64,000 nucleotides of DNA from Candidatus Latescibacterota bacterium (GTDB lineage Bacteria > Latescibacterota > UBA2968 > UBA8231): positions 384,001 to 448,000 of the forward strand of contig OZ242005.1 of assembly GCA_965204725.1 (NCBI GenBank), read 5' to 3'. The translations under genes and the position numbers were made by a program. Positions within the stretch are counted from its first letter, which is position 1. The number at the start of each line of letters is the position of its first letter. This document shows, in pieces, positions 1 to 64,000 of this stretch. The notes under the pieces are model-generated. The model was not told the DNA's origin, searched no databases, and saw only the letters and a list, made by a program, of their open reading frames with translations.

Positions 1-375
1 GCCGTGCTCGATGAGCGCACCCGCCCCGTCGTCTAGTTTGCCCACGTAGTAGTCGATGACGCGCTCTACCAGCGGCGGGATGCCCGGCCCTCCTTGGGGC
101 TGGACCTTGGCGGCCGCCAGTTCGTCGGCCATGGCATAGAGCACCTCTTTCAGTTGGGCGAACAAAGCGCGCTTGCGCTCAATGCCGCAGAACTTCCACT
201 CGGCGTAAAACGCTTCGCGCGCCGCGACCACGGCCCGATCCACGTCGGCCCGACTGGCATCGGCGACTTCGGCGACCAAAGTCCCATCTACGGGGCTATA
301 CAGGGGATAGTAGCGTCCAGACGTTGGGGGACGCATTTGGCCCCCGATCAGCAAATCACTTTTCTTGACACTCAC
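1..375 (-). CDS. Aldehyde dehydrogenase family protein, N-terminal part (runs off window start)
   Basis: Not in the ORF track. Manual translation from GTG at 375 (SD AGGAGG upstream): MSVKKSDLLIGGQMRPPTSGRYYPLYSPVDGTLVAEVADASRADVDRAVVAAREAF, a typical ALDH N-terminus. Confidence 0.8.
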   Translation of the reverse strand, partial: MSVKKSDLLIGGQMRPPTSGRYYPLYSPVDGTLVAEVADASRADVDRAVVAAREAFYAEWKFCGIERKRALFAQLKEVLYAMADELAAAKVQPQGGPGIPPLVERVIDYYVGKLDDGAGALIEHG

Positions 376-475
376 TTCATCTTCCTCCTATTGAAACGGC
401 ATGACTTAATAATTGTATAAGAAGCGGTCTGAAAACTCATGTTACTTTTGGCTCGTCTTGCCTGACGACTCTAGG

Positions 476-681
476 CGTCATTCCCACGAACGCGGGAATC
501 CAGGGTCCTTGTTCATCAAACTTGACGTCTGCAACCGTCATTCCCGCGCAAGCGGGAATCCAGAAAAGGACCAAGCCGAAGCAGAACCTGAAACCCTAAC
601 TGTAAGAACGATTCTAAACGCTCCCGGCTGGATTCCCGCCCCGCGTCGGGGCACGGGGTGACGTTCTTTCGCGGGAAGGAC
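476..681. repeat. Cluster of REP/dRS3-like palindromes (GTCATTCCC-N8-GGGAATCCAG), family A
   Basis: Direct copies at 476-503 and 536-563, plus an inverted extended copy at 628-681. The same motif recurs at ~35513-35540, 55929-55983 and 62593-62620. Confidence 0.85.
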
Positions 682-766
682 CGAATCATAGGTAAAAAAA
701 ACGGTGCCGATCAACATTCTATGCTTTCAAGTCATTTAGGATTGCTATATTACCGAGGAGTCCGCC

Positions 767-2758
767 TTGCCACCACCGCCGACCCTGCCCGAAAATTACG
801 ACGCCCAAGCCCAGATGGTCACCCATCAGGTGCGCGGGCGCATCTTTCACGCCACCATCCCCTCGGCTCAACTGGCCTCTGAACTGATGGCCCGCGGCGC
901 ACCCGCCGACATCGCCGAAGCCACCGCCATCTTTCGCGCCGTGCTCGCCTGCCAAGAAGTGCGCGACGCCGAACCGCATCGCGGCAATTTTCGCTGGGAG
1001 CGGGAAGACGAAGTCGTCGAAGATCTCAATGCCGTGCAGTTCGTACTCTTTTACTGCATTCCCGTGTTGTGCAAAACGCCAGACGCCCTGCCCCCGGACT
1101 TGGTCGCGTCTATGCGCCGCGCCATCGCGCTGGGCCTAGAAGAAATCGCACACATCGACGTGGCCTTGGCCTATACCAACATCGTCCTCAAGGACATTGC
1201 CAACTCCTGCCTCGGCGGCCAGTTGTTGGGCGATGATACCATCGGCCGGCGTGGCCGGGAAAAACTGGTGCGCTGGATGGCGCACGTAGATACCTACGGC
1301 CTGCCCGCCGAGTACAACAGCCCCAACTACGCCTCGGTCGCCGTGCGCGTGCTGGGCCGCCTAGCCGAACTGACCGAGGACCAACATACTCGCATCCGCG
1401 CCCGCACCATGCTCGCTCGCCTCGGCCTTTCTGCCGCGTTACACATCCACCCCGGCCTCGGTTGCTGGGCCGGCCCCTTCAGCCGCGCCTATAGCCATGC
1501 CGTTTTTAACGCCAACGCCTTTAACGCCGATGACGTGCGCACGTGGTTGGCGGGCGAGCAGCTACCCGCTTGGGTCGGCGACCTGTTGCAGCGGTCCAAC
1601 GCGCCGCAGCAAATAGACGAAACGGCCCACGGCGAAGAGCCGGTGGCGCTGAGCACCTATCACAGTCCCTCTTTCTGTCTGGGCGTGGCCTCCTGCGAAC
1701 TCAAGACCCAAGAAGTCGTCTTTATCGCTCTGCAATCCAGCGTATTTCACGCGCAGTACCAGCGTCCGCATGGCGCACCCGGCGTACTCTTTTCGCGTTA
1801 TATCCTCGACGACCAGTGGCTCAGCTTCCAGACGACGCTGTCGCGCGCGCCCGGACAGGTCGTTCCCGAAGAAGGCCACTTCTACGGCGTACACGAGCGG
1901 GGACGCGCCATCGGCCTCTACGCCCCGCACGGCTTGGACGCTTGGACGCGGCGCACGAGCGCCAAAGCCGTGCTCGTGTGGACCGAGATCGCACAGATCG
2001 ACGAGATCTGGATCGGCCCGCACAAAGTGGATTCGCTGCCGGCGGCAGTGCCGCAAGGCACGGTGGTCGTCGTCGGCAGCGGCGGGCTGTGGACGGCCGT
2101 CTGGCCGCTCAAGCGGACCGATCTGGGCGGCGGTGCCCCCATCCGCCTAGTCGAGCTAGACGGTCATCTGGCCTTGGAGATGTACAACTATACGGGACCG
2201 GCCAAGACGTTCTGGGAAATGGCCAAACCCGGCTCCTTTTACCAAGGCCAGCCCCGCTGCGGTTTCTACGCCGAACTGTCCGAGCGCTCCGCCTACGCTA
2301 GCGGGGCCGATTTTGCCGCCCAAGTAGCGAGCGGCACACTCATCGACGAGGCGGCCCCGCCCGCCACCTATACTGCGGGCGACGAGCGCACCCTCCGCGT
2401 GGAGTACGCGCGCGACGACCGCATACTCGGCATTGAAGTCGATCTCTATGAGTGGTCGCTAAAGCGGCGTTGGACCCAAGCCGGCGTCCTCAACTGGCCC
2501 ATGCACGAGTCGCCCTATGCCCGGCAGAGTGCTTCCGGCCCAATCTCCATCGGCGACGCCACGCTCACCTGCGACAAGGGGCCGATATGGCTCTGCGCCT
2601 GCCCGGGAGGCAAACGGTACGTTGCCGCTTACAGCGGAGCCGAGATGACCTCGTTGCGGCTGGAGGTGCCCGGCGATGTGGTCGAGCTCGCTGCAATGGG
2701 CGCGGGCACGGTGATTTGGGACGAAGGCCAAGTAAGAATAGAAGCCATACAGCCCTGA
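767..2758 (+). CDS. Hypothetical protein, possibly an alpha-toroid/heparinase II-III-like enzyme
   Basis: 663-aa ORF with SD GAGGAG before TTG. Helical N-half with YTN and EYNSPNY motifs, beta-rich C-half. Function is a guess. Confidence 0.6.
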   Translation: MPPPPTLPENYDAQAQMVTHQVRGRIFHATIPSAQLASELMARGAPADIAEATAIFRAVLACQEVRDAEPHRGNFRWEREDEVVEDLNAVQFVLFYCIPVLCKTPDALPPDLVASMRRAIALGLEEIAHIDVALAYTNIVLKDIANSCLGGQLLGDDTIGRRGREKLVRWMAHVDTYGLPAEYNSPNYASVAVRVLGRLAELTEDQHTRIRARTMLARLGLSAALHIHPGLGCWAGPFSRAYSHAVFNANAFNADDVRTWLAGEQLPAWVGDLLQRSNAPQQIDETAHGEEPVALSTYHSPSFCLGVASCELKTQEVVFIALQSSVFHAQYQRPHGAPGVLFSRYILDDQWLSFQTTLSRAPGQVVPEEGHFYGVHERGRAIGLYAPHGLDAWTRRTSAKAVLVWTEIAQIDEIWIGPHKVDSLPAAVPQGTVVVVGSGGLWTAVWPLKRTDLGGGAPIRLVELDGHLALEMYNYTGPAKTFWEMAKPGSFYQGQPRCGFYAELSERSAYASGADFAAQVASGTLIDEAAPPATYTAGDERTLRVEYARDDRILGIEVDLYEWSLKRRWTQAGVLNWPMHESPYARQSASGPISIGDATLTCDKGPIWLCACPGGKRYVAAYSGAEMTSLRLEVPGDVVELAAMGAGTVIWDEGQVRIEAIQP

Positions 2759-2772
2759 TTCGACGGGTGCCA

Positions 2773-4014
2773 TCACTTCCACAGCAGCCGCAGATAGAAC
2801 AGCGGATTGGTCAGCCTCTTGCGCGGCACGGCGTTGGCCATCATGCCGCAGATTAGGTCGCTGACCTCGGCATTTTTGGCGGCCTTGCCAATGACCCAGT
2901 TCATTAAGTAAGGCCAGCGGCCCAAATTGTGTAGTTTGGTGCTCACCTTGAGTTCGCTGCCCAGCTTAGCCCACAGCCGGTCTTCATAGCGGCGCAAAAA
3001 GCCAGCCGAATAGTCTCCGGCCGCCCGAGCTTGCACTGCGGTTTCTACGGCAAAGCGCGCCGAGTACAGGGCATTGCCAATGCCCTCGCCCGTGAACGGG
3101 TCGATCAGGCCAGCAGCGTCCCCCAAGAGCAGAAAGCCGTTGCCATGGGCCGGTCGCCGCCGCGAGCCAACCGGCAGATTCCAGCCGACCGGGGCTTCGA
3201 GGGGACGGGCGTCGCGAAAACGCGCCCCAAAAGTCTGGCTCTCTACGGCAGCCGCGAGCACTTCCTTGAGGTCAATGCCCCGCGCCTTGATGTCTCGGTG
3301 ATCCATGCCGAGGCCCACATTGGCACGGCGGCCTTCTAGGGGGAAAATCCAAAAATATCCGGGCCGCACCTCGTCTATAAAGTGCAATTCAATCTGATCG
3401 CTCAGGCCCGCTACGCCCTCAAAGTACTGCCGCAAGGCCACCATCCAATGGCGGCTCTCGTGGCGGTACAACCCGCTCCGGCGGGCGACGACCGAGTTGA
3501 AGCCATCGCACCCCAACACCAAGGGGGCGCGAAAATCCAAGCGCGTGCCGTCGGCGGTACGCCCCCGCACCCCGCAGACCTGCTCGCCCTCTCTCAAGAG
3601 CGCACCCACGGCAAAACCCTCTAGCGCGTGGGCGACCGCAGCCCGCGCCTTGGCAAAGAGAAAGTCGTCAAAGACCGCACGGCGGATGACAAAGCCCTCC
3701 ATCGGCAGCACCCGGCCGGTCAGGGCGTCGCGCAGGTCGTAGCGGCGCAAGTCAATGGACGCGGCAGTCGCGTCTGGGCTGCCGAACACAATGCGGGCAA
3801 TAGCCGCCCCGGGCAGGTTGCACACCTCCTCGAACAACCCCAACTCGTGGAGGATGGCTACCGCCTTGCCGGAGAGGGCGTCGCCGCAGATCTTGTCGCG
3901 GGGGAAGCACTGCTTGTCCAGCAGCAGGGCCGCCAGCCCAGATCGTTGCGCGTACAGCGCGGCCGCAGCACCCGCCGGACCGCCGCCGACGATGATTAAG
4001 TCGTAGGTTTGCAC
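2773..4014 (-). CDS. Geranylgeranyl reductase family FAD-dependent oxidoreductase
   Basis: GGGPAG Rossmann motif, FPRDKICGD, GYFWIFP, LLGDAAGLIDPFTGEGI. Confidence 0.9.
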   Translation of the reverse strand: MQTYDLIIVGGGPAGAAAALYAQRSGLAALLLDKQCFPRDKICGDALSGKAVAILHELGLFEEVCNLPGAAIARIVFGSPDATAASIDLRRYDLRDALTGRVLPMEGFVIRRAVFDDFLFAKARAAVAHALEGFAVGALLREGEQVCGVRGRTADGTRLDFRAPLVLGCDGFNSVVARRSGLYRHESRHWMVALRQYFEGVAGLSDQIELHFIDEVRPGYFWIFPLEGRRANVGLGMDHRDIKARGIDLKEVLAAAVESQTFGARFRDARPLEAPVGWNLPVGSRRRPAHGNGFLLLGDAAGLIDPFTGEGIGNALYSARFAVETAVQARAAGDYSAGFLRRYEDRLWAKLGSELKVSTKLHNLGRWPYLMNWVIGKAAKNAEVSDLICGMMANAVPRKRLTNPLFYLRLLWK

Positions 4015-4127
4015 GTGGGCCAGAAAATAGCCCGTCCATCCCTTGCTACAAAGGCGCAGGCCAAACTTGCTTTGTAAGTGATCTTCCTTACCTTTTTTGG
4101 ATTGTCAACGCAATCTACGTAGCCTGT

Positions 4128-4364
4128 ATGGACTTTGAAATTCTCGGTGAAATCACGCATATCAAACCGATTGCCAGCGGTACAGGAGTCCGCGATCGCG
4201 TCCGATTAAACAAATTCTACGGCCAAAGTAGATGGCGTAAACTCAAGGGAGTTGCACGTGTTCGCCTGCTTGATGGAACAATTCGTCTTGCTGAAATTCA
4301 TTGGTATGAAGCTCACGGCATAGGCCGGAAGGAATTTAAGATCAAACTTCCTTTTCTTGGATGA
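4128..4364 (+). CDS. Small basic protein, putative toxin domain
   Basis: 78 aa, WRKLKG...AEIHWYEAHGIG motif, overlaps the next small gene, lower GC. Confidence 0.65.
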   Translation: MDFEILGEITHIKPIASGTGVRDRVRLNKFYGQSRWRKLKGVARVRLLDGTIRLAEIHWYEAHGIGRKEFKIKLPFLG

Positions 4365-4602
4365 ATTCACAGTGAACAAAAAAACGTCACAATTTGCGAT
4401 TTGTCTCAACAATGAGGGCTATGAGGCTTCGCTCGAAGTCGGAAAAGTGTATCGCGCAATTCCCGATCGGGAGGCCGCTGCTCACGGGTACATTCGCATG
4501 GTGGACGAGAGTGGCGAAGATTACGCATTTGCTGCCGACCGCTTTTACGAGGTCGAACTTCCTCCCCTGGTTGAAGCAACGCTGGCTGCTGCCTTGCACT
4601 AA
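4357..4602 (+). CDS. Small acidic protein, putative immunity/antitoxin partner
   Basis: 81 aa, LEVGKVY...IRMVDESGEDYAF motif, 8-nt overlap with the upstream gene. Confidence 0.65.
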   Translation: MDEFTVNKKTSQFAICLNNEGYEASLEVGKVYRAIPDREAAAHGYIRMVDESGEDYAFAADRFYEVELPPLVEATLAAALH

Positions 4603-4633
4603 GTCGCAACGCAATACGAGGAGCTATACCAAG

Positions 4634-6532
4634 ATGTCCCAAGACGTCCAAACCGAAAATCCACACGTCGAAGAACGCGCTTTTCAAACCGAGGTCCAAC
4701 AGCTACTCCACCTGTTGGTCCACTCGCTGTACACCCAAAAAGAAATTTTCTTGCGCGAGCTGATTTCCAACGCCTCAGACGCGCTCGACAAAATCCACCG
4801 CCGCTCGCTGACCGACCGCAACATCCTCGACCCAGACGCCGAATTGGACATTGAGATCGAGGTGTCGAGCAGCAACAAGACCCTGACGATCCGCGACCGC
4901 GGCATCGGCATGACCCGCGACGAGGTCAACGAAAACATCGGCACCATTGCCCGCTCCGGCTCGGCCGAGTTTGCCGCCAAGCTGGCCGATGCCAGCGATG
5001 AGCAAGAAAAGCTCAAGCTGATCGGCCAATTCGGAGTAGGCTTCTACTCGGTCTTCATGGTAGCGGACCGAGTGGTGCTCACCACGCGCTCGGCCGACCC
5101 AGCAGCCGACGGGGTGTTGTGGGAATCCACCGGCGATGGCACCTACACCCTGTCCCGCGCCGACAAGGCCGACCGCGGCACCGAGATCAAGCTCTACATC
5201 CGATCGGCCTGCGAGGAATTTCTCAACGCCCACCGGCTAGAGGGCATCATCCGCAAGCACTCGGATTTTGTCGCCTATCCCATCAAGGTCGCCGGCAAAC
5301 AGGTAAACGACACGGCCGCGCTGTGGACCCGGCCGCGCAACGAAATCACCCCCGAGCAGTACCGCGAATTTTACACGCACCTGACCGGCAACCCGGACGA
5401 GCCGCTCGCTTATGAGCACATCGTCGTAGATGTGCCGATTCAATTCTACGCCGTGCTCTACCTCCCCAAGCGCACCCCCGCCCAGTGGCTACACGCGGAG
5501 CCGACGATCTCGCTCAACCTGCACGTCGCCCGGGTCTTCATCCAAGACGACTGCAAGGAGCTTTTGCCGCTATGGCTGCGCTTTGTGCGCGGCGTGGTTG
5601 ACTGCGACGATTTGCCGCTCAACGTCTCGCGCGAAACCCTCCAGCAAAACCCCATTGTCGCCAAAATCCGCGCCACCTTGGTGCGGCGCGTCATCGGCAT
5701 GTTGGAGGGCATGGCCAAAAAGGACGAAGCCCAGTACATGGCCTTTTGGCATGCCTGCGGCACCATACTCAAAGAAGGCGTGGCCACCGATGCCGCACAC
5801 CAAGCCCAACTCGCCAAGCTCCTGCGCTACCGCTCCTCGCTGGCCGACGACGACGCGCCTTACATTTCGTTGCAGAACTACGTCGATCGGATGCAGAGCG
5901 AGCAGGACAAAATTTACTACCTCGCCGGCGAGAGCAAAGAGGCCATCGCCCAAAGCCCCCTGTTGGAAGCCTTTCGCCAGCGCGGCCTAGAGGTGCTCTA
6001 CCTCGATGAGCCGGTCGATGAATGGGTCGTCCAAGGGCTGCAAAAGTTTGCCGACAAAGAGTTCGTCGGCGCGGATGCGGCCGAGCTAGACTTGGGCGAG
6101 GACGCCGTCGAGTTGGAGGGGGTCCATGAGCAAAAGGCCGAGACCATTGAGCTGATCTCCTTTCTCAAGCAGAAGCTGGCCGGCCGGGTCGAAGACGTGG
6201 TCGAGTCCAAGCGGCTGACCGACAGCCCTTGCCTGCTGGTCGCCAGCCCAGGCGGGCTGAGCCGCAACATGGAGCGGCTAATGAAAATGACCGACCGCGA
6301 GTTCAAAGGCTCGTTGCGCACCCTAGAAATCAATCGCCAACACCCCATCATCCGCAACATGGCCGCCGTGCTCAAGCGCGACCGCGACTCCGCGCAGTTG
6401 GAGAGCTGGGCGCATTTTCTGGTTGATTTCGTATTGCTGGGCGAGGGCACGGTCGAGGACCCGCAGCGGCTGGGCCAGAGCTTGCAATCCATCATGGGCG
6501 CGGCCACCGCGCACGCTGCCGAGGAGCGTTAG
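4634..6532 (+). CDS. htpG: Molecular chaperone HtpG (Hsp90)
   Basis: FQTEV, YTQKEIFLRELISNASDA, IGQFGVGFYS, LPLNVSRETLQ. Start moved to ATG 4634 (SD GAGGAG); the track start at 4394 overlaps the upstream gene. Confidence 0.97.
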   Translation: MSQDVQTENPHVEERAFQTEVQQLLHLLVHSLYTQKEIFLRELISNASDALDKIHRRSLTDRNILDPDAELDIEIEVSSSNKTLTIRDRGIGMTRDEVNENIGTIARSGSAEFAAKLADASDEQEKLKLIGQFGVGFYSVFMVADRVVLTTRSADPAADGVLWESTGDGTYTLSRADKADRGTEIKLYIRSACEEFLNAHRLEGIIRKHSDFVAYPIKVAGKQVNDTAALWTRPRNEITPEQYREFYTHLTGNPDEPLAYEHIVVDVPIQFYAVLYLPKRTPAQWLHAEPTISLNLHVARVFIQDDCKELLPLWLRFVRGVVDCDDLPLNVSRETLQQNPIVAKIRATLVRRVIGMLEGMAKKDEAQYMAFWHACGTILKEGVATDAAHQAQLAKLLRYRSSLADDDAPYISLQNYVDRMQSEQDKIYYLAGESKEAIAQSPLLEAFRQRGLEVLYLDEPVDEWVVQGLQKFADKEFVGADAAELDLGEDAVELEGVHEQKAETIELISFLKQKLAGRVEDVVESKRLTDSPCLLVASPGGLSRNMERLMKMTDREFKGSLRTLEINRQHPIIRNMAAVLKRDRDSAQLESWAHFLVDFVLLGEGTVEDPQRLGQSLQSIMGAATAHAAEER

Positions 6533-6534
6533 CC

Positions 6535-7848
6535 ATGTCCGATCCCGTGCGCCAACAAGCCCTAGCGGCCCGCGCAGCCGCCCGCGCACTCGCCGCGACA
6601 TCCGCAGCGGAGCGCGACCAAGCCCTCGCAGCGATTGCTGCGGCCCTCGAAGCAAACCGCGAGCGCATCTTGGCGGCCAACGCCGAGGACCTAAAAACCG
6701 GCGAGCGCGATGGGCTGGCGTCGCCCTTACTCAAGCGGCTCGATCTGAGCGGGCGCAAATTCGCCAGCACGGTCGAGATGGTGCGCGGCGTTGGCGTCCA
6801 ACCCGATCCCCTCGGCCAAACCCAGCGCGCAACCGAGCTAGACGCCCGGCTTCACCTCTACCGAGTGACCGTGCCCATCGGCGTGATCGGCGTGATCTTT
6901 GAATCTCGGCCCGACGCCTTGGTGCAAATCGCCGCCCTGTGCCTCAAGTCGGGCAACGCCGCCTTGCTCAAGGGGGGGCGCGAAGCCACGGCGACCAACC
7001 AAGCCCTCGCCGCGGTGATGTGCCAAGCTACCGCCGACATCCTGCCAGCGGGGTGGATGGTGCTCTTGCCCGGCCGCGAAGAAGTCCGCGCCCTGCTCGG
7101 CGAGGAGGACCTAATTGACCTAATCATCCCGCGCGGCAGCAACGAGTTCGTGCAATACATCATGCACAACACCAAAATTCCGGTCATGGGCCACGCCGAC
7201 GGGATCTGCCACGTGTACATCGATGCCAGCGCCGACCTAGACAAGGCCGTGCCGATCGCTGTCGATGCCAAGACTCAGTACGTGGCCGTGTGCAACGCGG
7301 CCGAGACCCTGATCGTACACAGCCGCATTGCCGCGGCTTTTTTGCCGCGGGCCGTGCCGGCGCTGCTCCAAAGAAACGTGGAGCTGCGCGGCGACGAGCG
7401 CACCCTCGCCTTGGCCCAGGCCAACGGGCAAGTCAAGCCGGCCACCGAAGCCGACTGGTCAACCGAATACCTAGACTTGATGCTGGCAGTAAAGGTCGTC
7501 GATAGCACGGCCGAGGCCATCGAACACATCAACGCCTACGGCAGCCATCACACCGATGCGATCGTGGCCGAGGACCCAGAAGCTACCCGCGCCTTTTTGC
7601 GCGAGGTGGATTCAGCCTCGGTGATTCACAATGCCTCGACGCGCTTTGCCGATGGCTTCAAATACGGGCTCGGGGCCGAGGTCGGCATCAGCACCAACCG
7701 CCTGCACAGCCGCGGCCCGGTGGGGTTGGAGGGCCTCGTCATCTACAAGTACATTCTCCACGGGGACGGCCACATCGCCGATATGTACGACGGCCCGCAG
7801 CAGCGTCCCTTCACCCATCGCCCTCTAGACCAGCACTGGCAGGCATAA
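6535..7848 (+). CDS. proA: Gamma-glutamyl phosphate reductase
   Basis: [59 protein letters not shown]. Confidence 0.97.
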
Positions 7849-7849
7849 C

Positions 7850-8191
7850 ATGAGCGAACCCTATACCCCGGTCGAGCGCCACATCTTTCTTTGCGCCACT
7901 CCCACCAAGCCCAAGTGCCACAGCGACAGCACCGGGGCCGATTGCTGGGAATACCTAAAAAAGCGGTTGTCCGAATTGGGCTACGGCCATCCGGGCCGGG
8001 GCGGCATTCACCGTACCAAGGCCGACTGCTTGCGCGTCTGCGAGTCCGGGCCGACGGTCGTGGTATATCCCGAAGGCGTCTGGTACCACTCCATGACCGT
8101 CGAAAAGCTAGAGCGCATCATCCAAGAGCACTTAATCGGCGGACAGGTCGTACAAGAGTGGGTCCATCCCGAGCCGTTCCGCAACCTATAA
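7850..8191 (+). CDS. Thioredoxin-like (2Fe-2S) ferredoxin
   Basis: HIFLC..., [29 protein letters not shown]. Confidence 0.9.
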
Positions 8192-8213
8192 GCCTCAGCG
8201 GCCACAAAAGCGC

Positions 8214-9401
8214 ATGGTGCGCAACAAGTCTAAATCCAAACACATCGACCTAGAGATCAAGGACTCCCGCCTGATCTTCGACCGCGTCTGGAGTGACCTA
8301 GAGCAAGAATTCGGTCGCGCCAAGCTCCTCTTTCCCGGGGAAATTATATGGCTCGGCGGCGCACCCGGCGCTGGCAAGGGCACCAATACCCCCTTCATCC
8401 TCAAGGCGCGCGGCATCACAGCCGCGGCCGTGGTAATCAGCGACTTGCTCGACAGCCCGCGTGCCCAACAGATCAAGACGGCCGGCGGCTTGGTCGGCGA
8501 CGAGGAGGTCACTTCCCTGCTCTTGAGCAAGTTGCTCGACCCGATATACGAGCGCGGCGTGATCGTCGATGGCTTCCCGCGCACCCAAGTGCAGGTCGAG
8601 TGCCTCAAGCTGTTTTACGACAAGATGACCGAATTGCGCGAGGAATTCCGCGACCACAACTTCCCGCGCCCCCTCTTCCGCACCGTGTTGCTCTTCGTCG
8701 ATGAAGAAGTCAGCGTCGAGCGCCAGCTCCACCGCGGCCGGGAGGCCCAAGAGCACAACCGCAAGGCCACCGAGCTAGGCGTCGGCCAGCTCACCGAAAT
8801 CCGCGCCACCGATCTCGACCCGGCGGCCGCGCGCAAGCGCTACCAAGTTTTCAAGGAGACGACCTTTGAGGCCCTGCGCTCGCTACGCGCCATTTTCCAC
8901 TTTCGCTTCATCGACGCCGGTCAGCCGCTCGCCAAGGTGCAACAGGAGATTGAGGAGGAGTTTTCCTACCAGAGTTCGCTAGAGCTTTCGCACGACACCT
9001 TCGACCGCGTCCGCACCATCACGCCGGCCAGCCGCCTCGTGCTCTACGCTCGCCAAGAGCTGGTCAAGCGGCTGGAGATCTACAACGAAGACCATCCCCA
9101 GCTCTTCCAGCGGGTCATCGACAAAATCAACTTCAAGTTCATGCCCATTGTCACCCGCTACGCCATTACCGGCATGACGCTCATCAACTCCGAGGACTCG
9201 CTCTTCGACGACCCGATGGCTTTAGCCATGCTGATCGACATCTTCTCCGAACGCGGCTATCAGGCCCTCGTCGATGTCAACCGCATTGAGGTCCCCCACC
9301 GCTTAGACCCCCACACCCACGAAATTTTGTGCCAGCACAAGCGCGTCTACCGCTTCCAGATTCGGTTCGCGGCCTCGGCCATCCGACGAGGATACGACTG
9401 A
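8214..9401 (+). CDS. Adenylate/nucleoside monophosphate kinase-like protein with long extension
   Basis: P-loop GAPGAGKGT, GGLVGD, VDGFPRT; 395 aa. Confidence 0.85.
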   Translation: MVRNKSKSKHIDLEIKDSRLIFDRVWSDLEQEFGRAKLLFPGEIIWLGGAPGAGKGTNTPFILKARGITAAAVVISDLLDSPRAQQIKTAGGLVGDEEVTSLLLSKLLDPIYERGVIVDGFPRTQVQVECLKLFYDKMTELREEFRDHNFPRPLFRTVLLFVDEEVSVERQLHRGREAQEHNRKATELGVGQLTEIRATDLDPAAARKRYQVFKETTFEALRSLRAIFHFRFIDAGQPLAKVQQEIEEEFSYQSSLELSHDTFDRVRTITPASRLVLYARQELVKRLEIYNEDHPQLFQRVIDKINFKFMPIVTRYAITGMTLINSEDSLFDDPMALAMLIDIFSERGYQALVDVNRIEVPHRLDPHTHEILCQHKRVYRFQIRFAASAIRRGYD

Positions 9402-9467
9402 GACCCCAGCGTCAATTGCCCTAAACGACCGCTTCGTCAGGGCTGGTGCCTGCGTGCCGCCTCACCC

Positions 9468-9677
9468 CATACCAACGGCACAGAATCCTTTTGGGCGATG
9501 TTAAAACGAGGATACTACGGAACGTTCCACCACGTCTCAGCCGAGCACCTGCACCGATGCGTAACCGAGTTCGCAGGACGACACAACATCCGAGACCAAG
9601 ACACCATTGACCAGATGCGAAACCTTGTCGCCGGAATGGTGGGCAAGCGGCTCATGTATGCCGATTTGGTTAAATAG
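9468..9677 (+). pseudogene. IS1595-family transposase C-terminal remnant
   Basis: Manual translation: HTNGTESFWAMLKRGYYGTFHHVSAEHLHRCVTEFAGRHNIRDQDTIDQMRNLVAGMVGKRLMYADLVK*. No N-terminal part is present upstream. Confidence 0.9.
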
Positions 9678-9692
9678 TTGAAATAGCCAAAA

Positions 9693-9890
9693 TTAGGGGG
9701 ATTCTGTATCCGTCTTAGATGGATCATCCGGCTCCAGCGTCAAACGTTCTTCTTGGGTCGGACTTCCGCTTGCAGAAGCAGACCCAAAGCCATATTCGAG
9801 TTTCTGAAAATAATACTGTAAAAAGTTAGGCTGGTTAGCAGAATCCAAGAGCCTTTGCGCTTCCTCGAGTCCGTCCTCTTCATTAAGCAT
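9693..9890 (-). CDS. Small hypothetical protein
   Basis: 65 aa, overlaps the stop of 9883-10746 by 8 nt; SD-like GGAGG upstream. Confidence 0.4.
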   Translation of the reverse strand: MLNEEDGLEEAQRLLDSANQPNFLQYYFQKLEYGFGSASASGSPTQEERLTLEPDDPSKTDTESP

Positions 9891-10746
9891 GATCTAGGTC
9901 CCTCCGGTTAAGATGATCTGGGTAATAGTGTTTACGCTTGATCCACTTAAACCCTTCATGCTTTGTAACCGTTGCAATATCCGTCTCACCGCCCACAACA
10001 TTTGCGCCGGGCAGAAAGGCAAAGTATCGCTTCGTCACATCCACGAGAAAATCTGCAAGATTTATCGCATCCTGTACAGGCATGGTTGAATCCACTAGGG
10101 GCGTCTGACATTGCTGTTTGATACGCGAAATAGCTTGCAAAGAACTTTTTTGAGACAATCCAAGTTCATCGAACACCTCACCGAACACCGACAATGCTTC
10201 GCTGTCAAAGCCATGTATCAATCTACTGATTGCCTTATTCTGTCCGCCCCACACTATCATGGCGTCATCGTCTGCTTTAACGAGTTCCTGTACCATAGCC
10301 TCACCATCTTGGATAGATATCTTCCATATTTTGCCACGAGTACCGAATCCACCAACCGAACCGTATCCACCAATCCAAAACTCAAACGTATGCGGACTGG
10401 ATGGTTTTGCGGCTATTGCGTCGTATTTTTTCTTAAAAAAGTCTAGTGCATAGCCAACAACTTTTTCAACACTATAATTGTCTGTATCCAACGTACCATT
10501 GTCTTTCGATAGTTCAACACGTAAATCCTTCGTTAAATCGCTGATGGATGCAGGACCAAAATGCCCCATTCCTGCCGTCATAGCCACAATCGGTAATTTT
10601 CTATGGAGATTGAAAACCTTTATCCCATGATCCCAAATGTTTGTAACTGTGGACTGATCATTTTCGGAAAATGAGACAAGTGTAGAGGCACTATCCGCTG
10701 CAAAAACAATGCAGTCATGGACCTTAATCGCAACACAAACAGTCAT
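9883..10746 (-). CDS. Ntn-hydrolase / proteasome-beta-like protein
   Basis: Thr at position 2, MTVCVAIKVHDCIVFAADS, KVF, MTAG, VGG-x-DIATVT. Low-GC segment. Confidence 0.7.
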   Translation of the reverse strand: MTVCVAIKVHDCIVFAADSASTLVSFSENDQSTVTNIWDHGIKVFNLHRKLPIVAMTAGMGHFGPASISDLTKDLRVELSKDNGTLDTDNYSVEKVVGYALDFFKKKYDAIAAKPSSPHTFEFWIGGYGSVGGFGTRGKIWKISIQDGEAMVQELVKADDDAMIVWGGQNKAISRLIHGFDSEALSVFGEVFDELGLSQKSSLQAISRIKQQCQTPLVDSTMPVQDAINLADFLVDVTKRYFAFLPGANVVGGETDIATVTKHEGFKWIKRKHYYPDHLNRRDLDHA

Positions 10747-11024
10747 GGCTTGGTCGGCTTTTTCAAAGGATGGTCTCCTTCACTGATAGAGTAAACGCCC
10801 AACACCCAAGGGCGATTTCCGTGCAGGACAGTAAGGACAAAACATCGCCAGCCCCCCCTCGGAAGCCGGTACTCACTAACTCCTCAATAAATACAAAACC
10901 ATGGGACTTTTCAATCTGAAAATAGGAAATTCTACCCGAAAATTGAAAAACTATCCAAAACAACGCTTAGACAACTATAATAATTCCCTTTTTTTTCGCT
11001 GGCAGAAGGAAGCCGCTGTCCAAA

Positions 11025-11066
11025 GTGTATCACCAGCGGACAGTAGGTGTATCACCAGCGGACAGT
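11025..11066 (+). promoter_or_regulatory. Tandem 20-bp direct repeat, putative enhancer (bEBP binding sites)
   Basis: GTGTATCACCAGCGGACAGT at 11025-11044 and 11047-11066, about 65-105 bp upstream of a sigma-54 site. Confidence 0.65.
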
Positions 11067-11130
11067 CTCGACGAGCCTTTCCTGGGGGCGATTCGGCTCA
11101 TCTCCTTGTTTTCTATGATGTTAAGTATTC

Positions 11131-11146
11131 TGGCACACATATTGCT
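11131..11146 (+). promoter_or_regulatory. Sigma-54 (-24/-12) promoter
   Basis: TGGCAC-ACATA-TTGCT with exact GG-N10-GC spacing, upstream of the efflux adaptor gene. Confidence 0.85.
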
Positions 11147-11189
11147 TTGTTTTTTGGCAAAACCACGACCAAGTGAGGACGAAAGAGAC

Positions 11190-12524
11190 ATGCCCGCAAA
11201 TGTTCAACCTTTTCCCCAAGCAGAAGCCGAGACCTCCACCCGTCTCGGCGGCGGGGCTGGCATGGACCGCAAGATCGAAAAGCCGCGGTTCTCGCCCAAG
11301 CGCATCGCCCTAGGCGTGGGTGTTTTACTGTTTGTCGGGCTGTGCGGATACGCCCTGCTCGCGGATTTCGGGGTGCGTAAACTACACGTGAAGCGCGACC
11401 GGCTGACTATTTCCACGGTCGAGTTCGGCCCGTTTCAGGAGTACATCCCGGTGCGCGGCACGGTCCTGCCGCTGCGCACGGTGTACCTCGACGCCCTAGA
11501 GCGCGGGCAAGTGGAGCAGGTGTTCGTCGAAGAAGGGGCATCCGTGGCCGCGGGCGATCCACTGCTGCGCTTGGCCAACCCCGATCTGGAACTCAATGTC
11601 CTGCAACAGGAGGCCGAGCTGGAGCGCAGCCGGGAGGAGTTGCGCAATGGCCGGCTGACCATGGAGCAAGACCTGCTGCGCTCGCGCAAGGCATTGCTGG
11701 AGATCGAGTACCAGCTCGCGATCAACAAGCGCAACTTCGAGCGCTACGAGAACCTGTCGGCCGAAGATTTGACGGCCATCCTATCGCGGCAGGAGTACGA
11801 GCGGCTGCGCGACGAGTACCAGTACAGCGTCCGCCGCATGGCCCTGACCCAACAGACCCAGACCCAAGACTCGCTGCTGGCGGCGAGCAAGGTGGTGCAG
11901 CTCGTCTCGGCGGTCGAGCGCATGGAGCGCAACCTGCAAATCGTCCGCGGCCGGCTCGACAACCTGACGGTGCGGGCCCCGGTGTCCGGGCAGCTAACCA
12001 CGCTCGAAGCGGAAGTCGGCGAGAGCAAGGGGACGGGGGTGCGCTTGGGCCAGATCGACCGGATCGACGGCTTTAAGGTGCGCGCCGTCATCGACGAGCA
12101 CTACATCGACCGCGTGGGGCAGGGGCAGCGCGGTCAGTTCGACAGCGGCGACGCGCCCTACAGCCTAGCAATCCGCAAAATTTACCCCGAGGTCAAGGAG
12201 GGCCAGTTTGAGGTGGACCTAGAGTTCGAGCGCGAAGCCCCGGCCGGCATCCGGCGCGGCCAGACGCTGCACATCCGCTTGGAATTGGGCGATCTGGAGG
12301 AAACCGTGCAAGTGGCGCGGGGCGGGTTTTACCAAGCGACCGGCGGTCACTGGGCCTATGTCCTCGACGCGGCGGGCGAGCGGGCCACGCGGCGTTCCAT
12401 CGCGCTGGGCCGCCAGAATCCCCGCTTGTACGAAGTGCTGGAGGGACTGGAGCCGGGGGAGCAGGTCATTACCTCTAGCTACGAGACCTTTGGCAAGAAC
12501 ATGGACGTGCTGGTATTGCGCTAA
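11190..12524 (+). CDS. Efflux periplasmic adaptor (HlyD/MacA family)
   Basis: N-terminal TM segment, biotinyl-lipoyl-like VEEGASVAAGDPL, coiled coil, VRAPVSGQL, EVLEGLEPGEQVI. Start at 11190 (or 11262), downstream of the promoter. Confidence 0.9.
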   Translation: MPANVQPFPQAEAETSTRLGGGAGMDRKIEKPRFSPKRIALGVGVLLFVGLCGYALLADFGVRKLHVKRDRLTISTVEFGPFQEYIPVRGTVLPLRTVYLDALERGQVEQVFVEEGASVAAGDPLLRLANPDLELNVLQQEAELERSREELRNGRLTMEQDLLRSRKALLEIEYQLAINKRNFERYENLSAEDLTAILSRQEYERLRDEYQYSVRRMALTQQTQTQDSLLAASKVVQLVSAVERMERNLQIVRGRLDNLTVRAPVSGQLTTLEAEVGESKGTGVRLGQIDRIDGFKVRAVIDEHYIDRVGQGQRGQFDSGDAPYSLAIRKIYPEVKEGQFEVDLEFEREAPAGIRRGQTLHIRLELGDLEETVQVARGGFYQATGGHWAYVLDAAGERATRRSIALGRQNPRLYEVLEGLEPGEQVITSSYETFGKNMDVLVLR

Positions 12525-12566
12525 CGCGCCAAGACCGGCCACCCTAACCACAAAAGGAGCGAAACC

Positions 12567-13307
12567 ATGACTGAGCACATCTCGAACCCCGAAAACGGCC
12601 ACGCAACCCTGATCCGCACGGTTGGGCTGCGCAAGCTGTACGCGACCGAGGAGGTGGAGACGACTGCCTTGGACAACATCAACCTCGAAATCACCGAAGG
12701 CGAATTTGCCGCCATCATGGGGCCATCGGGCTGCGGCAAATCCACGCTGCTCAACCTGCTGGGCCTGCTCGACAGCCCGACGGCGGGGGAATACTACTTG
12801 CTCGGCGAGGAGGTCGCCACCTATTCGGAGCGCGCACGGGCGAACCTCCGCAAGGGGACGATTGGCTTTGTCTTTCAGTCGTTCAACCTGATCAACGAAC
12901 TGACGGTGTACGAGAACGTTGAGCTGCCCCTGCTCTACATCGGCGTTCCGACCAAAGAGCGCAAGCAGCGGGTGCAGTCCATCCTCGACTACATGCAGAT
13001 CGCCCACCGCGAGAAGCACTTTCCGCTCCAGCTTTCCGGCGGCCAGCAGCAGCGCGTGGCCGTGGCGCGGGCCTTGGTCTCAAAACCCAAGATGGTGTTG
13101 GCCGACGAGCCGACCGGCAACCTCGACTCGCGCCACGGCGACGAGGTCATGAAGATGCTCACCGATATGAACCGCCACGGCACGACGGTGGTAATGGTGA
13201 CCCACTCGCCAGCCTACGCCGACTTCGCACACCGAATCATTCACCTGTTCGACGGCAAAATAGTGACCGAGAACATCGCCAAAAGACAAGTGAGGCGGAG
13301 CGAGTAG
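12567..13307 (+). CDS. ABC transporter ATP-binding protein (MacB/LolD family)
   Basis: GPSGCGKST, LSGGQQQRVAVARAL, LADEPTGNLD, MVTH. Confidence 0.95.
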   Translation: MTEHISNPENGHATLIRTVGLRKLYATEEVETTALDNINLEITEGEFAAIMGPSGCGKSTLLNLLGLLDSPTAGEYYLLGEEVATYSERARANLRKGTIGFVFQSFNLINELTVYENVELPLLYIGVPTKERKQRVQSILDYMQIAHREKHFPLQLSGGQQQRVAVARALVSKPKMVLADEPTGNLDSRHGDEVMKMLTDMNRHGTTVVMVTHSPAYADFAHRIIHLFDGKIVTENIAKRQVRRSE

Positions 13308-13308
13308 G

Positions 13309-13385
13309 CCGCCTTTTCTGGTGTTGCCGCTGCATCCGGGATCGAGGGCGTCCCGCCCTCGACGAGGGCAAGATGCCCTCGATCC
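13309..13385. repeat. REP-like element, family B
   Basis: GGGATCGAGGGCGTCCCGCCCTCGACGAGGGCAAGATGCCCTCGATCC (double hairpin). Also at 47093-47140 and 57430-57477; the CCGCCTTTTCTGGTGTTGCCG flank is shared with 57401. Confidence 0.85.
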
Positions 13386-13540
13386 TTGGAAGGCTGGGGA
13401 TCGGTGTCGTATCGTAAGTAGCTGCTTAAAAAAAGCGGCTGGTCCTTTTTAATTTTGCCTTCTCTGGCCGTCTTTACTTGTAGAAGGGTTGATTTGCGTC
13501 ATCGGCCTCACTTGAACACCTAATTTGAAATTTGAACATC

Positions 13541-15391
13541 ATGGACGACTTCTATTCCCAAAACTTCGTCGAGCGCTGTCTAGCAGGGAACGCGCAAGCC
13601 TTTGAGCCGCTCGTCCGGCACTACCAGAACGCGGCCTTTGCCACAGCGCTGGGCTATGTGCGCTCTCGGGTCGATGCCCAAGACATCGTGCAGGACGCCT
13701 TTGTCGCGGCGTATTGCCGCTTGGGGCAACTGCGCGACCGGGAGCACTTCGGGCGATGGTTGATGCGCATCGTAGCCAATCGCTGCAAGGACTGGTTGCG
13801 CGACCGCCATCGAACCCAGCCGTTGGATTCAGCCGAGACGGCGCTGGAGAATGCGGCGGTGGTCGAATACGCCGACCAAATGCAACGGCTGGATTTGCAG
13901 GAGGCCGTTGACCAGTTGCCCGAACACTACCGCTCGGCCGTGCTGATGTACTATCTGAGTGGTCTCTCCTATCGAGAAATCGCCGAGTTGATGGAAGTCC
14001 CCCTGAGTACGGTGTGCGGCCGCTTGCAACAAGGGCGCATCCGGCTGCGCCAGCTATTGAACGAACCCGACCACAAGGAGATTGCCATGAAACCAATTGA
14101 CGTGACCAAACCGGTCCAAGAGGTGGTGTGCCAAATCGCCACCCGGCAGGTGCGGGAGACCATTCCGCTGGAGGACACCGATCACCTCGTCTTCTACTGC
14201 GCCCTCGACGTGGATCTCGAAATCCGCCCAGCCGAGGGCGAGGACGCGGTGCTCGAAGGGACGCTCAGCGCAATCGGGTTGACGCTGGAAAAGGCCCGCG
14301 AGAGCGTCGAAGGAATCGAGATCGGGGCGGACCAAGTAGATAACTTCCTCGCGAGCGGGCCGCATGAGGGCGAGGTGTTTGTGGCAACCCGACAGCAGAA
14401 CGACCAACTCGAAGCCGAGTCGAGGGGCAGCGGACAGCGGTGGAAAGACGCTGTGGAGAGCGGCTCTTATCCGTGGGGTGTGGAATGCGGCGTTAAGATG
14501 ACGGATGTATTTCCCCAGATGCAGACCTACGCCGGCAATCTGCCGGCTGCTATGCACCCGAGGTTGGGGCGAGCCACGCGGATAACGGTCTATCGCAAAA
14601 AGCTCGAAGACATAATCCTGCCATCCTCGGCTCTCACAGCGGAAGTCCAAGAAGTCTTTCGCCCCAACAGGTCGTCGAAAAGGGTCCACGGACCGATAGG
14701 CTCCGCCAGCTTGGTGTTGCTGGTGCCCAAGGGCAAGCGCGTGACCATTATCCGCGGACAGGTCCGCGCCTACGGCTTGCAGGGTTCCATCGGTTTTATC
14801 GCCTCGACCTGCGAGGAGGTGGCCGATATCGAGGGCGATGTGGAACTCTTCGACAGCGCACTGGAGACCGCGCGCAACATCCGCGGCAAACTCTACCAGC
14901 GTTACTACCGAGCCTTTGACGCCAACAGAGCGGACAGCGAGGCGCGCGGCCGGCGACCGGCCGACGAAAATTGTCGTCTGGAGGACATTCGCGGCGGCGT
15001 GGATATCGACGTGGGCGGTGTGCAGATCGAGGCCACCCAGCTAGGGGGCCAAGTGCGGATCTACAACCGATTTGGCCAAACGCAGTTGCACCAAGACCAA
15101 CTCGCCGCAGACAGCCGCATCGAACTGGAATCGTGCGGCGGCGATATCCGCCTCTCGCTCAAAGAGACCCTGCTGGACGAGGCGTACCTGACGGCGTTCA
15201 CGCTATGCGGTCGCATCCAGTATCCGGCCTTGGAGGACGGGGATGAAGACATGGGTCTCTCCACGTCCAACAACACCGCCATGGCGGTGCTGTCGAGAAC
15301 ACCGCGGCGCGGCCCGGAGATACTAGCGGCCGATTTTATGCTCAAAAGCGAGGCGGGCGCGATTGTTATCGAGAAGACGAAGGCTGCGTGA
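13541..15391 (+). CDS. ECF sigma-70 factor with a ~430-aa C-terminal extension (DUF4097-like beta repeats)
   Basis: Sigma2 AQDIVQDAF...WLMRIVANRCKD and sigma4 LPEHYRSAVLMYYLSGLSYREIAELMEVPLSTV. Confidence 0.85.
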   Translation: MDDFYSQNFVERCLAGNAQAFEPLVRHYQNAAFATALGYVRSRVDAQDIVQDAFVAAYCRLGQLRDREHFGRWLMRIVANRCKDWLRDRHRTQPLDSAETALENAAVVEYADQMQRLDLQEAVDQLPEHYRSAVLMYYLSGLSYREIAELMEVPLSTVCGRLQQGRIRLRQLLNEPDHKEIAMKPIDVTKPVQEVVCQIATRQVRETIPLEDTDHLVFYCALDVDLEIRPAEGEDAVLEGTLSAIGLTLEKARESVEGIEIGADQVDNFLASGPHEGEVFVATRQQNDQLEAESRGSGQRWKDAVESGSYPWGVECGVKMTDVFPQMQTYAGNLPAAMHPRLGRATRITVYRKKLEDIILPSSALTAEVQEVFRPNRSSKRVHGPIGSASLVLLVPKGKRVTIIRGQVRAYGLQGSIGFIASTCEEVADIEGDVELFDSALETARNIRGKLYQRYYRAFDANRADSEARGRRPADENCRLEDIRGGVDIDVGGVQIEATQLGGQVRIYNRFGQTQLHQDQLAADSRIELESCGGDIRLSLKETLLDEAYLTAFTLCGRIQYPALEDGDEDMGLSTSNNTAMAVLSRTPRRGPEILAADFMLKSEAGAIVIEKTKAA

Positions 15392-15444
15392 CGCAGCCGT
15401 TGGATTCAAATGAGTAGGCACGTTCAAACGCAAGGAGATCCAAG

Positions 15445-17880
15445 ATGCTTCGCAGCTACGTCGTAGTCGCACTTCGCAACCTGCTGCGCGACAAAGTGGG
15501 GACCGGCATCAACATCGTGGGCTTGTCCGTCGCCATTGCCGTCAGCACCATCCTCGGTCTCGGCGTACACGGTGCTCTGACCGCGGATTGGAACCTCCGC
15601 GACGACGACCGCCTCTTCCGCGTGGTGACGCACGAGATTAGCGCTTCGGGGCACGTCCAGCACCCGGCGTACCAGCGCGAGGAGCTCGCCGCGGCCCTCG
15701 CGGCTGCCTTTCCCGAAATCGCCCACACCACGCGCGTCATCAAAACAAACATCCTAATGACGGTCGGCGAGCGTCATCTCGAACACGCAGTGGTCGAGGT
15801 CGATCCCCCGTTTCTGCAAATGTTCCACTACCCACTCGCGGCCGGCAATCCCACCACGGCGCTGGCGGGCCTCGATCAGGTCGTCATTTCCAAGCGACTG
15901 GCTGAGCGGATGTTCGGTGCTGAATTCAAAGCCTACCCGGCGCTCATTGGCCGGCAGATCGTCTTGCACGGCAACGAAGGCCCCGAGACCTACGCGATCT
16001 CCGGCGTCTTCGCCGATATGCCAAAAAAGCGGAGCTTGGACTTTGATGCGGCGATTCGCTTTGAAAACCGCACCAAGTATGGCATGGCCAGTTACTGGGG
16101 GGCTACAGCTTCTACGTACATCGCGCTTCAGCCCCTAGCCGAGCGGGAGGCACTCGAAGCCAAGCTCCCGGCGTTCTCCCGCACGTTCATCGCCCCGGTC
16201 TGGGAACGCTACAAGGGCATTCGCTGGCAGGACGATCCAAACGCCTTCCAACTCAAACTCCAAGACGCGCGGACGATTTACCTCAACCCGCAAAACCAAG
16301 CCTATTACAGCTATGAAAACTCCGTGGACCTCGAATCGATTCTCGCCCTCGTCGCCCTGATTGGCGTCATCCTGACCGTCGCCTGCCTCAACGTTACCAC
16401 CCTCGCCCTAGCGAGTTCCATCGGCCGGAGCGCGGAAGTAGGCATCCGCAAAGCACTCGGCGCGAGCAAGCCACAAATCGCCTTGCAATTTTTGGGAGAG
16501 CGGGTCCTGCTGGCCTTCTTCGCCCTAATCGCCGGACTGTTCCTAGTGCCGTTAGGGCTGCCCGCCTTCAATGCCCACTACGGAATTGACCACTGGTCCG
16601 GGCTGTCGCTCGGCGATTTGGGGCTGCCAATCATCGTCGGCGGAGGCGGCTTGTTGGCGTTGCTGGTCGGCATCGCGGCGGGCAGCTATCCGGCCCTAAT
16701 CGTGGCGCGCATGCAGCCCGCGTCTGTCGTCGGCAAGGTCGGGCCGCGGCGAAAAAATAGGATGACGAGCGTGCTCCTGACCTTGCAGTACGGCATGGCG
16801 GTCTTCCTGATCTTCTGCACCATCGCGATTCGTCAGCAGTTGGCTTACGTCCAGTCGCGCGACCTCGGCTACGCGGTTGATCAAGTAGTAGTCGTCAAGC
16901 TCCGCGGGGCGGACCCGACTCGCCTTGGCAAACGCTTTAAGGAGGCCGCCCTTTCCCAGCCGGGTGTGGCTAGTGTGGCCTTGGTCGATCGCGAGTTTTC
17001 CCTCGGTGTCAGCACCAATTACATCAAACGACCGGACGGGGAGCGCGTGAGCGTGTATGTGTATGCCGTTGATCCCGACTTTTTCACCACTTTGGGCATT
17101 GACCTCGCATCCGGCCGCTCCTTTGCGGCTGGCCGGCTGGCCGACCGGACGGAAAGCGTCGTCGTCAACCAACGCCTCTCAGAGGTCTTTGGCTGGGGGG
17201 AAAACGCCGTTGGAGAATTCCTACCGGAGTACGGGGCCTACGGCGTGAGCAAAACGCCGGCCGTCATCGGCGTCACCCCGGACTTCCACTTCCGCTCGCT
17301 TAGGGAGCCGATCAAGCCCGCCGTGTTCCACTATGGGCCGGAAGCGTCCTTTGAGCGGGCACTGGTGCGGCTGCACGGGGGGAACGACGCCCTCGCCGGC
17401 TTGGAGCAGTTCTGGGCAAAGGTGGCACCCGAACAACCTTTTGAGTACGAGTTCCTCGACCGGGCTTTTGCTCGTCAGTACGAGAACGATAAGGAGATTG
17501 GCCGCACCGTTACGCTGGCGTCCGTCGTCGCCGTTCTCATCGCCTGCATGGGTTTGTTTGGCCACGCGACCATCGTCTTGCAGCGGCGCACCAAAGAGAT
17601 CGGCGTCCGCAAAGTGCTCGGCGCGACGGTAGCCGAGATCCTCGCTTGCTTGTCGCACGACCTAGCGAAAATGGTGGCCTTGGCCTGCCTGCTGGCGTTT
17701 CCGCTGGCTCACTTCGCGGTAGGCCAATGGCTGTCGCAATACGCCTATCAGTTCGGATTGGGCCTGACGACCTACCTCCTCTGCGGGACGCTCGCTTTTG
17801 CGATTGCACTAATCGCGGTGGCGTACACAGGCATCCGCGCCGCCCGCGAAAATCCCGTCAATGCCCTGCGCAGCGAGTAG
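15445..17880 (+). CDS. ABC transporter permease (MacB-PCD/FtsX duplicated type)
   Basis: ALRNLLRDK, two FtsX domains (RSAEVGIRKALGAS; RTKEIGVRKVLGAT), ends NPVNALRSE. Confidence 0.93.
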   Translation: MLRSYVVVALRNLLRDKVGTGINIVGLSVAIAVSTILGLGVHGALTADWNLRDDDRLFRVVTHEISASGHVQHPAYQREELAAALAAAFPEIAHTTRVIKTNILMTVGERHLEHAVVEVDPPFLQMFHYPLAAGNPTTALAGLDQVVISKRLAERMFGAEFKAYPALIGRQIVLHGNEGPETYAISGVFADMPKKRSLDFDAAIRFENRTKYGMASYWGATASTYIALQPLAEREALEAKLPAFSRTFIAPVWERYKGIRWQDDPNAFQLKLQDARTIYLNPQNQAYYSYENSVDLESILALVALIGVILTVACLNVTTLALASSIGRSAEVGIRKALGASKPQIALQFLGERVLLAFFALIAGLFLVPLGLPAFNAHYGIDHWSGLSLGDLGLPIIVGGGGLLALLVGIAAGSYPALIVARMQPASVVGKVGPRRKNRMTSVLLTLQYGMAVFLIFCTIAIRQQLAYVQSRDLGYAVDQVVVVKLRGADPTRLGKRFKEAALSQPGVASVALVDREFSLGVSTNYIKRPDGERVSVYVYAVDPDFFTTLGIDLASGRSFAAGRLADRTESVVVNQRLSEVFGWGENAVGEFLPEYGAYGVSKTPAVIGVTPDFHFRSLREPIKPAVFHYGPEASFERALVRLHGGNDALAGLEQFWAKVAPEQPFEYEFLDRAFARQYENDKEIGRTVTLASVVAVLIACMGLFGHATIVLQRRTKEIGVRKVLGATVAEILACLSHDLAKMVALACLLAFPLAHFAVGQWLSQYAYQFGLGLTTYLLCGTLAFAIALIAVAYTGIRAARENPVNALRSE

Positions 17881-17956
17881 CTAGGTCGCGACTGGCTCAC
17901 TGCTCTCAACGAGAGCACGACGATCGTATACCGGACATTTATTAATTTGTATATAA

Positions 17957-17985
17957 TTGATTCATTGTCCGATTTCGGATATATT
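17957..17985 (+). promoter_or_regulatory. Sigma-70-type promoter with a palindromic operator in the spacer
   Basis: TTGATT-N17-TATATT; imperfect palindrome TGTCCG-ATTT-CGGATA at 17966-17981. Confidence 0.55.
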
Positions 17986-18011
17986 CTTTGGCGGAAAGCG
18001 AGGAGCCATCT

Positions 18012-18290
18012 TTGGGAAAGTTGGAATGCTTTCAATTGGCAGGCTTGGAATTATGGTTCAATTCCTCAGATCACGAACCACCTCATTTTCACGCTCGCAA
18101 ACCGGACAAATGGGAAATACGCGTCTTTTTTGGTGTATGTAAACGCGGAAATCTAGTTTTTAATGTGAAGTTTCCCCCTTCGCGCTCAGGGCCTTCGGGC
18201 AAAGAGCGGCGGGAACTGTTAAGTCTGGTGCTTCAGCATAGAGACGCACTTTATGCTGAGTGGGAAGCCAAGGTGGATATATGGAGCTAA
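18012..18290 (+). CDS. DUF4160-like protein (putative TA component)
   Basis: FNSSDHEPPHFH motif and C-terminal L..EW; SD AGGAG before TTG 18012. Confidence 0.75.
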   Translation: MGKLECFQLAGLELWFNSSDHEPPHFHARKPDKWEIRVFFGVCKRGNLVFNVKFPPSRSGPSGKERRELLSLVLQHRDALYAEWEAKVDIWS

Positions 18291-18293
18291 GAA

Positions 18294-19106
18294 ATGTCAA
18301 AGACTGCTGAGATGACCGTCTGGGCTCAAGACCCATTTAGCTATGACATCATTCCGCCTTCTTTCACCGTTTTTCGGAAACCCGATGTGAGCAAGGTAAA
18401 AGCTCGGGATATTTTCGTATTAACTTCTGTTGCCGACCTTCCTGCTGTAAGTGAATTTGTCCGTGCTGCCAATCATCGAAACCATCTTCGAACCCTTTTC
18501 GTCCGCGAAGACGCCAACGCTCAGTTTTTGCCGCAAATGCTTTATGAGGCAAAACTCAGGAGCAGCCGACACATTCTCGTGCATTCGACTAAGGAGGTGC
18601 CCAAGCGCGTCCTAACGGCCTGGAGTCTTGGGTGTCCCGAGCAACTCGTTGCCGCGGCACAGGTCGTAGATGATGAACTCTTTGTCATGGCCTGTGATCA
18701 TACCTTGTTCAGAGTAGGTTTTGCAGAAATGCCCGCACTCAGGCGCATTCCGCCCCAACAGCGTTCTTCATTTACCATCTCCAGCGAAGGCAGTTACATG
18801 CACTGGCCTAAGATTGATGTACATATTGACTTAGAGGCTGTTCGCTGCCTAAAAGATGACACGTGGCGAGAGAAAAAGGATCGGGAAAAACTGATGTACG
18901 ACCTCCGATTCGGAGAGGCCGTTGCCGCATTGCGCAAGCAGTGCGGAATTAAGCAAGCCGAGATACGAGGGCTTTCTGAACGCCATCTGCGAAGAATCGA
19001 AAAGGGGGAACGGACCAAGGTTGATACGCTAGCGGCTTTGGCAAGAAGCCACGGATTGTCCCTTAAAGAGTATCTCGACAAAATTGCCAACATCCTCTCC
19101 CCCTAA
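18294..19106 (+). CDS. DUF2442-like domain plus XRE HTH protein (putative antitoxin/regulator)
   Basis: ISSEGSYMHWPKIDVHID (DUF2442-like) and LRKQCGIKQAEIRGLSERHLRRIEKG (HTH). Confidence 0.75.
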   Translation: MSKTAEMTVWAQDPFSYDIIPPSFTVFRKPDVSKVKARDIFVLTSVADLPAVSEFVRAANHRNHLRTLFVREDANAQFLPQMLYEAKLRSSRHILVHSTKEVPKRVLTAWSLGCPEQLVAAAQVVDDELFVMACDHTLFRVGFAEMPALRRIPPQQRSSFTISSEGSYMHWPKIDVHIDLEAVRCLKDDTWREKKDREKLMYDLRFGEAVAALRKQCGIKQAEIRGLSERHLRRIEKGERTKVDTLAALARSHGLSLKEYLDKIANILSP

Positions 19107-19127
19107 GACCTTTCCAGCCGCGTCCGT

Positions 19128-19637
19128 TCACTTTTTCCGCTCCTTGTAGCGGCGGCCCCGATCTTCAGCGCGGCGCTCGCGCACCCATTCCATCACCGGG
19201 ACGCCGTAGCCGCAACTCGTGCCGGTCAACTCGACCTCGACTTCGATTACTTGGCGTTTGGTCCGCAAGTGTTCGGACTCTGCTTGCAGCAGCAATGCGG
19301 CGTGGGGCGATTCTTCGAGCGGCGTGGCCGTGGCGTGGCCGTAAAGGCGGACGATGCCGGCGTCCGCTCCGGCAAAAGAGCAGACCATGACGGTAATCGG
19401 GCCGCCATCTTGTGCGTGCCGCGCTGTTTCGTTGCCGCTGCCCAAGTAGTCGAGAAAGGCCACTCGGTTGGGATCAATCACGTGCAACGGCACACCGCCC
19501 TTGGGCGATAGATTGACCGGACCAATGCCGGCGGGACCGGCTGCGAGCGCAGGGTCGGCCGAAGCGACGAAAAACAACGGCGCGTTGCGGATCAGTGCCG
19601 CTTGATCGTCAGTGATGATGGGATAGTAGGTCGCCAT
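19128..19637 (-). CDS. Pyridoxamine 5'-phosphate oxidase-like FMN-binding protein
   Basis: FFVASA, VNLSPKG, LDYLGSGNET, IVRLYG, SCGYGVP. Confidence 0.85.
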   Translation of the reverse strand: MATYYPIITDDQAALIRNAPLFFVASADPALAAGPAGIGPVNLSPKGGVPLHVIDPNRVAFLDYLGSGNETARHAQDGGPITVMVCSFAGADAGIVRLYGHATATPLEESPHAALLLQAESEHLRTKRQVIEVEVELTGTSCGYGVPVMEWVRERRAEDRGRRYKERKK

Positions 19638-19789
19638 ACGGTTTGTGTCCTTTTATAGGAACTATGTACTTGACTAAACAATCTTAAAATAGGGCCTACC
19701 GGTCGTATCAGCATTCCAATTGGACTTTATTCTTGACGCCTAATACATTTTCCACTAACCAAAGGAGAAACTCTCACAAGGAGAAAAAC

Positions 19790-20050
19790 ATGGAAAGTAT
19801 AAGCCGACAGCAAGAAGTAGATGAAAACTACGAGGCTTTCAAGGCTATGCTGCCCGAGTTAATGCGAACCCATCCAAATAAATTTGCGCTCATGCATAAT
19901 AAGGAGGTAGTCGCTTGCTTCGATACAAGCAGAGATGCGATTGCTGCGGGAAACAATTTGATAGATGGGCATTTCTCGGTACAACAGATTACCGACCGTT
20001 CCATTGATTTAGGATATTTCTCTCATGCCGGTGTTTTCTGGACAGTTTAA
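19790..20050 (+). CDS. Small DUF5678-like protein
   Basis: NYEAFKAMLPELMRTHPNKFALMHNKEVVACFDT; SD AAGGAG before ATG 19790. Confidence 0.65.
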   Translation: MESISRQQEVDENYEAFKAMLPELMRTHPNKFALMHNKEVVACFDTSRDAIAAGNNLIDGHFSVQQITDRSIDLGYFSHAGVFWTV

Positions 20051-20474
20051 TTGGAATGAGGGCCTAATATGGCAGGTCGGGTTCATTGATGCGTCCAAAA
20101 AACCTAATGGCGATGAGAGCAAACTTCATATATGCCCCGTCCTAGTCGATACAGGGGCTTCTCGAACCTGTATCGCAAGGTCCGTAATAGATGCTCTTGA
20201 GCTACAGCCTATTGGCAAGGTTGAAATGCAAACTGCCGGTGGGCTGGTCAACGTAAATGCGTACGATGTACATGTGGCTTTTATCGTCGATTTCAAACAG
20301 AATCCTGATGGCTCGCAGTCTGGCCAAGCCCAATTAACCCCCCAAACAGCAAACACTCAAGCTCTTGAATTCGATGCAGGAAAGAGTATCTATCAGGGGC
20401 TAATAGGCCGTGACATACTTCGCTACGGGGTGTTGATTCTTTCTATGGATGGGCATTATTCGTTTTCATATTGA
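20025..20474 (+). CDS. Retropepsin-like (clan AA) aspartyl protease
   Basis: LVDTGASRTCI and GLIGRDIL motifs. Confidence 0.85.
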   Translation: MPVFSGQFNWNEGLIWQVGFIDASKKPNGDESKLHICPVLVDTGASRTCIARSVIDALELQPIGKVEMQTAGGLVNVNAYDVHVAFIVDFKQNPDGSQSGQAQLTPQTANTQALEFDAGKSIYQGLIGRDILRYGVLILSMDGHYSFSY

Positions 20475-22241
20475 CCCCTGAAATTGCAATTGATGCAGGC
20501 GGGCGTAGATGCCGTCTTGGGCTAGAAGCTCGTCGTGGCGGCCCTCTTCGCGCAACTGGCCGCGGTGGAGCACGAGGATTTTGTCGGCGCGGCGGATGGT
20601 CGAGAGGCGATGGGCAATGACGATGGAAGTGCGGTCGCGCATCAGCTTTTCGACCGCCTCCCGAATCCAGCCTTCGGTCTCGGTGTCGATGTGGGCCGTG
20701 GCTTCGTCCAGCACCAAAATGTCCGGGTCTGCCGCTAGGGCGCGGGCAAAGGACAAGAGCTGACGCTGGCCTGCCGACAGGGCGGCGCCGCGCTCTTGCA
20801 CCTCGTGGCGGTAGGTGCTGGGCAGGCGGTCGATAAAGCGGTCGGCGTTGACATAGCGAGCCACCCGGGCGACCGCCTCGTCCGACAGCTCGGGCGCTCC
20901 GAGACGGATGTTGCTGGCAATATCGCCGGCAAAGAGAAAGACGTCTTGCTGCACCAAGCCAAAGCGCCGCCGCAATGCTTCCACATTCCACTCGCGGATG
21001 TCGATGCCATCGACCAAAATCTGCCCGCGCTGAATCTCGTAAAAGCGGCACAACAAGCTGACGATGGTCGTCTTACCCGAGCCCGTGGCCCCGACTAAGG
21101 CCAAGCTCTGGCCCGGCGCGGCGCAAAAGGAAACGTCGCGCAGGGCCCACTCTTCCCCTTCGTAAGCAAACCAAACGCGGCGGAACTCGATGGCACCGGC
21201 AACGCGCACTCGGCGCACGGGACCGCCGCTTGGCTCGGGCGCGGCGTCGAGCAGCTCAAAGATGCGCTCGGACGAGGCCATGGCCACCTGCACGGTGGCG
21301 TACTCCTCGGCGAGGTTGCGGATGGGCATGAAGAAGCGGGGCACGTATTGCAGCATGGCGACCAAAACGCCCCAAGCAATTTCCGCACGCAACACTTGGC
21401 CAACGCCGTACCACAACACCAGCGCCATCAAAGCGGCCCCGCACAGTTCCATAAAGGGAAAGTAAGCCGAATGGTACAAGGTGCGGACCAAGCGAGCGTC
21501 GAGGTATTCGTCCGTACCCTCGTTGAAGCGGCGGGTGCTGCGCGGCTCGCAGTTGAACAGCTTTACCACCTCTATACCCGACAGGGTTTCCTGCAAATCC
21601 GCGCTGAAGCGGGCAAAGCGGGTGCGGGCTTGGCGGAAGGCTTGGTAGGTGCGGTTTTGCAGCCACAAGGTGGCGGCCAAGGCCACGGGCAAAAAGGCGC
21701 AGGTCAGCAGGCCCAACTCCACATCGAGATAGTAGAAGATGTAAAACAGAATAGAGGCGATGGTGACGGTTTCGGTCACCAGCGAGACCGCGCCGTAGGT
21801 GAAGAATTCGTTGAGCGCATCGACGTCGCTGGTATTGCGCGCCATCAACCGGCCGATGGGGGTGCGGTCAAAGAATTTGAGCGGCAGGTGCTGGAGGCAG
21901 GAGAAAATGTTTGAGCGCACGTCGCGCATGGTCCACTGCCCGACCATGCTGGTGATCCAGCTCTGGGCGTAGCCAATGGCGAATTGGGCTACCAACAGCG
22001 CGGCAAAAAGCAAGACGAGGGCCCCTAGGCCGTCTAAGTCGCCGGGCACGATGTGGTCGTCAACGGCTATTTTGGTCAACACGGGACCGGCCTGACGAGC
22101 CAGCGAAGCCGCGAGGATGAGCACCAACGTCGAGACCGCCCAAAGCCAGTAGGGCCGCAAGAAACCCAAGAGCCTAGCGACTAGACCGAGGTCAATGGAT
22201 TTTTTGTCGATTTCCGGTTCGTCGCGGACCATCGGCGGCAT
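20466..22241 (-). CDS. ABC exporter, fused permease/ATPase (MdlB-like subunit)
   Basis: TM domain, GATGSGKT, degenerate LSAGQRQ signature, LDEATA. Confidence 0.93.
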   Translation of the reverse strand: MPPMVRDEPEIDKKSIDLGLVARLLGFLRPYWLWAVSTLVLILAASLARQAGPVLTKIAVDDHIVPGDLDGLGALVLLFAALLVAQFAIGYAQSWITSMVGQWTMRDVRSNIFSCLQHLPLKFFDRTPIGRLMARNTSDVDALNEFFTYGAVSLVTETVTIASILFYIFYYLDVELGLLTCAFLPVALAATLWLQNRTYQAFRQARTRFARFSADLQETLSGIEVVKLFNCEPRSTRRFNEGTDEYLDARLVRTLYHSAYFPFMELCGAALMALVLWYGVGQVLRAEIAWGVLVAMLQYVPRFFMPIRNLAEEYATVQVAMASSERIFELLDAAPEPSGGPVRRVRVAGAIEFRRVWFAYEGEEWALRDVSFCAAPGQSLALVGATGSGKTTIVSLLCRFYEIQRGQILVDGIDIREWNVEALRRRFGLVQQDVFLFAGDIASNIRLGAPELSDEAVARVARYVNADRFIDRLPSTYRHEVQERGAALSAGQRQLLSFARALAADPDILVLDEATAHIDTETEGWIREAVEKLMRDRTSIVIAHRLSTIRRADKILVLHRGQLREEGRHDELLAQDGIYARLHQLQFQGSI

Positions 22242-22247
22242 TAAAAA

Positions 22248-23993
22248 TTAGAGGTCGCTCAATTCCTCGGTGAGGTGCTGGCGGCGGTACGTCTCCGCGT
22301 ACAGGCCATCGCGTTTGAGCAATTGGTCGTGAGTGCCTTCTTCGACAACGCGCCCTTGGTCGAGCACGACGATGTGGTCCGCGCCCATGACGGTGGAGAT
22401 GCGATGGGCAATGAGGATGGTGGTGCGCTCGGCCATGACGGCGCGCAGGCGCGTGAGGATTTGCTCTTCGGTGCGGGTATCGACGCTGGCCAAGGCGTCG
22501 TCGAGAATGAGGATTTTCGGCTGGCGCACGACCGACCGAGCCAAGGCCGTGCGCTGCTTCTGCCCGCCCGACAAGGTGACGCCGCGCTCGCCGACGATGG
22601 TTTCCAGCCCTTGGGGAAAAGTCTTGAGGTCCGCGGCGAGTTGGGCGACCTCAATGGCGCGCTCGACCGCGTCTGGAGCGGCCGCGTCGAGGGCGATGTT
22701 GTCGCGGATGCTTTCGGAGAAGAGAAAGGTGTCCTGCGGCACGTAGCCGATGGCGTCGCGGAAGGCGTGCAGGGGAATTTGTTCAATGGGTTTGCCGTCG
22801 ATGAAAATTTGGCCCTCGCCGGCTTGGATGAGCCGGGGGATGAGCCGGGCCAGCGTGCTCTTGCCCGAGCCGACCCGGCCGACGATCGCGAGGGTGCTGC
22901 CGGCCGGTACGCGAATATCTATATCGCGCAGCACGGCTTGGCCATTGTACGCAAAGGAGGCGCGGCGGAATTCGATTTCGCCTTGGACCGCTAAGTCGCC
23001 GGCTTGGTGCTGGCTGGTCTGCGGCCTTTCTTTGAGCACGGACTCAATGCGCCGCATGGAAGCCATGGCGCGCTGGTATTCATCGACGATGCGGCCCATC
23101 ATCATCATCGGGCGGCTCATGCGGATCAAGTAGGCGTTGAAGGCGACAAAGACCCCCAAGGTCAGCGTCCCTTCAACAACGCGGGCACCACCCAGCCACA
23201 GGATGAATACCATGGACAGGCCGCTGATGAGAAAGGTGAAGGGGAAAAACGTGCTGTAGATGTAAATTAGGCGGCGATTGCGCTCGACGTACTCGTCGTT
23301 GAGTCGGGTGAAGCGGTCGATCTCGCGGCGGTGCCGGGCAAACGCCTTGACCACGCGTACACCCGAGAGGTTTTCCTGCAAGCAGGTGCTCATGGCGGCA
23401 AATTGTTCTTGGACCAAGCGATAGCGCGTGCGCACCTTGCCGCCGACCAAGCGCAGGATCACGGTCATAACGGGCATGGGCAACAGCGCGTACAGGGTCA
23501 GTTGCCAGTCGTACAGGCACATGGCAACCATGCTCAAGCTGAAGCCGAGCAGGGCACTCAGGAACATGCGGAAGCCGTGGCTGAGGTAGCGCTGCACGGC
23601 CTCGACATCGTTGGTCGCCCGCGCCATTAGATCGCCGGTGCGGGCCTGTTGGAAATAGCCCAAGGGCAAGGTGAGCAGGTGGGCGAAATAGCACTGGCGG
23701 ATGTCGCGCTCGACGCGATACGAAGTAGCGGCCAAGTGCCAGCGCATACCAAAGGCCATGCCCCACTGCGCTAGGCCCAAACCGACGATGACAGCGGCGT
23801 AGTACGCGAGAAACGTCCAGTCCGGTGCGGCTTGATCCAAGCTAGCTTGGGCTTGGTCAATGGCACTTTCGAGGACGAGGGGGATAGAAACGGAGACGAG
23901 CTGTTCGCCCAGCAAAAAAGCTAGGCCCGCGACTAAAGCCCAGCGGTAGGGACGGAGGTACGAGGCAAACGGTTTGAAGGGATTGAAGCTCAT
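22248..23993 (-). CDS. ABC exporter, fused permease/ATPase (MdlA-like subunit)
   Basis: RTGDLMARATND, GRVGSGKST, LSGGQKQR, degenerate LDDALASVD; forms a heterodimer pair with the downstream gene. Confidence 0.93.
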   Translation of the reverse strand: MSFNPFKPFASYLRPYRWALVAGLAFLLGEQLVSVSIPLVLESAIDQAQASLDQAAPDWTFLAYYAAVIVGLGLAQWGMAFGMRWHLAATSYRVERDIRQCYFAHLLTLPLGYFQQARTGDLMARATNDVEAVQRYLSHGFRMFLSALLGFSLSMVAMCLYDWQLTLYALLPMPVMTVILRLVGGKVRTRYRLVQEQFAAMSTCLQENLSGVRVVKAFARHRREIDRFTRLNDEYVERNRRLIYIYSTFFPFTFLISGLSMVFILWLGGARVVEGTLTLGVFVAFNAYLIRMSRPMMMMGRIVDEYQRAMASMRRIESVLKERPQTSQHQAGDLAVQGEIEFRRASFAYNGQAVLRDIDIRVPAGSTLAIVGRVGSGKSTLARLIPRLIQAGEGQIFIDGKPIEQIPLHAFRDAIGYVPQDTFLFSESIRDNIALDAAAPDAVERAIEVAQLAADLKTFPQGLETIVGERGVTLSGGQKQRTALARSVVRQPKILILDDALASVDTRTEEQILTRLRAVMAERTTILIAHRISTVMGADHIVVLDQGRVVEEGTHDQLLKRDGLYAETYRRQHLTEELSDL

Positions 23994-24081
23994 GCGCTGT
24001 TTGGTGAACCGCTAATATCTTACTTAGACTATACATGCTTACGAACCATGTCAAAGCAAGCGCGGATGCCGCGTCTGTGGT

Positions 24082-24984
24082 TTACCCCTTCACCGCCCCG
24101 AGCTGAATCCCGCTGATAAACCACCGCTGGAAAAAGACGAAAACTGCGATCATCGGCACGAGCATTAGCATCGACCCGGCGCAAATCAGCCCGTAGTCGT
24201 TGACGTATAAGTCCGACAGCTTGGCCAACCCCACCGGCAGCACCATCATGGAATCCGAATCCGTCACGATCAGGGGCCAGAGAAAAGCCCGCCAACGCCC
24301 GAGGAAGGTAAAAATCGCCAGCGCCCCCAGCGCCGGCTTGGCCAGCGGCACCACCACGTGCCAAAACACGCCCCACGCCGAGCATCCGTCGATGAGCGCA
24401 GCCTCCTCGATCTCGCGCGAAATGCCCAGCAAAAACTGCCGCAGCATAAACGTCCCATAGGCACTAAAACACCCCGGGGCAATGAGCGCGAAAAAGCTGT
24501 CCAGCCCCACCGGATGGCCGATGTAATAGTCCCCCCAGTAGAGGAAGCCGCTGAAGAAATCCGTCGCTAGGGCGGAGTTGAGCCAGTGGGGAATTTTCTT
24601 CATCAGCACAAATTGCGGGATCATCAGCACATCGGCCGGAATCATCATCGTCGATAGGTAGCCGAGAAAGAGCACATCGCGGCCCCTAAACCGCAAGCGG
24701 GCAAAGGCGTACGCCGCCAGCGCACTCGTGGCAACTTGGACCGCAGTGACTGCGGTGGCGATGAGCAGCGAGTTGGCGTAGTAGCGGAGGAAGGAAAAGG
24801 CGCGGAACACGCCGGCGTAATTGTCCGTCGTCCAGCGCGGCGGAATCCACCCGAGCGTCACATCGACGTTGTATTTGAAGGAGGTGAGCAAAGTCCACAC
24901 CAGCGGCACCACCATGCCGCTGAGCACGAGCAGCAAAATCGCATAGATAATGATCGTGGATTGGTACCGATGCCAGCGCGCCAT
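24082..24984 (-). CDS. Carbohydrate ABC transporter permease (MalG-like)
   Basis: YAFARLRFRGR, EAA loop EIEEAALIDG, ends SGIQLGAVKG. Confidence 0.93.
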   Translation of the reverse strand: MARWHRYQSTIIIYAILLLVLSGMVVPLVWTLLTSFKYNVDVTLGWIPPRWTTDNYAGVFRAFSFLRYYANSLLIATAVTAVQVATSALAAYAFARLRFRGRDVLFLGYLSTMMIPADVLMIPQFVLMKKIPHWLNSALATDFFSGFLYWGDYYIGHPVGLDSFFALIAPGCFSAYGTFMLRQFLLGISREIEEAALIDGCSAWGVFWHVVVPLAKPALGALAIFTFLGRWRAFLWPLIVTDSDSMMVLPVGLAKLSDLYVNDYGLICAGSMLMLVPMIAVFVFFQRWFISGIQLGAVKG

Positions 24985-25928
24985 TAGACGGCCTCCAGCC
25001 GCTTGCCGCCGTAGCGCCAGTTGAGCAAGGTCGCCGCAAAAATTAGCGCGAAGAGCACCATTGAAATCGCGGCGGCATAGCCGACCTCAAGCTGCTCGTA
25101 CGCTTGGGTGTAGATGTAGTAGCTCACGGTGGTCGTCGAGCCTTCGGGGCCGCCGCCGGTCATTACATAAGCGGCCTCAAACCCGCCTTGCAGGCCGCCG
25201 ATTACGCTGGTGACGAGGATGAAAAACGTCGTGGGCGCGAGCTGGGGCACGGTGATGTGGATCAGTTGCGACCACCAGCCGGCCCCGTCCATTTCAGCGG
25301 CCTCGTAGAGCTCGGGCGGGATGTTTTGCAAGCCGGCCAAGTAGAGAACCATGTTGTAGCCGCCGACGCTGGCCCAGACAAACATGACGATCAGCGCGGG
25401 CTTGGCCCAAGCCGCGCTGATGAGCCACCCCGGCAAGAGCGCCGCGGCCCGCTCGGGCGCGATCCCCAACCACCCAAACACCTGCCACAAAAGCCCGTTG
25501 ACAATGCCGACGTTTGGCTCGTAGGTCAGGAGCATCTTCCAGACCATGTAAATGGCGATGCCCGTACACAGATGGGGAATGAAGAAGAGGGTGCGGAAGA
25601 AGATGCGGCCGGGTAACTCTCGGTTTAACAACACGGCCAAGAGCAGGGAGCCGGCCATGGCGAGCGGGATGTTGAGCATCAAAAAGAGCGTGTTGCCGAG
25701 GTACTGCCAAAAGTATGGGTCGCGGGCCACCCACTCGCCATCCACCCGTTTGAAGAGGACCAACTCCGCAAAGTTGTCCAGCCCGATGAAGCTGGGATCG
25801 CCCGAGGCGAGCTGATAGCGGTAGAAGCCCATGCCCGCAGCCACCACGACCGGACCCAGCGCAAAAATGAGAAAGCCGACGAAATTGGGCAGCAGAAAGA
25901 AAAAGGCGGCCTTGTTTTGACGCCTCAC
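24984..25928 (-). CDS. Carbohydrate ABC transporter permease (MalF-like)
   Basis: FIGLDNF, LAGLQNIPPELYEAAEMDGA, MTGGGP. Start at GTG 25928 (GTGA overlap with the SBP stop). Confidence 0.92.
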   Translation of the reverse strand: MRRQNKAAFFFLLPNFVGFLIFALGPVVVAAGMGFYRYQLASGDPSFIGLDNFAELVLFKRVDGEWVARDPYFWQYLGNTLFLMLNIPLAMAGSLLLAVLLNRELPGRIFFRTLFFIPHLCTGIAIYMVWKMLLTYEPNVGIVNGLLWQVFGWLGIAPERAAALLPGWLISAAWAKPALIVMFVWASVGGYNMVLYLAGLQNIPPELYEAAEMDGAGWWSQLIHITVPQLAPTTFFILVTSVIGGLQGGFEAAYVMTGGGPEGSTTTVSYYIYTQAYEQLEVGYAAAISMVLFALIFAATLLNWRYGGKRLEAV

Positions 25929-27211
25929 AACGCGCTTTCCTCGGCGTAGATGCGTTGCAGATAGGCATTGGTTACTTGATGGGCCTCGGCGAGGGCTTCG
26001 GCCACGCTCTCGCGGCCGGTGAGGGCGGCGTCGAGTTCGTCGAGCATCCGGCGGTAGAGGTCTTCCCACCACAGTTCCTGGGGGAAGAGCCGGACCTCGT
26101 AGTCCATCGAGCGCACGAAGACTTCCTCCTCGTAGGGCGTTGACGCCCGCGGATAGGTCCGGCGGGCCACCGAGCGCTGCGGCGGCAGGTCGCTGCCCAA
26201 CTGGGCCATCTTGGTCGTCGCCTCGGCCGAGACCATGTGCTTGAGTACATCCCAAGCGACTTCGGGCTCTCGCGTCCCCTTCCAGATCGTAAAACCAACG
26301 CTGGCGTAGCGCGTCTGCCGGCCCGCCGGCCCTTGGGGAAAGAGGGCCGCGTCCCACTCAAAGCGGTCCAAAAGCTGAAAGGTCGGCAGCATCCACGGCC
26401 CCATGATGCCGATGGCGATCCGCCCGGCCTCAAAGGTAAAGGTGCTCATGGCGTTGTCGCTGCGCACGCCGGGGCGGGGCGGACTGACCTTGTGCTTAAA
26501 GTAGAGATCGACGTAGAACTGCACCGCTTGGGCTACGCGCGGATCGTCGAGGTTGGAAACGTAGCGTCCGTTTTCCCAGCGCAAGAAGTCCCCGCCCATG
26601 CTCCACACGTAGCTGGCAATGTCGTATGGGGTGCAGCCATAAATATCCGGCAGGCCGTCTTGGTCCTCGTCGATGGTCAGGGTCTGGGCTTTGGCTAGGA
26701 GATCGTCGAAGGTCCAGTCGTCGGTAGGATAGCTAACGCCGTAGCGGTCAAACAGGTCCTTGTTGTAAAAGCAGGTAATGGTGCTGCCTTTGACGGGTAG
26801 GCCGTAGAGGACGTCGTGGTACGTGTATCCTTGCAAGCCCACCGGATAGTAATCGTCGGTGTCGAGCTGGTCACGCCGAACCAAGCCGTCGAGCGGCAAA
26901 AGCTGCCCGGTGCTAGCGACTTGGGGCATCTGCCGCCAGTGCAATACGCAGATGTCGGGGGCGTGCCCGGCGTCCATGCCCGTCAGTAGCTTTTGCACGA
27001 CGCTGCGACCGGGCACAACCTCCAAACGCAGGCGAACCTCCGGGTGCTGCTGGCGATACTCGGCCGCGACCTTGCGGTATAGCTCGGCCTCTTGCGGCGA
27101 GCCATAGACCCACATGGTCAGCACCTCTTCGGCCGGATACCAGCGAATGGCGAGGACGCTCCAGAGCGCCCCAACGGCCAGCGCGGCCGTGATCCCGATG
27201 CGGAGGAGCAA
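25925..27211 (-). CDS. Sugar ABC transporter substrate-binding protein
   Basis: N-terminal anchor, APDI, LYGLP, FYNKDLF, WTFDDLL, FEAGRIA..GPW. Confidence 0.92.
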   Translation of the reverse strand: MLLRIGITAALAVGALWSVLAIRWYPAEEVLTMWVYGSPQEAELYRKVAAEYRQQHPEVRLRLEVVPGRSVVQKLLTGMDAGHAPDICVLHWRQMPQVASTGQLLPLDGLVRRDQLDTDDYYPVGLQGYTYHDVLYGLPVKGSTITCFYNKDLFDRYGVSYPTDDWTFDDLLAKAQTLTIDEDQDGLPDIYGCTPYDIASYVWSMGGDFLRWENGRYVSNLDDPRVAQAVQFYVDLYFKHKVSPPRPGVRSDNAMSTFTFEAGRIAIGIMGPWMLPTFQLLDRFEWDAALFPQGPAGRQTRYASVGFTIWKGTREPEVAWDVLKHMVSAEATTKMAQLGSDLPPQRSVARRTYPRASTPYEEEVFVRSMDYEVRLFPQELWWEDLYRRMLDELDAALTGRESVAEALAEAHQVTNAYLQRIYAEESAL

Positions 27212-27219
27212 TGCCGCCC

Positions 27220-28086
27220 CTAGCTCGCGGCGAATAGCTTTTCGCGCAACGGCTGTTGCAGCTCGTAGATGCCGCTGCCGCTACGCGGCCCGGCCGGCAG
27301 GCGCGTGCGAGCCGTCAGCGACGTGAGGCGAAAATCAAAGGTGGGAGTGCCGCACAGGATGTTGGCGTTAAAGGCATCCCAATTGCTCACTCCGCTGAGC
27401 GGCCACGCATCGACCGCCGCGTACTGATAGAGCAAGAGCCGCCGGGACTGGCCCGAGCGGTTCAGTGCTGAGCCGTGCAAGGTGCGGGCGTGGTGAATGG
27501 AAAGCGAGCCGGCTTTCATGGCCAGCGGAACGGCCTCTGCGAGGTCAATCTGGTCGCGCGCCGGGCTGATGGCCCCGATGAAGTAGCCGTCTTGGTGGTG
27601 ATCGAGAATCAGTCCGCGGTGCGAGCCGGGTACGACCATCATGCAGCCATTTTCTTGCGTGGCGTCGTCTAGGGCAATGCCAACGGCGCACAAATCGTCG
27701 TTGGTGTGCGGATAATGGGCAAAGTCTTGGTGCCACTCAACCGGGCTGCCGCCATCGGCCGGCTTCATGTTGAGCTTGTCGCCTTGGGCGCGAATGGCCG
27801 GGCCGATCAGGGGCGTCAACAGGTCTAGGATGCGGCGGTCGCGCATCAAGCCGCCGAAAAAGGGGTGATAACTCGCCGGTGCGCCCAAGCGGCGCACCTT
27901 GGGGTTTTCCGGGGTGTGGCCCGGCTCTAGGTCGAAGTGCCCGCTCTGCTCGGAGACGTGCCGCGCCTGCTCGACGAAGTCATCGACGATGGCGTGGGCC
28001 TCCTCTAGCTCGGCTGGGCGCAACACATCTTCGACGATGAGATAGCCATGTTCGCGGTAGAAATCGACCTGTTCTTGGGTGGGCAT
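27220..28086 (-). CDS. Phytanoyl-CoA dioxygenase family (Fe/2OG) protein
   Basis: YREHGYL, WHQD, ENGCMMVVPGSH, HGSALNRS..R; SD AGGAGG before ATG 28086. Confidence 0.9.
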   Translation of the reverse strand: MPTQEQVDFYREHGYLIVEDVLRPAELEEAHAIVDDFVEQARHVSEQSGHFDLEPGHTPENPKVRRLGAPASYHPFFGGLMRDRRILDLLTPLIGPAIRAQGDKLNMKPADGGSPVEWHQDFAHYPHTNDDLCAVGIALDDATQENGCMMVVPGSHRGLILDHHQDGYFIGAISPARDQIDLAEAVPLAMKAGSLSIHHARTLHGSALNRSGQSRRLLLYQYAAVDAWPLSGVSNWDAFNANILCGTPTFDFRLTSLTARTRLPAGPRSGSGIYELQQPLREKLFAAS

Positions 28087-28096
28087 ATCGCCTCCT

Positions 28097-28138
28097 AAAA
28101 GTAGAAGGGCAGGCCCCGCACCTAGGCGAGACCTGCCC
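28097..28138 (-). terminator. Putative intrinsic terminator
   Basis: Stem GGGCAGG...CCTGCCC (28107-28138) followed on the minus strand by TTCTACTTTT, just after the stop at 28169. Confidence 0.6.
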
Positions 28139-28168
28139 GGAATGGTACTGCGATTGAGATGAAACGGC

Positions 28169-29062
28169 CTAGAACTGGGCCTTGATTCGGCCCCAGCTAT
28201 TCGCCTCGACCGACGTGCCCGTACCCCAGTCGATGTTGGCATCGGCCGGCGTTAGCAGCAAGTCTTGGCCGGCGTGGCAGCACGAAATGGGATTGGTGCT
28301 CCACATGCCGATGCGGTTGTCGCCATCGCCATCGCCGCCATCGACGTCGTTGACCGTCAGGGTGATGTGAATGATCTCGCCCTCGCTCAGGTCGTGGACC
28401 TCAACTTGGTCTTCGGTGGCTTCATCCGAGCGCGGCATCCGATGAATCGGCAGGATGCGGAGCTCGTAGTCGTACGTGCTCTCGCCGAACTCATCGCCCG
28501 TGAAGCTGTGGGCGATCTCGATGTACTGCGAGCCGCTGGTCATCCACGGCAGGTTGAGAATCGGGCGATACCACTCAAAGGTCTCCTGATACACCGGGAA
28601 GGCAAACTTGTAGCTAAAGCTGGTCGCATCGTCGCCGGGGTTCAGATCGTCGCGGGCTTGGTGCGCCGCGTTGAGCTCGTACTCGACGCTGTCATCCCAG
28701 AAGAATTTGCCCGGGTCTTGGCGCTGCGTGACGTGAATGTTGTCGAAGACGCGGCTGGTGATGTACACGTTGTTGGTCGCGTCGTTCCAGCCGACGATGT
28801 GGCGGATCTGCATTGAGCTGGCGTCCAGCCCACCGCGGTCGACGTTCTCGCCGGCAAAGCCGTGAATCGAGAACAAGGACTCGCTGAAAATCCCGTACTG
28901 CTCGAGGGGCACGGGGGCCCACTCGCTGGGGTCGCCGTCGATGACGGGGACGTTGGCATCGGGGAAATTCACGGCGACCAACAGTTCGCCCGGTGGCTCA
29001 TGGGCTTGGGCGGCAACCACAAGGCCCAACGAAGCAACGGCGGTGGTGAGAATTTTCTTCAT
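28169..29062 (-). CDS. Secreted CBM9/DOMON-like protein with C-terminal TSVEANSWGRIKAQF tail
   Basis: Signal peptide MKKILTTAVASLGLVVAAQA, PVIDGDPSEW, VGWND..VY, WDDSVE, VNDVD; SD GGAGGT before ATG 29062. Confidence 0.7.
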   Translation of the reverse strand: MKKILTTAVASLGLVVAAQAHEPPGELLVAVNFPDANVPVIDGDPSEWAPVPLEQYGIFSESLFSIHGFAGENVDRGGLDASSMQIRHIVGWNDATNNVYITSRVFDNIHVTQRQDPGKFFWDDSVEYELNAAHQARDDLNPGDDATSFSYKFAFPVYQETFEWYRPILNLPWMTSGSQYIEIAHSFTGDEFGESTYDYELRILPIHRMPRSDEATEDQVEVHDLSEGEIIHITLTVNDVDGGDGDGDNRIGMWSTNPISCCHAGQDLLLTPADANIDWGTGTSVEANSWGRIKAQF

Positions 29063-29155
29063 GGTAAAACTACCTCCACGAGATAGGGGTGAATAAAAAT
29101 GAAAGAAGAGAAAAGGTGGTCTTCCCTTCTCGGTTCTGCAATGCGATAAGTGCTC

Positions 29156-29185
29156 AATATACGCGCCCTCAAAAGCGTCCGTCAA
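29156..29185 (-). promoter_or_regulatory. Putative sigma-70 promoter for the 29062 gene
   Basis: Minus strand TTGACG-N18-TATATT. Confidence 0.5.
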
Positions 29186-29188
29186 GGC

Positions 29189-31788
29189 TTAAATCCCCGC
29201 GTAAATGGCGATGAACGATTGGGTCTCGGTGCGCGATGGGGCGTCCTTGAAGTTCTTGCGCTCTAGCACCAGCCCGAGCACGGTCTGTAGCTTGTAGCCT
29301 TGGTAGGCCGATTCGTTCTTGAACTGAATGCCGCCGGTCAGCGCGGTGAAATCGTTGGCTTCGGCCTTGAAATCGTCAAAAATTAGGTACTCTAAGCCCA
29401 CTTGCAGCTTGGTGATCTCCAAGACATCGATGCCGGCCAACACCGAGAAGAGCTCGGCCAGCGTCGTCCGGCGCTCGTGCGTGAACAGATCGCGGCTCTG
29501 CTTGATGAACTCGCTCTTCCAGCGCGGCTCTAAATAGAGGGGACCGAGCGCGTGGCGGTAGTGGGCCTTGTTGATCAACCCCAAGAAAAAATCCGTCTCG
29601 GCCAGCCCCCACTGCTGCCGGCGCTCGGCGTCATGAGTTGGTGAAAAACCACGTAGTTGACCTTGCTCTGGAGGTTCAAGGAAAAGGCGCGCATCTGGTG
29701 GCCGAGGAAGAGCTGGTTGACCCAAGTGTCGCGGGCGAGGAGCGGATCGTCGATCTCGGTCAAGGTGCCGAGGCGCAGCGTGTTGTCGGGCGCCCACTGC
29801 AAGAGCGGGTCGGCGATGTCATCCTCCACGCGCTTGGTCATGCCGAAGAAGCGCAAATCGCCGTAGCGCACCCAGTTCCGGTCGAATCGCAGGAGTGCAT
29901 AGAGGCTGTGGTTTTGCTGGTTGGAAGAGATGCGGTGCTCGCGCAGGAGACCCGCGATGACCTTTAGCTGCGGAGCCAAGTGGGTGCCGACGTACGCGTT
30001 GTAGCCTTGGCGGTCGCGCTTGTAGGGGTAATCCGGCTCTTGGTCGTTTTCGTATTGGTCGGTCCAAAAGTTGTTGTTCATGTCAACGCCAAAGAGGAAT
30101 TCGGGGCGATCCACCGCAAAGCGCAGAAAAGGCTCTTCGTAGTCTGGGATCGAATTGGAGCGCACTCGGCTGTCGTTTTGGTTGATGTCGGGAACGAAGT
30201 CGTTGTTTTGGTCCCAGCCCGGAAAGACTTGGCGGTCGGGGAAGGCCCAGTCGGCGCGAAAGGCGTCTGGCACCCGGTCTTGGTCGTCGTTGTCCTCCAC
30301 CAGATCCAAGAGGCTGCGGTCGTTTTGATAGTCAATGCTGCCGTCGTCTCGGGTGACAAAGGTTTGGGTGTTGTAGCGCGGGTCGATGTGATAGGCTTCG
30401 CCGTAGAGGAAGAAGCGGGGCCACTGGCGCGACAGATTGAGCATATAGGCCGGGGCGCTGCGCGCGCCGACTATGCCGGCCGAGGTCTGGTGTTCTTCGA
30501 CGAGGATGTTGGGATATTTGCGGTAGTTCCAATTGAGGTCGTACTCGCCGTACAGGTCGAAGCCCATCACGTCGCTGGCCGTCACCGTCCCGCCGAGAAT
30601 GTGGGTCGCGGTCGGTAGCCCCGCCTCAAAGCTGATGACGCGCAAATTGGACAAATCCTCAATGTTGCCCGGCGCTTGCGTCACCAGCAGAAACACAGGC
30701 TCGCCCTCGCTGGTTTGCTGGTCCGAGGTCATCCAGACCTGATAGTCGTTGGCGACCACCAGCCGAAATTCCACTTTGACGATCTCGGTCTTGTCGGCCG
30801 CGGCGCGGTTGATGAACCGCGCGCTGTCAAAGTCGTAGCGCAGGCGAATTTCGTCGTTGCCGTTGGCCTCGATAAAGCCCGGGCTGGGCGCGCCGCCTTC
30901 CACCACCGGCTCAAAGCGGATCGCACGGCCCGAATCCACGCGGCCATCCCGATAGGTGATGAAAATGTCTGAGCCTGCCGGAAAGTACGCCGCGCCGCCC
31001 ACGCCGTCGTCGGGCGAATCGTCCCGCAGGGCGATTTCAATGCGGGAGATGGTCTGGTTCTGGCCTTGGGTCAGCGACCCGGTTATCCAGTTGCTCAACA
31101 GGGCCTCTTCCGAGAGGGAATTGGCTTGGTGGGCGTTGGCAGTGTGGACGCCGAGCTCCACGAAATCGCCGATTTGCACCTCAAAGCGTCCCCCGATCAG
31201 GGTCGTGGAATTGGTGCGGCGCAGCTCTTGATTGGTGATGCCGCGCGGGGCACTGGCCTGCGCGTAGAGGAACGTGCCCCGGTACTTGTCCATGGCAAAG
31301 TCGAGCTGCACGCCATCGAGGCGCGGCTTGGACAGCACCATGGGCGTCAGGGTGGTGCGGAGGTCGCTGCTAATGGTCAGCGCGTAGGCGTATTGCCCTT
31401 TTTGCTCGGAGGCCACGGCGACCTCAGAAAACCAGTTGCGGAAGCGCGGGGCCTCAAACAACACCGTGCCGAATTCCTCGGGATTGGCCTGCGATACATT
31501 GTATATCAGCCAGCCCTGATTGAGGAAGTTGCCAAAGGCGTCGTAGAAGTAATCCCCCTCAATATTGGCACTGACATACCGCTGATAGGGAGCGCGGGCG
31601 TAGTTGGTCGCGCTCCACTGCCGCCAGTGATGCTCGGCGACCAGCTCTTGGGGCACGTACCAGCGGCGCATAGCTGGCTCAAGGGCTTCCGCGCCCGGGG
31701 ACCGCCCGATTTGGGCTGCGGCCGCGCCGCCGCTGATGGCCCACAAAACGAGGGCGGCCTTGCAGATGTTTTTTGCCGTTCCTGCCAT
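29189..31788 (-). pseudogene. Frameshifted paralog of the 39628-42288 putative outer-membrane protein
   Basis: Track ORFs 29575-31788 and 29189-29797 align consecutively to the 886-aa paralog; 1-nt loss near 29632 (ATGAC where ATG GAC restores the frame). Confidence 0.8.
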
Positions 31789-31795
31789 GACTCGC

Positions 31796-33814
31796 TCAGT
31801 AGGCCACCGCTACGGTGCCGACGGCGGCGGAAAGGCCCTTGTCGGTGGTTAGATCCACTTGGTAGAGGTACACGCCCGGGGCGACGAGGCCGCCCTCGGT
31901 GCGCCGACCGTCCCAAACCGCCGCAAAGCTGCCGCTAACGGCGGGCGTGGAGATGACCTCGCGCACCAGCCGACCGGATACGTCGAAGATCCGCAACGCA
32001 ATCTGGCGCGGCGCGCCGATGTTGCGCAGATCGTACGAAATCGTGGTTTGATCGTTGATCCCGTCGCCATTGGGCGTCAGCGTCGCCGGATGGGCCAAGA
32101 CCTTCCGCACGAGTTCGCCGCCTACGGGCGTGCGCACCGATAGGGCGTCGCCGGCAAAGCGGAACGTCGAGTTGCCGGGCCGCACTTGCTGCTTGAGCTC
32201 GGGCTCGGCGCTGTCGTACACCCAGCCGGTAAATTCCGCGCCAAAGCGCAGCACCTTGGCGTCGAAGACGACCTCAATGCGGCGCTCGTTGTCACGCGGC
32301 GCGACAAACGGCTCAAAGCCAATGACGACCCGGTCTTCCTCTATCGTGGGCGGGAAGCGGTCGATGATTTCCCGGCCATCAATCGCGACCGAATGCACGG
32401 CTTCGGCCGGGACTTGGGTAAAGATCTCCAGCCGGTCGAAGCCCCGGTCGCCGTCTTCGAGGATGGGCCGCACCACATAGGTAAAGGTCTGCGGCTCAAA
32501 GCCCTCGGTCTCAACCGGCCAGATCTCAGCGATCACGCTTTGGGCTGCGGGGTTTTCGGCCAACAGCAGGGCTAGCTCGTCGATGCGCGGCGCTTGGTCC
32601 CCGTCTGAAAACATGACCACCTCTAGCTGCAAGTAGCGGCTGGGACCCGGCGAAAGCAGGGGCGTTCCGTCCTCCCAACCCGCAGCCTCTAAGTCGCGCC
32701 GGCCGGCCGCAAAGTCGTAGGGCGTCGACCAGAAGCTCCAGTTTTCCACGTCGTAGGTCTTTTGGATCTGGTCGAACCGACCCACTTGGTAGGTCGTGGT
32801 GTACTCGTCTTTGGACACCCGTTCAAAACTGCCGGTGCTGCCGATTTTCCAAAACAGATTGGGCTGAGGAGTGGTGCCGGTGCGCGTACGCAACACCAGC
32901 CGAGTGCCAGCGGGCACCTCGCCCTGCCAGCGAATTTTGCTCCAAGCCACCGGGCGGCCAAAGTCCAACACGCCGGTGCGATAGGAGGTCTTGGTGACGA
33001 AGCCTTCGCCGTACACCTCCATTTCGGCGATCTCCCAAGTGCGCTCGGGGTTGATCGGGCGAATGGCTACCCAGCGCAAGTCGCGGGTGAGAAAGCGCAA
33101 ATCCACGACGTGGTCGAGGTTTTCGACGTTGCGCTCTAGGATGTCGAATTCCGGGTCGTTGGTCGAGGAGAGCGAGCGGGTGATGTCGTGATACCAGCGC
33201 TTGCCCGGGGCGCGCTCTTGGGGCGAGGACATAAAAGGCGCGGAATTGTCGGCCACGCCGATTTCGTACCAAGCCAAGTAGTTTTCCTCAAAGCCCGGGC
33301 GCGGATAGAAGCGGATGCGGTTGACCGGCATCTCGGCCCCGAGGTTGACGACCGTATTCTTTACGTAGCCGATATTGAGGCCAGCCAATCGCGGCGAAAT
33401 ATCGACCTGCCGCAAGGTCGCCGTGTCTGAGTCGCCGTCGATCATCACTTGCACCTCTTTGGCCGCCTCGCGGGTATAGCCGACCGAGACGCTCGTGTAG
33501 AGGTTGCCGCCGCGCTCGGCCAAGTTCGCGTCCAACGCGAGGTTGACCGACGGATCGATCCATATTGGCCGGATGGCGTTGTCGTCGTAGGCGATCATGG
33601 TATCGGCCCCCGCTTCCTCCGCGCCAACGGCGATGGGCAGCGCACCCAAAACCGCACCTTGGTCGTCAACGAGGTTATACTCGGCCTGCTCATCGGCGAT
33701 CAGCCCCTGCCAAGAAGCCCCGGTCGGCCCGCCGATGTGAAACTCGGCCCGGCCCCAAGCCGCGCTGGCGCAACAAGCGGCGAGCACTCCGTTCAACAAC
33801 ATTCGCTTTAACAT
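31796..33814 (-). CDS. Secreted protein with FlgD-Ig/gliding-motility-type C-terminal domain
   Basis: Signal peptide, discoidin-like segment, TPNGDGIND...IFDVSGRLV...WDG...PGVYLY...VAVAY; SD AGAGGAG before ATG 33814. Confidence 0.8.
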   Translation of the reverse strand: MLKRMLLNGVLAACCASAAWGRAEFHIGGPTGASWQGLIADEQAEYNLVDDQGAVLGALPIAVGAEEAGADTMIAYDDNAIRPIWIDPSVNLALDANLAERGGNLYTSVSVGYTREAAKEVQVMIDGDSDTATLRQVDISPRLAGLNIGYVKNTVVNLGAEMPVNRIRFYPRPGFEENYLAWYEIGVADNSAPFMSSPQERAPGKRWYHDITRSLSSTNDPEFDILERNVENLDHVVDLRFLTRDLRWVAIRPINPERTWEIAEMEVYGEGFVTKTSYRTGVLDFGRPVAWSKIRWQGEVPAGTRLVLRTRTGTTPQPNLFWKIGSTGSFERVSKDEYTTTYQVGRFDQIQKTYDVENWSFWSTPYDFAAGRRDLEAAGWEDGTPLLSPGPSRYLQLEVVMFSDGDQAPRIDELALLLAENPAAQSVIAEIWPVETEGFEPQTFTYVVRPILEDGDRGFDRLEIFTQVPAEAVHSVAIDGREIIDRFPPTIEEDRVVIGFEPFVAPRDNERRIEVVFDAKVLRFGAEFTGWVYDSAEPELKQQVRPGNSTFRFAGDALSVRTPVGGELVRKVLAHPATLTPNGDGINDQTTISYDLRNIGAPRQIALRIFDVSGRLVREVISTPAVSGSFAAVWDGRRTEGGLVAPGVYLYQVDLTTDKGLSAAVGTVAVAY

Positions 33815-33851
33815 AATCGCATTCTCCTCTTTCAATAGTACCTATTGCTAC

Positions 33852-34628
33852 TTACGCCCTAATTCCCGCGGCCTTATACGATCCCGACACATCGGAAACC
33901 ATCTCGAAATCAAAGCCGAGTTGGCCGATCTGTTGCTTCAACCTGTTGTCGGCAGCCGCAAAGTAGTCTTTGTCAATTTCAACACCCATAAACTCCCTTC
34001 CTAGATTTAACGCAGCAACTCCTGTTGAACCCACTCCCATGAATGGGTCGAATACGAGGTCGTCGGGTTTTGATGCTAGTTGTATGATGTGTTCCAAAAC
34101 CTTCACGGGCTTCTGCGTCGGATGTTTGGGATTTTTTAAGCGCTCGGCTCCCATACAGATAGGTGTTTCAATGAAGTTGTGCATTTCGTTTTGCTTAGTA
34201 AAATTCCAAGTATGGTTTTTGTTCCACATGCAGACAATCAGTTCGCAACTGTTGAGGAAGCCGGCACGTCGAACCTTCGGTGGCGGATTGGTCTTATGCC
34301 AGACCATGAATTGAAACGTGTTGAACTCAGGATCAAACGCTTCGTGCCATTTGCCGAGTAGATTGTAACTCGTGAAGGCAAAAATGTTTCCCGTAGGTGC
34401 TAGTATTCGCTTGAATTCTTCAACCCAATCGCTCGGTACAAATTCTTTTTTATCCCATTGCGCCAAGTCGTTGTTAAAATCCTCGCGCCAAGAAAATTTT
34501 ATGTTCCCAGTAGAGTAAGGACTCAAATTATAGGGCGGATCGGTCAGTATCAAATCTACGGAGTTATCGGGAATGTATTTGATATAATCGTAACTGTCCG
34601 CCCAATGGGTCCAACAATTCTTTTTCAC
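33852..34628 (-). CDS. Site-specific DNA methyltransferase (N4/N6, beta class)
   Basis: DLILTDPPY, HPTQKP, DPFMGVGST. Confidence 0.93.
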   Translation of the reverse strand: MKKNCWTHWADSYDYIKYIPDNSVDLILTDPPYNLSPYSTGNIKFSWREDFNNDLAQWDKKEFVPSDWVEEFKRILAPTGNIFAFTSYNLLGKWHEAFDPEFNTFQFMVWHKTNPPPKVRRAGFLNSCELIVCMWNKNHTWNFTKQNEMHNFIETPICMGAERLKNPKHPTQKPVKVLEHIIQLASKPDDLVFDPFMGVGSTGVAALNLGREFMGVEIDKDYFAAADNRLKQQIGQLGFDFEMVSDVSGSYKAAGIRA

Positions 34629-35440
34629 GGATGACCTCCTAGATAGGTGTTCTTGATGGAGTCCAACGCCTTGCTAATGTGAGATGCGCTGGAGCGATAC
34701 GCTTCCACAACCCAATCGTACCCTGAGCAATCTTGACAAATGAAGTTCCAAAAATCTCGTCCAATCAATAATTCATCGTCTGCGAAGAATTGTCGCACAC
34801 GCTGTTGTTGCCAAGGCTTTCCCTCACCAAATCGGTTATAGGCGGTAGCAAAAAATACTTGTATTTTATAGTCAGATGGCAGTGTGTTAGAAAGGATCGA
34901 AAACTGCTCTAGAATGGCCTCTTTCTCTGACCGAGCTTTCTTGTTGTCCAAATCACCGCCAATTTTTAACTCAATGAGGTAATGACTGTTTGTTTCGGTA
35001 TCAATCAGATAATAGTCTGAGCTGTGTCGTCTTGTATTCTGTGCGACAACATCTGAATTTCTTAGAACTTGGTAGTCTCGGACGCTAGGCGTCCTTTCCC
35101 GGCTCTTGTACAATTCCAAGAGTTTGGCGATTATTCTGGTCTGATCATCACTGAGCGGTCCTTCTACATTTCGACTAACTTCAAAAGAAAATTTGGCTAT
35201 GCTTATCGCTAGATCCTCAATCATGTTTCCAAGTGAACTATCTAAGGAACGGACGAGCGAAGCATAATACTGAATATCTGTACCGAGTGCCTCAATGAAT
35301 ACATTATGAACTTTCATGTTGATAACGCCGTTTGGATCATCAACCTCGCTTTCGTGGCGGCACCTAAAGCCTGTGGCGTAGTTTTTGACCGCCGATTCGA
35401 CTAATACTTGGATTGCCTTCTTTTTTGTAATGTTTTCCAT
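34625..35440 (-). CDS. Type II restriction endonuclease, TdeIII-like family
   Basis: RSLDSSLG, PD-(D/E)xK-type SDYY...IELKIGGDLD, FATAYN, LLIGRDFWNFI; overlaps the MTase start; low GC. Real start is ATG 35440 (the track extension reads through the MITE). Confidence 0.8.
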   Translation of the reverse strand: MENITKKKAIQVLVESAVKNYATGFRCRHESEVDDPNGVINMKVHNVFIEALGTDIQYYASLVRSLDSSLGNMIEDLAISIAKFSFEVSRNVEGPLSDDQTRIIAKLLELYKSRERTPSVRDYQVLRNSDVVAQNTRRHSSDYYLIDTETNSHYLIELKIGGDLDNKKARSEKEAILEQFSILSNTLPSDYKIQVFFATAYNRFGEGKPWQQQRVRQFFADDELLIGRDFWNFICQDCSGYDWVVEAYRSSASHISKALDSIKNTYLGGHP

Positions 35441-35461
35441 GACATCGATCCAAATCATTAA

Positions 35462-35596
35462 GAGGCTGTCTGAAAACTCTGGTGGTCGTCCTTTGCGTCT
35501 AAACGATCCCGTCTGGATTCCCGCTTTCGCGGGAATGACGGATCCTGTCTCTACGGCGTGTTCAACAGGACCCAAGGTGGGTCTTCAGACAGCCTC
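35462..35596. mobile_element. 135-bp MITE with terminal inverted repeats and TAA target duplication
   Basis: TAA|GAGGCTGTCTGAAAAC ... GTCTTCAGACAGCCTC|TAA; contains a family-A palindrome at ~35513-35540. Confidence 0.85.
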
Positions 35597-35617
35597 TAAA
35601 GAGATTTACCCATAAAG

Positions 35618-37687
35618 CTAATAGGCCACGCCGACGGTGCGCGTACTCGCGCTGGCCCTCGCATCGCCTTCGATATTGAGTTGGACTAGATAGAGGCCCG
35701 GGGCCACGTTCTCGCCCCGATTGTCGGTCCCGTCCCACCGCAGTTGAGGCAGGTCTTCCGAGCCATACACGCCGCTCTGCCCTTCGATGTTGAAGAGGCG
35801 GCGCACCCGGCGGCCCCCTAAGTCGTATATGTCAACCGCAATTTGGGCCCCCCCGCCGACGGCGAGGACCTCGCACTCCATGTCCAAGACGTCGTTGACG
35901 CCGTCGCCATTGGGCGTGATAACGGGCGCGGCGAGGTCAAAGCTGCCCACGAGGCTGCCGCTGTTGACGGCCGGGCTTAAGACGATAGTCCCCGACTTAA
36001 ACGAGATGTCTCCTTCGTCTAGCGCGGTGGCGTCGCCCGCTTGGACGCCCTGAAAGGCGTCTTCCTGCAACAGCAATCCCCGGCCCTCAAAGGCCGTGCT
36101 GTACGAGAGGATGCGGCTGACGAAGTGGATCTTCAACACGGTGTTGTGCGCCGCCACTCGCGGGAAGCGCACCGCAAAGCTATGCTCCGCGATTTCGGTG
36201 ATCGCCACGTCGCCCTCGTCGGCAACCGCGTCTTGCACGGCAAAGTCGTGCGCTAGGACGAACTCGCCCTGCGCGTCAATGATTTCAATGCGCTCAATGC
36301 GATCGATGCGGCTGCCGGTGACCAACTCAAACCCGTCAAAGCCCTGCAAATCCCCGCTCTCCATCTCAGCGCGCACGGCATAGACAAAGGGAATATCCGC
36401 GGCCGCGAGCACCTCGCGCGGAAAGACTTCGCCGACGAGCGCATCGGCCAACGGCGGCGTTGTGAAGTCAAAGGAAAACTGCCGCAGGATTTTGGCCGCC
36501 TCTAGGTCGTCGGACAGAAAGTCAACCCGGAACTGAAAGTAGCGGCGCGGCCCGGGCGAGAGCACCAACGCGCCCTCGCGGCTGGTGCCCGCGGCTGGAT
36601 TATAGGGCGACGTCCACGGGCTCCAATGGGCCAAATCGTCGCGCACCGCGCCGCGTTCCCACACATCGCTGGGGCCGCCCCGCGCCGGCAGGTCGAGGTA
36701 CTCGTCGCGCAAGAGCGGCTCGTCGAGGTTATCGACCGAGAGCGCGATCTCCTCGGCGTCTTGACGCCCCACGCGCTTGCGCGTATAGGCAAAGGGCGAC
36801 GGGTCGCGGCCGCTGCGGGTGCGGATGTGCATCTGCACGGCGCTCGCCTGCCCAACCGTCTCCTCCAGCCAGCGCAAGCGCCCCCAGTTGGCCGGAGTGC
36901 CCATGTCGATGATCGGGGAAATGTACTGCACGGTGGGGAAAAACCCCTCGCCAAAGACTTGGAATTTCTCCACTTCAAAGGGGATGGCCGAGGCGGCGCG
37001 CAGGCGGATGAAGCGCAAAAAGCGCGGCGGGTTGATCGCTATGACAGAGACCGGGTCGGTGTTGTTGGTCCGCACCGCAAAGGTCTCCCAGATCGGGTTG
37101 CCGGCCTCGGTCAACACTTGGCCATCGTTGACATGGACCTCGAAGTTTTTGAGAAAATCTTCCTGAAAGGGCGTCGAGGGCGACGGAAAGACCGTATTGC
37201 GCGGGAAGAAGCGAATCTGGTTGACGCCAAAGCGCGCCCCCAAATCCAGCACCAGCAACGTGCCGTGGACATCGCGCCCCTTGCGCTCAAAGGCGATGCC
37301 CGTGGGATCGGGCGACACGATCTGCGCGAGGATGTTTTGTAGCTGGGACTCAGGGAGGTCGAAAACGGTCGGAGCGCGGATGCTGCCGCCGCGCTCGGCG
37401 ATTTCAGCGGCGAGGTTCTGGCCCTCTTGGACGCGGCGAGGCAGGATGCTAGCGGGAAAATCCGCGTTGGCAAAATCGACGAGATTAACCGGCGCGACGC
37501 CGAGCTCGGTGATGTTGGGATCCAACGTGGAGCGGTACTCCGGCTCAATGGTTTGCACGGCGGCCCCGGCCTCCACCGCCCCCTCCCAGCTAATCTGGCC
37601 GTCCTGGCCGATGGTCAATTGTTGACGCCCTTGCGAGTCGCCGCTGTGCAAAAGCACCATCACCCCGATCAGAGCAAGTACTTTCAT
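35618..37687 (-). CDS. Secreted protein with FlgD-Ig C-terminal domain (paralog)
   Basis: Signal peptide, LDLGARFGVNQIRFFPR, IRTRSG, WSPW, SPGPRRYFQ, TPNGDGVND, ends VGVAY. Confidence 0.8.
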   Translation of the reverse strand: MKVLALIGVMVLLHSGDSQGRQQLTIGQDGQISWEGAVEAGAAVQTIEPEYRSTLDPNITELGVAPVNLVDFANADFPASILPRRVQEGQNLAAEIAERGGSIRAPTVFDLPESQLQNILAQIVSPDPTGIAFERKGRDVHGTLLVLDLGARFGVNQIRFFPRNTVFPSPSTPFQEDFLKNFEVHVNDGQVLTEAGNPIWETFAVRTNNTDPVSVIAINPPRFLRFIRLRAASAIPFEVEKFQVFGEGFFPTVQYISPIIDMGTPANWGRLRWLEETVGQASAVQMHIRTRSGRDPSPFAYTRKRVGRQDAEEIALSVDNLDEPLLRDEYLDLPARGGPSDVWERGAVRDDLAHWSPWTSPYNPAAGTSREGALVLSPGPRRYFQFRVDFLSDDLEAAKILRQFSFDFTTPPLADALVGEVFPREVLAAADIPFVYAVRAEMESGDLQGFDGFELVTGSRIDRIERIEIIDAQGEFVLAHDFAVQDAVADEGDVAITEIAEHSFAVRFPRVAAHNTVLKIHFVSRILSYSTAFEGRGLLLQEDAFQGVQAGDATALDEGDISFKSGTIVLSPAVNSGSLVGSFDLAAPVITPNGDGVNDVLDMECEVLAVGGGAQIAVDIYDLGGRRVRRLFNIEGQSGVYGSEDLPQLRWDGTDNRGENVAPGLYLVQLNIEGDARASASTRTVGVAY

Positions 37688-39624
37688 AAGTTTTCCCCGA
37701 GAATTTTTTTCGCCAGAGCCTTCTGCTCGGCCTCGACCCGCTGCTGGAGTTGGGCGCGCCGCCTTTCCCGCTGATAGCGCTCCTCGGCGGCCCGCGCTTC
37801 AGCGGTCTGTCCCAACTCGCGATACGCCCGGCTCAAGTGGCCTTGGACCCGCCAGTCGTGCGGCGCGAGTTCGGCGAGGCGTAGCCAATGGGTTAGGGCC
37901 TCGCCGGGCCGCCCCTGCGCTAAGAGCACCTCCCCGAGCAGCAGCAACCCCGTGCGATGGTCTGGCGTGTGCGCCAAGGCTTGCACTAGCAGCGGCTCGG
38001 CCGCCGCGAGCTGGCCGTTGTGCCGCAAGAGCGCGGCCGCTTCCACCCGCGCCTCAACGCCATAAGCCGGGCTGTCCAAGAGCTGGCGATAGGTGCGCTC
38101 GGCGTCGGCGGCCCGGCCGGTCGCCGCGTACGCACGCGCCAGTTGGTAGCGCACCCGACTGCTATCCGGGCGCGACGCAAGCAGCCGCCGGTAAGATTGC
38201 ACGGCCTCGTCGCGGGCACCGCTGGTCAGTTGCGCGTCCCCCAAGCGTCCGAGCAAAGCCTCCTGCCCGCCCGCGACGAGCTCTTGGTAGATCGGGCGGG
38301 CTTGCTGGGGCCGGCCCAGCACCATGTAGCGGTCGCCGAGGGCGCGTTGCCCGCGCTCATCGGTCGGCCAGCGCGCGACATACTGCCGACTAATCCCCAA
38401 GGCGCGCTCGGGTTTGCCGCTGGCGTCGTACAGCCCCGCCAAGGCCCAATACACATCCTGATCGGGGCTGCCCGCGGTCACGGCCTGTTCGTACGCGGCA
38501 ATCGCCGTGGCCGTCATGCCCAACGCCCGATAGGCATGCCCCAAAGAGCGGTGCTGCGCCGCTTGCGCCGCCCGGTCCATAACGGGCGTACTAGCGTTGA
38601 CCCAAGCTGCGACGAGGACCAAGCCCGCCACGGCGACCCCACGCCTCGCCCAAGACAACGGCACCAGTTGCCCGGCCCCGCGCACGGCAAAGAGCAAGAG
38701 CGCGGGGACCAGCACCATGCGCGTCTCGGCCTGAGCACCGTAGAGCACCGTCCCGAGCGCACCGGTGGCGACCAACAGCAACGCGAGCACCATACCCCGC
38801 TCTCGGGCCGCCAAGGCCAGCACCACGCCCAAGAGCGCGAGCGGCAGCACCACGCCAAAGGGAAACGCAAGGCCCCATTTCCACAACAGGGCCGCCAAGA
38901 CGGCTGAATCGCCCCGCCCGTGGTACATATCCAGCGCGGGCAAGTGTTCCCCACCGCGCACGAGGAGGTCGGGCGAGCCGCCCGCATGGGTCGCCACCCC
39001 GAGAAAATGCCCCAACGCCAGCGCACCAGCCGTTCCCAAGGCACAGGCCCAACCCGCCCGTTGCCGGCCGCCGACCCACAGCCACCCCAACGCGACCGGC
39101 GCGAAGAGCGCGACCTGCGGTGCAGCCAGCAAGCAGAGCATCAGCAAAAGCCCCACCCCTAACGACGCTTTCCCACCGCCTTGCTGGTCGACCCACAACA
39201 GCGTCGCCCACAGCGCGAGCACCAGAAACACCGCGATGACCGGAGGCAATAAAGCCCCGGTGAAATAGATGGCCGGCCCGTACAGGGCCATGCCCACCGC
39301 GGCGATGAGGCCCGTGCCCGGCCCCCAAAGCGCACGGCCGATTAGGGCCACGAGCACGCAACTCGCCGCGCCTAGCAGGACTTGGACGTATCGGGGCGCC
39401 AGCCCAGCGGCGACGAGGCCGCGCAAAAAGAGCGGGTACAAGGGGCTGGCAACCGCTGCGCCGTGCTCCCCCCGAGCGGCTTCGATATAGGGCTGGCTCG
39501 CCGCGGTCGGCACTTCCCAGAAGGGGGTTTGCTCGACCTCGCTTAGATAGGTCAGGCGCGGCCAAAGGGCCATGAACGCGATGCCGATGACGGCTGCGCC
39601 GAAGTTGTCGTCGCGCCAAATCAC
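37684..39624 (-). CDS. Polytopic membrane protein (GT-C/ArnT-like N-half) with C-terminal TPR repeats
   Basis: About 10 hydrophobic segments, PLYPLFL motif, multiple TPR-like helices (LGHAY...AIAAYEQA). Confidence 0.7.
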   Translation of the reverse strand: MIWRDDNFGAAVIGIAFMALWPRLTYLSEVEQTPFWEVPTAASQPYIEAARGEHGAAVASPLYPLFLRGLVAAGLAPRYVQVLLGAASCVLVALIGRALWGPGTGLIAAVGMALYGPAIYFTGALLPPVIAVFLVLALWATLLWVDQQGGGKASLGVGLLLMLCLLAAPQVALFAPVALGWLWVGGRQRAGWACALGTAGALALGHFLGVATHAGGSPDLLVRGGEHLPALDMYHGRGDSAVLAALLWKWGLAFPFGVVLPLALLGVVLALAARERGMVLALLLVATGALGTVLYGAQAETRMVLVPALLLFAVRGAGQLVPLSWARRGVAVAGLVLVAAWVNASTPVMDRAAQAAQHRSLGHAYRALGMTATAIAAYEQAVTAGSPDQDVYWALAGLYDASGKPERALGISRQYVARWPTDERGQRALGDRYMVLGRPQQARPIYQELVAGGQEALLGRLGDAQLTSGARDEAVQSYRRLLASRPDSSRVRYQLARAYAATGRAADAERTYRQLLDSPAYGVEARVEAAALLRHNGQLAAAEPLLVQALAHTPDHRTGLLLLGEVLLAQGRPGEALTHWLRLAELAPHDWRVQGHLSRAYRELGQTAEARAAEERYQRERRRAQLQQRVEAEQKALAKKILGENL

Positions 39625-39627
39625 GCG

Positions 39628-42288
39628 CTATTCCAATCCTGCGTAGATCGTTATAAAGGTCTGACTCGTGTACCGCGCCTTGGCCTCTTTGAAGGCTTCG
39701 CGCTCAATGCGCACCCCGGCTAGGGCGTGGAGGCTGTACCCCAAGTACTGAGACTGATTGGTAAACTGAACCGCGCCGGTAATGGCGTTGAAATCATTGG
39801 CATCGTCGTCAAAGTCGTTAAAAATCAGGTACTCGACGCCCGCTTGGAGCCGAGTGGCTCTGAGGAGGCGCGTTTCGACGACCGCGGAAAAAAGCTCGTT
39901 CAGACTCGTGGAATGATCTAGGGTGAACAGGCCGCGCGACTGCTGGCGGAACTCGCTCTTCCAGCGCGGCTCCAAACTCAGCCGGCCCAAGGCATAGCGA
40001 TAGCTGGCCTTGTTGATCACCCCAAAGAAGAAGTCCTGCTCGTCGAGCGCTAGGGCCTGCCGACGGGCCTTGCTCATGAGTTGACGGAAGCGCACGTAGT
40101 TGACTTTGGTCTGTACGCGATAGGAGGCCGACTGCAAATTGTGCCCCACAAACAACTGGTTGATCCAAGTGTCGCGGGCCAACAAGGGGTCTTCGACCTT
40201 GTCCAACTCGCCGCCGCGCAAGGTATTGTCCGGCGCCCACTGCAACAGGGGATTGGGGATGTCGTCCGCGGCCAATTTGCTCATTTCAAACACGCGCAAC
40301 CGCCCAAAGCGCGGGGAGTCAACGTCGTACGTCACGAGGGCGTAGGTGCTGTTGTTTTGCTGGTTTGACGAGATGAGTTCCTCGCGCAACGCACCGACCA
40401 TCACTTTGAGTTGCGGCGTCAGATCGACCCCGCCGTACACATTGTACCCGCGGTGGTCGCGGCGGTAGGGATAATCGGGTTCTTCGTCGTTTTCGTATTG
40501 GTCGACCCAGAAGTTGTTGTTCATGTCCATCCCGAAGAGGAACTCCGGGCGGTCGGAGTGGAAGCGGAGGAAAGGCTCTTCGTAGTCGGGCACGGCGTTG
40601 GAGCGCACGAAGTTGTCGTTTTGGTTGATGTCGGGCACGAAGTCGTTGTTTTGGTCCCAACCTGGGAAGACCTGCGAGTCGCCCTGTAGCCAGTCGAAGC
40701 GCACCGTGTCGGGGAAGCGGTCTTGGTCGTCGTTGTCTTCGACGAGCTCGACGATGCCCTCGCGCTCACTGTCGTAGTTGATCTCGCCCGTGCCCGTGGT
40801 GACAAAAGTCCGCGTGTTGTAGAGCGGATCCATGCTGTACGCCTCGCCAAAGGCAAAGAAGGGAGCGGCCTTTTTGGACGCATTCACCATCCACGCCGGC
40901 GCCCGGCGGCGACTGCCGATGCCGGAGGCCGTGTGGTGCTCGTCGCGCAGGACGTTGGGATACTTGCGGTAGCTCATGCTCAGGTCGTATTCGGCATACA
41001 GGTCAAAGCCCTTGTAGTCGCGCAACTCAAGGCTGCCGCCGAAGATGTGGGTCGCGGTCGGCAGGCCGTACTCAAAGCGGACGGTCTGCAAATTGGTGAT
41101 GTCTTGCACGTTGCCCTCGGCTTGGGCGACGAGCAAGAGCACGGCCTCCCCGTCGCGGTTGACTTGGCGGTCGGAGGTCATCCACACTTGGTAGTCGTTG
41201 CCGAGCACGAGCCGGAATTCGACTTTGACGATGTCCTCTTTGGGAAACGAGGCCCGATCGACAAAGGCCGGGCTGTCAAAGTCGTAGCTCAGGCGTATTT
41301 CCTCGGGGCCGTTGGCGGCGATATAGCCCTGCTGGACGAAACCCCCCTCGATAACCGGCTCAAACTGAATGTCTTTGCCGACATCAACCGTGCCGTCCTC
41401 GTAGGTAATCAGGATGTCGGAACCCGCCTCAAAAAAGGCGGCACCGCCCGTTTCGTCGCCGGGAGAATCGTCGCGCAGGACGATCTGAATCAGGGACACG
41501 GTCTTGTTTTGGGCCACGGTCAAGGCACCGGAAAACGGGTTGCCCACGAGCCGATCCGAAAGCGTGTTCGACTGGTGGGCGTTGACCGCATGTAGGCCCA
41601 ACTGCAAGGCGTCGCTGAGTTGGAACGCGAAGCGCCCGCCAAAGAGCGTGGTGTTGTTGGTGCGGAGTACCTCTTGGTCTTCGGTCGTCGAGCCGCCCGG
41701 ATTGCTCAAGCGCGAGTAGATGAGCGTCCCTTCGTAGCGGTCGGTGGCGAGGTCGAACTGCACGCCGTCCATGCGCGGCTTGGAAAAGACCATCGGCGAG
41801 ATCACCGAGCGCATCTGCGCGCTCGTCGTCAAGGTGTAGAAGTATTGGCCCTTGGCGTCTGAGGCGATGACCACGTCGGAAAACCACTGTTGGAAGCGGT
41901 TGGACTTGAGCAGCGAGTTGCCGAACTGCTGGGGCTTGCTCTGGGAGTTGTTGAAAATTAGCCAGCCTCGGGTGAGAAAATTGCCGTACAGGTCGTAAAA
42001 GTAGTCGCCTTCAAGGCTAATATCGACGTAGCGCTGGTAGGGGTTGCGGGCGTAGTTGGTGTACTGCCACTGACGCCACTGGTACTCCTTATAAAGCTCC
42101 TGCGGCACGTACCAGCGGCGCACCGCCGGATCGAGGACGCCGAGCATGACGGCCGGCCCTTGGGGCGAAAACGAGGTCTCGTCGCCCTGTTGCAGCCCGA
42201 GGCGCGTGCTGTAATCGACTTGGCCGACCACCTCTTGGGCGACGGCGACGACGAGTAGCAAAACGACGCTTGTTCTAATCGTGTCCAT
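39628..42288 (-). CDS. Secreted 886-aa Asp-rich protein, putative outer-membrane beta-barrel
   Basis: Signal peptide, amphipathic beta strands, DNDDQDRFPD/DQNNDFVPD/DMNNNFWVD motifs, ends TFITIYAGLE. Confidence 0.65.
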   Translation of the reverse strand: MDTIRTSVVLLLVVAVAQEVVGQVDYSTRLGLQQGDETSFSPQGPAVMLGVLDPAVRRWYVPQELYKEYQWRQWQYTNYARNPYQRYVDISLEGDYFYDLYGNFLTRGWLIFNNSQSKPQQFGNSLLKSNRFQQWFSDVVIASDAKGQYFYTLTTSAQMRSVISPMVFSKPRMDGVQFDLATDRYEGTLIYSRLSNPGGSTTEDQEVLRTNNTTLFGGRFAFQLSDALQLGLHAVNAHQSNTLSDRLVGNPFSGALTVAQNKTVSLIQIVLRDDSPGDETGGAAFFEAGSDILITYEDGTVDVGKDIQFEPVIEGGFVQQGYIAANGPEEIRLSYDFDSPAFVDRASFPKEDIVKVEFRLVLGNDYQVWMTSDRQVNRDGEAVLLLVAQAEGNVQDITNLQTVRFEYGLPTATHIFGGSLELRDYKGFDLYAEYDLSMSYRKYPNVLRDEHHTASGIGSRRRAPAWMVNASKKAAPFFAFGEAYSMDPLYNTRTFVTTGTGEINYDSEREGIVELVEDNDDQDRFPDTVRFDWLQGDSQVFPGWDQNNDFVPDINQNDNFVRSNAVPDYEEPFLRFHSDRPEFLFGMDMNNNFWVDQYENDEEPDYPYRRDHRGYNVYGGVDLTPQLKVMVGALREELISSNQQNNSTYALVTYDVDSPRFGRLRVFEMSKLAADDIPNPLLQWAPDNTLRGGELDKVEDPLLARDTWINQLFVGHNLQSASYRVQTKVNYVRFRQLMSKARRQALALDEQDFFFGVINKASYRYALGRLSLEPRWKSEFRQQSRGLFTLDHSTSLNELFSAVVETRLLRATRLQAGVEYLIFNDFDDDANDFNAITGAVQFTNQSQYLGYSLHALAGVRIEREAFKEAKARYTSQTFITIYAGLE

Positions 42289-42305
42289 GGTGCTCTTTTC
42301 GCCCC

Positions 42306-45300
42306 CTAATAGGCGACCGCGATGAGGTGGGATCGCCGTTGTCCGACGCGGTCTTCAACGTCGGTATCCACGTCAACTTGGCAAATATAAAGGCCCGGCG
42401 GCACGACGCGGCCCCGGTCGTCCTTCCCGTCCCAAGTAAAGCGCTGGTGACCGCCTTGGGCCGTGCCCGCTAGCCGGCGCATGGGCCGGCCATCAAGCGT
42501 CCATATACGGACGGTCGCCGGCCGCTCGGCATAGACCTTGAACAGGGAAAACTCGATTTGGGCGACGTCGTTTACGAGGTCGCCGTTGGGGGTGAAGGGG
42601 TTGGGCGCGACCGAGAGGTCGGCGACGATTTGCTCCGCGCCGAGCGCGGCGATTGACAGGGTTTGCGACGGCCGCAGTGCGGTTGCGTCGGCCGCGTCGG
42701 CCGGCTGATAGGGCGTGCTGGCCGCTTGGTTGCGCACGGCCACCTTCAGCTTGGTGCCGTGGAGAAAGACTTTGGCCGCAAAGCGCAGGCGCACCAGTCG
42801 GCCTTGGCCGACGACCCACCCTCTGGCCCGGCCCAGCCGGCTGTACTGGGCCGCGCTGAGCGTGTCGCCGGCCGCGTCGAACAGCGTCTGGCTGCCCAAG
42901 CCTACGACCTTGCGGAAGTAGCGCACCGGCCCTTGGGATTCGGGCGGCAGCGCGTCGTAGGTCGCCCGGTCGTCCACTTCTGCACCGTCGTTGCGGAAGT
43001 AGCGCACCGCGCCGCGCACCGCGTCTGGCAGCAGGGCATGTGAGGTCGCGGTCAAAAGCTGACCATCGATACTGGTGGGCACTTCCTCGCCGTCGGCCGC
43101 CGTGCGGAAGTATAGCTGCGGCAGCGTCTCGGCCGCGCTGCTGGCGACCTCCGGGAGGCGCACTAAGAGCGAATCGCCTTGCAGTATGTGGCCGCCGGTA
43201 CTCGCCAAGTCCAAAAGCACTTGCGGCGCGCCAGCAGCAAACTGATCCTCGGTCCCTATCGCCACGTCAATGAGCTGCATATCGAGGCCCGGATCGGCGC
43301 TGATGAGCATCTCGTCGAACCCGAGGCTGCGGATTGCGGCGGGCCGCTCTAGAAACTGGGGTTGGACGAAGACCTCAAAAGTATCCAAAACGCCCACTTG
43401 GGCCTCGGGCGGCCAGACCTCGGCCCGCAGCCCGAGTGCGACCGGAGTGTGCAACTCGACGGAAATGCTCTGCAACGCGGGGCCGACCGCGCGGTCCTCG
43501 CTGAGCAGGCGGGCTTGGATTTGCAGGAACCGGCGCAGGCTGGGCGATGCAACCGGATCGCCGGACCGCTGGTACTGCTGGCTCCAAGCACTCCAGCCCG
43601 GGCCGATGGCAAAGGAGGTATCAATCGGCCCTTTGAGGAAGGCGAGGAGCTTTTTGTGCTCGGCCGCGGTCTTTTCAATGCCATTGCTATCGTAGAAGCG
43701 CACCTGCTGGATGAGTTGGCTGCCCGTGCGGGTGCGAATCTCGACCTTAGTGCCCGGCGGCGTGGCGGCCTCCCAGTGGATCCGGCCCAAGGTCACCAGC
43801 CCGGGCAACTCAATTAGGTTGGACGCCAACTCGACTTCTGCGGGCACGCCCTCGGCAAACAGCATCAGCTCGCTGAAGCGCGACCAGAAGCGGTCCGAGC
43901 GGTTTTCCGTGTCGCCGATGAAGTTGGCCAAGGTCAGCAGGTCGAGGAAGCGCACCTTGCGCACGGGGTCCTGCACATCGTTGAGATAGCCAAAGAACCC
44001 GTTATCGACGTTGGTCACCCGCTCCGGCGGGGTGATGGCGCGCCAGCGCAGCTTGCCTTGGGCGTCGCGTTCCCCGGTGGATGACCGCATCTGATAGCCG
44101 CGGATGTTGCCGCCGATGACGCGAACTTGGTCCAACCACACCGTGCCGCCCATGTCGATGGTCAGGACGTTGGCGCCCGGATTGAGGGGGTCTTGGGTGG
44201 CGTGCGAATAATTGCTGCCAATGTCGCCATCAAAGGCCGGGGTCGGCGTCTTGCCGGCCGAGGTCAGGGCCAAGGTGCCGCCGCCTTCGACCAAGCCGAG
44301 GCCGATGTTGTCGCCCCAGCCCCACGCCTCGACCTCGGCCAAGCGCGGCAATTCTCGGCGGTAAAACTCCCGCCGCCCGCGGCGTTCCTCGGCCAACCCC
44401 TCGTAGGTCTCCGCATCCACCGGCTCTTCGCGGCCGGCAAAGTCGCGCACGAAGTGGACGATGTCGCCGCGTTCACGCGCCGGCAGGGCCTCCCACGCAG
44501 CTTGGTCAATTTGCTCGGCCCGCCCGCCGCGCGTGTCGGTGATGACGATGCGGATGGTTTCGATGATCTTGCCGGTCCAAGCCGGGTCGGCGCTGATTTG
44601 TTGCAGCCTCTTGACGCTGCTGATCCCGCCGGTGGGCACGGTGAGGCCGGGGTTGACCGGCGCGGCAAGGGTCGCGCCCCCGGTTGCGGCTGCACTTTCA
44701 AAGAAGAAGGTGCGCTGCTCAATGTTGGGACCTTCGTGGGGGACGAATAGCTCGAAGTTGACCTTGCGGTCGTCGTTGCGCGATAGCGTCTGGTTCGGCG
44801 CCAACAGGAGGAGGTACTTCAAGAAGGGATCGCCCAAGCCCTCCTCGACGAAGCGCACGGAAATGCCCTCCACGGGAACCGCCCGGCCCAGATCTACCTC
44901 AACCCACCACTGCTCAATGGGGTCGTGCGGGTCAGGCTCCCAAAAGGTAGTTGGATCGCCGTCGATAATGCGGGCCGCCTGTTCGACGTTGGAGCCAGCG
45001 CGGCTGATCCCGGCCCGCACCAAATAGTCGTACACGAACTTTTTCTGGGCGTTTTGGATGGGTTGGCCGAGCACATCGACCTTCAGGGTGCTATCCACGT
45101 TGAGGATGCGCGGGGCTTTGTTGGTGATCACGACCGGCCGGGCGATGCTGGGGTCGGCGAGGATGTTGTAGATCGAGCGCAGATGGCGCGGACGCACCGC
45201 GCCCGAGGGGTCGATGGTCGTCAAGTGTTCGGGTTTTTTCCAATGTTCCCAGTGGCGTCCCGCGACGACGATGCGGTCGTCGTCGATGTCGTACCCTTGC

Positions 45301-45368
45301 TGCGCACGGGCTGGCAGCCCGGCCCACAACAGGCAGGACGCGAGGGCCGCCCATTTTATGGTAGCCAC
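42306..45368 (-). CDS. Secreted 1020-aa protein with discoidin-like domain and FlgD-Ig C-terminal domain (paralog)
   Basis: IIDGDPTTFW...WWVEVDLG, IRTRTG, WSAWS, PNPFTPNGDLVND, ends IAVAY; SD GGAGG before GTG. Confidence 0.8.
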   Translation of the reverse strand: MATIKWAALASCLLWAGLPARAQQGYDIDDDRIVVAGRHWEHWKKPEHLTTIDPSGAVRPRHLRSIYNILADPSIARPVVITNKAPRILNVDSTLKVDVLGQPIQNAQKKFVYDYLVRAGISRAGSNVEQAARIIDGDPTTFWEPDPHDPIEQWWVEVDLGRAVPVEGISVRFVEEGLGDPFLKYLLLLAPNQTLSRNDDRKVNFELFVPHEGPNIEQRTFFFESAAATGGATLAAPVNPGLTVPTGGISSVKRLQQISADPAWTGKIIETIRIVITDTRGGRAEQIDQAAWEALPARERGDIVHFVRDFAGREEPVDAETYEGLAEERRGRREFYRRELPRLAEVEAWGWGDNIGLGLVEGGGTLALTSAGKTPTPAFDGDIGSNYSHATQDPLNPGANVLTIDMGGTVWLDQVRVIGGNIRGYQMRSSTGERDAQGKLRWRAITPPERVTNVDNGFFGYLNDVQDPVRKVRFLDLLTLANFIGDTENRSDRFWSRFSELMLFAEGVPAEVELASNLIELPGLVTLGRIHWEAATPPGTKVEIRTRTGSQLIQQVRFYDSNGIEKTAAEHKKLLAFLKGPIDTSFAIGPGWSAWSQQYQRSGDPVASPSLRRFLQIQARLLSEDRAVGPALQSISVELHTPVALGLRAEVWPPEAQVGVLDTFEVFVQPQFLERPAAIRSLGFDEMLISADPGLDMQLIDVAIGTEDQFAAGAPQVLLDLASTGGHILQGDSLLVRLPEVASSAAETLPQLYFRTAADGEEVPTSIDGQLLTATSHALLPDAVRGAVRYFRNDGAEVDDRATYDALPPESQGPVRYFRKVVGLGSQTLFDAAGDTLSAAQYSRLGRARGWVVGQGRLVRLRFAAKVFLHGTKLKVAVRNQAASTPYQPADAADATALRPSQTLSIAALGAEQIVADLSVAPNPFTPNGDLVNDVAQIEFSLFKVYAERPATVRIWTLDGRPMRRLAGTAQGGHQRFTWDGKDDRGRVVPPGLYICQVDVDTDVEDRVGQRRSHLIAVAY

Positions 45369-45380
45369 GATGACACCTCC

Positions 45381-46982
45381 TTACAGCCGCTCGGCGAACA
45401 AGGCGACTTGGCTTGCGCGCTCGGCGCGTAGGCGTTGGATCAGTTCGTCCATGAGCGCGTCCCGGTTCCTTGCTGTTAGGATGGCCTGCGCCCGCGCCCG
45501 CGCTTGGGCAAAGGGTTGGATGTCGCCGCCCTCCTTGTGGCGCACTCGGAATACGGCAAAGCGATCTAGCACCGCTACCGGCCCGCCCCATTCTCCGATC
45601 TCGGCCGCAAAGGCCGCATCTACGAGCTGGGGATAGCGCGGCCGCACCACCTTGCGCAGACGCAGTGTCCCGTCGTGCGGGTCGCCGTGGGTTTCAACGT
45701 CCGGTCGGGCCAACAGCTCGGCGATGGTGCTGCCGGTTGCGAGGGATTCGCGCAGCGCCTCGGCTTGGGCGCGGCTGGGCGCGAGGAGCTGGTTGATGAG
45801 GACGGATTCGGCCGTGCGGAAGCGCGTCTTGTTCGCCTCGTAGTACGCAACGACGGCCTCCTCGCTGGGGACGGCTCGCACGGCTGTTTCGGCCTTGGTA
45901 AGCTGCTGCAAAACGAGAGTCTTCCGCTCGCGCTCGCGCCACTCGACGAATTCGGCCTCTCGGTCCCAGCCGCGACGCTGGGCCGCCGCGGCCATCAGAT
46001 AGGCCGGCAAGAGCGCGGCGCGGGCCAACGAGACGACCTCGGCGCTGTCTTGCAACGCGGCCTGAAACCCGAGCGAGCGCAGGCCGTAGAGGCCTTCGCC
46101 CACGGAAATCGCCCCGCCGTCAAAGCGGTAGAGGAAAAGCGCGGCGAGCGAGTCGGCGGGATTCGGCTGGGCCAGCAAGGCGTGTAGGCCCTCGCGGTCC
46201 AACCGCAAGCCCAAGGAGCGGCTCAGGGCTTCCACCTCGATTTGCCGGCGACTTTCCCATTTTTCGCGGTACGCCGCGCTGGCGGCTTCCTCTTGGTACG
46301 CGGCCTCGTCGGCCGCTCGGTCTTCGATAAAGCGATAGATTTGCCAGCCGCCCGCGAGCGGCAAAGGCGCGGCAATTTGCCCGACCGGCAGGGCGAGGAA
46401 GGTCTGCGGCGGAATGGCCAAGCGCTGGGCTTGGGTGCGCCCAATCCAGCCGACGACTCCGTCGCCCTGTGGGGCAAAGAGGTCGTTGGCCGCAAAGCGC
46501 TGGGCTAGCTCGGCGAAAGGCTCGCCCTCGTGCAGTGCTCGCAATACGCGGTCCACCTCTTGCTGCTGCCGCACCAGAATCCGCGCCAAGAGCCGCTCGC
46601 GGTCAAAGCCCATATCGACGACGGTGCGCTCTACTTCCTCGGGCGTCACCTCGACTTGCGGAGCGAGCACTTCGGCTTGGTAGCGCTGGGCGAGTTGCTT
46701 GCGGACGAGGGCGTTTAGCGAGTAGCGAACCGCGTCGCTTTGCTCAATCCCGCGAGCGCGGGCCTCTTGCAGCAGCAACTCCTGATCGACGAGGGATTGT
46801 AAGTGATCGCGTGGGTCCTCGCTCTGCAAGCTGGGCGGCAAACGCTCGACAAAGCGCCGGTACTCGGCCTCGGTGAGGGCCACGTCGCCGACTTGGGCCA
46901 CGACGGGATCGTCTGGGGCGCAGCCGAACCAAGCCAAGAGAGCGACAGCGCACCACAGGGAGCGGGGAGTAGCGATAGACAT
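45381..46982 (-). CDS. PpiC/SurA-type peptidyl-prolyl isomerase-like lipoprotein
   Basis: Lipobox-like WFGC, VVAQVG, LVDQELLLQEA, FAELAQRF..GVVGWI, two rotamase-like domains. Confidence 0.8.
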   Translation of the reverse strand: MSIATPRSLWCAVALLAWFGCAPDDPVVAQVGDVALTEAEYRRFVERLPPSLQSEDPRDHLQSLVDQELLLQEARARGIEQSDAVRYSLNALVRKQLAQRYQAEVLAPQVEVTPEEVERTVVDMGFDRERLLARILVRQQQEVDRVLRALHEGEPFAELAQRFAANDLFAPQGDGVVGWIGRTQAQRLAIPPQTFLALPVGQIAAPLPLAGGWQIYRFIEDRAADEAAYQEEAASAAYREKWESRRQIEVEALSRSLGLRLDREGLHALLAQPNPADSLAALFLYRFDGGAISVGEGLYGLRSLGFQAALQDSAEVVSLARAALLPAYLMAAAAQRRGWDREAEFVEWRERERKTLVLQQLTKAETAVRAVPSEEAVVAYYEANKTRFRTAESVLINQLLAPSRAQAEALRESLATGSTIAELLARPDVETHGDPHDGTLRLRKVVRPRYPQLVDAAFAAEIGEWGGPVAVLDRFAVFRVRHKEGGDIQPFAQARARAQAILTARNRDALMDELIQRLRAERASQVALFAERL

Positions 46983-46990
46983 GACTGTTT

Positions 46991-47019
46991 GATTTAATCA
47001 ACGGCTAGGCGAGTGTCAA
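46991..47019 (-). promoter_or_regulatory. Putative promoter at the head of the envelope cluster
   Basis: Minus strand TTGACA-N17-TAAATC, 8 nt before ATG 46982; no SD, so possibly leaderless. Confidence 0.4.
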
Positions 47020-47092
47020 GTTTTTTGCCGATATGACTAACTGTATGTAATTCTTGGCTTTATTTACAACTCCAGCGGCTCCCACTGCGTCC

Positions 47093-47140
47093 GGGATCGA
47101 GGGCGTCCCGCCCTCAACGAGGGCAAGATGCCCTCGATCC
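47093..47140. repeat. REP-like element, family B
   Basis: Near-identical to 13338-13385 and 57430-57477. Confidence 0.85.
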
Positions 47141-47189
47141 TGAGAGGACGGAGGGCTGGTGTCGTGTAGTACAAGCGGCGCATCTACTT

Positions 47190-50100
47190 CTACTTAATCA
47201 GCAGGATGCGCCTAATTTGGGCGTCCTCGCGCAGGCGCAAGCGCACCAAGTACACGCCGCTGGCCAAGGTGCTTGGTGCTTCCCAGCGGACGTGGTACAC
47301 CCCCGCGGCCTGATAGCCATCAACCAAGCGGGCGACGACTTGCCCCAATACATTATAGATGGTCAAGCGCACCGGCTGGCCGTGTGCGAGGGCGTAGTGG
47401 ATCATCGTGCTCGCGTTAAAGGGGTTGGGGTTGTTGAGCAGCGAGGCGTTGGGCGTCCCGGTCGCCTCAGCTGAGGGCATGCCGTCGTCGGCGAGGGTGC
47501 GGGTGGCGATCACGCGCACGGTGTATTGGGTGTCAGCGGCCAGCCCCGGAATGATGTAGCTCGTCGGTATGGGGACGGCGGCTTGGCGAGTGGTGCGGTC
47601 GTAGGCTGCCTCAACTTCCACAGTGCTGTCGGGGACGGTGGCTTGGCGGGTGGCTGGGTCGTAGGCTTGTGCGCCGGTTTTCCACTGCACCTTGTAGCCA
47701 TCGGCGCCGGGGACCGCCGTCCAAGACACGTGCAACTGGCCGACCCCAGCCATCACTTGCACTCCTGTCACCTGTCCCGGAGGGGCCGCCCTCGGCATGT
47801 CTGTCGAGGGGGTCGAGGCCGTGCCATCTCCCGCGTCGGTCTCGGTGGCAATCACCTGCACTGAGTAGGTCGTGCCAGCGGTTAGGTTCGGGATCGTCGC
47901 TGTAGTCGTGGTGCCGCTGATGATGGTCATCTGCCGGACATCGTCGAAGGCTTGGTCGTCGGTTTTCCACTGCACCTTGTAGCCATCGGCGCCCGGCACC
48001 TGCTCCCACGATACGACCAACTGTCCCGCCCTCGGCGTTATCTCCACGCCCGTTACTTGACCCGGGGGCCGCCGCACCAAGACGGTGTAGTATCGTGCGG
48101 TGGTTCCGTCGGAGGCCGTTACCCGGAAGATGATGGCCGTCGTCCCGACAGCCAGATCGACCTGATGGCCGGCCGTTTCGGGGTCGGCATCGTCGGGCGT
48201 GATGATAGCGACTTGGCCGGTGGCGGCGGCAGCCGCGCCCGTCAGGCGGCTCTCGGCGTGAGCTACATCTGCGGTGTAGGTCAGGGTGGTGGGATCAAAC
48301 GCTTCGTTGATCCCGACCGAGAGCTCCTCGGCCGAAAAGGTGATCTCGTTGAGCATGACCTCAGCGGTCGTCACGACAAAGTCCGCGCTCACGCCGCCGA
48401 TGGTGACGGTGGCGATGGTGGTCGTGTTGAAACCGACACTGGCGGTCACTTGGACGGCGACGGTCTGCCGGTTGGTGATCGTCGAGCCGGAAAAGGCGCG
48501 GCCATTCACGACCAAGGAACCGCCGGAGACGGAGATGGATGTGGGCGCTTCGAGGCCGCGGACGGTGATGGCATTGCTGGTGACTGTTGCGCCCGGGTCC
48601 ACTCCGGTTTGCGCCGTGAACGAGAAGGAGCCCGGCGTGGTGTTCGGCGTCCGGGTGGTCACCGAAAAGTCCGCGCTCACCCCGCCGATGGTGACGGTGG
48701 CGGTGGTGGTGGCGGCGTACCGGGAACTGGCTCGGACTTGGACAGCGACGGTCTGCCCGTTGGAGACCGTCGCGCCCGTGAAGGTGCTGCCGTCCACGAC
48801 CAACGTACCGCCCCGAACCGAAATGGACGCGGGGGCTTCGAGGCCGCTTACAGTGATGGCGTTGCTGGTGACTGTTGCGCTCGGCGACACTTGGGTGCGC
48901 GGCGTGAACGAGAAGGCGTCCGGCGTCGTTTCCGGCGTATGCGCGGCTTGGATCACGGCCACCTCAATCGTCTGTTCCGCCTTCAAGGTGCCATCGTTCG
49001 CGGTTACCGTGATCGTGACGTCACCCACTGCCACAGGGCGAATAGTCACTATCGCCCCCGCCACGCCGACGGTTGCAATGTCGGTTTCGCTCAAACGGGC
49101 AGTGTAGGTCAGCGCATCGCCATCCGGGTCGCTGAAGTGGTTGGCCGCGTTGACCGTGATGTTGGGACCGCCCACGGTCAAGGTTTGCGCCGCAATCGCG
49201 CTTGAGGCGACGGGTGCCCGGTTGGGGTCGGCCGTGACGGTGATTGCAACGGTATCCGTGCCATTCGAGTTCCCATCGCTGACTGTTAGGGTAAACGTCA
49301 GCGTCGCATCGGTAGTCAAATCGGGCGCGGTGAACGAGGGCGTCTGCGTCGTCGCCCCTGTCAACGTCACGTTCGGACTGCCGCCCGTCTGAGTCCACAA
49401 ATACGTCAGAGCACCACTCTCCGGATCGCTGCCGCTGCCCGAAAGAGACACCTCCGCGCCTTCGGCCACGGTCCGGTCAGTGCCGGCGTTGGCTGTCGGC
49501 GCGTCGTTGTCCGCCGTGATGGTGATGTCCACCGTATCCGTGCCGTTCAAGGTCCCATCGCTGACCGTCAGGGTAAATGTCAGCGTCACGTTGGCGGTCA
49601 ACTCCGGCGCGGTGAACGAGGGCGTCTGCGTCGTCGCTCCCGTCAACGTCACGTTCGGACTGCCGCCCGTCTGGCTCCACAAATACGTCAAGGCACCACT
49701 CTCCGGATCGCTGCCGCTACCCGAAAGGGACACCGCGTCGCCTTCGTCCACCGTCTGGTCAGTGCCCGCGTTGGCTGTCGGCGCGTCGTTATCGGCGCGG
49801 ATGGTGATTTCTACGGTATCCGTGCCGTTTGAGTTTCCATCGTTGACCGTCAAGGTGAACGTCAGCGTCACGTTGGCGGTTACATTCGGCGCGGTGAACG
49901 AGGGCGTCTGCGTCGTCGCCCCGGTCAACGTCACGTTCGGACTGCCCCCTGTCTGAGTCCACAAATACGTCAGCGCACCACTCTCCGGATCGCTGCCGCT
50001 GCCCGAAAGAGAGACCTCCGCGCCTTCGTCCACGGTCTGGTTCATGCCCGCTTCGGCTGTCGGCGCGTCGTTGTCCGCCGTGATGGTGATTTCTACGGTA

Positions 50101-53100
50101 TCCGTGCCGTTTGAGTTTCCATCGTTGACCGTCAGAGTGAACGTCAGCGTCACGTTGGCGGTTACATTCGGCGCGGTGAACGAGGGCGTCTGTGTCGTCG
50201 CGCCGGTCAACGTCACGTTCGGACTGCCCGCCGTCTGAGCCCATGAATACGTCAGGCCCTGACTCTCTGGGTCGCTGCCGCTGCCCGAAAGAGACACCGT
50301 GTCCCCTTCGTTCACGGTCTTGTCAGTGCCGGCGTTGGCCGACGGCGCGTCGTTATCGGCCGTGATGGTGATTTCTACGGTATCGGTGTCCGTCGAGTTC
50401 CCATCGCCGACCGTCAGAGTGAATGTCAGCGTCGCGTTGGCGAGCAACTCCGGCGCGGTGAACGAGGGCGTTTGTGTCGTCGCGCCCGTCAACGTCACGT
50501 TTGGGCTGCCCCCCGTCTGACTCCATGAATACGTCAGGCTCTGCCCCTCTGGGTCGGTGCCACTACCGGAAAGGGACACCGTGTCGCCTTCGTCCACGGT
50601 CTGGTTCGTGCCCGCTTCGGCTGTCGGCGCGTCGTTATCGCCTCGGACGGTGATTTCTACGGTATCCGTGCCGTTCAAAACCCCATCGTTGACCGTCAGG
50701 GTAAACGTCAGCGTCACGTTGGCGACTACATTCGGCGCAGTGAACGAGGGCGTCTGCGTCGTCGCACCCGTCAAGGTTACGGTCGGGCTGCCCCCCGTCT
50801 GACTCCATGAATACGTCAGGTTCTGACTCTCCGGATCGCTGCCACTGCCCGAAAGGGACACCGTGTCGCCTTCGTCCACCGTCTGGTTCATGCCGGCGTT
50901 GGCTGTCGGCGCATCGTTGTCCGCCACGATGGTGATGTCCACCGTATCCGTGCCGTTTGAGGTCCCATCGTTGACTGTCAGGGTGAACGTCAGCGTCACG
51001 TTGGCGACTACGTTCGGCGCAGTGAACGAGGGCGTTTTTGTCGTCGCGCCCGTCAACGTCACGTTCGGGCTGCCCCCCGTCTGAGCCCACGAATACGTCA
51101 GGGTCTGCCCCTCCGGATCGGTGCCACTGCCCGAAAGGGAGACCTCGGCCCCTTCGGCCACGGACTGGTCATCACCGGCGCTGGCCGACGGCGCGTCGTT
51201 ATCGGCGCGGATGATGATGTCCACCGTATCCGTGCCGTTTGAGGTCCCATCGTTGACCGTCAGGGTAAACGTCAGCGTCGCGTTGGCGAGCAACTCCGGC
51301 GCGGTGAACGAGGGCGTTTGCGTCGTCGCGCCGGTCAACGTCACGTTTGGGCTGCCCCCCGTCTGACTCCACGAATACGTCAGGTTCTGACTCTCCGGAT
51401 CGCTGCCGCTGCCCGAAAGAGACACCGTGTCGCCTTCGTCCACCGTCTGGTCAGTGCCCGCGTTAGCCGACGGCGCGTCGTTGTCGGCGCGGATGATGAT
51501 GTCCACCGTATCCGTGCCGTTTGAGGTCCCATCGTTGACCGTCAGGGTAAACGTCAGCGTCGCGTTGGCGAGCAACTCCGGCGCGGTGAACGAAGGGGTT
51601 TTCGTCGTCGCACCCGACAACGTCACGTTTGGGCTGCCCGGCGTCTGAGCCCACGAATACGTCAGATTCTGACTCTCCGGATCGGTGCCGCTGCCCGACA
51701 GGGACACCGTGTCGCCTTCGTCCACCGTCTGGTCAGTGCCCGCGTTGGCCGACGGCGCGTCGTTATCGGCCGTGATGGTGATGTCCACCGTATCCGTGCC
51801 GTTTGAGGTCCCATCGTTGACCGTCAGGGTAAACGTCAGCGTCGCGTTGGCGAGCAACTCCGGCGCGGTGAACGAAGGGGTTTTCGTCGTCGCACCCGAC
51901 AACGTCACGTTTGGGCTGCCCGGCGTCTGAGCCCACGAATACGTCAGGTTCTGACTCTCTGGATCGGTGCCGCTGCCCGAAAGGGACACCGTGTCGCCTT
52001 CGTCCACCGTCTGGTCAGTGCCCGCGTTAGCCGACGGCGCGTCGTTATCGGCCGTGATGGTGATTTCTACGGTATCCGTGCCGTTTGAGGTCCCATCGTT
52101 GACTGTCAGGGTGAACGTCAGCGTCACGTTGGCGAGCAACTCCGGCGCGGTGAACGAAGGGGTTTTCGTCGTCGCGCCGGTCAACGTCACGTTTGGGCTG
52201 CCCCCCGTCTGACTCCACGAATACGTCAGGTTCTGACTCTCTGGATCGGTGCCACTGCCCGAAAGGGACACCGTGTCGCCTTCGTCCACCGTCTGGTCAG
52301 TGCCCGCGTTAGCCGACGGCGCGTCGTTATCGGCCGTGATGGTGATTTCTACGGTATCCGTGCCATTTGAGGTCCCATCGTTGACTGTCAGGGTGAACGT
52401 CAGCGTCACGTTGGCGAGCAACTCCGGCGCGGTAAACGAGGGCGTCTGCGTCGTCGCCCCCGTCAACGTCACGGTCGGGGTGCCCCCCGTCTGACTCCAT
52501 GAATACGTCAGGGCACCACTCTCTGGGTCGCTGCCGCTGCCCGAAAGAGACACCGTATCGCCTTCGTCCACGGTCTGGTTCATGCCGGCGTTGGCTGTCG
52601 GCGCGTCGTTCTCAGCTTGGATGGTGATGTCCACCGTATCCGTGCCGTTCAAGGTCCCATCGTTGACCGTTAGGGTGAACGTCAGCGTCGCGTCGGTGGT
52701 CACCTCGGGCGCGGTGAACGAAGGGGTTTTCGTCGTCGCACCCGTCAACGTCACGTTTGGGGTGCCCGCCGTCTGGCTCCATGAATACGTCAGGCTCTGT
52801 CCCTCCGGGTCGGTGCCGCTGCCCGAAAGGGACACCGAGGTGCCGTCGGCCACGGTCTGGTTCATGCCGGCGTTGGCTGTCGGCGCGTCGTTATCGGCTT
52901 GGATGGTGATGTCCACCGTATCGGTATCCGTCAAGCTCCCATCGCTGACCGTCAGGGTGAACGTCAGCGTCGCGTCGGCGATTAGATTCGGCGCGGTGAA
53001 CGAGGGCGTTTGCGTCGTCGCGCCCGTCAACGTCACGGTCGGAGTGCCCCCCGTCTGCGTCCACGAATAAGTCAGAGCACTACTCTCCGGGTCGGTGCCG

Positions 53101-55934
53101 CTACCCGAAAGGGACACTGCGTCGCCTTCGGCCACGGTCTGGTCATCACCCGCGTTAGCCGTGGGTATGCCGTCCACTGCGATGGTGAACGTCAGCGTGG
53201 CGGGGTCGTTGTCGATATCGGTGACTTTCCACGTGTAGGTGGTCGCCGCTTGGTTCACGCTCGGCGTACCGGAGACCCTCTGGGTGGTCGTGTTCCGGGT
53301 CACGCCCCTCGGCAAGCTCGGCGACAGGGTGTAGGTCAGCGTGCCATTGCCACCGCTGGCCGTGGGCAGGGTGAACGCGGTAATCGCTTGGTTCTGACTC
53401 CACGCTTGGTTGGAAATGGTCTGTTGGCCAAAGGTCGGCATCCGGTCCGTGGCCATTGAGAAGTCCGTGGTCACCGAGAAGTTCGCGCTCACCCCGCCGA
53501 TGGTGACCGTGGCGGAGGTAGTCGCGCGGAAAGCACTACTGGAGGTGACCTTGACGGCAACGGTCTGCGCGTTGGTGATCGTCGCGCCGGTGAAGTCGTT
53601 GCCATCGACGACTAAGGTGCCGCCGGTGACCGAGATGGGCGCGGCTCCGTTGAGGCCGCTTATGGTGACGGTATTGCTGGTGATCGTCGTGCTGGGCATC
53701 ACCCCGTTTTGCGCGGTGAACGTGAACGCATCCGGCGCGGTGTCCGCGACCGAGTATGAGCCATTGACCTTCACCTCAGCCATGTGCAAATAGTTGCTAC
53801 CCGTCAACTGCACCCGTACATAACGGCCCGTGCGATTAACATTGGCGATCGTCGTCGGGCGACCCGCCCTACCGCTCTGGTGATATTCCGCAACCCCCGA
53901 CTGTGCCCGACTCGCCGCTACGGAAGTACCGGTAAAACGCACGTCCGAGACAAACACATAATAGTTCGATAACCGATCAGGGCACTCGGACGGGCAGTCA
54001 GTACGGTTGTATATCTGGATATTGTCGATATAGCTGACCGTACCCAGATCCACTTCCCACCAGTTTTCAGAACCGAACCTCGTGTGAGAAACCTCATTGC
54101 CGGACCCTGCGGTATTGCCATCCACCGCTATACTCGCAACAGAGCGCCCCTCCGTACCCGACTGATAGGCGGGCTTGCCCTGTGCCAAGTTACTAACAGT
54201 GGCTGTATCCACTTGGAAACGTTGCGTCACTTCATCGGCATAGTACGTAACATCGCCGCTGTTCTTGGCCTTGATCACCACTTCCCCGGTCCCAGTGCCT
54301 ACCGTCACCTTGTTACCCACAAGGGTGGCCGGACCCGATACCACTTCATAGCTAACGGTCAAACCGAACGCATCCGTGGTGGCATTCAGGTAGAACACCT
54401 CATTGGGGTATTTGTTCGGAATCGCCGGAAAGGTAATACGCTGCACAGTCTTGCCATCGTTGATCCGACCCAGCAGGTCATAGCGGGTCATTAGGCTCCA
54501 GCTTGACCCGCCATCGGTGGTCGAGATCAGCGGGGTCGGATACGCCGAGAAGTACTGAGTGGGGCTGATAGTCTGGTTAGTGCCTTCGTCCAGCCCCACC
54601 AGATAGAGATTACGACGCCCGGATTGGCGGTCCATAAACAAACGCTGATGCGGCACCGAATGATTGGCCTTCACCTCCACATCCGGGGCCAGCAATACCT
54701 TCTCGTTGTCCCAAGCCGTCGCACTTCTGGGACGCCGTGAATAGCCGACACCCCTATAGAGGCCAGGACTCGCCAAGGGTCCAGTATAGGTCCGGTAGCT
54801 GGTGTGCAGGGTATCGCCGTCATCAATTACCAGATCGACATAGGTCGTCGCCTTGTTGACATTGGGCACGTTGGAATTCTGGTTGGTTAGGGTCGAGGTG
54901 GTATTGGTACTGGTCGCCTTATAGTAAGGAAAGGTCTCCCCGTGGGTGCCCAAAATAACAATCACAGTATCCGTTGAAGTAATACCGATGACCGGCATAG
55001 AGTGGGGATCGGCCCAATAGTGCGGCCGCTCGGGAATTCCGTGGGTTTGCGCGAGATGGGCATGATGGTCAATGTTTTTCGTTGCCCGGTCTATCGTCGC
55101 CACCCAGATCCGCGAACTGTTGGAAGGGTTGCCACTGGCGTCTTTCTCCGACAAATAGGTAACATGTATTTTGCCGTTCTTGCTAACCACCGAGGGTGTT
55201 CCGCCAGAATGCGAAGAATGCGATTCTGCACGGGTCTTTGCCAGAGTAAGAGTATCACTCAAGCTCAGGGTGCCATTGCTGTTTTTAGAGGGTATATACA
55301 GGCGCAGTTTATGCCGATTCGCAAGACTGACCCAAGGCCATGTTATAATCACGGGGGGGTTGGAATTGTCGCCATGGCTCATGTTTTTTTCGATGTTAAC
55401 AGGACCAGGAATCTCGTAGATATGGAAAACTGGGGAAGATGCGGTAATATCGGGCGAGTACAGCAAGCGCCATTCGTGGTTAGAAATCTGCAAAGGCGCA
55501 TAGAGCGCATCGTTGCTATCAATGGTTATCTCGGTATAAAAAAGCTTACTGTATCCTGTCCAATCCGCCGTACTGCCGGACGCCGTACTATAATCAATAT
55601 CGTGCCACAGCCCATTGCGCAGCGTCCTGATCTTGCCTGTCAACGTGCCTGTCCGGTCTGCTAAAAAATAGGGGCGGTTTTTGGAATCAAAGGCAATAGC
55701 AAGCCCCATGGGCGTATCCACACCTTCTACCTGTATCGGTTGCTGCGAGTGGGGCGGATAGGTCCAAACCGGAAACGCAGCATGAGCGGTGGTGCTCACA
55801 CTCAACAGGCCCAATAGCAAAAGCAGGGACCACCAGACACCAGATAAGGCACGAAATGTTGATCCGCAGCGTCCTTTCGCACATAAGGCGTCATCCCGCG
55901 CAAGCGGGAAACGCCCGCGCTTCCCACCCGTCAT
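47190..55934 (-). CDS. Giant secreted adhesin, copy A: BNR/propeller-like head, F-type lectin, Ig/He_PIG, 14 PKD-like repeats, cadherin-like, FN3 x2, T9SS/FlgD-like CTD
   Basis: About 2900-aa ORF; signal peptide ...LLLLLGLLSVSTTAHA; Asp-box-like STTDGGSSW; NLAQGKPAYQS...SHT...WWEVDLG...YNRTD; C-terminal NNPNPFNAST...IYNVLGQ...ASGVY...LLIK. Start codon uncertain. Confidence 0.85.
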   Translation of the reverse strand: MTGGKRGRFPLARDDALCAKGRCGSTFRALSGVWWSLLLLLGLLSVSTTAHAAFPVWTYPPHSQQPIQVEGVDTPMGLAIAFDSKNRPYFLADRTGTLTGKIRTLRNGLWHDIDYSTASGSTADWTGYSKLFYTEITIDSNDALYAPLQISNHEWRLLYSPDITASSPVFHIYEIPGPVNIEKNMSHGDNSNPPVIITWPWVSLANRHKLRLYIPSKNSNGTLSLSDTLTLAKTRAESHSSHSGGTPSVVSKNGKIHVTYLSEKDASGNPSNSSRIWVATIDRATKNIDHHAHLAQTHGIPERPHYWADPHSMPVIGITSTDTVIVILGTHGETFPYYKATSTNTTSTLTNQNSNVPNVNKATTYVDLVIDDGDTLHTSYRTYTGPLASPGLYRGVGYSRRPRSATAWDNEKVLLAPDVEVKANHSVPHQRLFMDRQSGRRNLYLVGLDEGTNQTISPTQYFSAYPTPLISTTDGGSSWSLMTRYDLLGRINDGKTVQRITFPAIPNKYPNEVFYLNATTDAFGLTVSYEVVSGPATLVGNKVTVGTGTGEVVIKAKNSGDVTYYADEVTQRFQVDTATVSNLAQGKPAYQSGTEGRSVASIAVDGNTAGSGNEVSHTRFGSENWWEVDLGTVSYIDNIQIYNRTDCPSECPDRLSNYYVFVSDVRFTGTSVAASRAQSGVAEYHQSGRAGRPTTIANVNRTGRYVRVQLTGSNYLHMAEVKVNGSYSVADTAPDAFTFTAQNGVMPSTTITSNTVTISGLNGAAPISVTGGTLVVDGNDFTGATITNAQTVAVKVTSSSAFRATTSATVTIGGVSANFSVTTDFSMATDRMPTFGQQTISNQAWSQNQAITAFTLPTASGGNGTLTYTLSPSLPRGVTRNTTTQRVSGTPSVNQAATTYTWKVTDIDNDPATLTFTIAVDGIPTANAGDDQTVAEGDAVSLSGSGTDPESSALTYSWTQTGGTPTVTLTGATTQTPSFTAPNLIADATLTFTLTVSDGSLTDTDTVDITIQADNDAPTANAGMNQTVADGTSVSLSGSGTDPEGQSLTYSWSQTAGTPNVTLTGATTKTPSFTAPEVTTDATLTFTLTVNDGTLNGTDTVDITIQAENDAPTANAGMNQTVDEGDTVSLSGSGSDPESGALTYSWSQTGGTPTVTLTGATTQTPSFTAPELLANVTLTFTLTVNDGTSNGTDTVEITITADNDAPSANAGTDQTVDEGDTVSLSGSGTDPESQNLTYSWSQTGGSPNVTLTGATTKTPSFTAPELLANVTLTFTLTVNDGTSNGTDTVEITITADNDAPSANAGTDQTVDEGDTVSLSGSGTDPESQNLTYSWAQTPGSPNVTLSGATTKTPSFTAPELLANATLTFTLTVNDGTSNGTDTVDITITADNDAPSANAGTDQTVDEGDTVSLSGSGTDPESQNLTYSWAQTPGSPNVTLSGATTKTPSFTAPELLANATLTFTLTVNDGTSNGTDTVDIIIRADNDAPSANAGTDQTVDEGDTVSLSGSGSDPESQNLTYSWSQTGGSPNVTLTGATTQTPSFTAPELLANATLTFTLTVNDGTSNGTDTVDIIIRADNDAPSASAGDDQSVAEGAEVSLSGSGTDPEGQTLTYSWAQTGGSPNVTLTGATTKTPSFTAPNVVANVTLTFTLTVNDGTSNGTDTVDITIVADNDAPTANAGMNQTVDEGDTVSLSGSGSDPESQNLTYSWSQTGGSPTVTLTGATTQTPSFTAPNVVANVTLTFTLTVNDGVLNGTDTVEITVRGDNDAPTAEAGTNQTVDEGDTVSLSGSGTDPEGQSLTYSWSQTGGSPNVTLTGATTQTPSFTAPELLANATLTFTLTVGDGNSTDTDTVEITITADNDAPSANAGTDKTVNEGDTVSLSGSGSDPESQGLTYSWAQTAGSPNVTLTGATTQTPSFTAPNVTANVTLTFTLTVNDGNSNGTDTVEITITADNDAPTAEAGMNQTVDEGAEVSLSGSGSDPESGALTYLWTQTGGSPNVTLTGATTQTPSFTAPNVTANVTLTFTLTVNDGNSNGTDTVEITIRADNDAPTANAGTDQTVDEGDAVSLSGSGSDPESGALTYLWSQTGGSPNVTLTGATTQTPSFTAPELTANVTLTFTLTVSDGTLNGTDTVDITITADNDAPTANAGTDRTVAEGAEVSLSGSGSDPESGALTYLWTQTGGSPNVTLTGATTQTPSFTAPDLTTDATLTFTLTVSDGNSNGTDTVAITVTADPNRAPVASSAIAAQTLTVGGPNITVNAANHFSDPDGDALTYTARLSETDIATVGVAGAIVTIRPVAVGDVTITVTANDGTLKAEQTIEVAVIQAAHTPETTPDAFSFTPRTQVSPSATVTSNAITVSGLEAPASISVRGGTLVVDGSTFTGATVSNGQTVAVQVRASSRYAATTTATVTIGGVSADFSVTTRTPNTTPGSFSFTAQTGVDPGATVTSNAITVRGLEAPTSISVSGGSLVVNGRAFSGSTITNRQTVAVQVTASVGFNTTTIATVTIGGVSADFVVTTAEVMLNEITFSAEELSVGINEAFDPTTLTYTADVAHAESRLTGAAAAATGQVAIITPDDADPETAGHQVDLAVGTTAIIFRVTASDGTTARYYTVLVRRPPGQVTGVEITPRAGQLVVSWEQVPGADGYKVQWKTDDQAFDDVRQMTIISGTTTTATIPNLTAGTTYSVQVIATETDAGDGTASTPSTDMPRAAPPGQVTGVQVMAGVGQLHVSWTAVPGADGYKVQWKTGAQAYDPATRQATVPDSTVEVEAAYDRTTRQAAVPIPTSYIIPGLAADTQYTVRVIATRTLADDGMPSAEATGTPNASLLNNPNPFNASTMIHYALAHGQPVRLTIYNVLGQVVARLVDGYQAAGVYHVRWEAPSTLASGVYLVRLRLREDAQIRRILLIK
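49222..53170 (-). repeat. 14 tandem 282-bp (94-aa) PKD-like repeats
   Basis: Counted 14 units of APxAxAGxxQTVxEGxxVSLSGSGxDPE...TPSFTAP...LTFTLTVxDG in the translation. Confidence 0.9.
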
Positions 55935-55983
55935 CCCGCGAAAGAACGTCACCCCGCGCCTCGACACGGGGCGGGAATCCAGC
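55929..55983. repeat. Extended family-A palindrome
   Basis: Reverse complement is nearly identical to 628-681. Confidence 0.8.
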
Positions 55984-56019
55984 CTTGAATGATATGGAGT
56001 AGCTTAAACACTAGGGGAC

Positions 56020-56228
56020 CTAGTCTTCCGGGTTAAACTCCAAAGCGAGGATCGACGCCCTAAGCTGGACGTTTCTTCTGACTTCAGCGGCGATTTTTTC
56101 GGGATCGAGCTCCGGCTCGTCCCAACTCGCTCGCCAGATACTATACTCGGACTCTATATCGAATCCACTTCGACGCGGCTCGCTCTCAACCACATAGAAC
56201 AGCCGACTCCCGGCCATATCAAGGGCAA
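56020..56228 (-). pseudogene. 3' fragment duplicate of the 62659-64000 gene
   Basis: Near-identical to 62659-62867 (MAGSRLFY...LEFNPED); homology stops at 56228. Confidence 0.9.
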
Positions 56229-56246
56229 AGAGAGGGAACTATACAG

Positions 56247-56300
56247 AAGATCGCGCTCGGTGGCCTGCAACATCGCCCTTGCACATTTAGGATCGCTCAT
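56247..56300 (-). pseudogene. Truncated HEPN-like partner gene (first ~18 codons)
   Basis: MSDPKCARAMLQATERDL overlaps the MNT stop as expected for a HEPN partner, then runs into the duplication junction. Confidence 0.55.
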
Positions 56301-56622
56301 AAAGCACCTTCCCCTCGCGCAGTGCCCGCGCCAAAACGTGGTTGAGGGAATCGCGCCAGTAGGCGACGTCTGCACGGGAATAGACCAAGACATCGGCCGG
56401 GACGGAAAATCCCGCTAGCGCGTGATAGAGCCGGACCATCTCTTGGCGGCGACTGCGCCCCGGACCAAACGGCTCGGCTTCCAAGACGATCAGATCGACG
56501 TCCGAGTCTTCCCGCTCGTCGCCCCGGCCACGAGAGCCGAAGAGGATTACCTGCTCGGGATCGACTTCGGCGACGATGGCCTGGACCATCTGCTCAATGA
56601 GGGTGTCGGTGATGTAGGTCAC
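56287..56622 (-). CDS. Minimal nucleotidyltransferase (MNT) domain protein
   Basis: PEQVILFGSRGRGD..EDSDVDLIVL, ADVLV, ALREGKVLYE. Confidence 0.9.
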   Translation of the reverse strand: MTYITDTLIEQMVQAIVAEVDPEQVILFGSRGRGDEREDSDVDLIVLEAEPFGPGRSRRQEMVRLYHALAGFSVPADVLVYSRADVAYWRDSLNHVLARALREGKVLYERS

Positions 56623-56726
56623 GGGCGGGGTCTCGGGTGTGCGGCTCCTATATAATGCTCGGCTTTACATCTATCGACTGAGCAGCGGGCGGAAGGACCT
56701 GCTCCTAGGGAGACGACACCATAGAA

Positions 56727-57047
56727 CTAGCCGTCAAATCCCAATGCAAAAAGCAACGCACCGCGCAATTCTTCCAGCTTTGCCAAGGGGAGAGATACGA
56801 TTAAGGTGCCTATTTTACCCTTGGACACGGTCTGGATGTGATCGAGGTTGATCGCACACTCTTTGGGCATTCCATCTCGTTGAGATAGCAGTACTTCTGA
56901 GGGAATGTCCCGAATGGTTGACGTCACCGGCGCTACAGTGATTTCGCCCAGATATTTAATCGCCGAATCCCTAGTGAGAATAACAACGGGTCTCCTCTTG
57001 TCTGGCTGGGCGAATCGGTACCAACGAACTTCACCGCGCCGCATCAC
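56727..57047 (-). CDS. mazF: PemK/MazF family toxin
   Basis: RRGEV, DKRRPVVILTR, VAPVTST, INLDHIQTV. Confidence 0.9.
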   Translation of the reverse strand: MMRRGEVRWYRFAQPDKRRPVVILTRDSAIKYLGEITVAPVTSTIRDIPSEVLLSQRDGMPKECAINLDHIQTVSKGKIGTLIVSLPLAKLEELRGALLFALGFDG

Positions 57048-57274
57048 TCAACCCACACTTGTTCGTCTTCCCAAGAGCTAAATTCGCCAGATTGAACCGG
57101 CTTGCGGGCATATCCCTCCCGGTGTTTTTGCTCCTTTTCTTTTATTTCTTCATACCTGAGCGCAACGTATAGAGCCTCGCGCGCAAAAGCCGATCGCGTT
57201 GTACCTGTTTTTTTTACGACCTTATCAACCGCCTCAATCAGTTCCTCGTCGAGGGTCATTTGGACTGTTCGCAT
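57044..57274 (-). CDS. Ribbon-helix-helix (CopG-type) antitoxin
   Basis: MRTVQMTLDEEL...TRSAFAREAL; overlaps the toxin start. Confidence 0.88.
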   Translation of the reverse strand: MRTVQMTLDEELIEAVDKVVKKTGTTRSAFAREALYVALRYEEIKEKEQKHREGYARKPVQSGEFSSWEDEQVWVE

Positions 57275-57400
57275 GTCTTGGCCTCCAGCATTGATTGCAA
57301 CAGAATGGCTATTTATAGCGATAACCTATGTCGCGTTGCCTGTCAAGCAGTCCACACCCCCTACAAGCGGCGCATAAAGTACGCGTCCCTTGCTTTGCGT

Positions 57401-57477
57401 CCGCCTTTTCTGGTGTTGCCGTTGCGCCTGGGATCGAGGGCGTCCCGCCCTCGGCGAGGGCAAGATGCCCTCGATCC
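57401..57477. repeat. REP-like element, family B, with extended flank
   Basis: Matches 13309-13385. Confidence 0.85.
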
Positions 57478-57520
57478 TGAGAGGACGGAGGGCTGGTGTC
57501 GTGTAGTACAAGCGGCGCAT

Positions 57521-60500
57521 CTACTTAATCAGCAGGATACGCCTAATTTGAACGTCCTCGCGCAGACGCAGGCGCACCAAGTACACGCCGCTGGCCAAGG
57601 TCCTTGGTGCTTCCCAGCGGACGTGATACACCCCCGCGGCCTGATAGCCGTCGACCAAGCGGGCGACGACTTGCCCCAATACATTATAGATGGTCAAGCG
57701 CACCGGCTGGCCGTGTGCGAGGGCGTAGTGGATCATCGTGCTCGCGTTAAAGGGATTGGGGTTGTTGAGCAAAGAGGCGTTGGGCGTCCCGGTCGCCTCG
57801 GCTGAGGGCATGCCGTCGTCGGCGAGGGTGCGGGTGGCGATCACGCGCACGGTGTATTGGGTGTCGGCGGCCAGCCCCGGAATGATGTAGCTGGTTGGTA
57901 TGGGGACAGCGGCTTGACGGGTGGTGCGGTCGTAGGCTGCCTCGGCTTGCGCGGTGGTGTCGGGGACGGTGGCTTGGCGGGTGGCTGGGTCGTAGGCTTG
58001 GGCGCCGGTTTTCCACTGCACCTTGTAGCCGTCAGCCCCGGGGACCGCTGTCCAAGACACGTGCAACTGGCCGACCCCAGCCATCACTTGCACTCCCGTC
58101 ACCTGCCCCGGAGGCGCCGCCCTCGGCATGTCTGTCGAGGGGGTTGAGGCCGTGCCAGCCCCCGCGTCGGTCTCGGTGGCAATCACCTGCACTGAGTAGG
58201 TCGTGCCAGCCGTTAGGTTCGGGATCGTCGCCGTGGTCGTGGTGCCGCTGATGATGGTCATCTGCCGGACGTCGTCGAAGGCTTGGTCGTCGGTTTTCCA
58301 CTGGACCTTGTAGCCATCGGCGCCCGGCACCTGCTCCCACGATACGACCAACTGTCCCGCCCTCGGCTCTATCGTCACGCCCGTTACTTGACCCGGAGGC
58401 CGCCGCACCAAGACGGTGTAGTAGCGTGCGGTGGTTCCGTCGGAGGCCGTTACCTGGAAGATGATGGCCGTCGTCCCGACAGCCAGATCGACCTGATGGC
58501 CAGCGAGTTCGGGATCGGCATCGTCGGGGGTGATGATAGCGACTTGGCCGGTGGCGGCGGCAGCCGTGCCCGTCAGGCGGCTCTCGGCATGGGCTACATC
58601 TGCGGTGTAGGTCAGGGTGGTGGGATCAAACGCCTCGTTGATCCCGACCGAGAGCTCCTCGGCCGAAAAGGTGATCTCGTTGAGCATGACCTCAGCGGTC
58701 GTCACGACAAAGTCCGCGCTCACCCCGCCGATGGTGACGGTGGCGATGGTGGTCGTGTTGAAACCGACACTGGCGGTCACTTGGACGGCGACGGTCTGCC
58801 GGTTGGTGATCGTCGAGCCGGAAAAGGCGCGGCCATTCACGACCAAGGTGCCGCCGGAGACGGAGATGGATGTGGGCGCTTCGAGGCCGCGGACGGTGAT
58901 GGCATTGCTGGTGACCGTCGCGCCCGGGTCCACGCCGGTTTGCGCCGTGAACGAGAAGGAGCCCGGCGTGGTGTTCGGCGTCCGGGTGGTCACCGAAAAG
59001 TCCACGCTCACGCCGCCGATGGTGACGGTGGCAGTGGTGGTGGCGGCGTACCGGGAACTGGCCCGGACTTGGACGGCGACGGTCTGCCCGTTGGCGACCG
59101 TCGCACCCGTGAAGGTGCTGCCGTCCACGACCAAGGTGCCGCCGCGGACCGAGATGGACGCGGGGACGCTGAGGCCGCTTACAGTGATGGCATTGCTGGT
59201 GACCGTCGCGCTCGGCGACACTTGGGTGCGCGGCGTGAACGAGAAGGCGTCCGGCGTCGTTTCCGGCGTGTGCGCGGCTTGGATCACGGCCACCTCAATC
59301 GTCTGTTCCGCCTTCAAGGTGCCATCGTTTGCCGTCACCGTGATCGTGGCGTCGCCTACCGCCGCAGGGCGAATGGTCACGACGGCCCCCGCCACGCTGA
59401 CGGGGACAATATCGGGTGCGCTCGAACGGGCGGTGTAGGTCAGCGCATCGCCATCCGGGTCGCTGAAGTGGTCCGCCGCGTTGACCGTGATGTTGGGACT
59501 GCCCACGGTCAAGGTCTGCGCCGCAATCGCGCTTGAGGCCACGGGTGCCCGGTTGGGGTCGGCCGTGACGGTGATTTCTACGGTATCGGTCCCCGTCAAG
59601 CTCCCATCGCTGACTGTTAGGGTGAACGTCAGCGTCGCATCGGTGGTCAAATCGGGCGCGGTGAACGAGGGCGTCTGCGTCGTCGCGCCCGTCAACGTCA
59701 CGGTCGGAGTGCCCCCCGTCTGCGTCCACGAATAAGTCAGAGCACTACTCTCCGGGTCGGTGCCGCTACCCGAAAGAGACACCGCGTCGCCTTCGTCCAC
59801 CGTCTGGTCATCACCCGCGTTGGCCGTGGGGATGCCGTTCACCGCGATAGTGAACGTCAGCGTGGCGGGGTCGTTGTCGATATCGGTGACTTTCCACGTG
59901 TAGGTGGTCGCCGCTTGGTTCACGCTCGGCGTACCGGAGACCCTCTGGGTGGTCGTGTTCCGGGTCACGCCCCTCGGCAAGCTCGGCGACAGGGTGTAGG
60001 TCAGCGTACCATTGCCACCGCTGGCCGTGGGCAGGGTGAACGCGGTAATCGCTTGGTTCTGACTCCACGCTTGGTTGGAAATGGTCTGTTGGCCAAAGGT
60101 CGGCATCCGGTCCGTGGCCATTGAGAAGTCCGTGGTCACCGAAAAGTCCGCGCTCACCCCGCCGATGGTGACCGTGGCGGTGGTAGCCGTGCGGAAAGCA
60201 CTACTGGAGGTGACCTTGACGGCGACGGTCTGCGCGTTGGTGATCGTCGCGCCCGTGAAGTCGTTGCCATCGACGACTAAGGTGCCGCCGGTGACCGAGA
60301 TGGGCGCGGCTCCGTTGAGGCCGCTTATGGTGACGGTATTGCTGGTGATCGTCGTGCTGGGCATCACCCCGTTTTGCGCGGTGAACGTGAACGCATCCGG
60401 CGCGGTGTCCGCGACCGAGTATGAGCCATTGACCTTCACCTCAGCCATGTGCAAATAGTTGCTACCCGTCAACTGCACCCGTACATAACGGCCCGTGCGA

Positions 60501-62548
60501 TTAACATTGGCGATCGTCGTCGGGCGACCCGCCCTAGAGCTCTGGTGATATTCCCCAACCCCCGACTGTGCCCGACTCGCCGCTACGGAAGTACCGGTAA
60601 AACGCACGTCCGAGACAAACACATAATAGTTCGATAACCGATCAGGGCACTCGGATGGGCAGTCGGTACGGTTGTATATCTGGATATTGTCGATATAGCT
60701 GACTGAACCCAGATCCACTTCCCACCAGTTTTCAGAACCGAACTCCGTGTGAGAAACCTGATTGCCGGACCCTCCGGTATTGCCATCCACCGCTCGACTC
60801 GCAACAGAGTAGTTCAACGTACCCGACTGATAGGCGGGCTTGCCCTGTGCCAAGTTACTAATCGTGGCGGTAGCCACTTGAAAACGTCGCGTCACTTCAT
60901 CGGCATAGTACGTAACATCGCCGCTGTTCTTGGCCTTGATCACCACTTCCCCGGTTCCACTGCCTACCGTCACCTTGTTACCCACAAGGGTGGCCGAACC
61001 CGATACCACTTCATAGCTGACGGTCAAACCGAACGCATTCGTGGTGGCATTCAGGTAGAAGACCTCGTTGGGGTATTTGTTCGGAATCGCCGGAAAGGTA
61101 ATACGCTGCACGGTCTTGCCATCGTTGATCCGACCCAGCAGGTCATAGCGGGTCATCAGGCTCCAGCTTGACCCGCCATCGGTGGTCGAGATCAAGGGAG
61201 TCGGATACGCCGAGAACCACTGGAAGGGGCAGTTGTGGCAGATCCCCTGGTTCGTGCCTTCGTCCAGCCCCACCAGATAGAGATTACGACGCCCGGATTG
61301 GCGGTCCATAAACAAACGCTGATGCGGCACCGAATGATTGTTCTTCACCTCCACATCCGGGGCCAGCAATATCTTCTCGGCGTCCCAAGCCGTCGCACTT
61401 CTGGGACGCCGTGAATAGCCCACACCCAGATAGGGGTTAGAAGAATAGGACCGGTAGCTCGTGTGCAGGGTATCGCCGTCATCAATTACCAGATCGACAT
61501 AGGTCGTCTGCCTACTGACATTGGGCACGTTGGAATTCTGGTTGGTTAGGGTCGAGGTGGTATTGGTGCTGGTCGCCTTATAGTAAGGAAAGGTCTCCCC
61601 GTGGGTGCCCAAAAGAACAATCACAGTATCCGTTGAAGTAATACCGATGACCGGCATAGAGTGGTTATCGGCCCCACTGTGCGCATTGGGATATCCGTGG
61701 GTTTGCGCGAGATGGGCATGATGGTCAATGTTTTTCGTTGCCCGGTCTATCGTCGCCACCCAGATCCGCGAACTGTTGGAATCGTTGCCACTGGCGTCTT
61801 TCTCCGACAAATAGGTAACATGTATTTTGCCGTTCTTGCTAACCACCGAGGGTGTTCCGCCGGAATGCGAATAATGCGGTTCTGCATGGGTCGATGCCAG
61901 ATCAAGAGAATCACTCAAGCTCAGGGTGCCATCGCTGTTCTTAGAGGGTATATACAGGCGAATTCTAGCCCGCTGGGCAGACTGAAGACCTCTCGCATCC
62001 CATGCTATAATCGCGGGGGGGTTGGAATTGTCGCCATGACTCATGTTTTTTTCGATGTTAACAGGATTAGGAAGATCGTAGGTATGGAAAACTGGGGAAG
62101 ATGCGGTAATATCGGGCGAATACAGCAAGCGCCATGTGCCAGTAGTCGACATAGACGCATAGAGCGCATTGCTGCTATCAATGGTTACCTCGGTATAAAA
62201 CTTCTCAGCGAATCCTGTCCAACCCGCCGTACTATAATCAATATCGTGCCACAGCCCATTGCGCAGCGTCCTGATCTTGCCTGTCAACGTGCCTGTCCGG
62301 TCTGCTAAAAAATAGGGGCGGTTTTTGGAATCAAAGGCAATAGCAAGCCCCATGGGCGTATCCACACCTTCTACCTGTATCGGTTGCTGCGAGTGGGGCG
62401 GATAGGTCCAAACCGGAAACGCAGCATGAGCGGTGGTGCTCACACTCAACAGGCCCAATAGCAAAAGCAGGGACCACCAGACACCAGATAAGGCACGAAA
62501 TGTTGATCCGCAACGTCCTTTTCGCACATAAGGCGTCTTCCCGCGCAA
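57521..62548 (-). CDS. Giant secreted adhesin, copy B: same architecture with a single PKD-like repeat
   Basis: 1675-aa ORF colinear with copy A; start at TTG 62548 or GTG 62527. Confidence 0.85.
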   Translation of the reverse strand: MRGKTPYVRKGRCGSTFRALSGVWWSLLLLLGLLSVSTTAHAAFPVWTYPPHSQQPIQVEGVDTPMGLAIAFDSKNRPYFLADRTGTLTGKIRTLRNGLWHDIDYSTAGWTGFAEKFYTEVTIDSSNALYASMSTTGTWRLLYSPDITASSPVFHTYDLPNPVNIEKNMSHGDNSNPPAIIAWDARGLQSAQRARIRLYIPSKNSDGTLSLSDSLDLASTHAEPHYSHSGGTPSVVSKNGKIHVTYLSEKDASGNDSNSSRIWVATIDRATKNIDHHAHLAQTHGYPNAHSGADNHSMPVIGITSTDTVIVLLGTHGETFPYYKATSTNTTSTLTNQNSNVPNVSRQTTYVDLVIDDGDTLHTSYRSYSSNPYLGVGYSRRPRSATAWDAEKILLAPDVEVKNNHSVPHQRLFMDRQSGRRNLYLVGLDEGTNQGICHNCPFQWFSAYPTPLISTTDGGSSWSLMTRYDLLGRINDGKTVQRITFPAIPNKYPNEVFYLNATTNAFGLTVSYEVVSGSATLVGNKVTVGSGTGEVVIKAKNSGDVTYYADEVTRRFQVATATISNLAQGKPAYQSGTLNYSVASRAVDGNTGGSGNQVSHTEFGSENWWEVDLGSVSYIDNIQIYNRTDCPSECPDRLSNYYVFVSDVRFTGTSVAASRAQSGVGEYHQSSRAGRPTTIANVNRTGRYVRVQLTGSNYLHMAEVKVNGSYSVADTAPDAFTFTAQNGVMPSTTITSNTVTISGLNGAAPISVTGGTLVVDGNDFTGATITNAQTVAVKVTSSSAFRTATTATVTIGGVSADFSVTTDFSMATDRMPTFGQQTISNQAWSQNQAITAFTLPTASGGNGTLTYTLSPSLPRGVTRNTTTQRVSGTPSVNQAATTYTWKVTDIDNDPATLTFTIAVNGIPTANAGDDQTVDEGDAVSLSGSGTDPESSALTYSWTQTGGTPTVTLTGATTQTPSFTAPDLTTDATLTFTLTVSDGSLTGTDTVEITVTADPNRAPVASSAIAAQTLTVGSPNITVNAADHFSDPDGDALTYTARSSAPDIVPVSVAGAVVTIRPAAVGDATITVTANDGTLKAEQTIEVAVIQAAHTPETTPDAFSFTPRTQVSPSATVTSNAITVSGLSVPASISVRGGTLVVDGSTFTGATVANGQTVAVQVRASSRYAATTTATVTIGGVSVDFSVTTRTPNTTPGSFSFTAQTGVDPGATVTSNAITVRGLEAPTSISVSGGTLVVNGRAFSGSTITNRQTVAVQVTASVGFNTTTIATVTIGGVSADFVVTTAEVMLNEITFSAEELSVGINEAFDPTTLTYTADVAHAESRLTGTAAAATGQVAIITPDDADPELAGHQVDLAVGTTAIIFQVTASDGTTARYYTVLVRRPPGQVTGVTIEPRAGQLVVSWEQVPGADGYKVQWKTDDQAFDDVRQMTIISGTTTTATIPNLTAGTTYSVQVIATETDAGAGTASTPSTDMPRAAPPGQVTGVQVMAGVGQLHVSWTAVPGADGYKVQWKTGAQAYDPATRQATVPDTTAQAEAAYDRTTRQAAVPIPTSYIIPGLAADTQYTVRVIATRTLADDGMPSAEATGTPNASLLNNPNPFNASTMIHYALAHGQPVRLTIYNVLGQVVARLVDGYQAAGVYHVRWEAPRTLASGVYLVRLRLREDVQIRRILLIK

Positions 62549-62658
62549 GCGGGAAACGCCCGCGCAAGCGGGAAACGCCCGCGCTTCCCACCCGTCATTC
62601 CCGCGAACGCGGGAATCCAGCCTTGAATGATATGGAGTAGCTTAAACACTAGGGGGGC

Positions 62659-64000
62659 CTAGTCTTCCGGGTTAAACTCCAAAGCGAGGATCGACGCCCT
62701 AAGCTGGACATTTCTTCTGACTTCGGCGGCGATTTTTTCGGGATCGATCTCCGGCTCGTCCCAACTCGCTCGCCAAATACTATACTCGGACTCTATATCG
62801 AATCCACTTCGACGCGGTTCGCTCTCAACCACATAGAACAGCCGACTCCCAGCCATATCAAGGGCAATGCGCCGAGGCCCCCCCACGAAACGGGGGTAGG
62901 AGATGGCGAATACGTCTTCGACGCTACGACCATCCAAGCCACTCCCATCCAAGTTGGCACACTGCACTACCCTGCGGTCTCTATCGCGGTGCCTCACCCC
63001 CACCCAACACGCGCGATTCTCGGATAAATCCACGGTAAATTCTATCACATCTACTATGTCATAAGCACGGACGTTTCCGACGCCAGTATGGGAATAACGG
63101 ACGATTTCTTGGGGATCGCTTCCATCTATATTGGTGCGCCAGAGGCCAAATCTAGAATTCCAGTATATGCGGTCCTCAACCGTCCACAGGCTTTGTACCC
63201 ACGGAGACAAGTCTCCCAAGGGGTTGACCTCGTCCGCATCAAAATCCGTGAGCGCAACTATTCCATAGTATGTATCGCCAATCCTCTTCTCGTCCGTCCA
63301 ATATACTACGGACCCCTTGGCGGACCCTACGATGCTAAAAGTGGCTCCCACAGGCACGTCGCTGGGAATGAGTTCCCTATCTCTCCCGTCGAGACTTTGT
63401 CGATAGAAAACGTAGTTTCCCGAAAACTCCACCGCCCAAAATATCCGACCTTGTGCCAAATTTATATAGGGGGGAGCAATCGAGTGGGAGGCGATCTCTT
63501 GAGGTGCGCTTCCATCAAGGGTAGCCGACCAAATGTGGTATGTCCATCGCTCGTTGTTTTGCTGGTACTCTGTCCACCAGTAGAATATGCGGTTCCCAGC
63601 TACATCTAAAGCATAGGACGCGACATGGCTACTCTCTGGGGCCGAAACGATTTCTTCCGCTCCGCTTCCGTCTAACTTGGCCCGCCAGACGGACGTCTGA
63701 TCCACAGGACCTTGTAACCAGTACATATAGCCCCTACCCACATCCAAGGTAAAATTTTCACGGAAAAATTGGCCTGCGGGGAAGAGGTACACTCGCTCCT
63801 TATTGCTCCCGTCTAAGTTGGCGCGATAGATAACATACTTGTCCTCCGTCCTTCTGCCCGTATCGGTATCCCGCCAAGTGTTCTCAAGCCACCATATCCG
63901 GCCCCCACCCGGGTAGGACTGAGCAGAAGCGACGCTATCGGTGCTAGCTTCGGGCGGGTCACTTGGCTCGCTCGGCGGGGGGGTCGCCTCCTCGGCACAT
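62659..64000 (-). CDS. LDL-receptor class B/YWTD-like beta-propeller protein, probably a lipoprotein (runs off window end)
   Basis: Repeated RANLDGS/RAKLDGS/ATLDGS/YWTD motifs. The frame stays open upstream of the track start to the window edge (CAEEATPPPSEPSDPP...IYRANLDGSNKERV). Confidence 0.8.
   Translation of the reverse strand, partial: CAEEATPPPSEPSDPPEASTDSVASAQSYPGGGRIWWLENTWRDTDTGRRTEDKYVIYRANLDGSNKERVYLFPAGQFFRENFTLDVGRGYMYWLQGPVDQTSVWRAKLDGSGAEEIVSAPESSHVASYALDVAGNRIFYWWTEYQQNNERWTYHIWSATLDGSAPQEIASHSIAPPYINLAQGRIFWAVEFSGNYVFYRQSLDGRDRELIPSDVPVGATFSIVGSAKGSVVYWTDEKRIGDTYYGIVALTDFDADEVNPLGDLSPWVQSLWTVEDRIYWNSRFGLWRTNIDGSDPQEIVRYSHTGVGNVRAYDIVDVIEFTVDLSENRACWVGVRHRDRDRRVVQCANLDGSGLDGRSVEDVFAISYPRFVGGPRRIALDMAGSRLFYVVESEPRRSGFDIESEYSIWRASWDEPEIDPEKIAAEVRRNVQLRASILALEFNPED

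Follow-up and report, generated by a model that had tools for sequence, protein, structure and literature searches.

Lyase-type propeller heads with loops hypervariable on one predicted face in giant secreted tandem paralogs of a sponge-associated Candidatus Latescibacterota

Introduction

Seven-bladed BNR_4 propellers are found in PLSV_3936 (5UAM/5UAS), a PL25 ulvan lyase, and in FoRham1 (7ESK), an L-rhamnose-alpha-1,4-D-glucuronate lyase of family PL42; in both, inter-blade and B-C loops make up the face that holds the active site. The same Pfam family includes GH145 (BT3686 and relatives; 5MUK, 4IRT, 5MVH, 5MUM). PMC8377490 names His123/His143/Tyr188/Arg204 of PL25 as catalytic, assigns the His-His-Tyr-Arg residues of PL25 and PL42 to acid/base catalysis and carboxylate neutralisation, and describes GH145 as keeping the anterior His/His/Arg too, yet hydrolysing its substrate at the opposite (posterior) face.

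In the fungal HET-D/HET-E WD40 propellers, which are eukaryotic, cytoplasmic and serve NLR-type allorecognition with four variable positions per repeat and repeat shuffling, exchange between paralogs homogenises the scaffold while positive diversifying selection acts on a few positions of the interaction face (PMC1805685). Targets of diversity-generating retroelements (DGRs) feature local hypervariability on the conserved ligand-binding scaffold of a surface protein. The Helicobacter pylori surface protein BabA binds glycans through a site whose "diversity loops" differ from strain to strain and are exchanged with paralogs. Fibrillar adhesins and giant type IX secretion system (T9SS) cargo, as described in PMC9210967, project a tip domain on a stalk of Ig-like, PKD and Fn3 repeats.

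We describe here two neighbouring genes, A and B, in a 64,000-nucleotide stretch of DNA (the window) from a sponge-associated Candidatus Latescibacterota, whose products combine traits of these systems. Their heads share the BNR_4 propeller with PL25 and PL42 at only 20-30% identity, and differ from these enzymes in being borne at the end of a stalk of 1200-2400 residues that has T9SS sorting and lectin domains and in having alleles with hypervariable cleft loops; lyase activity is predicted. The homogeneous propeller scaffold with a diversified interaction face recalls HET-D/HET-E, whereas the heads are bacterial and secreted, their blades are non-repetitive, and the changes replace entire loops, indels included, around a site of enzyme type. 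BabA has an unrelated fold, two variable loops against nine, and no catalytic-type residues. Unlike DGR targets, A and B come without a reverse transcriptase, a template repeat or an adenine-specific pattern, contain indels and vary in nine separate segments. As in fibrillar adhesins, the number of stalk repeats differs between the paralogs, but the tip is an enzyme-family propeller with a lectin domain.

Results

A and B are tandem paralogs encoding giant secreted proteins (Table 1), with a DNA identity of 92.6% over 3346 nt in the 5' part and of 93.8% over 2310 nt in the 3' part. The near-identity of their upstream non-coding stretches implies that the duplicated unit takes in the upstream region, and the 98 nt past each stop codon are 95.9% identical and include an inverted repeat. 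Because a multi-copy repeat covers the GTG-side end of the gene A frame, the real start codon of A probably lies downstream (3') of the GTG. The source genome (5.43 Mb in 2 contigs, 94% complete) holds two head copies by tblastn, those of A and B. This is a rare accessory gene type: among 30 other genomes of the genus, 1 has a homolog at E <= 1e-10. A search of genome contigs for DNA of other alleles returned the G046 locus only. The gene diverges faster than its neighbours (67% versus 83-95% identity). No polysaccharide-utilisation context surrounds A and B within the window, and the 94%-complete genome gave no match to the GH88/GH105 (PF07470) unsaturated-uronyl hydrolases.

Table 1. Positions of features of genes A and B within the window
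Feature	Gene A	Gene B	Strand	Remark
Gene, intact ORF	47190-55967	57521-62548	-	2925 codons (A), 1675 codons (B)
Predicted head, seven-bladed BNR_4 propeller	54369-55772	61034-62416	-	A residues 66-533; B residues 45-505 (modelled part)
Span of the nine variable segments	54552-55580	61217-62224	-
Variable segment 1	55542-55580	62201-62224	-
Variable segment 2	55473-55496	62135-62155	-
Variable segment 3	55404-55421	62066-62083	-
Variable segment 4	55305-55352	61961-62014	-
Variable segment 5	55215-55253	61871-61909	-
Variable segment 6	55005-55037	61664-61693	-
Variable segment 7	54849-54857	61508-61516	-
Variable segment 8	54753-54791	61427-61450	-
Variable segment 9	54552-54572	61217-61246	-
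Invariant first His	55002-55004	61661-61663	-	A His322, B His296
Invariant second His	54942-54944	61601-61603	-	A His342, B His316
Invariant Tyr	54840-54842	61499-61501	-	A Tyr376, B Tyr350
Invariant Arg	54792-54794	61451-61453	-	A Arg392, B Arg366; B set spans 61451-61663
F5/8 type C (NedA-like galactose-binding) lectin domain, predicted	53775-54149	60440-60814	-
K319L-like PKD array	49228-53156		-	Gene A only; 13.9 copies of a 282-nt unit (about 15 PKD units in A against 1 in B)
T9SS type A C-terminal sorting domain, predicted	47202-47429	57533-57760	-
Multi-copy repeat, GTG-side end of the gene A ORF	55924-55967
Non-coding stretch upstream of A	55968-56228		-	About 259 nt 96.9% identical to the stretch upstream of B

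The head matches BNR_4 (PF15892) with 34.9 bits in gene B against a cut-off of 27.3, and both genes exceed this cut-off in a genome-wide scan (38.3 and 35.3 bits). The AF2 model of head B (pLDDT 85.9, pTM 0.88), with 27 strands of at least 3 residues and a short closing strand, predicts a seven-bladed beta-propeller, in agreement with the fold proposed earlier, and superposes by VIA on seven-bladed propellers with Z scores of 20-24.5 (7ESK of PL42: Z 20.1, rmsd 3.9, 336 residues aligned). A single-sequence search of the PDB with the head returned no match at E <= 1, and at E <= 0.001 a family profile found only GH145, PL25 and PL42, with GH145 best (5MUK 9.8e-18; 5MUK/4IRT/5MVH/5MUM between 1e-17 and 7e-16), followed by PL25 5UAM (4.9e-9) and PL42 7ESK (6.7e-4). 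By these profile matches the head is assigned to the BNR_4 propellers of the PL25/PL42/GH145 superfamily rather than being a mere adhesin knob. Close relatives are few; of 1.84 billion representatives, just 5 match at E <= 1e-30. Foldseek against the PDB and a wide VIA comparison gave generic seven-bladed propellers as best matches, with Photorhabdus lectins above the lyases; as lyases are not ranked over unrelated propellers or lectins, the fold search cannot decide between enzyme and lectin.

Four head residues (H252/H272/Y306/R322) are invariant in all 49 aligned family members, at 20-30% identity, and each of the two paralogs has them intact. In the alignment their counterparts are SEQRES His99/His119/Tyr164/Arg180 of 5UAM, which a calculated offset of +24 converts to the PL25 residues His123/His143/Tyr188/Arg204, and His85/His105/Tyr150/Arg166 of PL42; the spacings from first to second His (+20) and from Tyr to Arg (+16) are the same, whereas 34 residues separate the second His from Tyr in the head against 45 in PL25/PL42. 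The head thus holds the catalytic-type His-His-Tyr-Arg set of these lyases. Since GH145 keeps the two His and the Arg but hydrolyses elsewhere, conservation of the set is no proof of lyase activity. The position of the GH145 residue His48 (BT3686), used for hydrolysis on the posterior face, aligns to Asn/Ser in A and B, but as the first aligned residue, at an unreliable alignment edge.

The original prediction had described two heads with a near-identical framework and about eight short replaced segments; all eight of its peptide pairs are present, and we count nine multi-residue variable segments, the ninth being TLTLAKTRAESHS / SLDLASTHAEPHY. Protein identity between heads A and B is 95.8% in the framework and 35% in the nine segments, with six indel events; the loops have 17 gap columns. 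Framework DNA is near-identical, synonymous sites included, with 356 of 381 codons unchanged, whereas 52 of the 78 aligned loop codons are altered, and 27 of these carry two or three changed positions. The loop differences fall at codon positions 1, 2 and 3 in numbers of 39, 33 and 12 and comprise 51 transversions and 33 transitions, with all base types hit. On our reading of the alignment, about 13 of 14 codons for residues conserved within loops are identical in A and B, and an origin of the loops by uptake of anciently diverged DNA segments is therefore not favoured, at the low power that a dS of only 0.06-0.16 affords.

In the predicted model, all nine segments lie on the propeller face bearing the His-His-Tyr-Arg set and flank it, as would befit the ligand-facing loops proposed originally. 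With faces assigned by strand parity in the AF2 model and loop classes set from the predicted strands alone, 34 of 122 residues differ in the same-face (even-to-odd) loops against 5 of 94 in the opposite-face (odd-to-even) loops (p = 1.1e-5). All 17 indel columns lie on the catalytic-residue face, and the 26 differing strand residues (of 173) are mainly at strand ends adjoining variable loops. Across the family, loop length has a standard deviation of up to 14 on the same face and of 0-2.1 on the opposite one.

The suggested strong diversifying selection is supported by substitution rates: dN is 0.64, dS 0.14 and dN/dS 4.6 in the loops, which are defined from the differences themselves, against 0.015, 0.057 and 0.26 in the framework. 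Nonsynonymous and synonymous changes number 77:7 in loops so defined and 13:15 in the framework (Fisher p = 1.5e-6), and the differences cluster well beyond what chance would give. Between faces, dN is 0.16-0.21 on the catalytic-residue side versus 0.03-0.04 on the other, and the Nd:Sd ratios of 76:13 and 13:5 are non-significant alone (p = 0.18); the signal in the face contrast is the density of nonsynonymous changes.

Divergence did not become uniform once further alleles were collected. Three more alleles with near-identical frameworks, from other assemblies, each display new loop versions in mosaic combinations, and the five alleles including A and B have 94-96% identity in the framework and 35-76% in the loops. 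Variable columns number 93 of 226 on the catalytic face against 17 of 180 on the other (p = 1.8e-13), each loop occurs in 4-5 distinct versions, and loops V1, V2, V5, V6, V8 and V9 have a unique version in each allele. The nearest allele switches along the gene, and these protein mosaics indicate that recombination has probably taken place. More distant homologs vary in the same loops. Two further studies supplied contigs for which about 26 of 40 listed differences fall within the nine segments (16% of the stretch), a comparison in which some contigs may belong to paralog B although they were aligned to A. A search of metagenome contigs found no relative, and a second one with P0004 as query gave 16 loci matching the PKD/stalk repeats only and not the head.

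The remainder of both proteins follows the order signal peptide, head, Ig-like linker, F5/8-type-C lectin domain, long stalk and type A C-terminal sorting domain. The stalk is composed of Ig-like, PKD, cadherin-like and Fn3 repeats (Pfam E-values: F5_F8_type_C_2 1.3e-14, K319L-like PKD 1.9e-17, cadherin-like 6.8e-10, fn3 6.6e-17), and gene B has a single K319L-like PKD domain in place of the array of A. Domain models identify the lectin domain as F5/8 type C (CBM32-like), with 55 bits in B and 58.1 in A for F5_F8_type_C_2 (cut-off 27.8) and 35.7 and 38.1 bits for F5_F8_type_C (cut-off 28.2), and sugar binding is predicted. Its A/B differences are concentrated at A residues 606-630, with a dN/dS of 1.34 over 145 codons, and the reported TEGR (A) / TLNY (B) loop difference is present. 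The sorting domain matches TIGR04183 with 34.3 bits (cut-off 23) and Pfam Por_Secre_tail with 18.4 bits, under its cut-off of 27, and the genome contains one SprA_N match (84.5 bits, 2198-residue frame). The sorting domain and the match to the SprA translocon together mark the A and B products as predicted T9SS type A cargo, an architecture that most likely leads to display of the proteins at the cell surface, or to their release from it, with the head outermost. The idea of a variable receptor on a stalk is supported as regards the stalked propeller and not as regards a plain adhesin, the tip being a BNR_4 enzyme propeller with the His-His-Tyr-Arg set.

A DGR reverse transcriptase or silent cassettes, envisaged as a source of the variation, did not turn up. 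The genome yielded no RVT_1 match, while a positive control was obtained in 3 of 14 genomes; tblastn found no further head copy or silent cassette beyond A and B in its 5.43 Mb, blastn-short found head DNA elsewhere only as 4 chance matches of 17-22 nt, and no template repeat was found in the 94%-complete sequence. Of the 84 differing sites in the loops, 34 lack adenine in A and B alike, and 31 loop adenines are shared by the two copies. The reverse transcriptase, template repeat and adenine-only changes of a DGR target are all missing here, and so are the donor copies of cassette-based antigenic variation, although A and B can still exchange with each other. At 94% completeness these absences are not absolute.

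Discussion

We consider it probable, with a good measure of reserve, that A and B carry lyase-type heads whose cleft loops were diversified by ordinary mutation, selection and recombination, with no dedicated device. Tandem duplication of a rare accessory gene would have given rise to two T9SS cargo proteins with a head that would bind a uronic-acid-containing glycan and probably cleave it by beta-elimination. The nine loops beside the His-His-Tyr-Arg residues would form the substrate cleft and be the specificity-determining parts; they are hypervariable between paralogs and among alleles, on a scaffold that, like the catalytic-type residues, stays fixed. Point mutations and small indels may have been fixed by strong diversifying selection, and homologous recombination between paralogs and alleles may shuffle loop versions while keeping the framework homogeneous; we infer these processes because dN/dS exceeds 1, alleles are mosaic and dS is uneven, and, as no reverse transcriptase, template repeat or silent cassette was found in the genome, the variation is best explained by them. 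Of the diversification route first proposed, recombination is retained through the mosaic alleles, and a dedicated targeted system is not, given the lack of RVT_1 and cassettes and the occurrence of all base types and indels. The most likely candidates for the selective agent are variable host or environmental acidic glycans, favouring new substrate specificities, or escape from phages or host factors docking on the exposed face. The lack of a GH88/GH105 match in the 94%-complete genome and of a polysaccharide-utilisation context around the genes weakens a nutritional role for a lyase.

The head might instead be a non-catalytic lectin or adhesin in which His/His/Tyr/Arg bind ligand or are vestigial and the loops tune adhesion on a fibrillar-adhesin-like stalk, a reading that we find rather unlikely but worth keeping in play. 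It accords with the stalk-plus-tip build and its T9SS sorting domain, with seven-bladed Photorhabdus and Burkholderia lectins among the top Foldseek/VIA matches, with the genome's lack of a GH88/GH105 match, and with two published observations, a BNR_4-overlapping cluster listed among candidate adhesive tip domains with "ambiguous function" (PMC9210967) and the retention by GH145 of the same residues, unused in its known hydrolysis (PMC8377490). Against it, the four residues are invariant across the 49 relatives despite low identity and map to tested catalytic residues of PL25/PL42, and the lectin matches come without sequence signal, the profile having found enzyme families only. Antigenic or receptor escape, in which phage receptor-binding proteins or recognition or immune factors of the sponge host dock on the distal face and the loops change to evade them around a preserved enzyme or binding core, is about as doubtful as a full account, though compatible with diversification of lyase-type heads. 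The dN/dS above 1, the radical multi-nucleotide codon changes, the transversion excess and indels, the allele-specific versions of six loops and the rarity and fast divergence of the gene all suit it; alone, it predicts variation on all exposed surface, blade outsides included, whereas variation is concentrated around the catalytic-type residues, in loops whose length is variable family-wide as well.

Two further explanations seem to us barely tenable. A dedicated hypermutation or cassette system, be it a DGR or gene conversion from silent donors, could have written the loops, as might be suggested by the abrupt passage from identical framework DNA to rewritten codons and by the preponderance of changes at codon positions 1 and 2. 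Such an excess is expected from amino-acid selection at low dS, the nine segments extend across 1.1 kb rather than forming one contiguous variable repeat, and the absence of RVT_1 from the 94%-complete genome, the presence of just two head copies, the lack of any outside DNA match above 22 nt, the adenine-free changes, the 31 shared loop adenines and the six indel events lead us to reject DGR and donor cassettes alike. A chimera of strains, or relaxed constraint on a decaying copy, is equally hard to credit. Framework repeats that are almost identical make assembly difficult, Logan unitigs are interrupted at loop borders, and the allele P0156 stops at 626 residues, but the genome is in 2 contigs, both reading frames are open (Table 1), and the catalytic-type residues are intact in both copies; neutral decay, moreover, cannot yield a dN of 0.64 at a dS of 0.06-0.16. 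Runs of two studies (one perhaps the source sample) contain head A with 0 and 1 changed letters, and other assemblies encode proteins built in the same way, so that the original concern about a chimeric assembly can be set aside. Taken as a whole, the pattern looks like the work of strong natural selection favouring new specificities for sugars, and not that of a new kind of mutation machine.

Our search of openly accessible article texts found no printed description of hypervariable loops in this propeller family, and ulvan, T9SS, adhesin and rhamnose are all absent from the sponge Latescibacterota paper PMC12993501. "Antibody-like", as the loops had been called, is no more than an analogy, and the undescribed recognition system suggested at first is one possibility. 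A bolder extension, which we regard as a long shot, is a population-level combinatorial repertoire of nine exchangeable cleft loops on a lyase-type scaffold with a co-varying lectin, by which symbionts would track polymorphic, host-specific acidic glycans; this symbiont-host glycan "recognition code" would arise from paralog and allele recombination without a mutator, and the heads may define a new polysaccharide-lyase family.

If diversification of lyase-type heads is the right reading, A and B and their alleles would represent an unusually clean case of natural specificity engineering, with a 95% scaffold, fixed catalytic-type residues and nine loops rewritten across five alleles, and would provide matched natural variants for structure-function study of substrate-cleft loops. 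They would draw attention to a branch of the PL25/PL42/GH145 propellers that is both rare and uncharacterised, and indicate that antibody-like patterns of variation are possible without a diversity-generating retroelement, while offering a direct handle on how sponge symbionts recognise or process acidic glycans.

Two duplicated type IX secretion cargos

A and B are paralogs with long open frames (table), matching at 92.6% DNA identity across 3346 nt of the 5' part and 93.8% across 2310 nt of the 3' part, with about 14 more PKD-type units in A than in B. Their flanking DNA is part of the duplicated unit, with about 259 nt upstream at 96.9% identity and 98 nt downstream at 95.9%, the latter containing an inverted repeat. 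Read from Pfam and NCBIfam, B comprises in order from the N-terminus a signal peptide, a BNR_4 propeller (the head; 34.9 bits, Pfam cut-off 27.3), an Ig-like linker, an F5/8 type C / NedA-like galactose-binding domain (1.3e-14), Ig-like repeats, a K319L-like PKD (1.9e-17), a cadherin-like domain, two Fn3 domains and a T9SS type A sorting domain (TIGR04183, 34.3 bits, cut-off 23). As the genome also encodes a SprA-type translocon and T9SS-type tails end several neighbouring genes, A and B are type IX secretion cargos built of a stalk and a distal head, and are likely displayed at the surface with the head outermost. Tails of the CHU_C or FlgD_ig type also form the C-termini of three more proteins in the same gene string, one of which has an F5/8 type C domain, making the region rich in likely T9SS cargos.

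Features of the A/B region (positions in the window)
Feature	Position	Strand	Remarks
Tail-bearing proteins	31796-33835, 35618-37687, 42306-45368	-	
Restriction endonuclease and methylase patch	33852-35575	-	TdeIII-type, 1.6e-36; N6/N4 DNA methylase, 2.6e-36
ORF A	47190-55967	-	2925 codons
3' half of A, raised synonymous divergence	47190-49300		compared with 57521-59650 of B
PKD-unit array of A	49228-53156		282-nt unit, 13.9 copies (Tandem Repeats Finder)
Head-encoding parts	54001-56000, 60001-64000		GC 0.54-0.56; stalk parts 0.63-0.66
Palindromic repeat element	55924-55990		overlaps annotated 5' end of ORF A
Spacer ORFs between B and A	56287-57271	-	three small ORFs
ORF B	57521-62548	-	1675 codons

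Synonymous divergence along the pair is uneven, with dS of 0.04-0.08 in the head framework, lectin domain and first stalk domains and 0.16 in the last 708 codons, about three times that of the head framework and first stalk domains. Such unevenness is consistent with partial homogenisation or recombination: through partial gene conversion or allelic recombination, each half of the paralogs has its own history. The short palindromic element contains one 16-mer found 22 times and one 12-mer found 24 times in the genome, is also translated at the N-termini of the homologs P0004 and P0156, and coincides with a roughly 20-fold rise in contig depth with many differing flanks; given the repeat and the depth jump, A probably starts at a codon other than the GTG at 55967.

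The head is an enzyme-family propeller

The B head was aligned with 48 relatives, namely A, the homolog in G046 (another genome of the genus) and 46 distant members of 20-30% identity picked from the best 150 matches of a search among cluster representatives. AlphaFold2 gave from this alignment a confident model (pLDDT 85.9, pTM 0.88) with 27 strands of at least three residues, matching the expectation for seven four-stranded blades, and VIA-align scored it at Z 20-24.5 against seven-bladed propellers (PL42 lyase 7ESK, Z 20.1 over 336 residues), in agreement with the beta-propeller of the original prediction. The fold search by itself does not discriminate, Photorhabdus lectins and CylK ranking equal or above, but sequence profiles do: at E <= 0.001 the family profile matched only structures of GH145 (5MUK, 9.8e-18; also 4IRT, 5MVH and 5MUM), PL25 (ulvan lyase 5UAM, 4.9e-9) and PL42 (FoRham1, 7ESK, 6.7e-4). 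The proteins belong both to the T9SS type A cargos and to the BNR_4 / PL25-PL42-GH145 superfamily, and their head sits among enzyme propellers instead of being the plain adhesin first proposed.

Five columns of the head alignment are invariant (H252, H272, Y306, R322 and W344, numbered within the head; adding 44 gives the B residue). The His, His, Tyr and Arg, a conserved catalytic-type set retained in both A and B, align with SEQRES positions 99, 119, 164 and 180 of 5UAM, which a calculated +24 offset converts to His123, His143, Tyr188 and Arg204. According to PMC8377490, mutagenesis of the FoRham1 counterparts (His85, His105, Tyr150 and Arg166) abolished activity, the lyase site occupies the anterior face, with loops from several blades on its flanks, and GH145 also conserves both histidines and the arginine, though its known hydrolysis takes place on the opposite side. 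A match to the posterior His of GH145 appears to be missing from the head, at a position on the unreliable edge of the alignment.

Loop variation is concentrated on one face

Every peptide pair quoted in the original prediction is present in the two heads, and its picture of a near-identical framework with replaced segments holds: divergence is confined largely to nine multi-residue segments (V1-V9), with six indel events spanning 17 alignment columns. Between segments the DNA of A and B is near-identical, synonymous sites included; within them most codons are changed, often at two positions each. As anticipated, dN exceeds dS in the loops (78 aligned codons, dN 0.64, dS 0.14, dN/dS 4.6) as against the framework (381 codons, dN 0.015, dS 0.057, dN/dS 0.26; Fisher p = 1.5e-6), a contrast in which the loops were drawn from the differences themselves, and we therefore redid the count with classes taken from predicted secondary structure only.

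Successive loops of an up-and-down propeller alternate between its two faces. In the predicted model all nine segments lie in, or at strand ends beside, even-to-odd loops (4>5, 6>7, 8>9, 10>11, 12>13, 16>17, 20>21, 22>23 and 26>27), as expected for a single variable face; H252 and H272 also sit in even-to-odd loops, while Y306 comes after such a loop and R322 before one. A and B differ at 34 of 122 residues in even-to-odd loops but at 5 of 94 in odd-to-even ones (Fisher p = 1.1e-5); in strands they differ at 26 of 173, chiefly at the ends beside variable loops. When each strand is halved between the faces, the catalytic face has dN of 0.21 and 0.16 and dN/dS of 1.6-3.1, and the opposite face has dN of 0.03 and 0.04 and dN/dS of 0.75-0.9. 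All 17 of the 17 indel columns belong to the catalytic face; the Nd:Sd contrast (76:13 versus 13:5) is non-significant alone (p = 0.18) because synonymous changes are few. By this argument, which is topological (strand parity in a predicted model) and not distance-based, variation and indels are concentrated on one face. Three segments directly abut catalytic-type residues, V6 preceding His296, V7 preceding Tyr350 and V8 following Arg366 (B numbering). Among the 46 distant members, loop length is variable on the same face (sd up to 14 residues) and fixed on the opposite one (sd 0-2.1), so that the hypervariable segments correspond to the family's usual cleft-forming loops and would line a substrate cleft.

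Mosaic alleles and the source of diversity

The head subfamily is rare, with 165 matches at E <= 0.001 and 5 at E <= 1e-30 among 1.84 billion cluster representatives; of 30 other genomes from the genus, one (G046, 70% identity) has a homolog at E <= 1e-10. Word-indexed searches yielded close relatives from other assemblies (P0004, 90% identity; P0156, 85%; P0005, 84%; P0006, 72%; P0009, 65%; P0007, 39%). Across A, B, P0004, P0005 and P0156, framework identity is 94-96% and loop identity 35% to 76%, each loop exists in 4 or 5 distinct versions, and the catalytic face has 93 variable columns of 226, compared with 17 of 180 for the opposite face (p = 1.8e-13); the pattern first noted in A and B extends to all five. 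The same loops vary, with further length changes, in the more distant P0006, P0008, P0009 and G046 proteins. The nearest allele switches along the gene, P0004 resembling B in V1-V5 and A, P0005 and P0156 in V7-V9, and A resembling P0005 in V1-V5 and P0156 in V6-V8. These are multiple alleles with mosaic loops, and the switching reads, at the protein level, as a signature of recombination between loop-bearing blocks. In the lectin domain, differing positions between A and B are clustered (dN/dS 1.34, 145 codons), and the two are closer to each other than either is to P0004 or P0005, which suggests exchange between both copies inside the genome. P0156, on a 513-kb contig, combines a 95-96% identical framework with novel loops but stops at residue 626, within its lectin domain, which may reflect a frameshift, a truncation or an error of assembly.

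Words sampled from head A are present in at least 17 runs of 7 studies, labelled as sponge or marine metagenomes or as coded organisms, and contigs from four runs of four studies (X1-X4) were compared with it. X1, which may be the source sample, and X2 differ by 0 and 1 letters, and their unitigs end at loop/framework borders, as would be expected with the framework present in a second copy. In X3 and X4 the differences are mostly in the variable loops: about 26 among the 40 differing places listed (26 further places lie beyond these) belong to the nine segments, whose share of the stretch is 16%. In addition, V1 has lost 15 nt, V8 has gained GGC and V6 has three insertions of one base each. 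B-like copies placed on A may account for some of these contigs.

The original prediction had further invoked targeted diversification, and a dedicated system behind it finds no support here. The 94%-complete genome (5.43 Mb, 2 contigs) lacks both reverse transcriptase and cassettes: it holds no RVT_1 match (the control was positive in 3 of 14 known genomes), no head copy beyond A and B, and no match longer than 22 nt to head DNA outside the two genes. Donor cassettes and a DGR are both rejected. For a DGR the adenine-specific pattern is missing too: the loops show every one of the six kinds of base difference, neither copy has adenine at 34 of 84 differing sites, and 31 adenines are the same in A and B. 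Changes at codon positions 1, 2 and 3 number 39, 33 and 12, an excess at the first two such as selection for amino-acid change gives at low dS. Likeness of the heads to DGR targets is by analogy only. BabA has a comparable conserved scaffold with diversity loops. So do fungal HET-D/E WD40 propellers (PMC1805685).

Locus and putative function

The 1.5-kb spacer between B and A encodes a ribbon-helix-helix protein (RHH_1, 1.4e-5), a PemK/MazF-like toxin (1.6e-14) whose ORF overlaps the stop of the former, and a nucleotidyltransferase (Polbeta/NTP_transf_2, 1.9e-11) that could be the antitoxin half of a HEPN/MNT pair, its partner seemingly missing or decayed. The TdeIII/methylase patch (GC 0.48, against about 0.6-0.65 in most of the window) is probably an acquired restriction-modification island. 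Comparing positions 1-16000 of the G046 locus L030 with 37684-55967 of the window, the homolog adjoins the same PPIase, F5/8C-protein, unknown and TPR genes, inverted relative to them; neighbours share 83-95% protein identity and the head region 67%, as befits a fast-evolving accessory gene at a conserved site.

The catalytic-type set points to a putative lyase activity of the head on a uronate-containing glycan. Neither GH88/GH105 in the 94%-complete genome nor a polysaccharide-utilisation locus around A and B was found, which argues against a classical nutritional lyase role. A head that only binds, and loop change as escape from phages or host factors, are both live explanations compatible with this reading. 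Our literature search, which covered the main texts of freely accessible articles, returned no description of hypervariable cleft loops in BNR_4/PL25-PL42-GH145 proteins. The loop pattern is striking and well supported and its explanation conventional. Selection probably acts on specificity.
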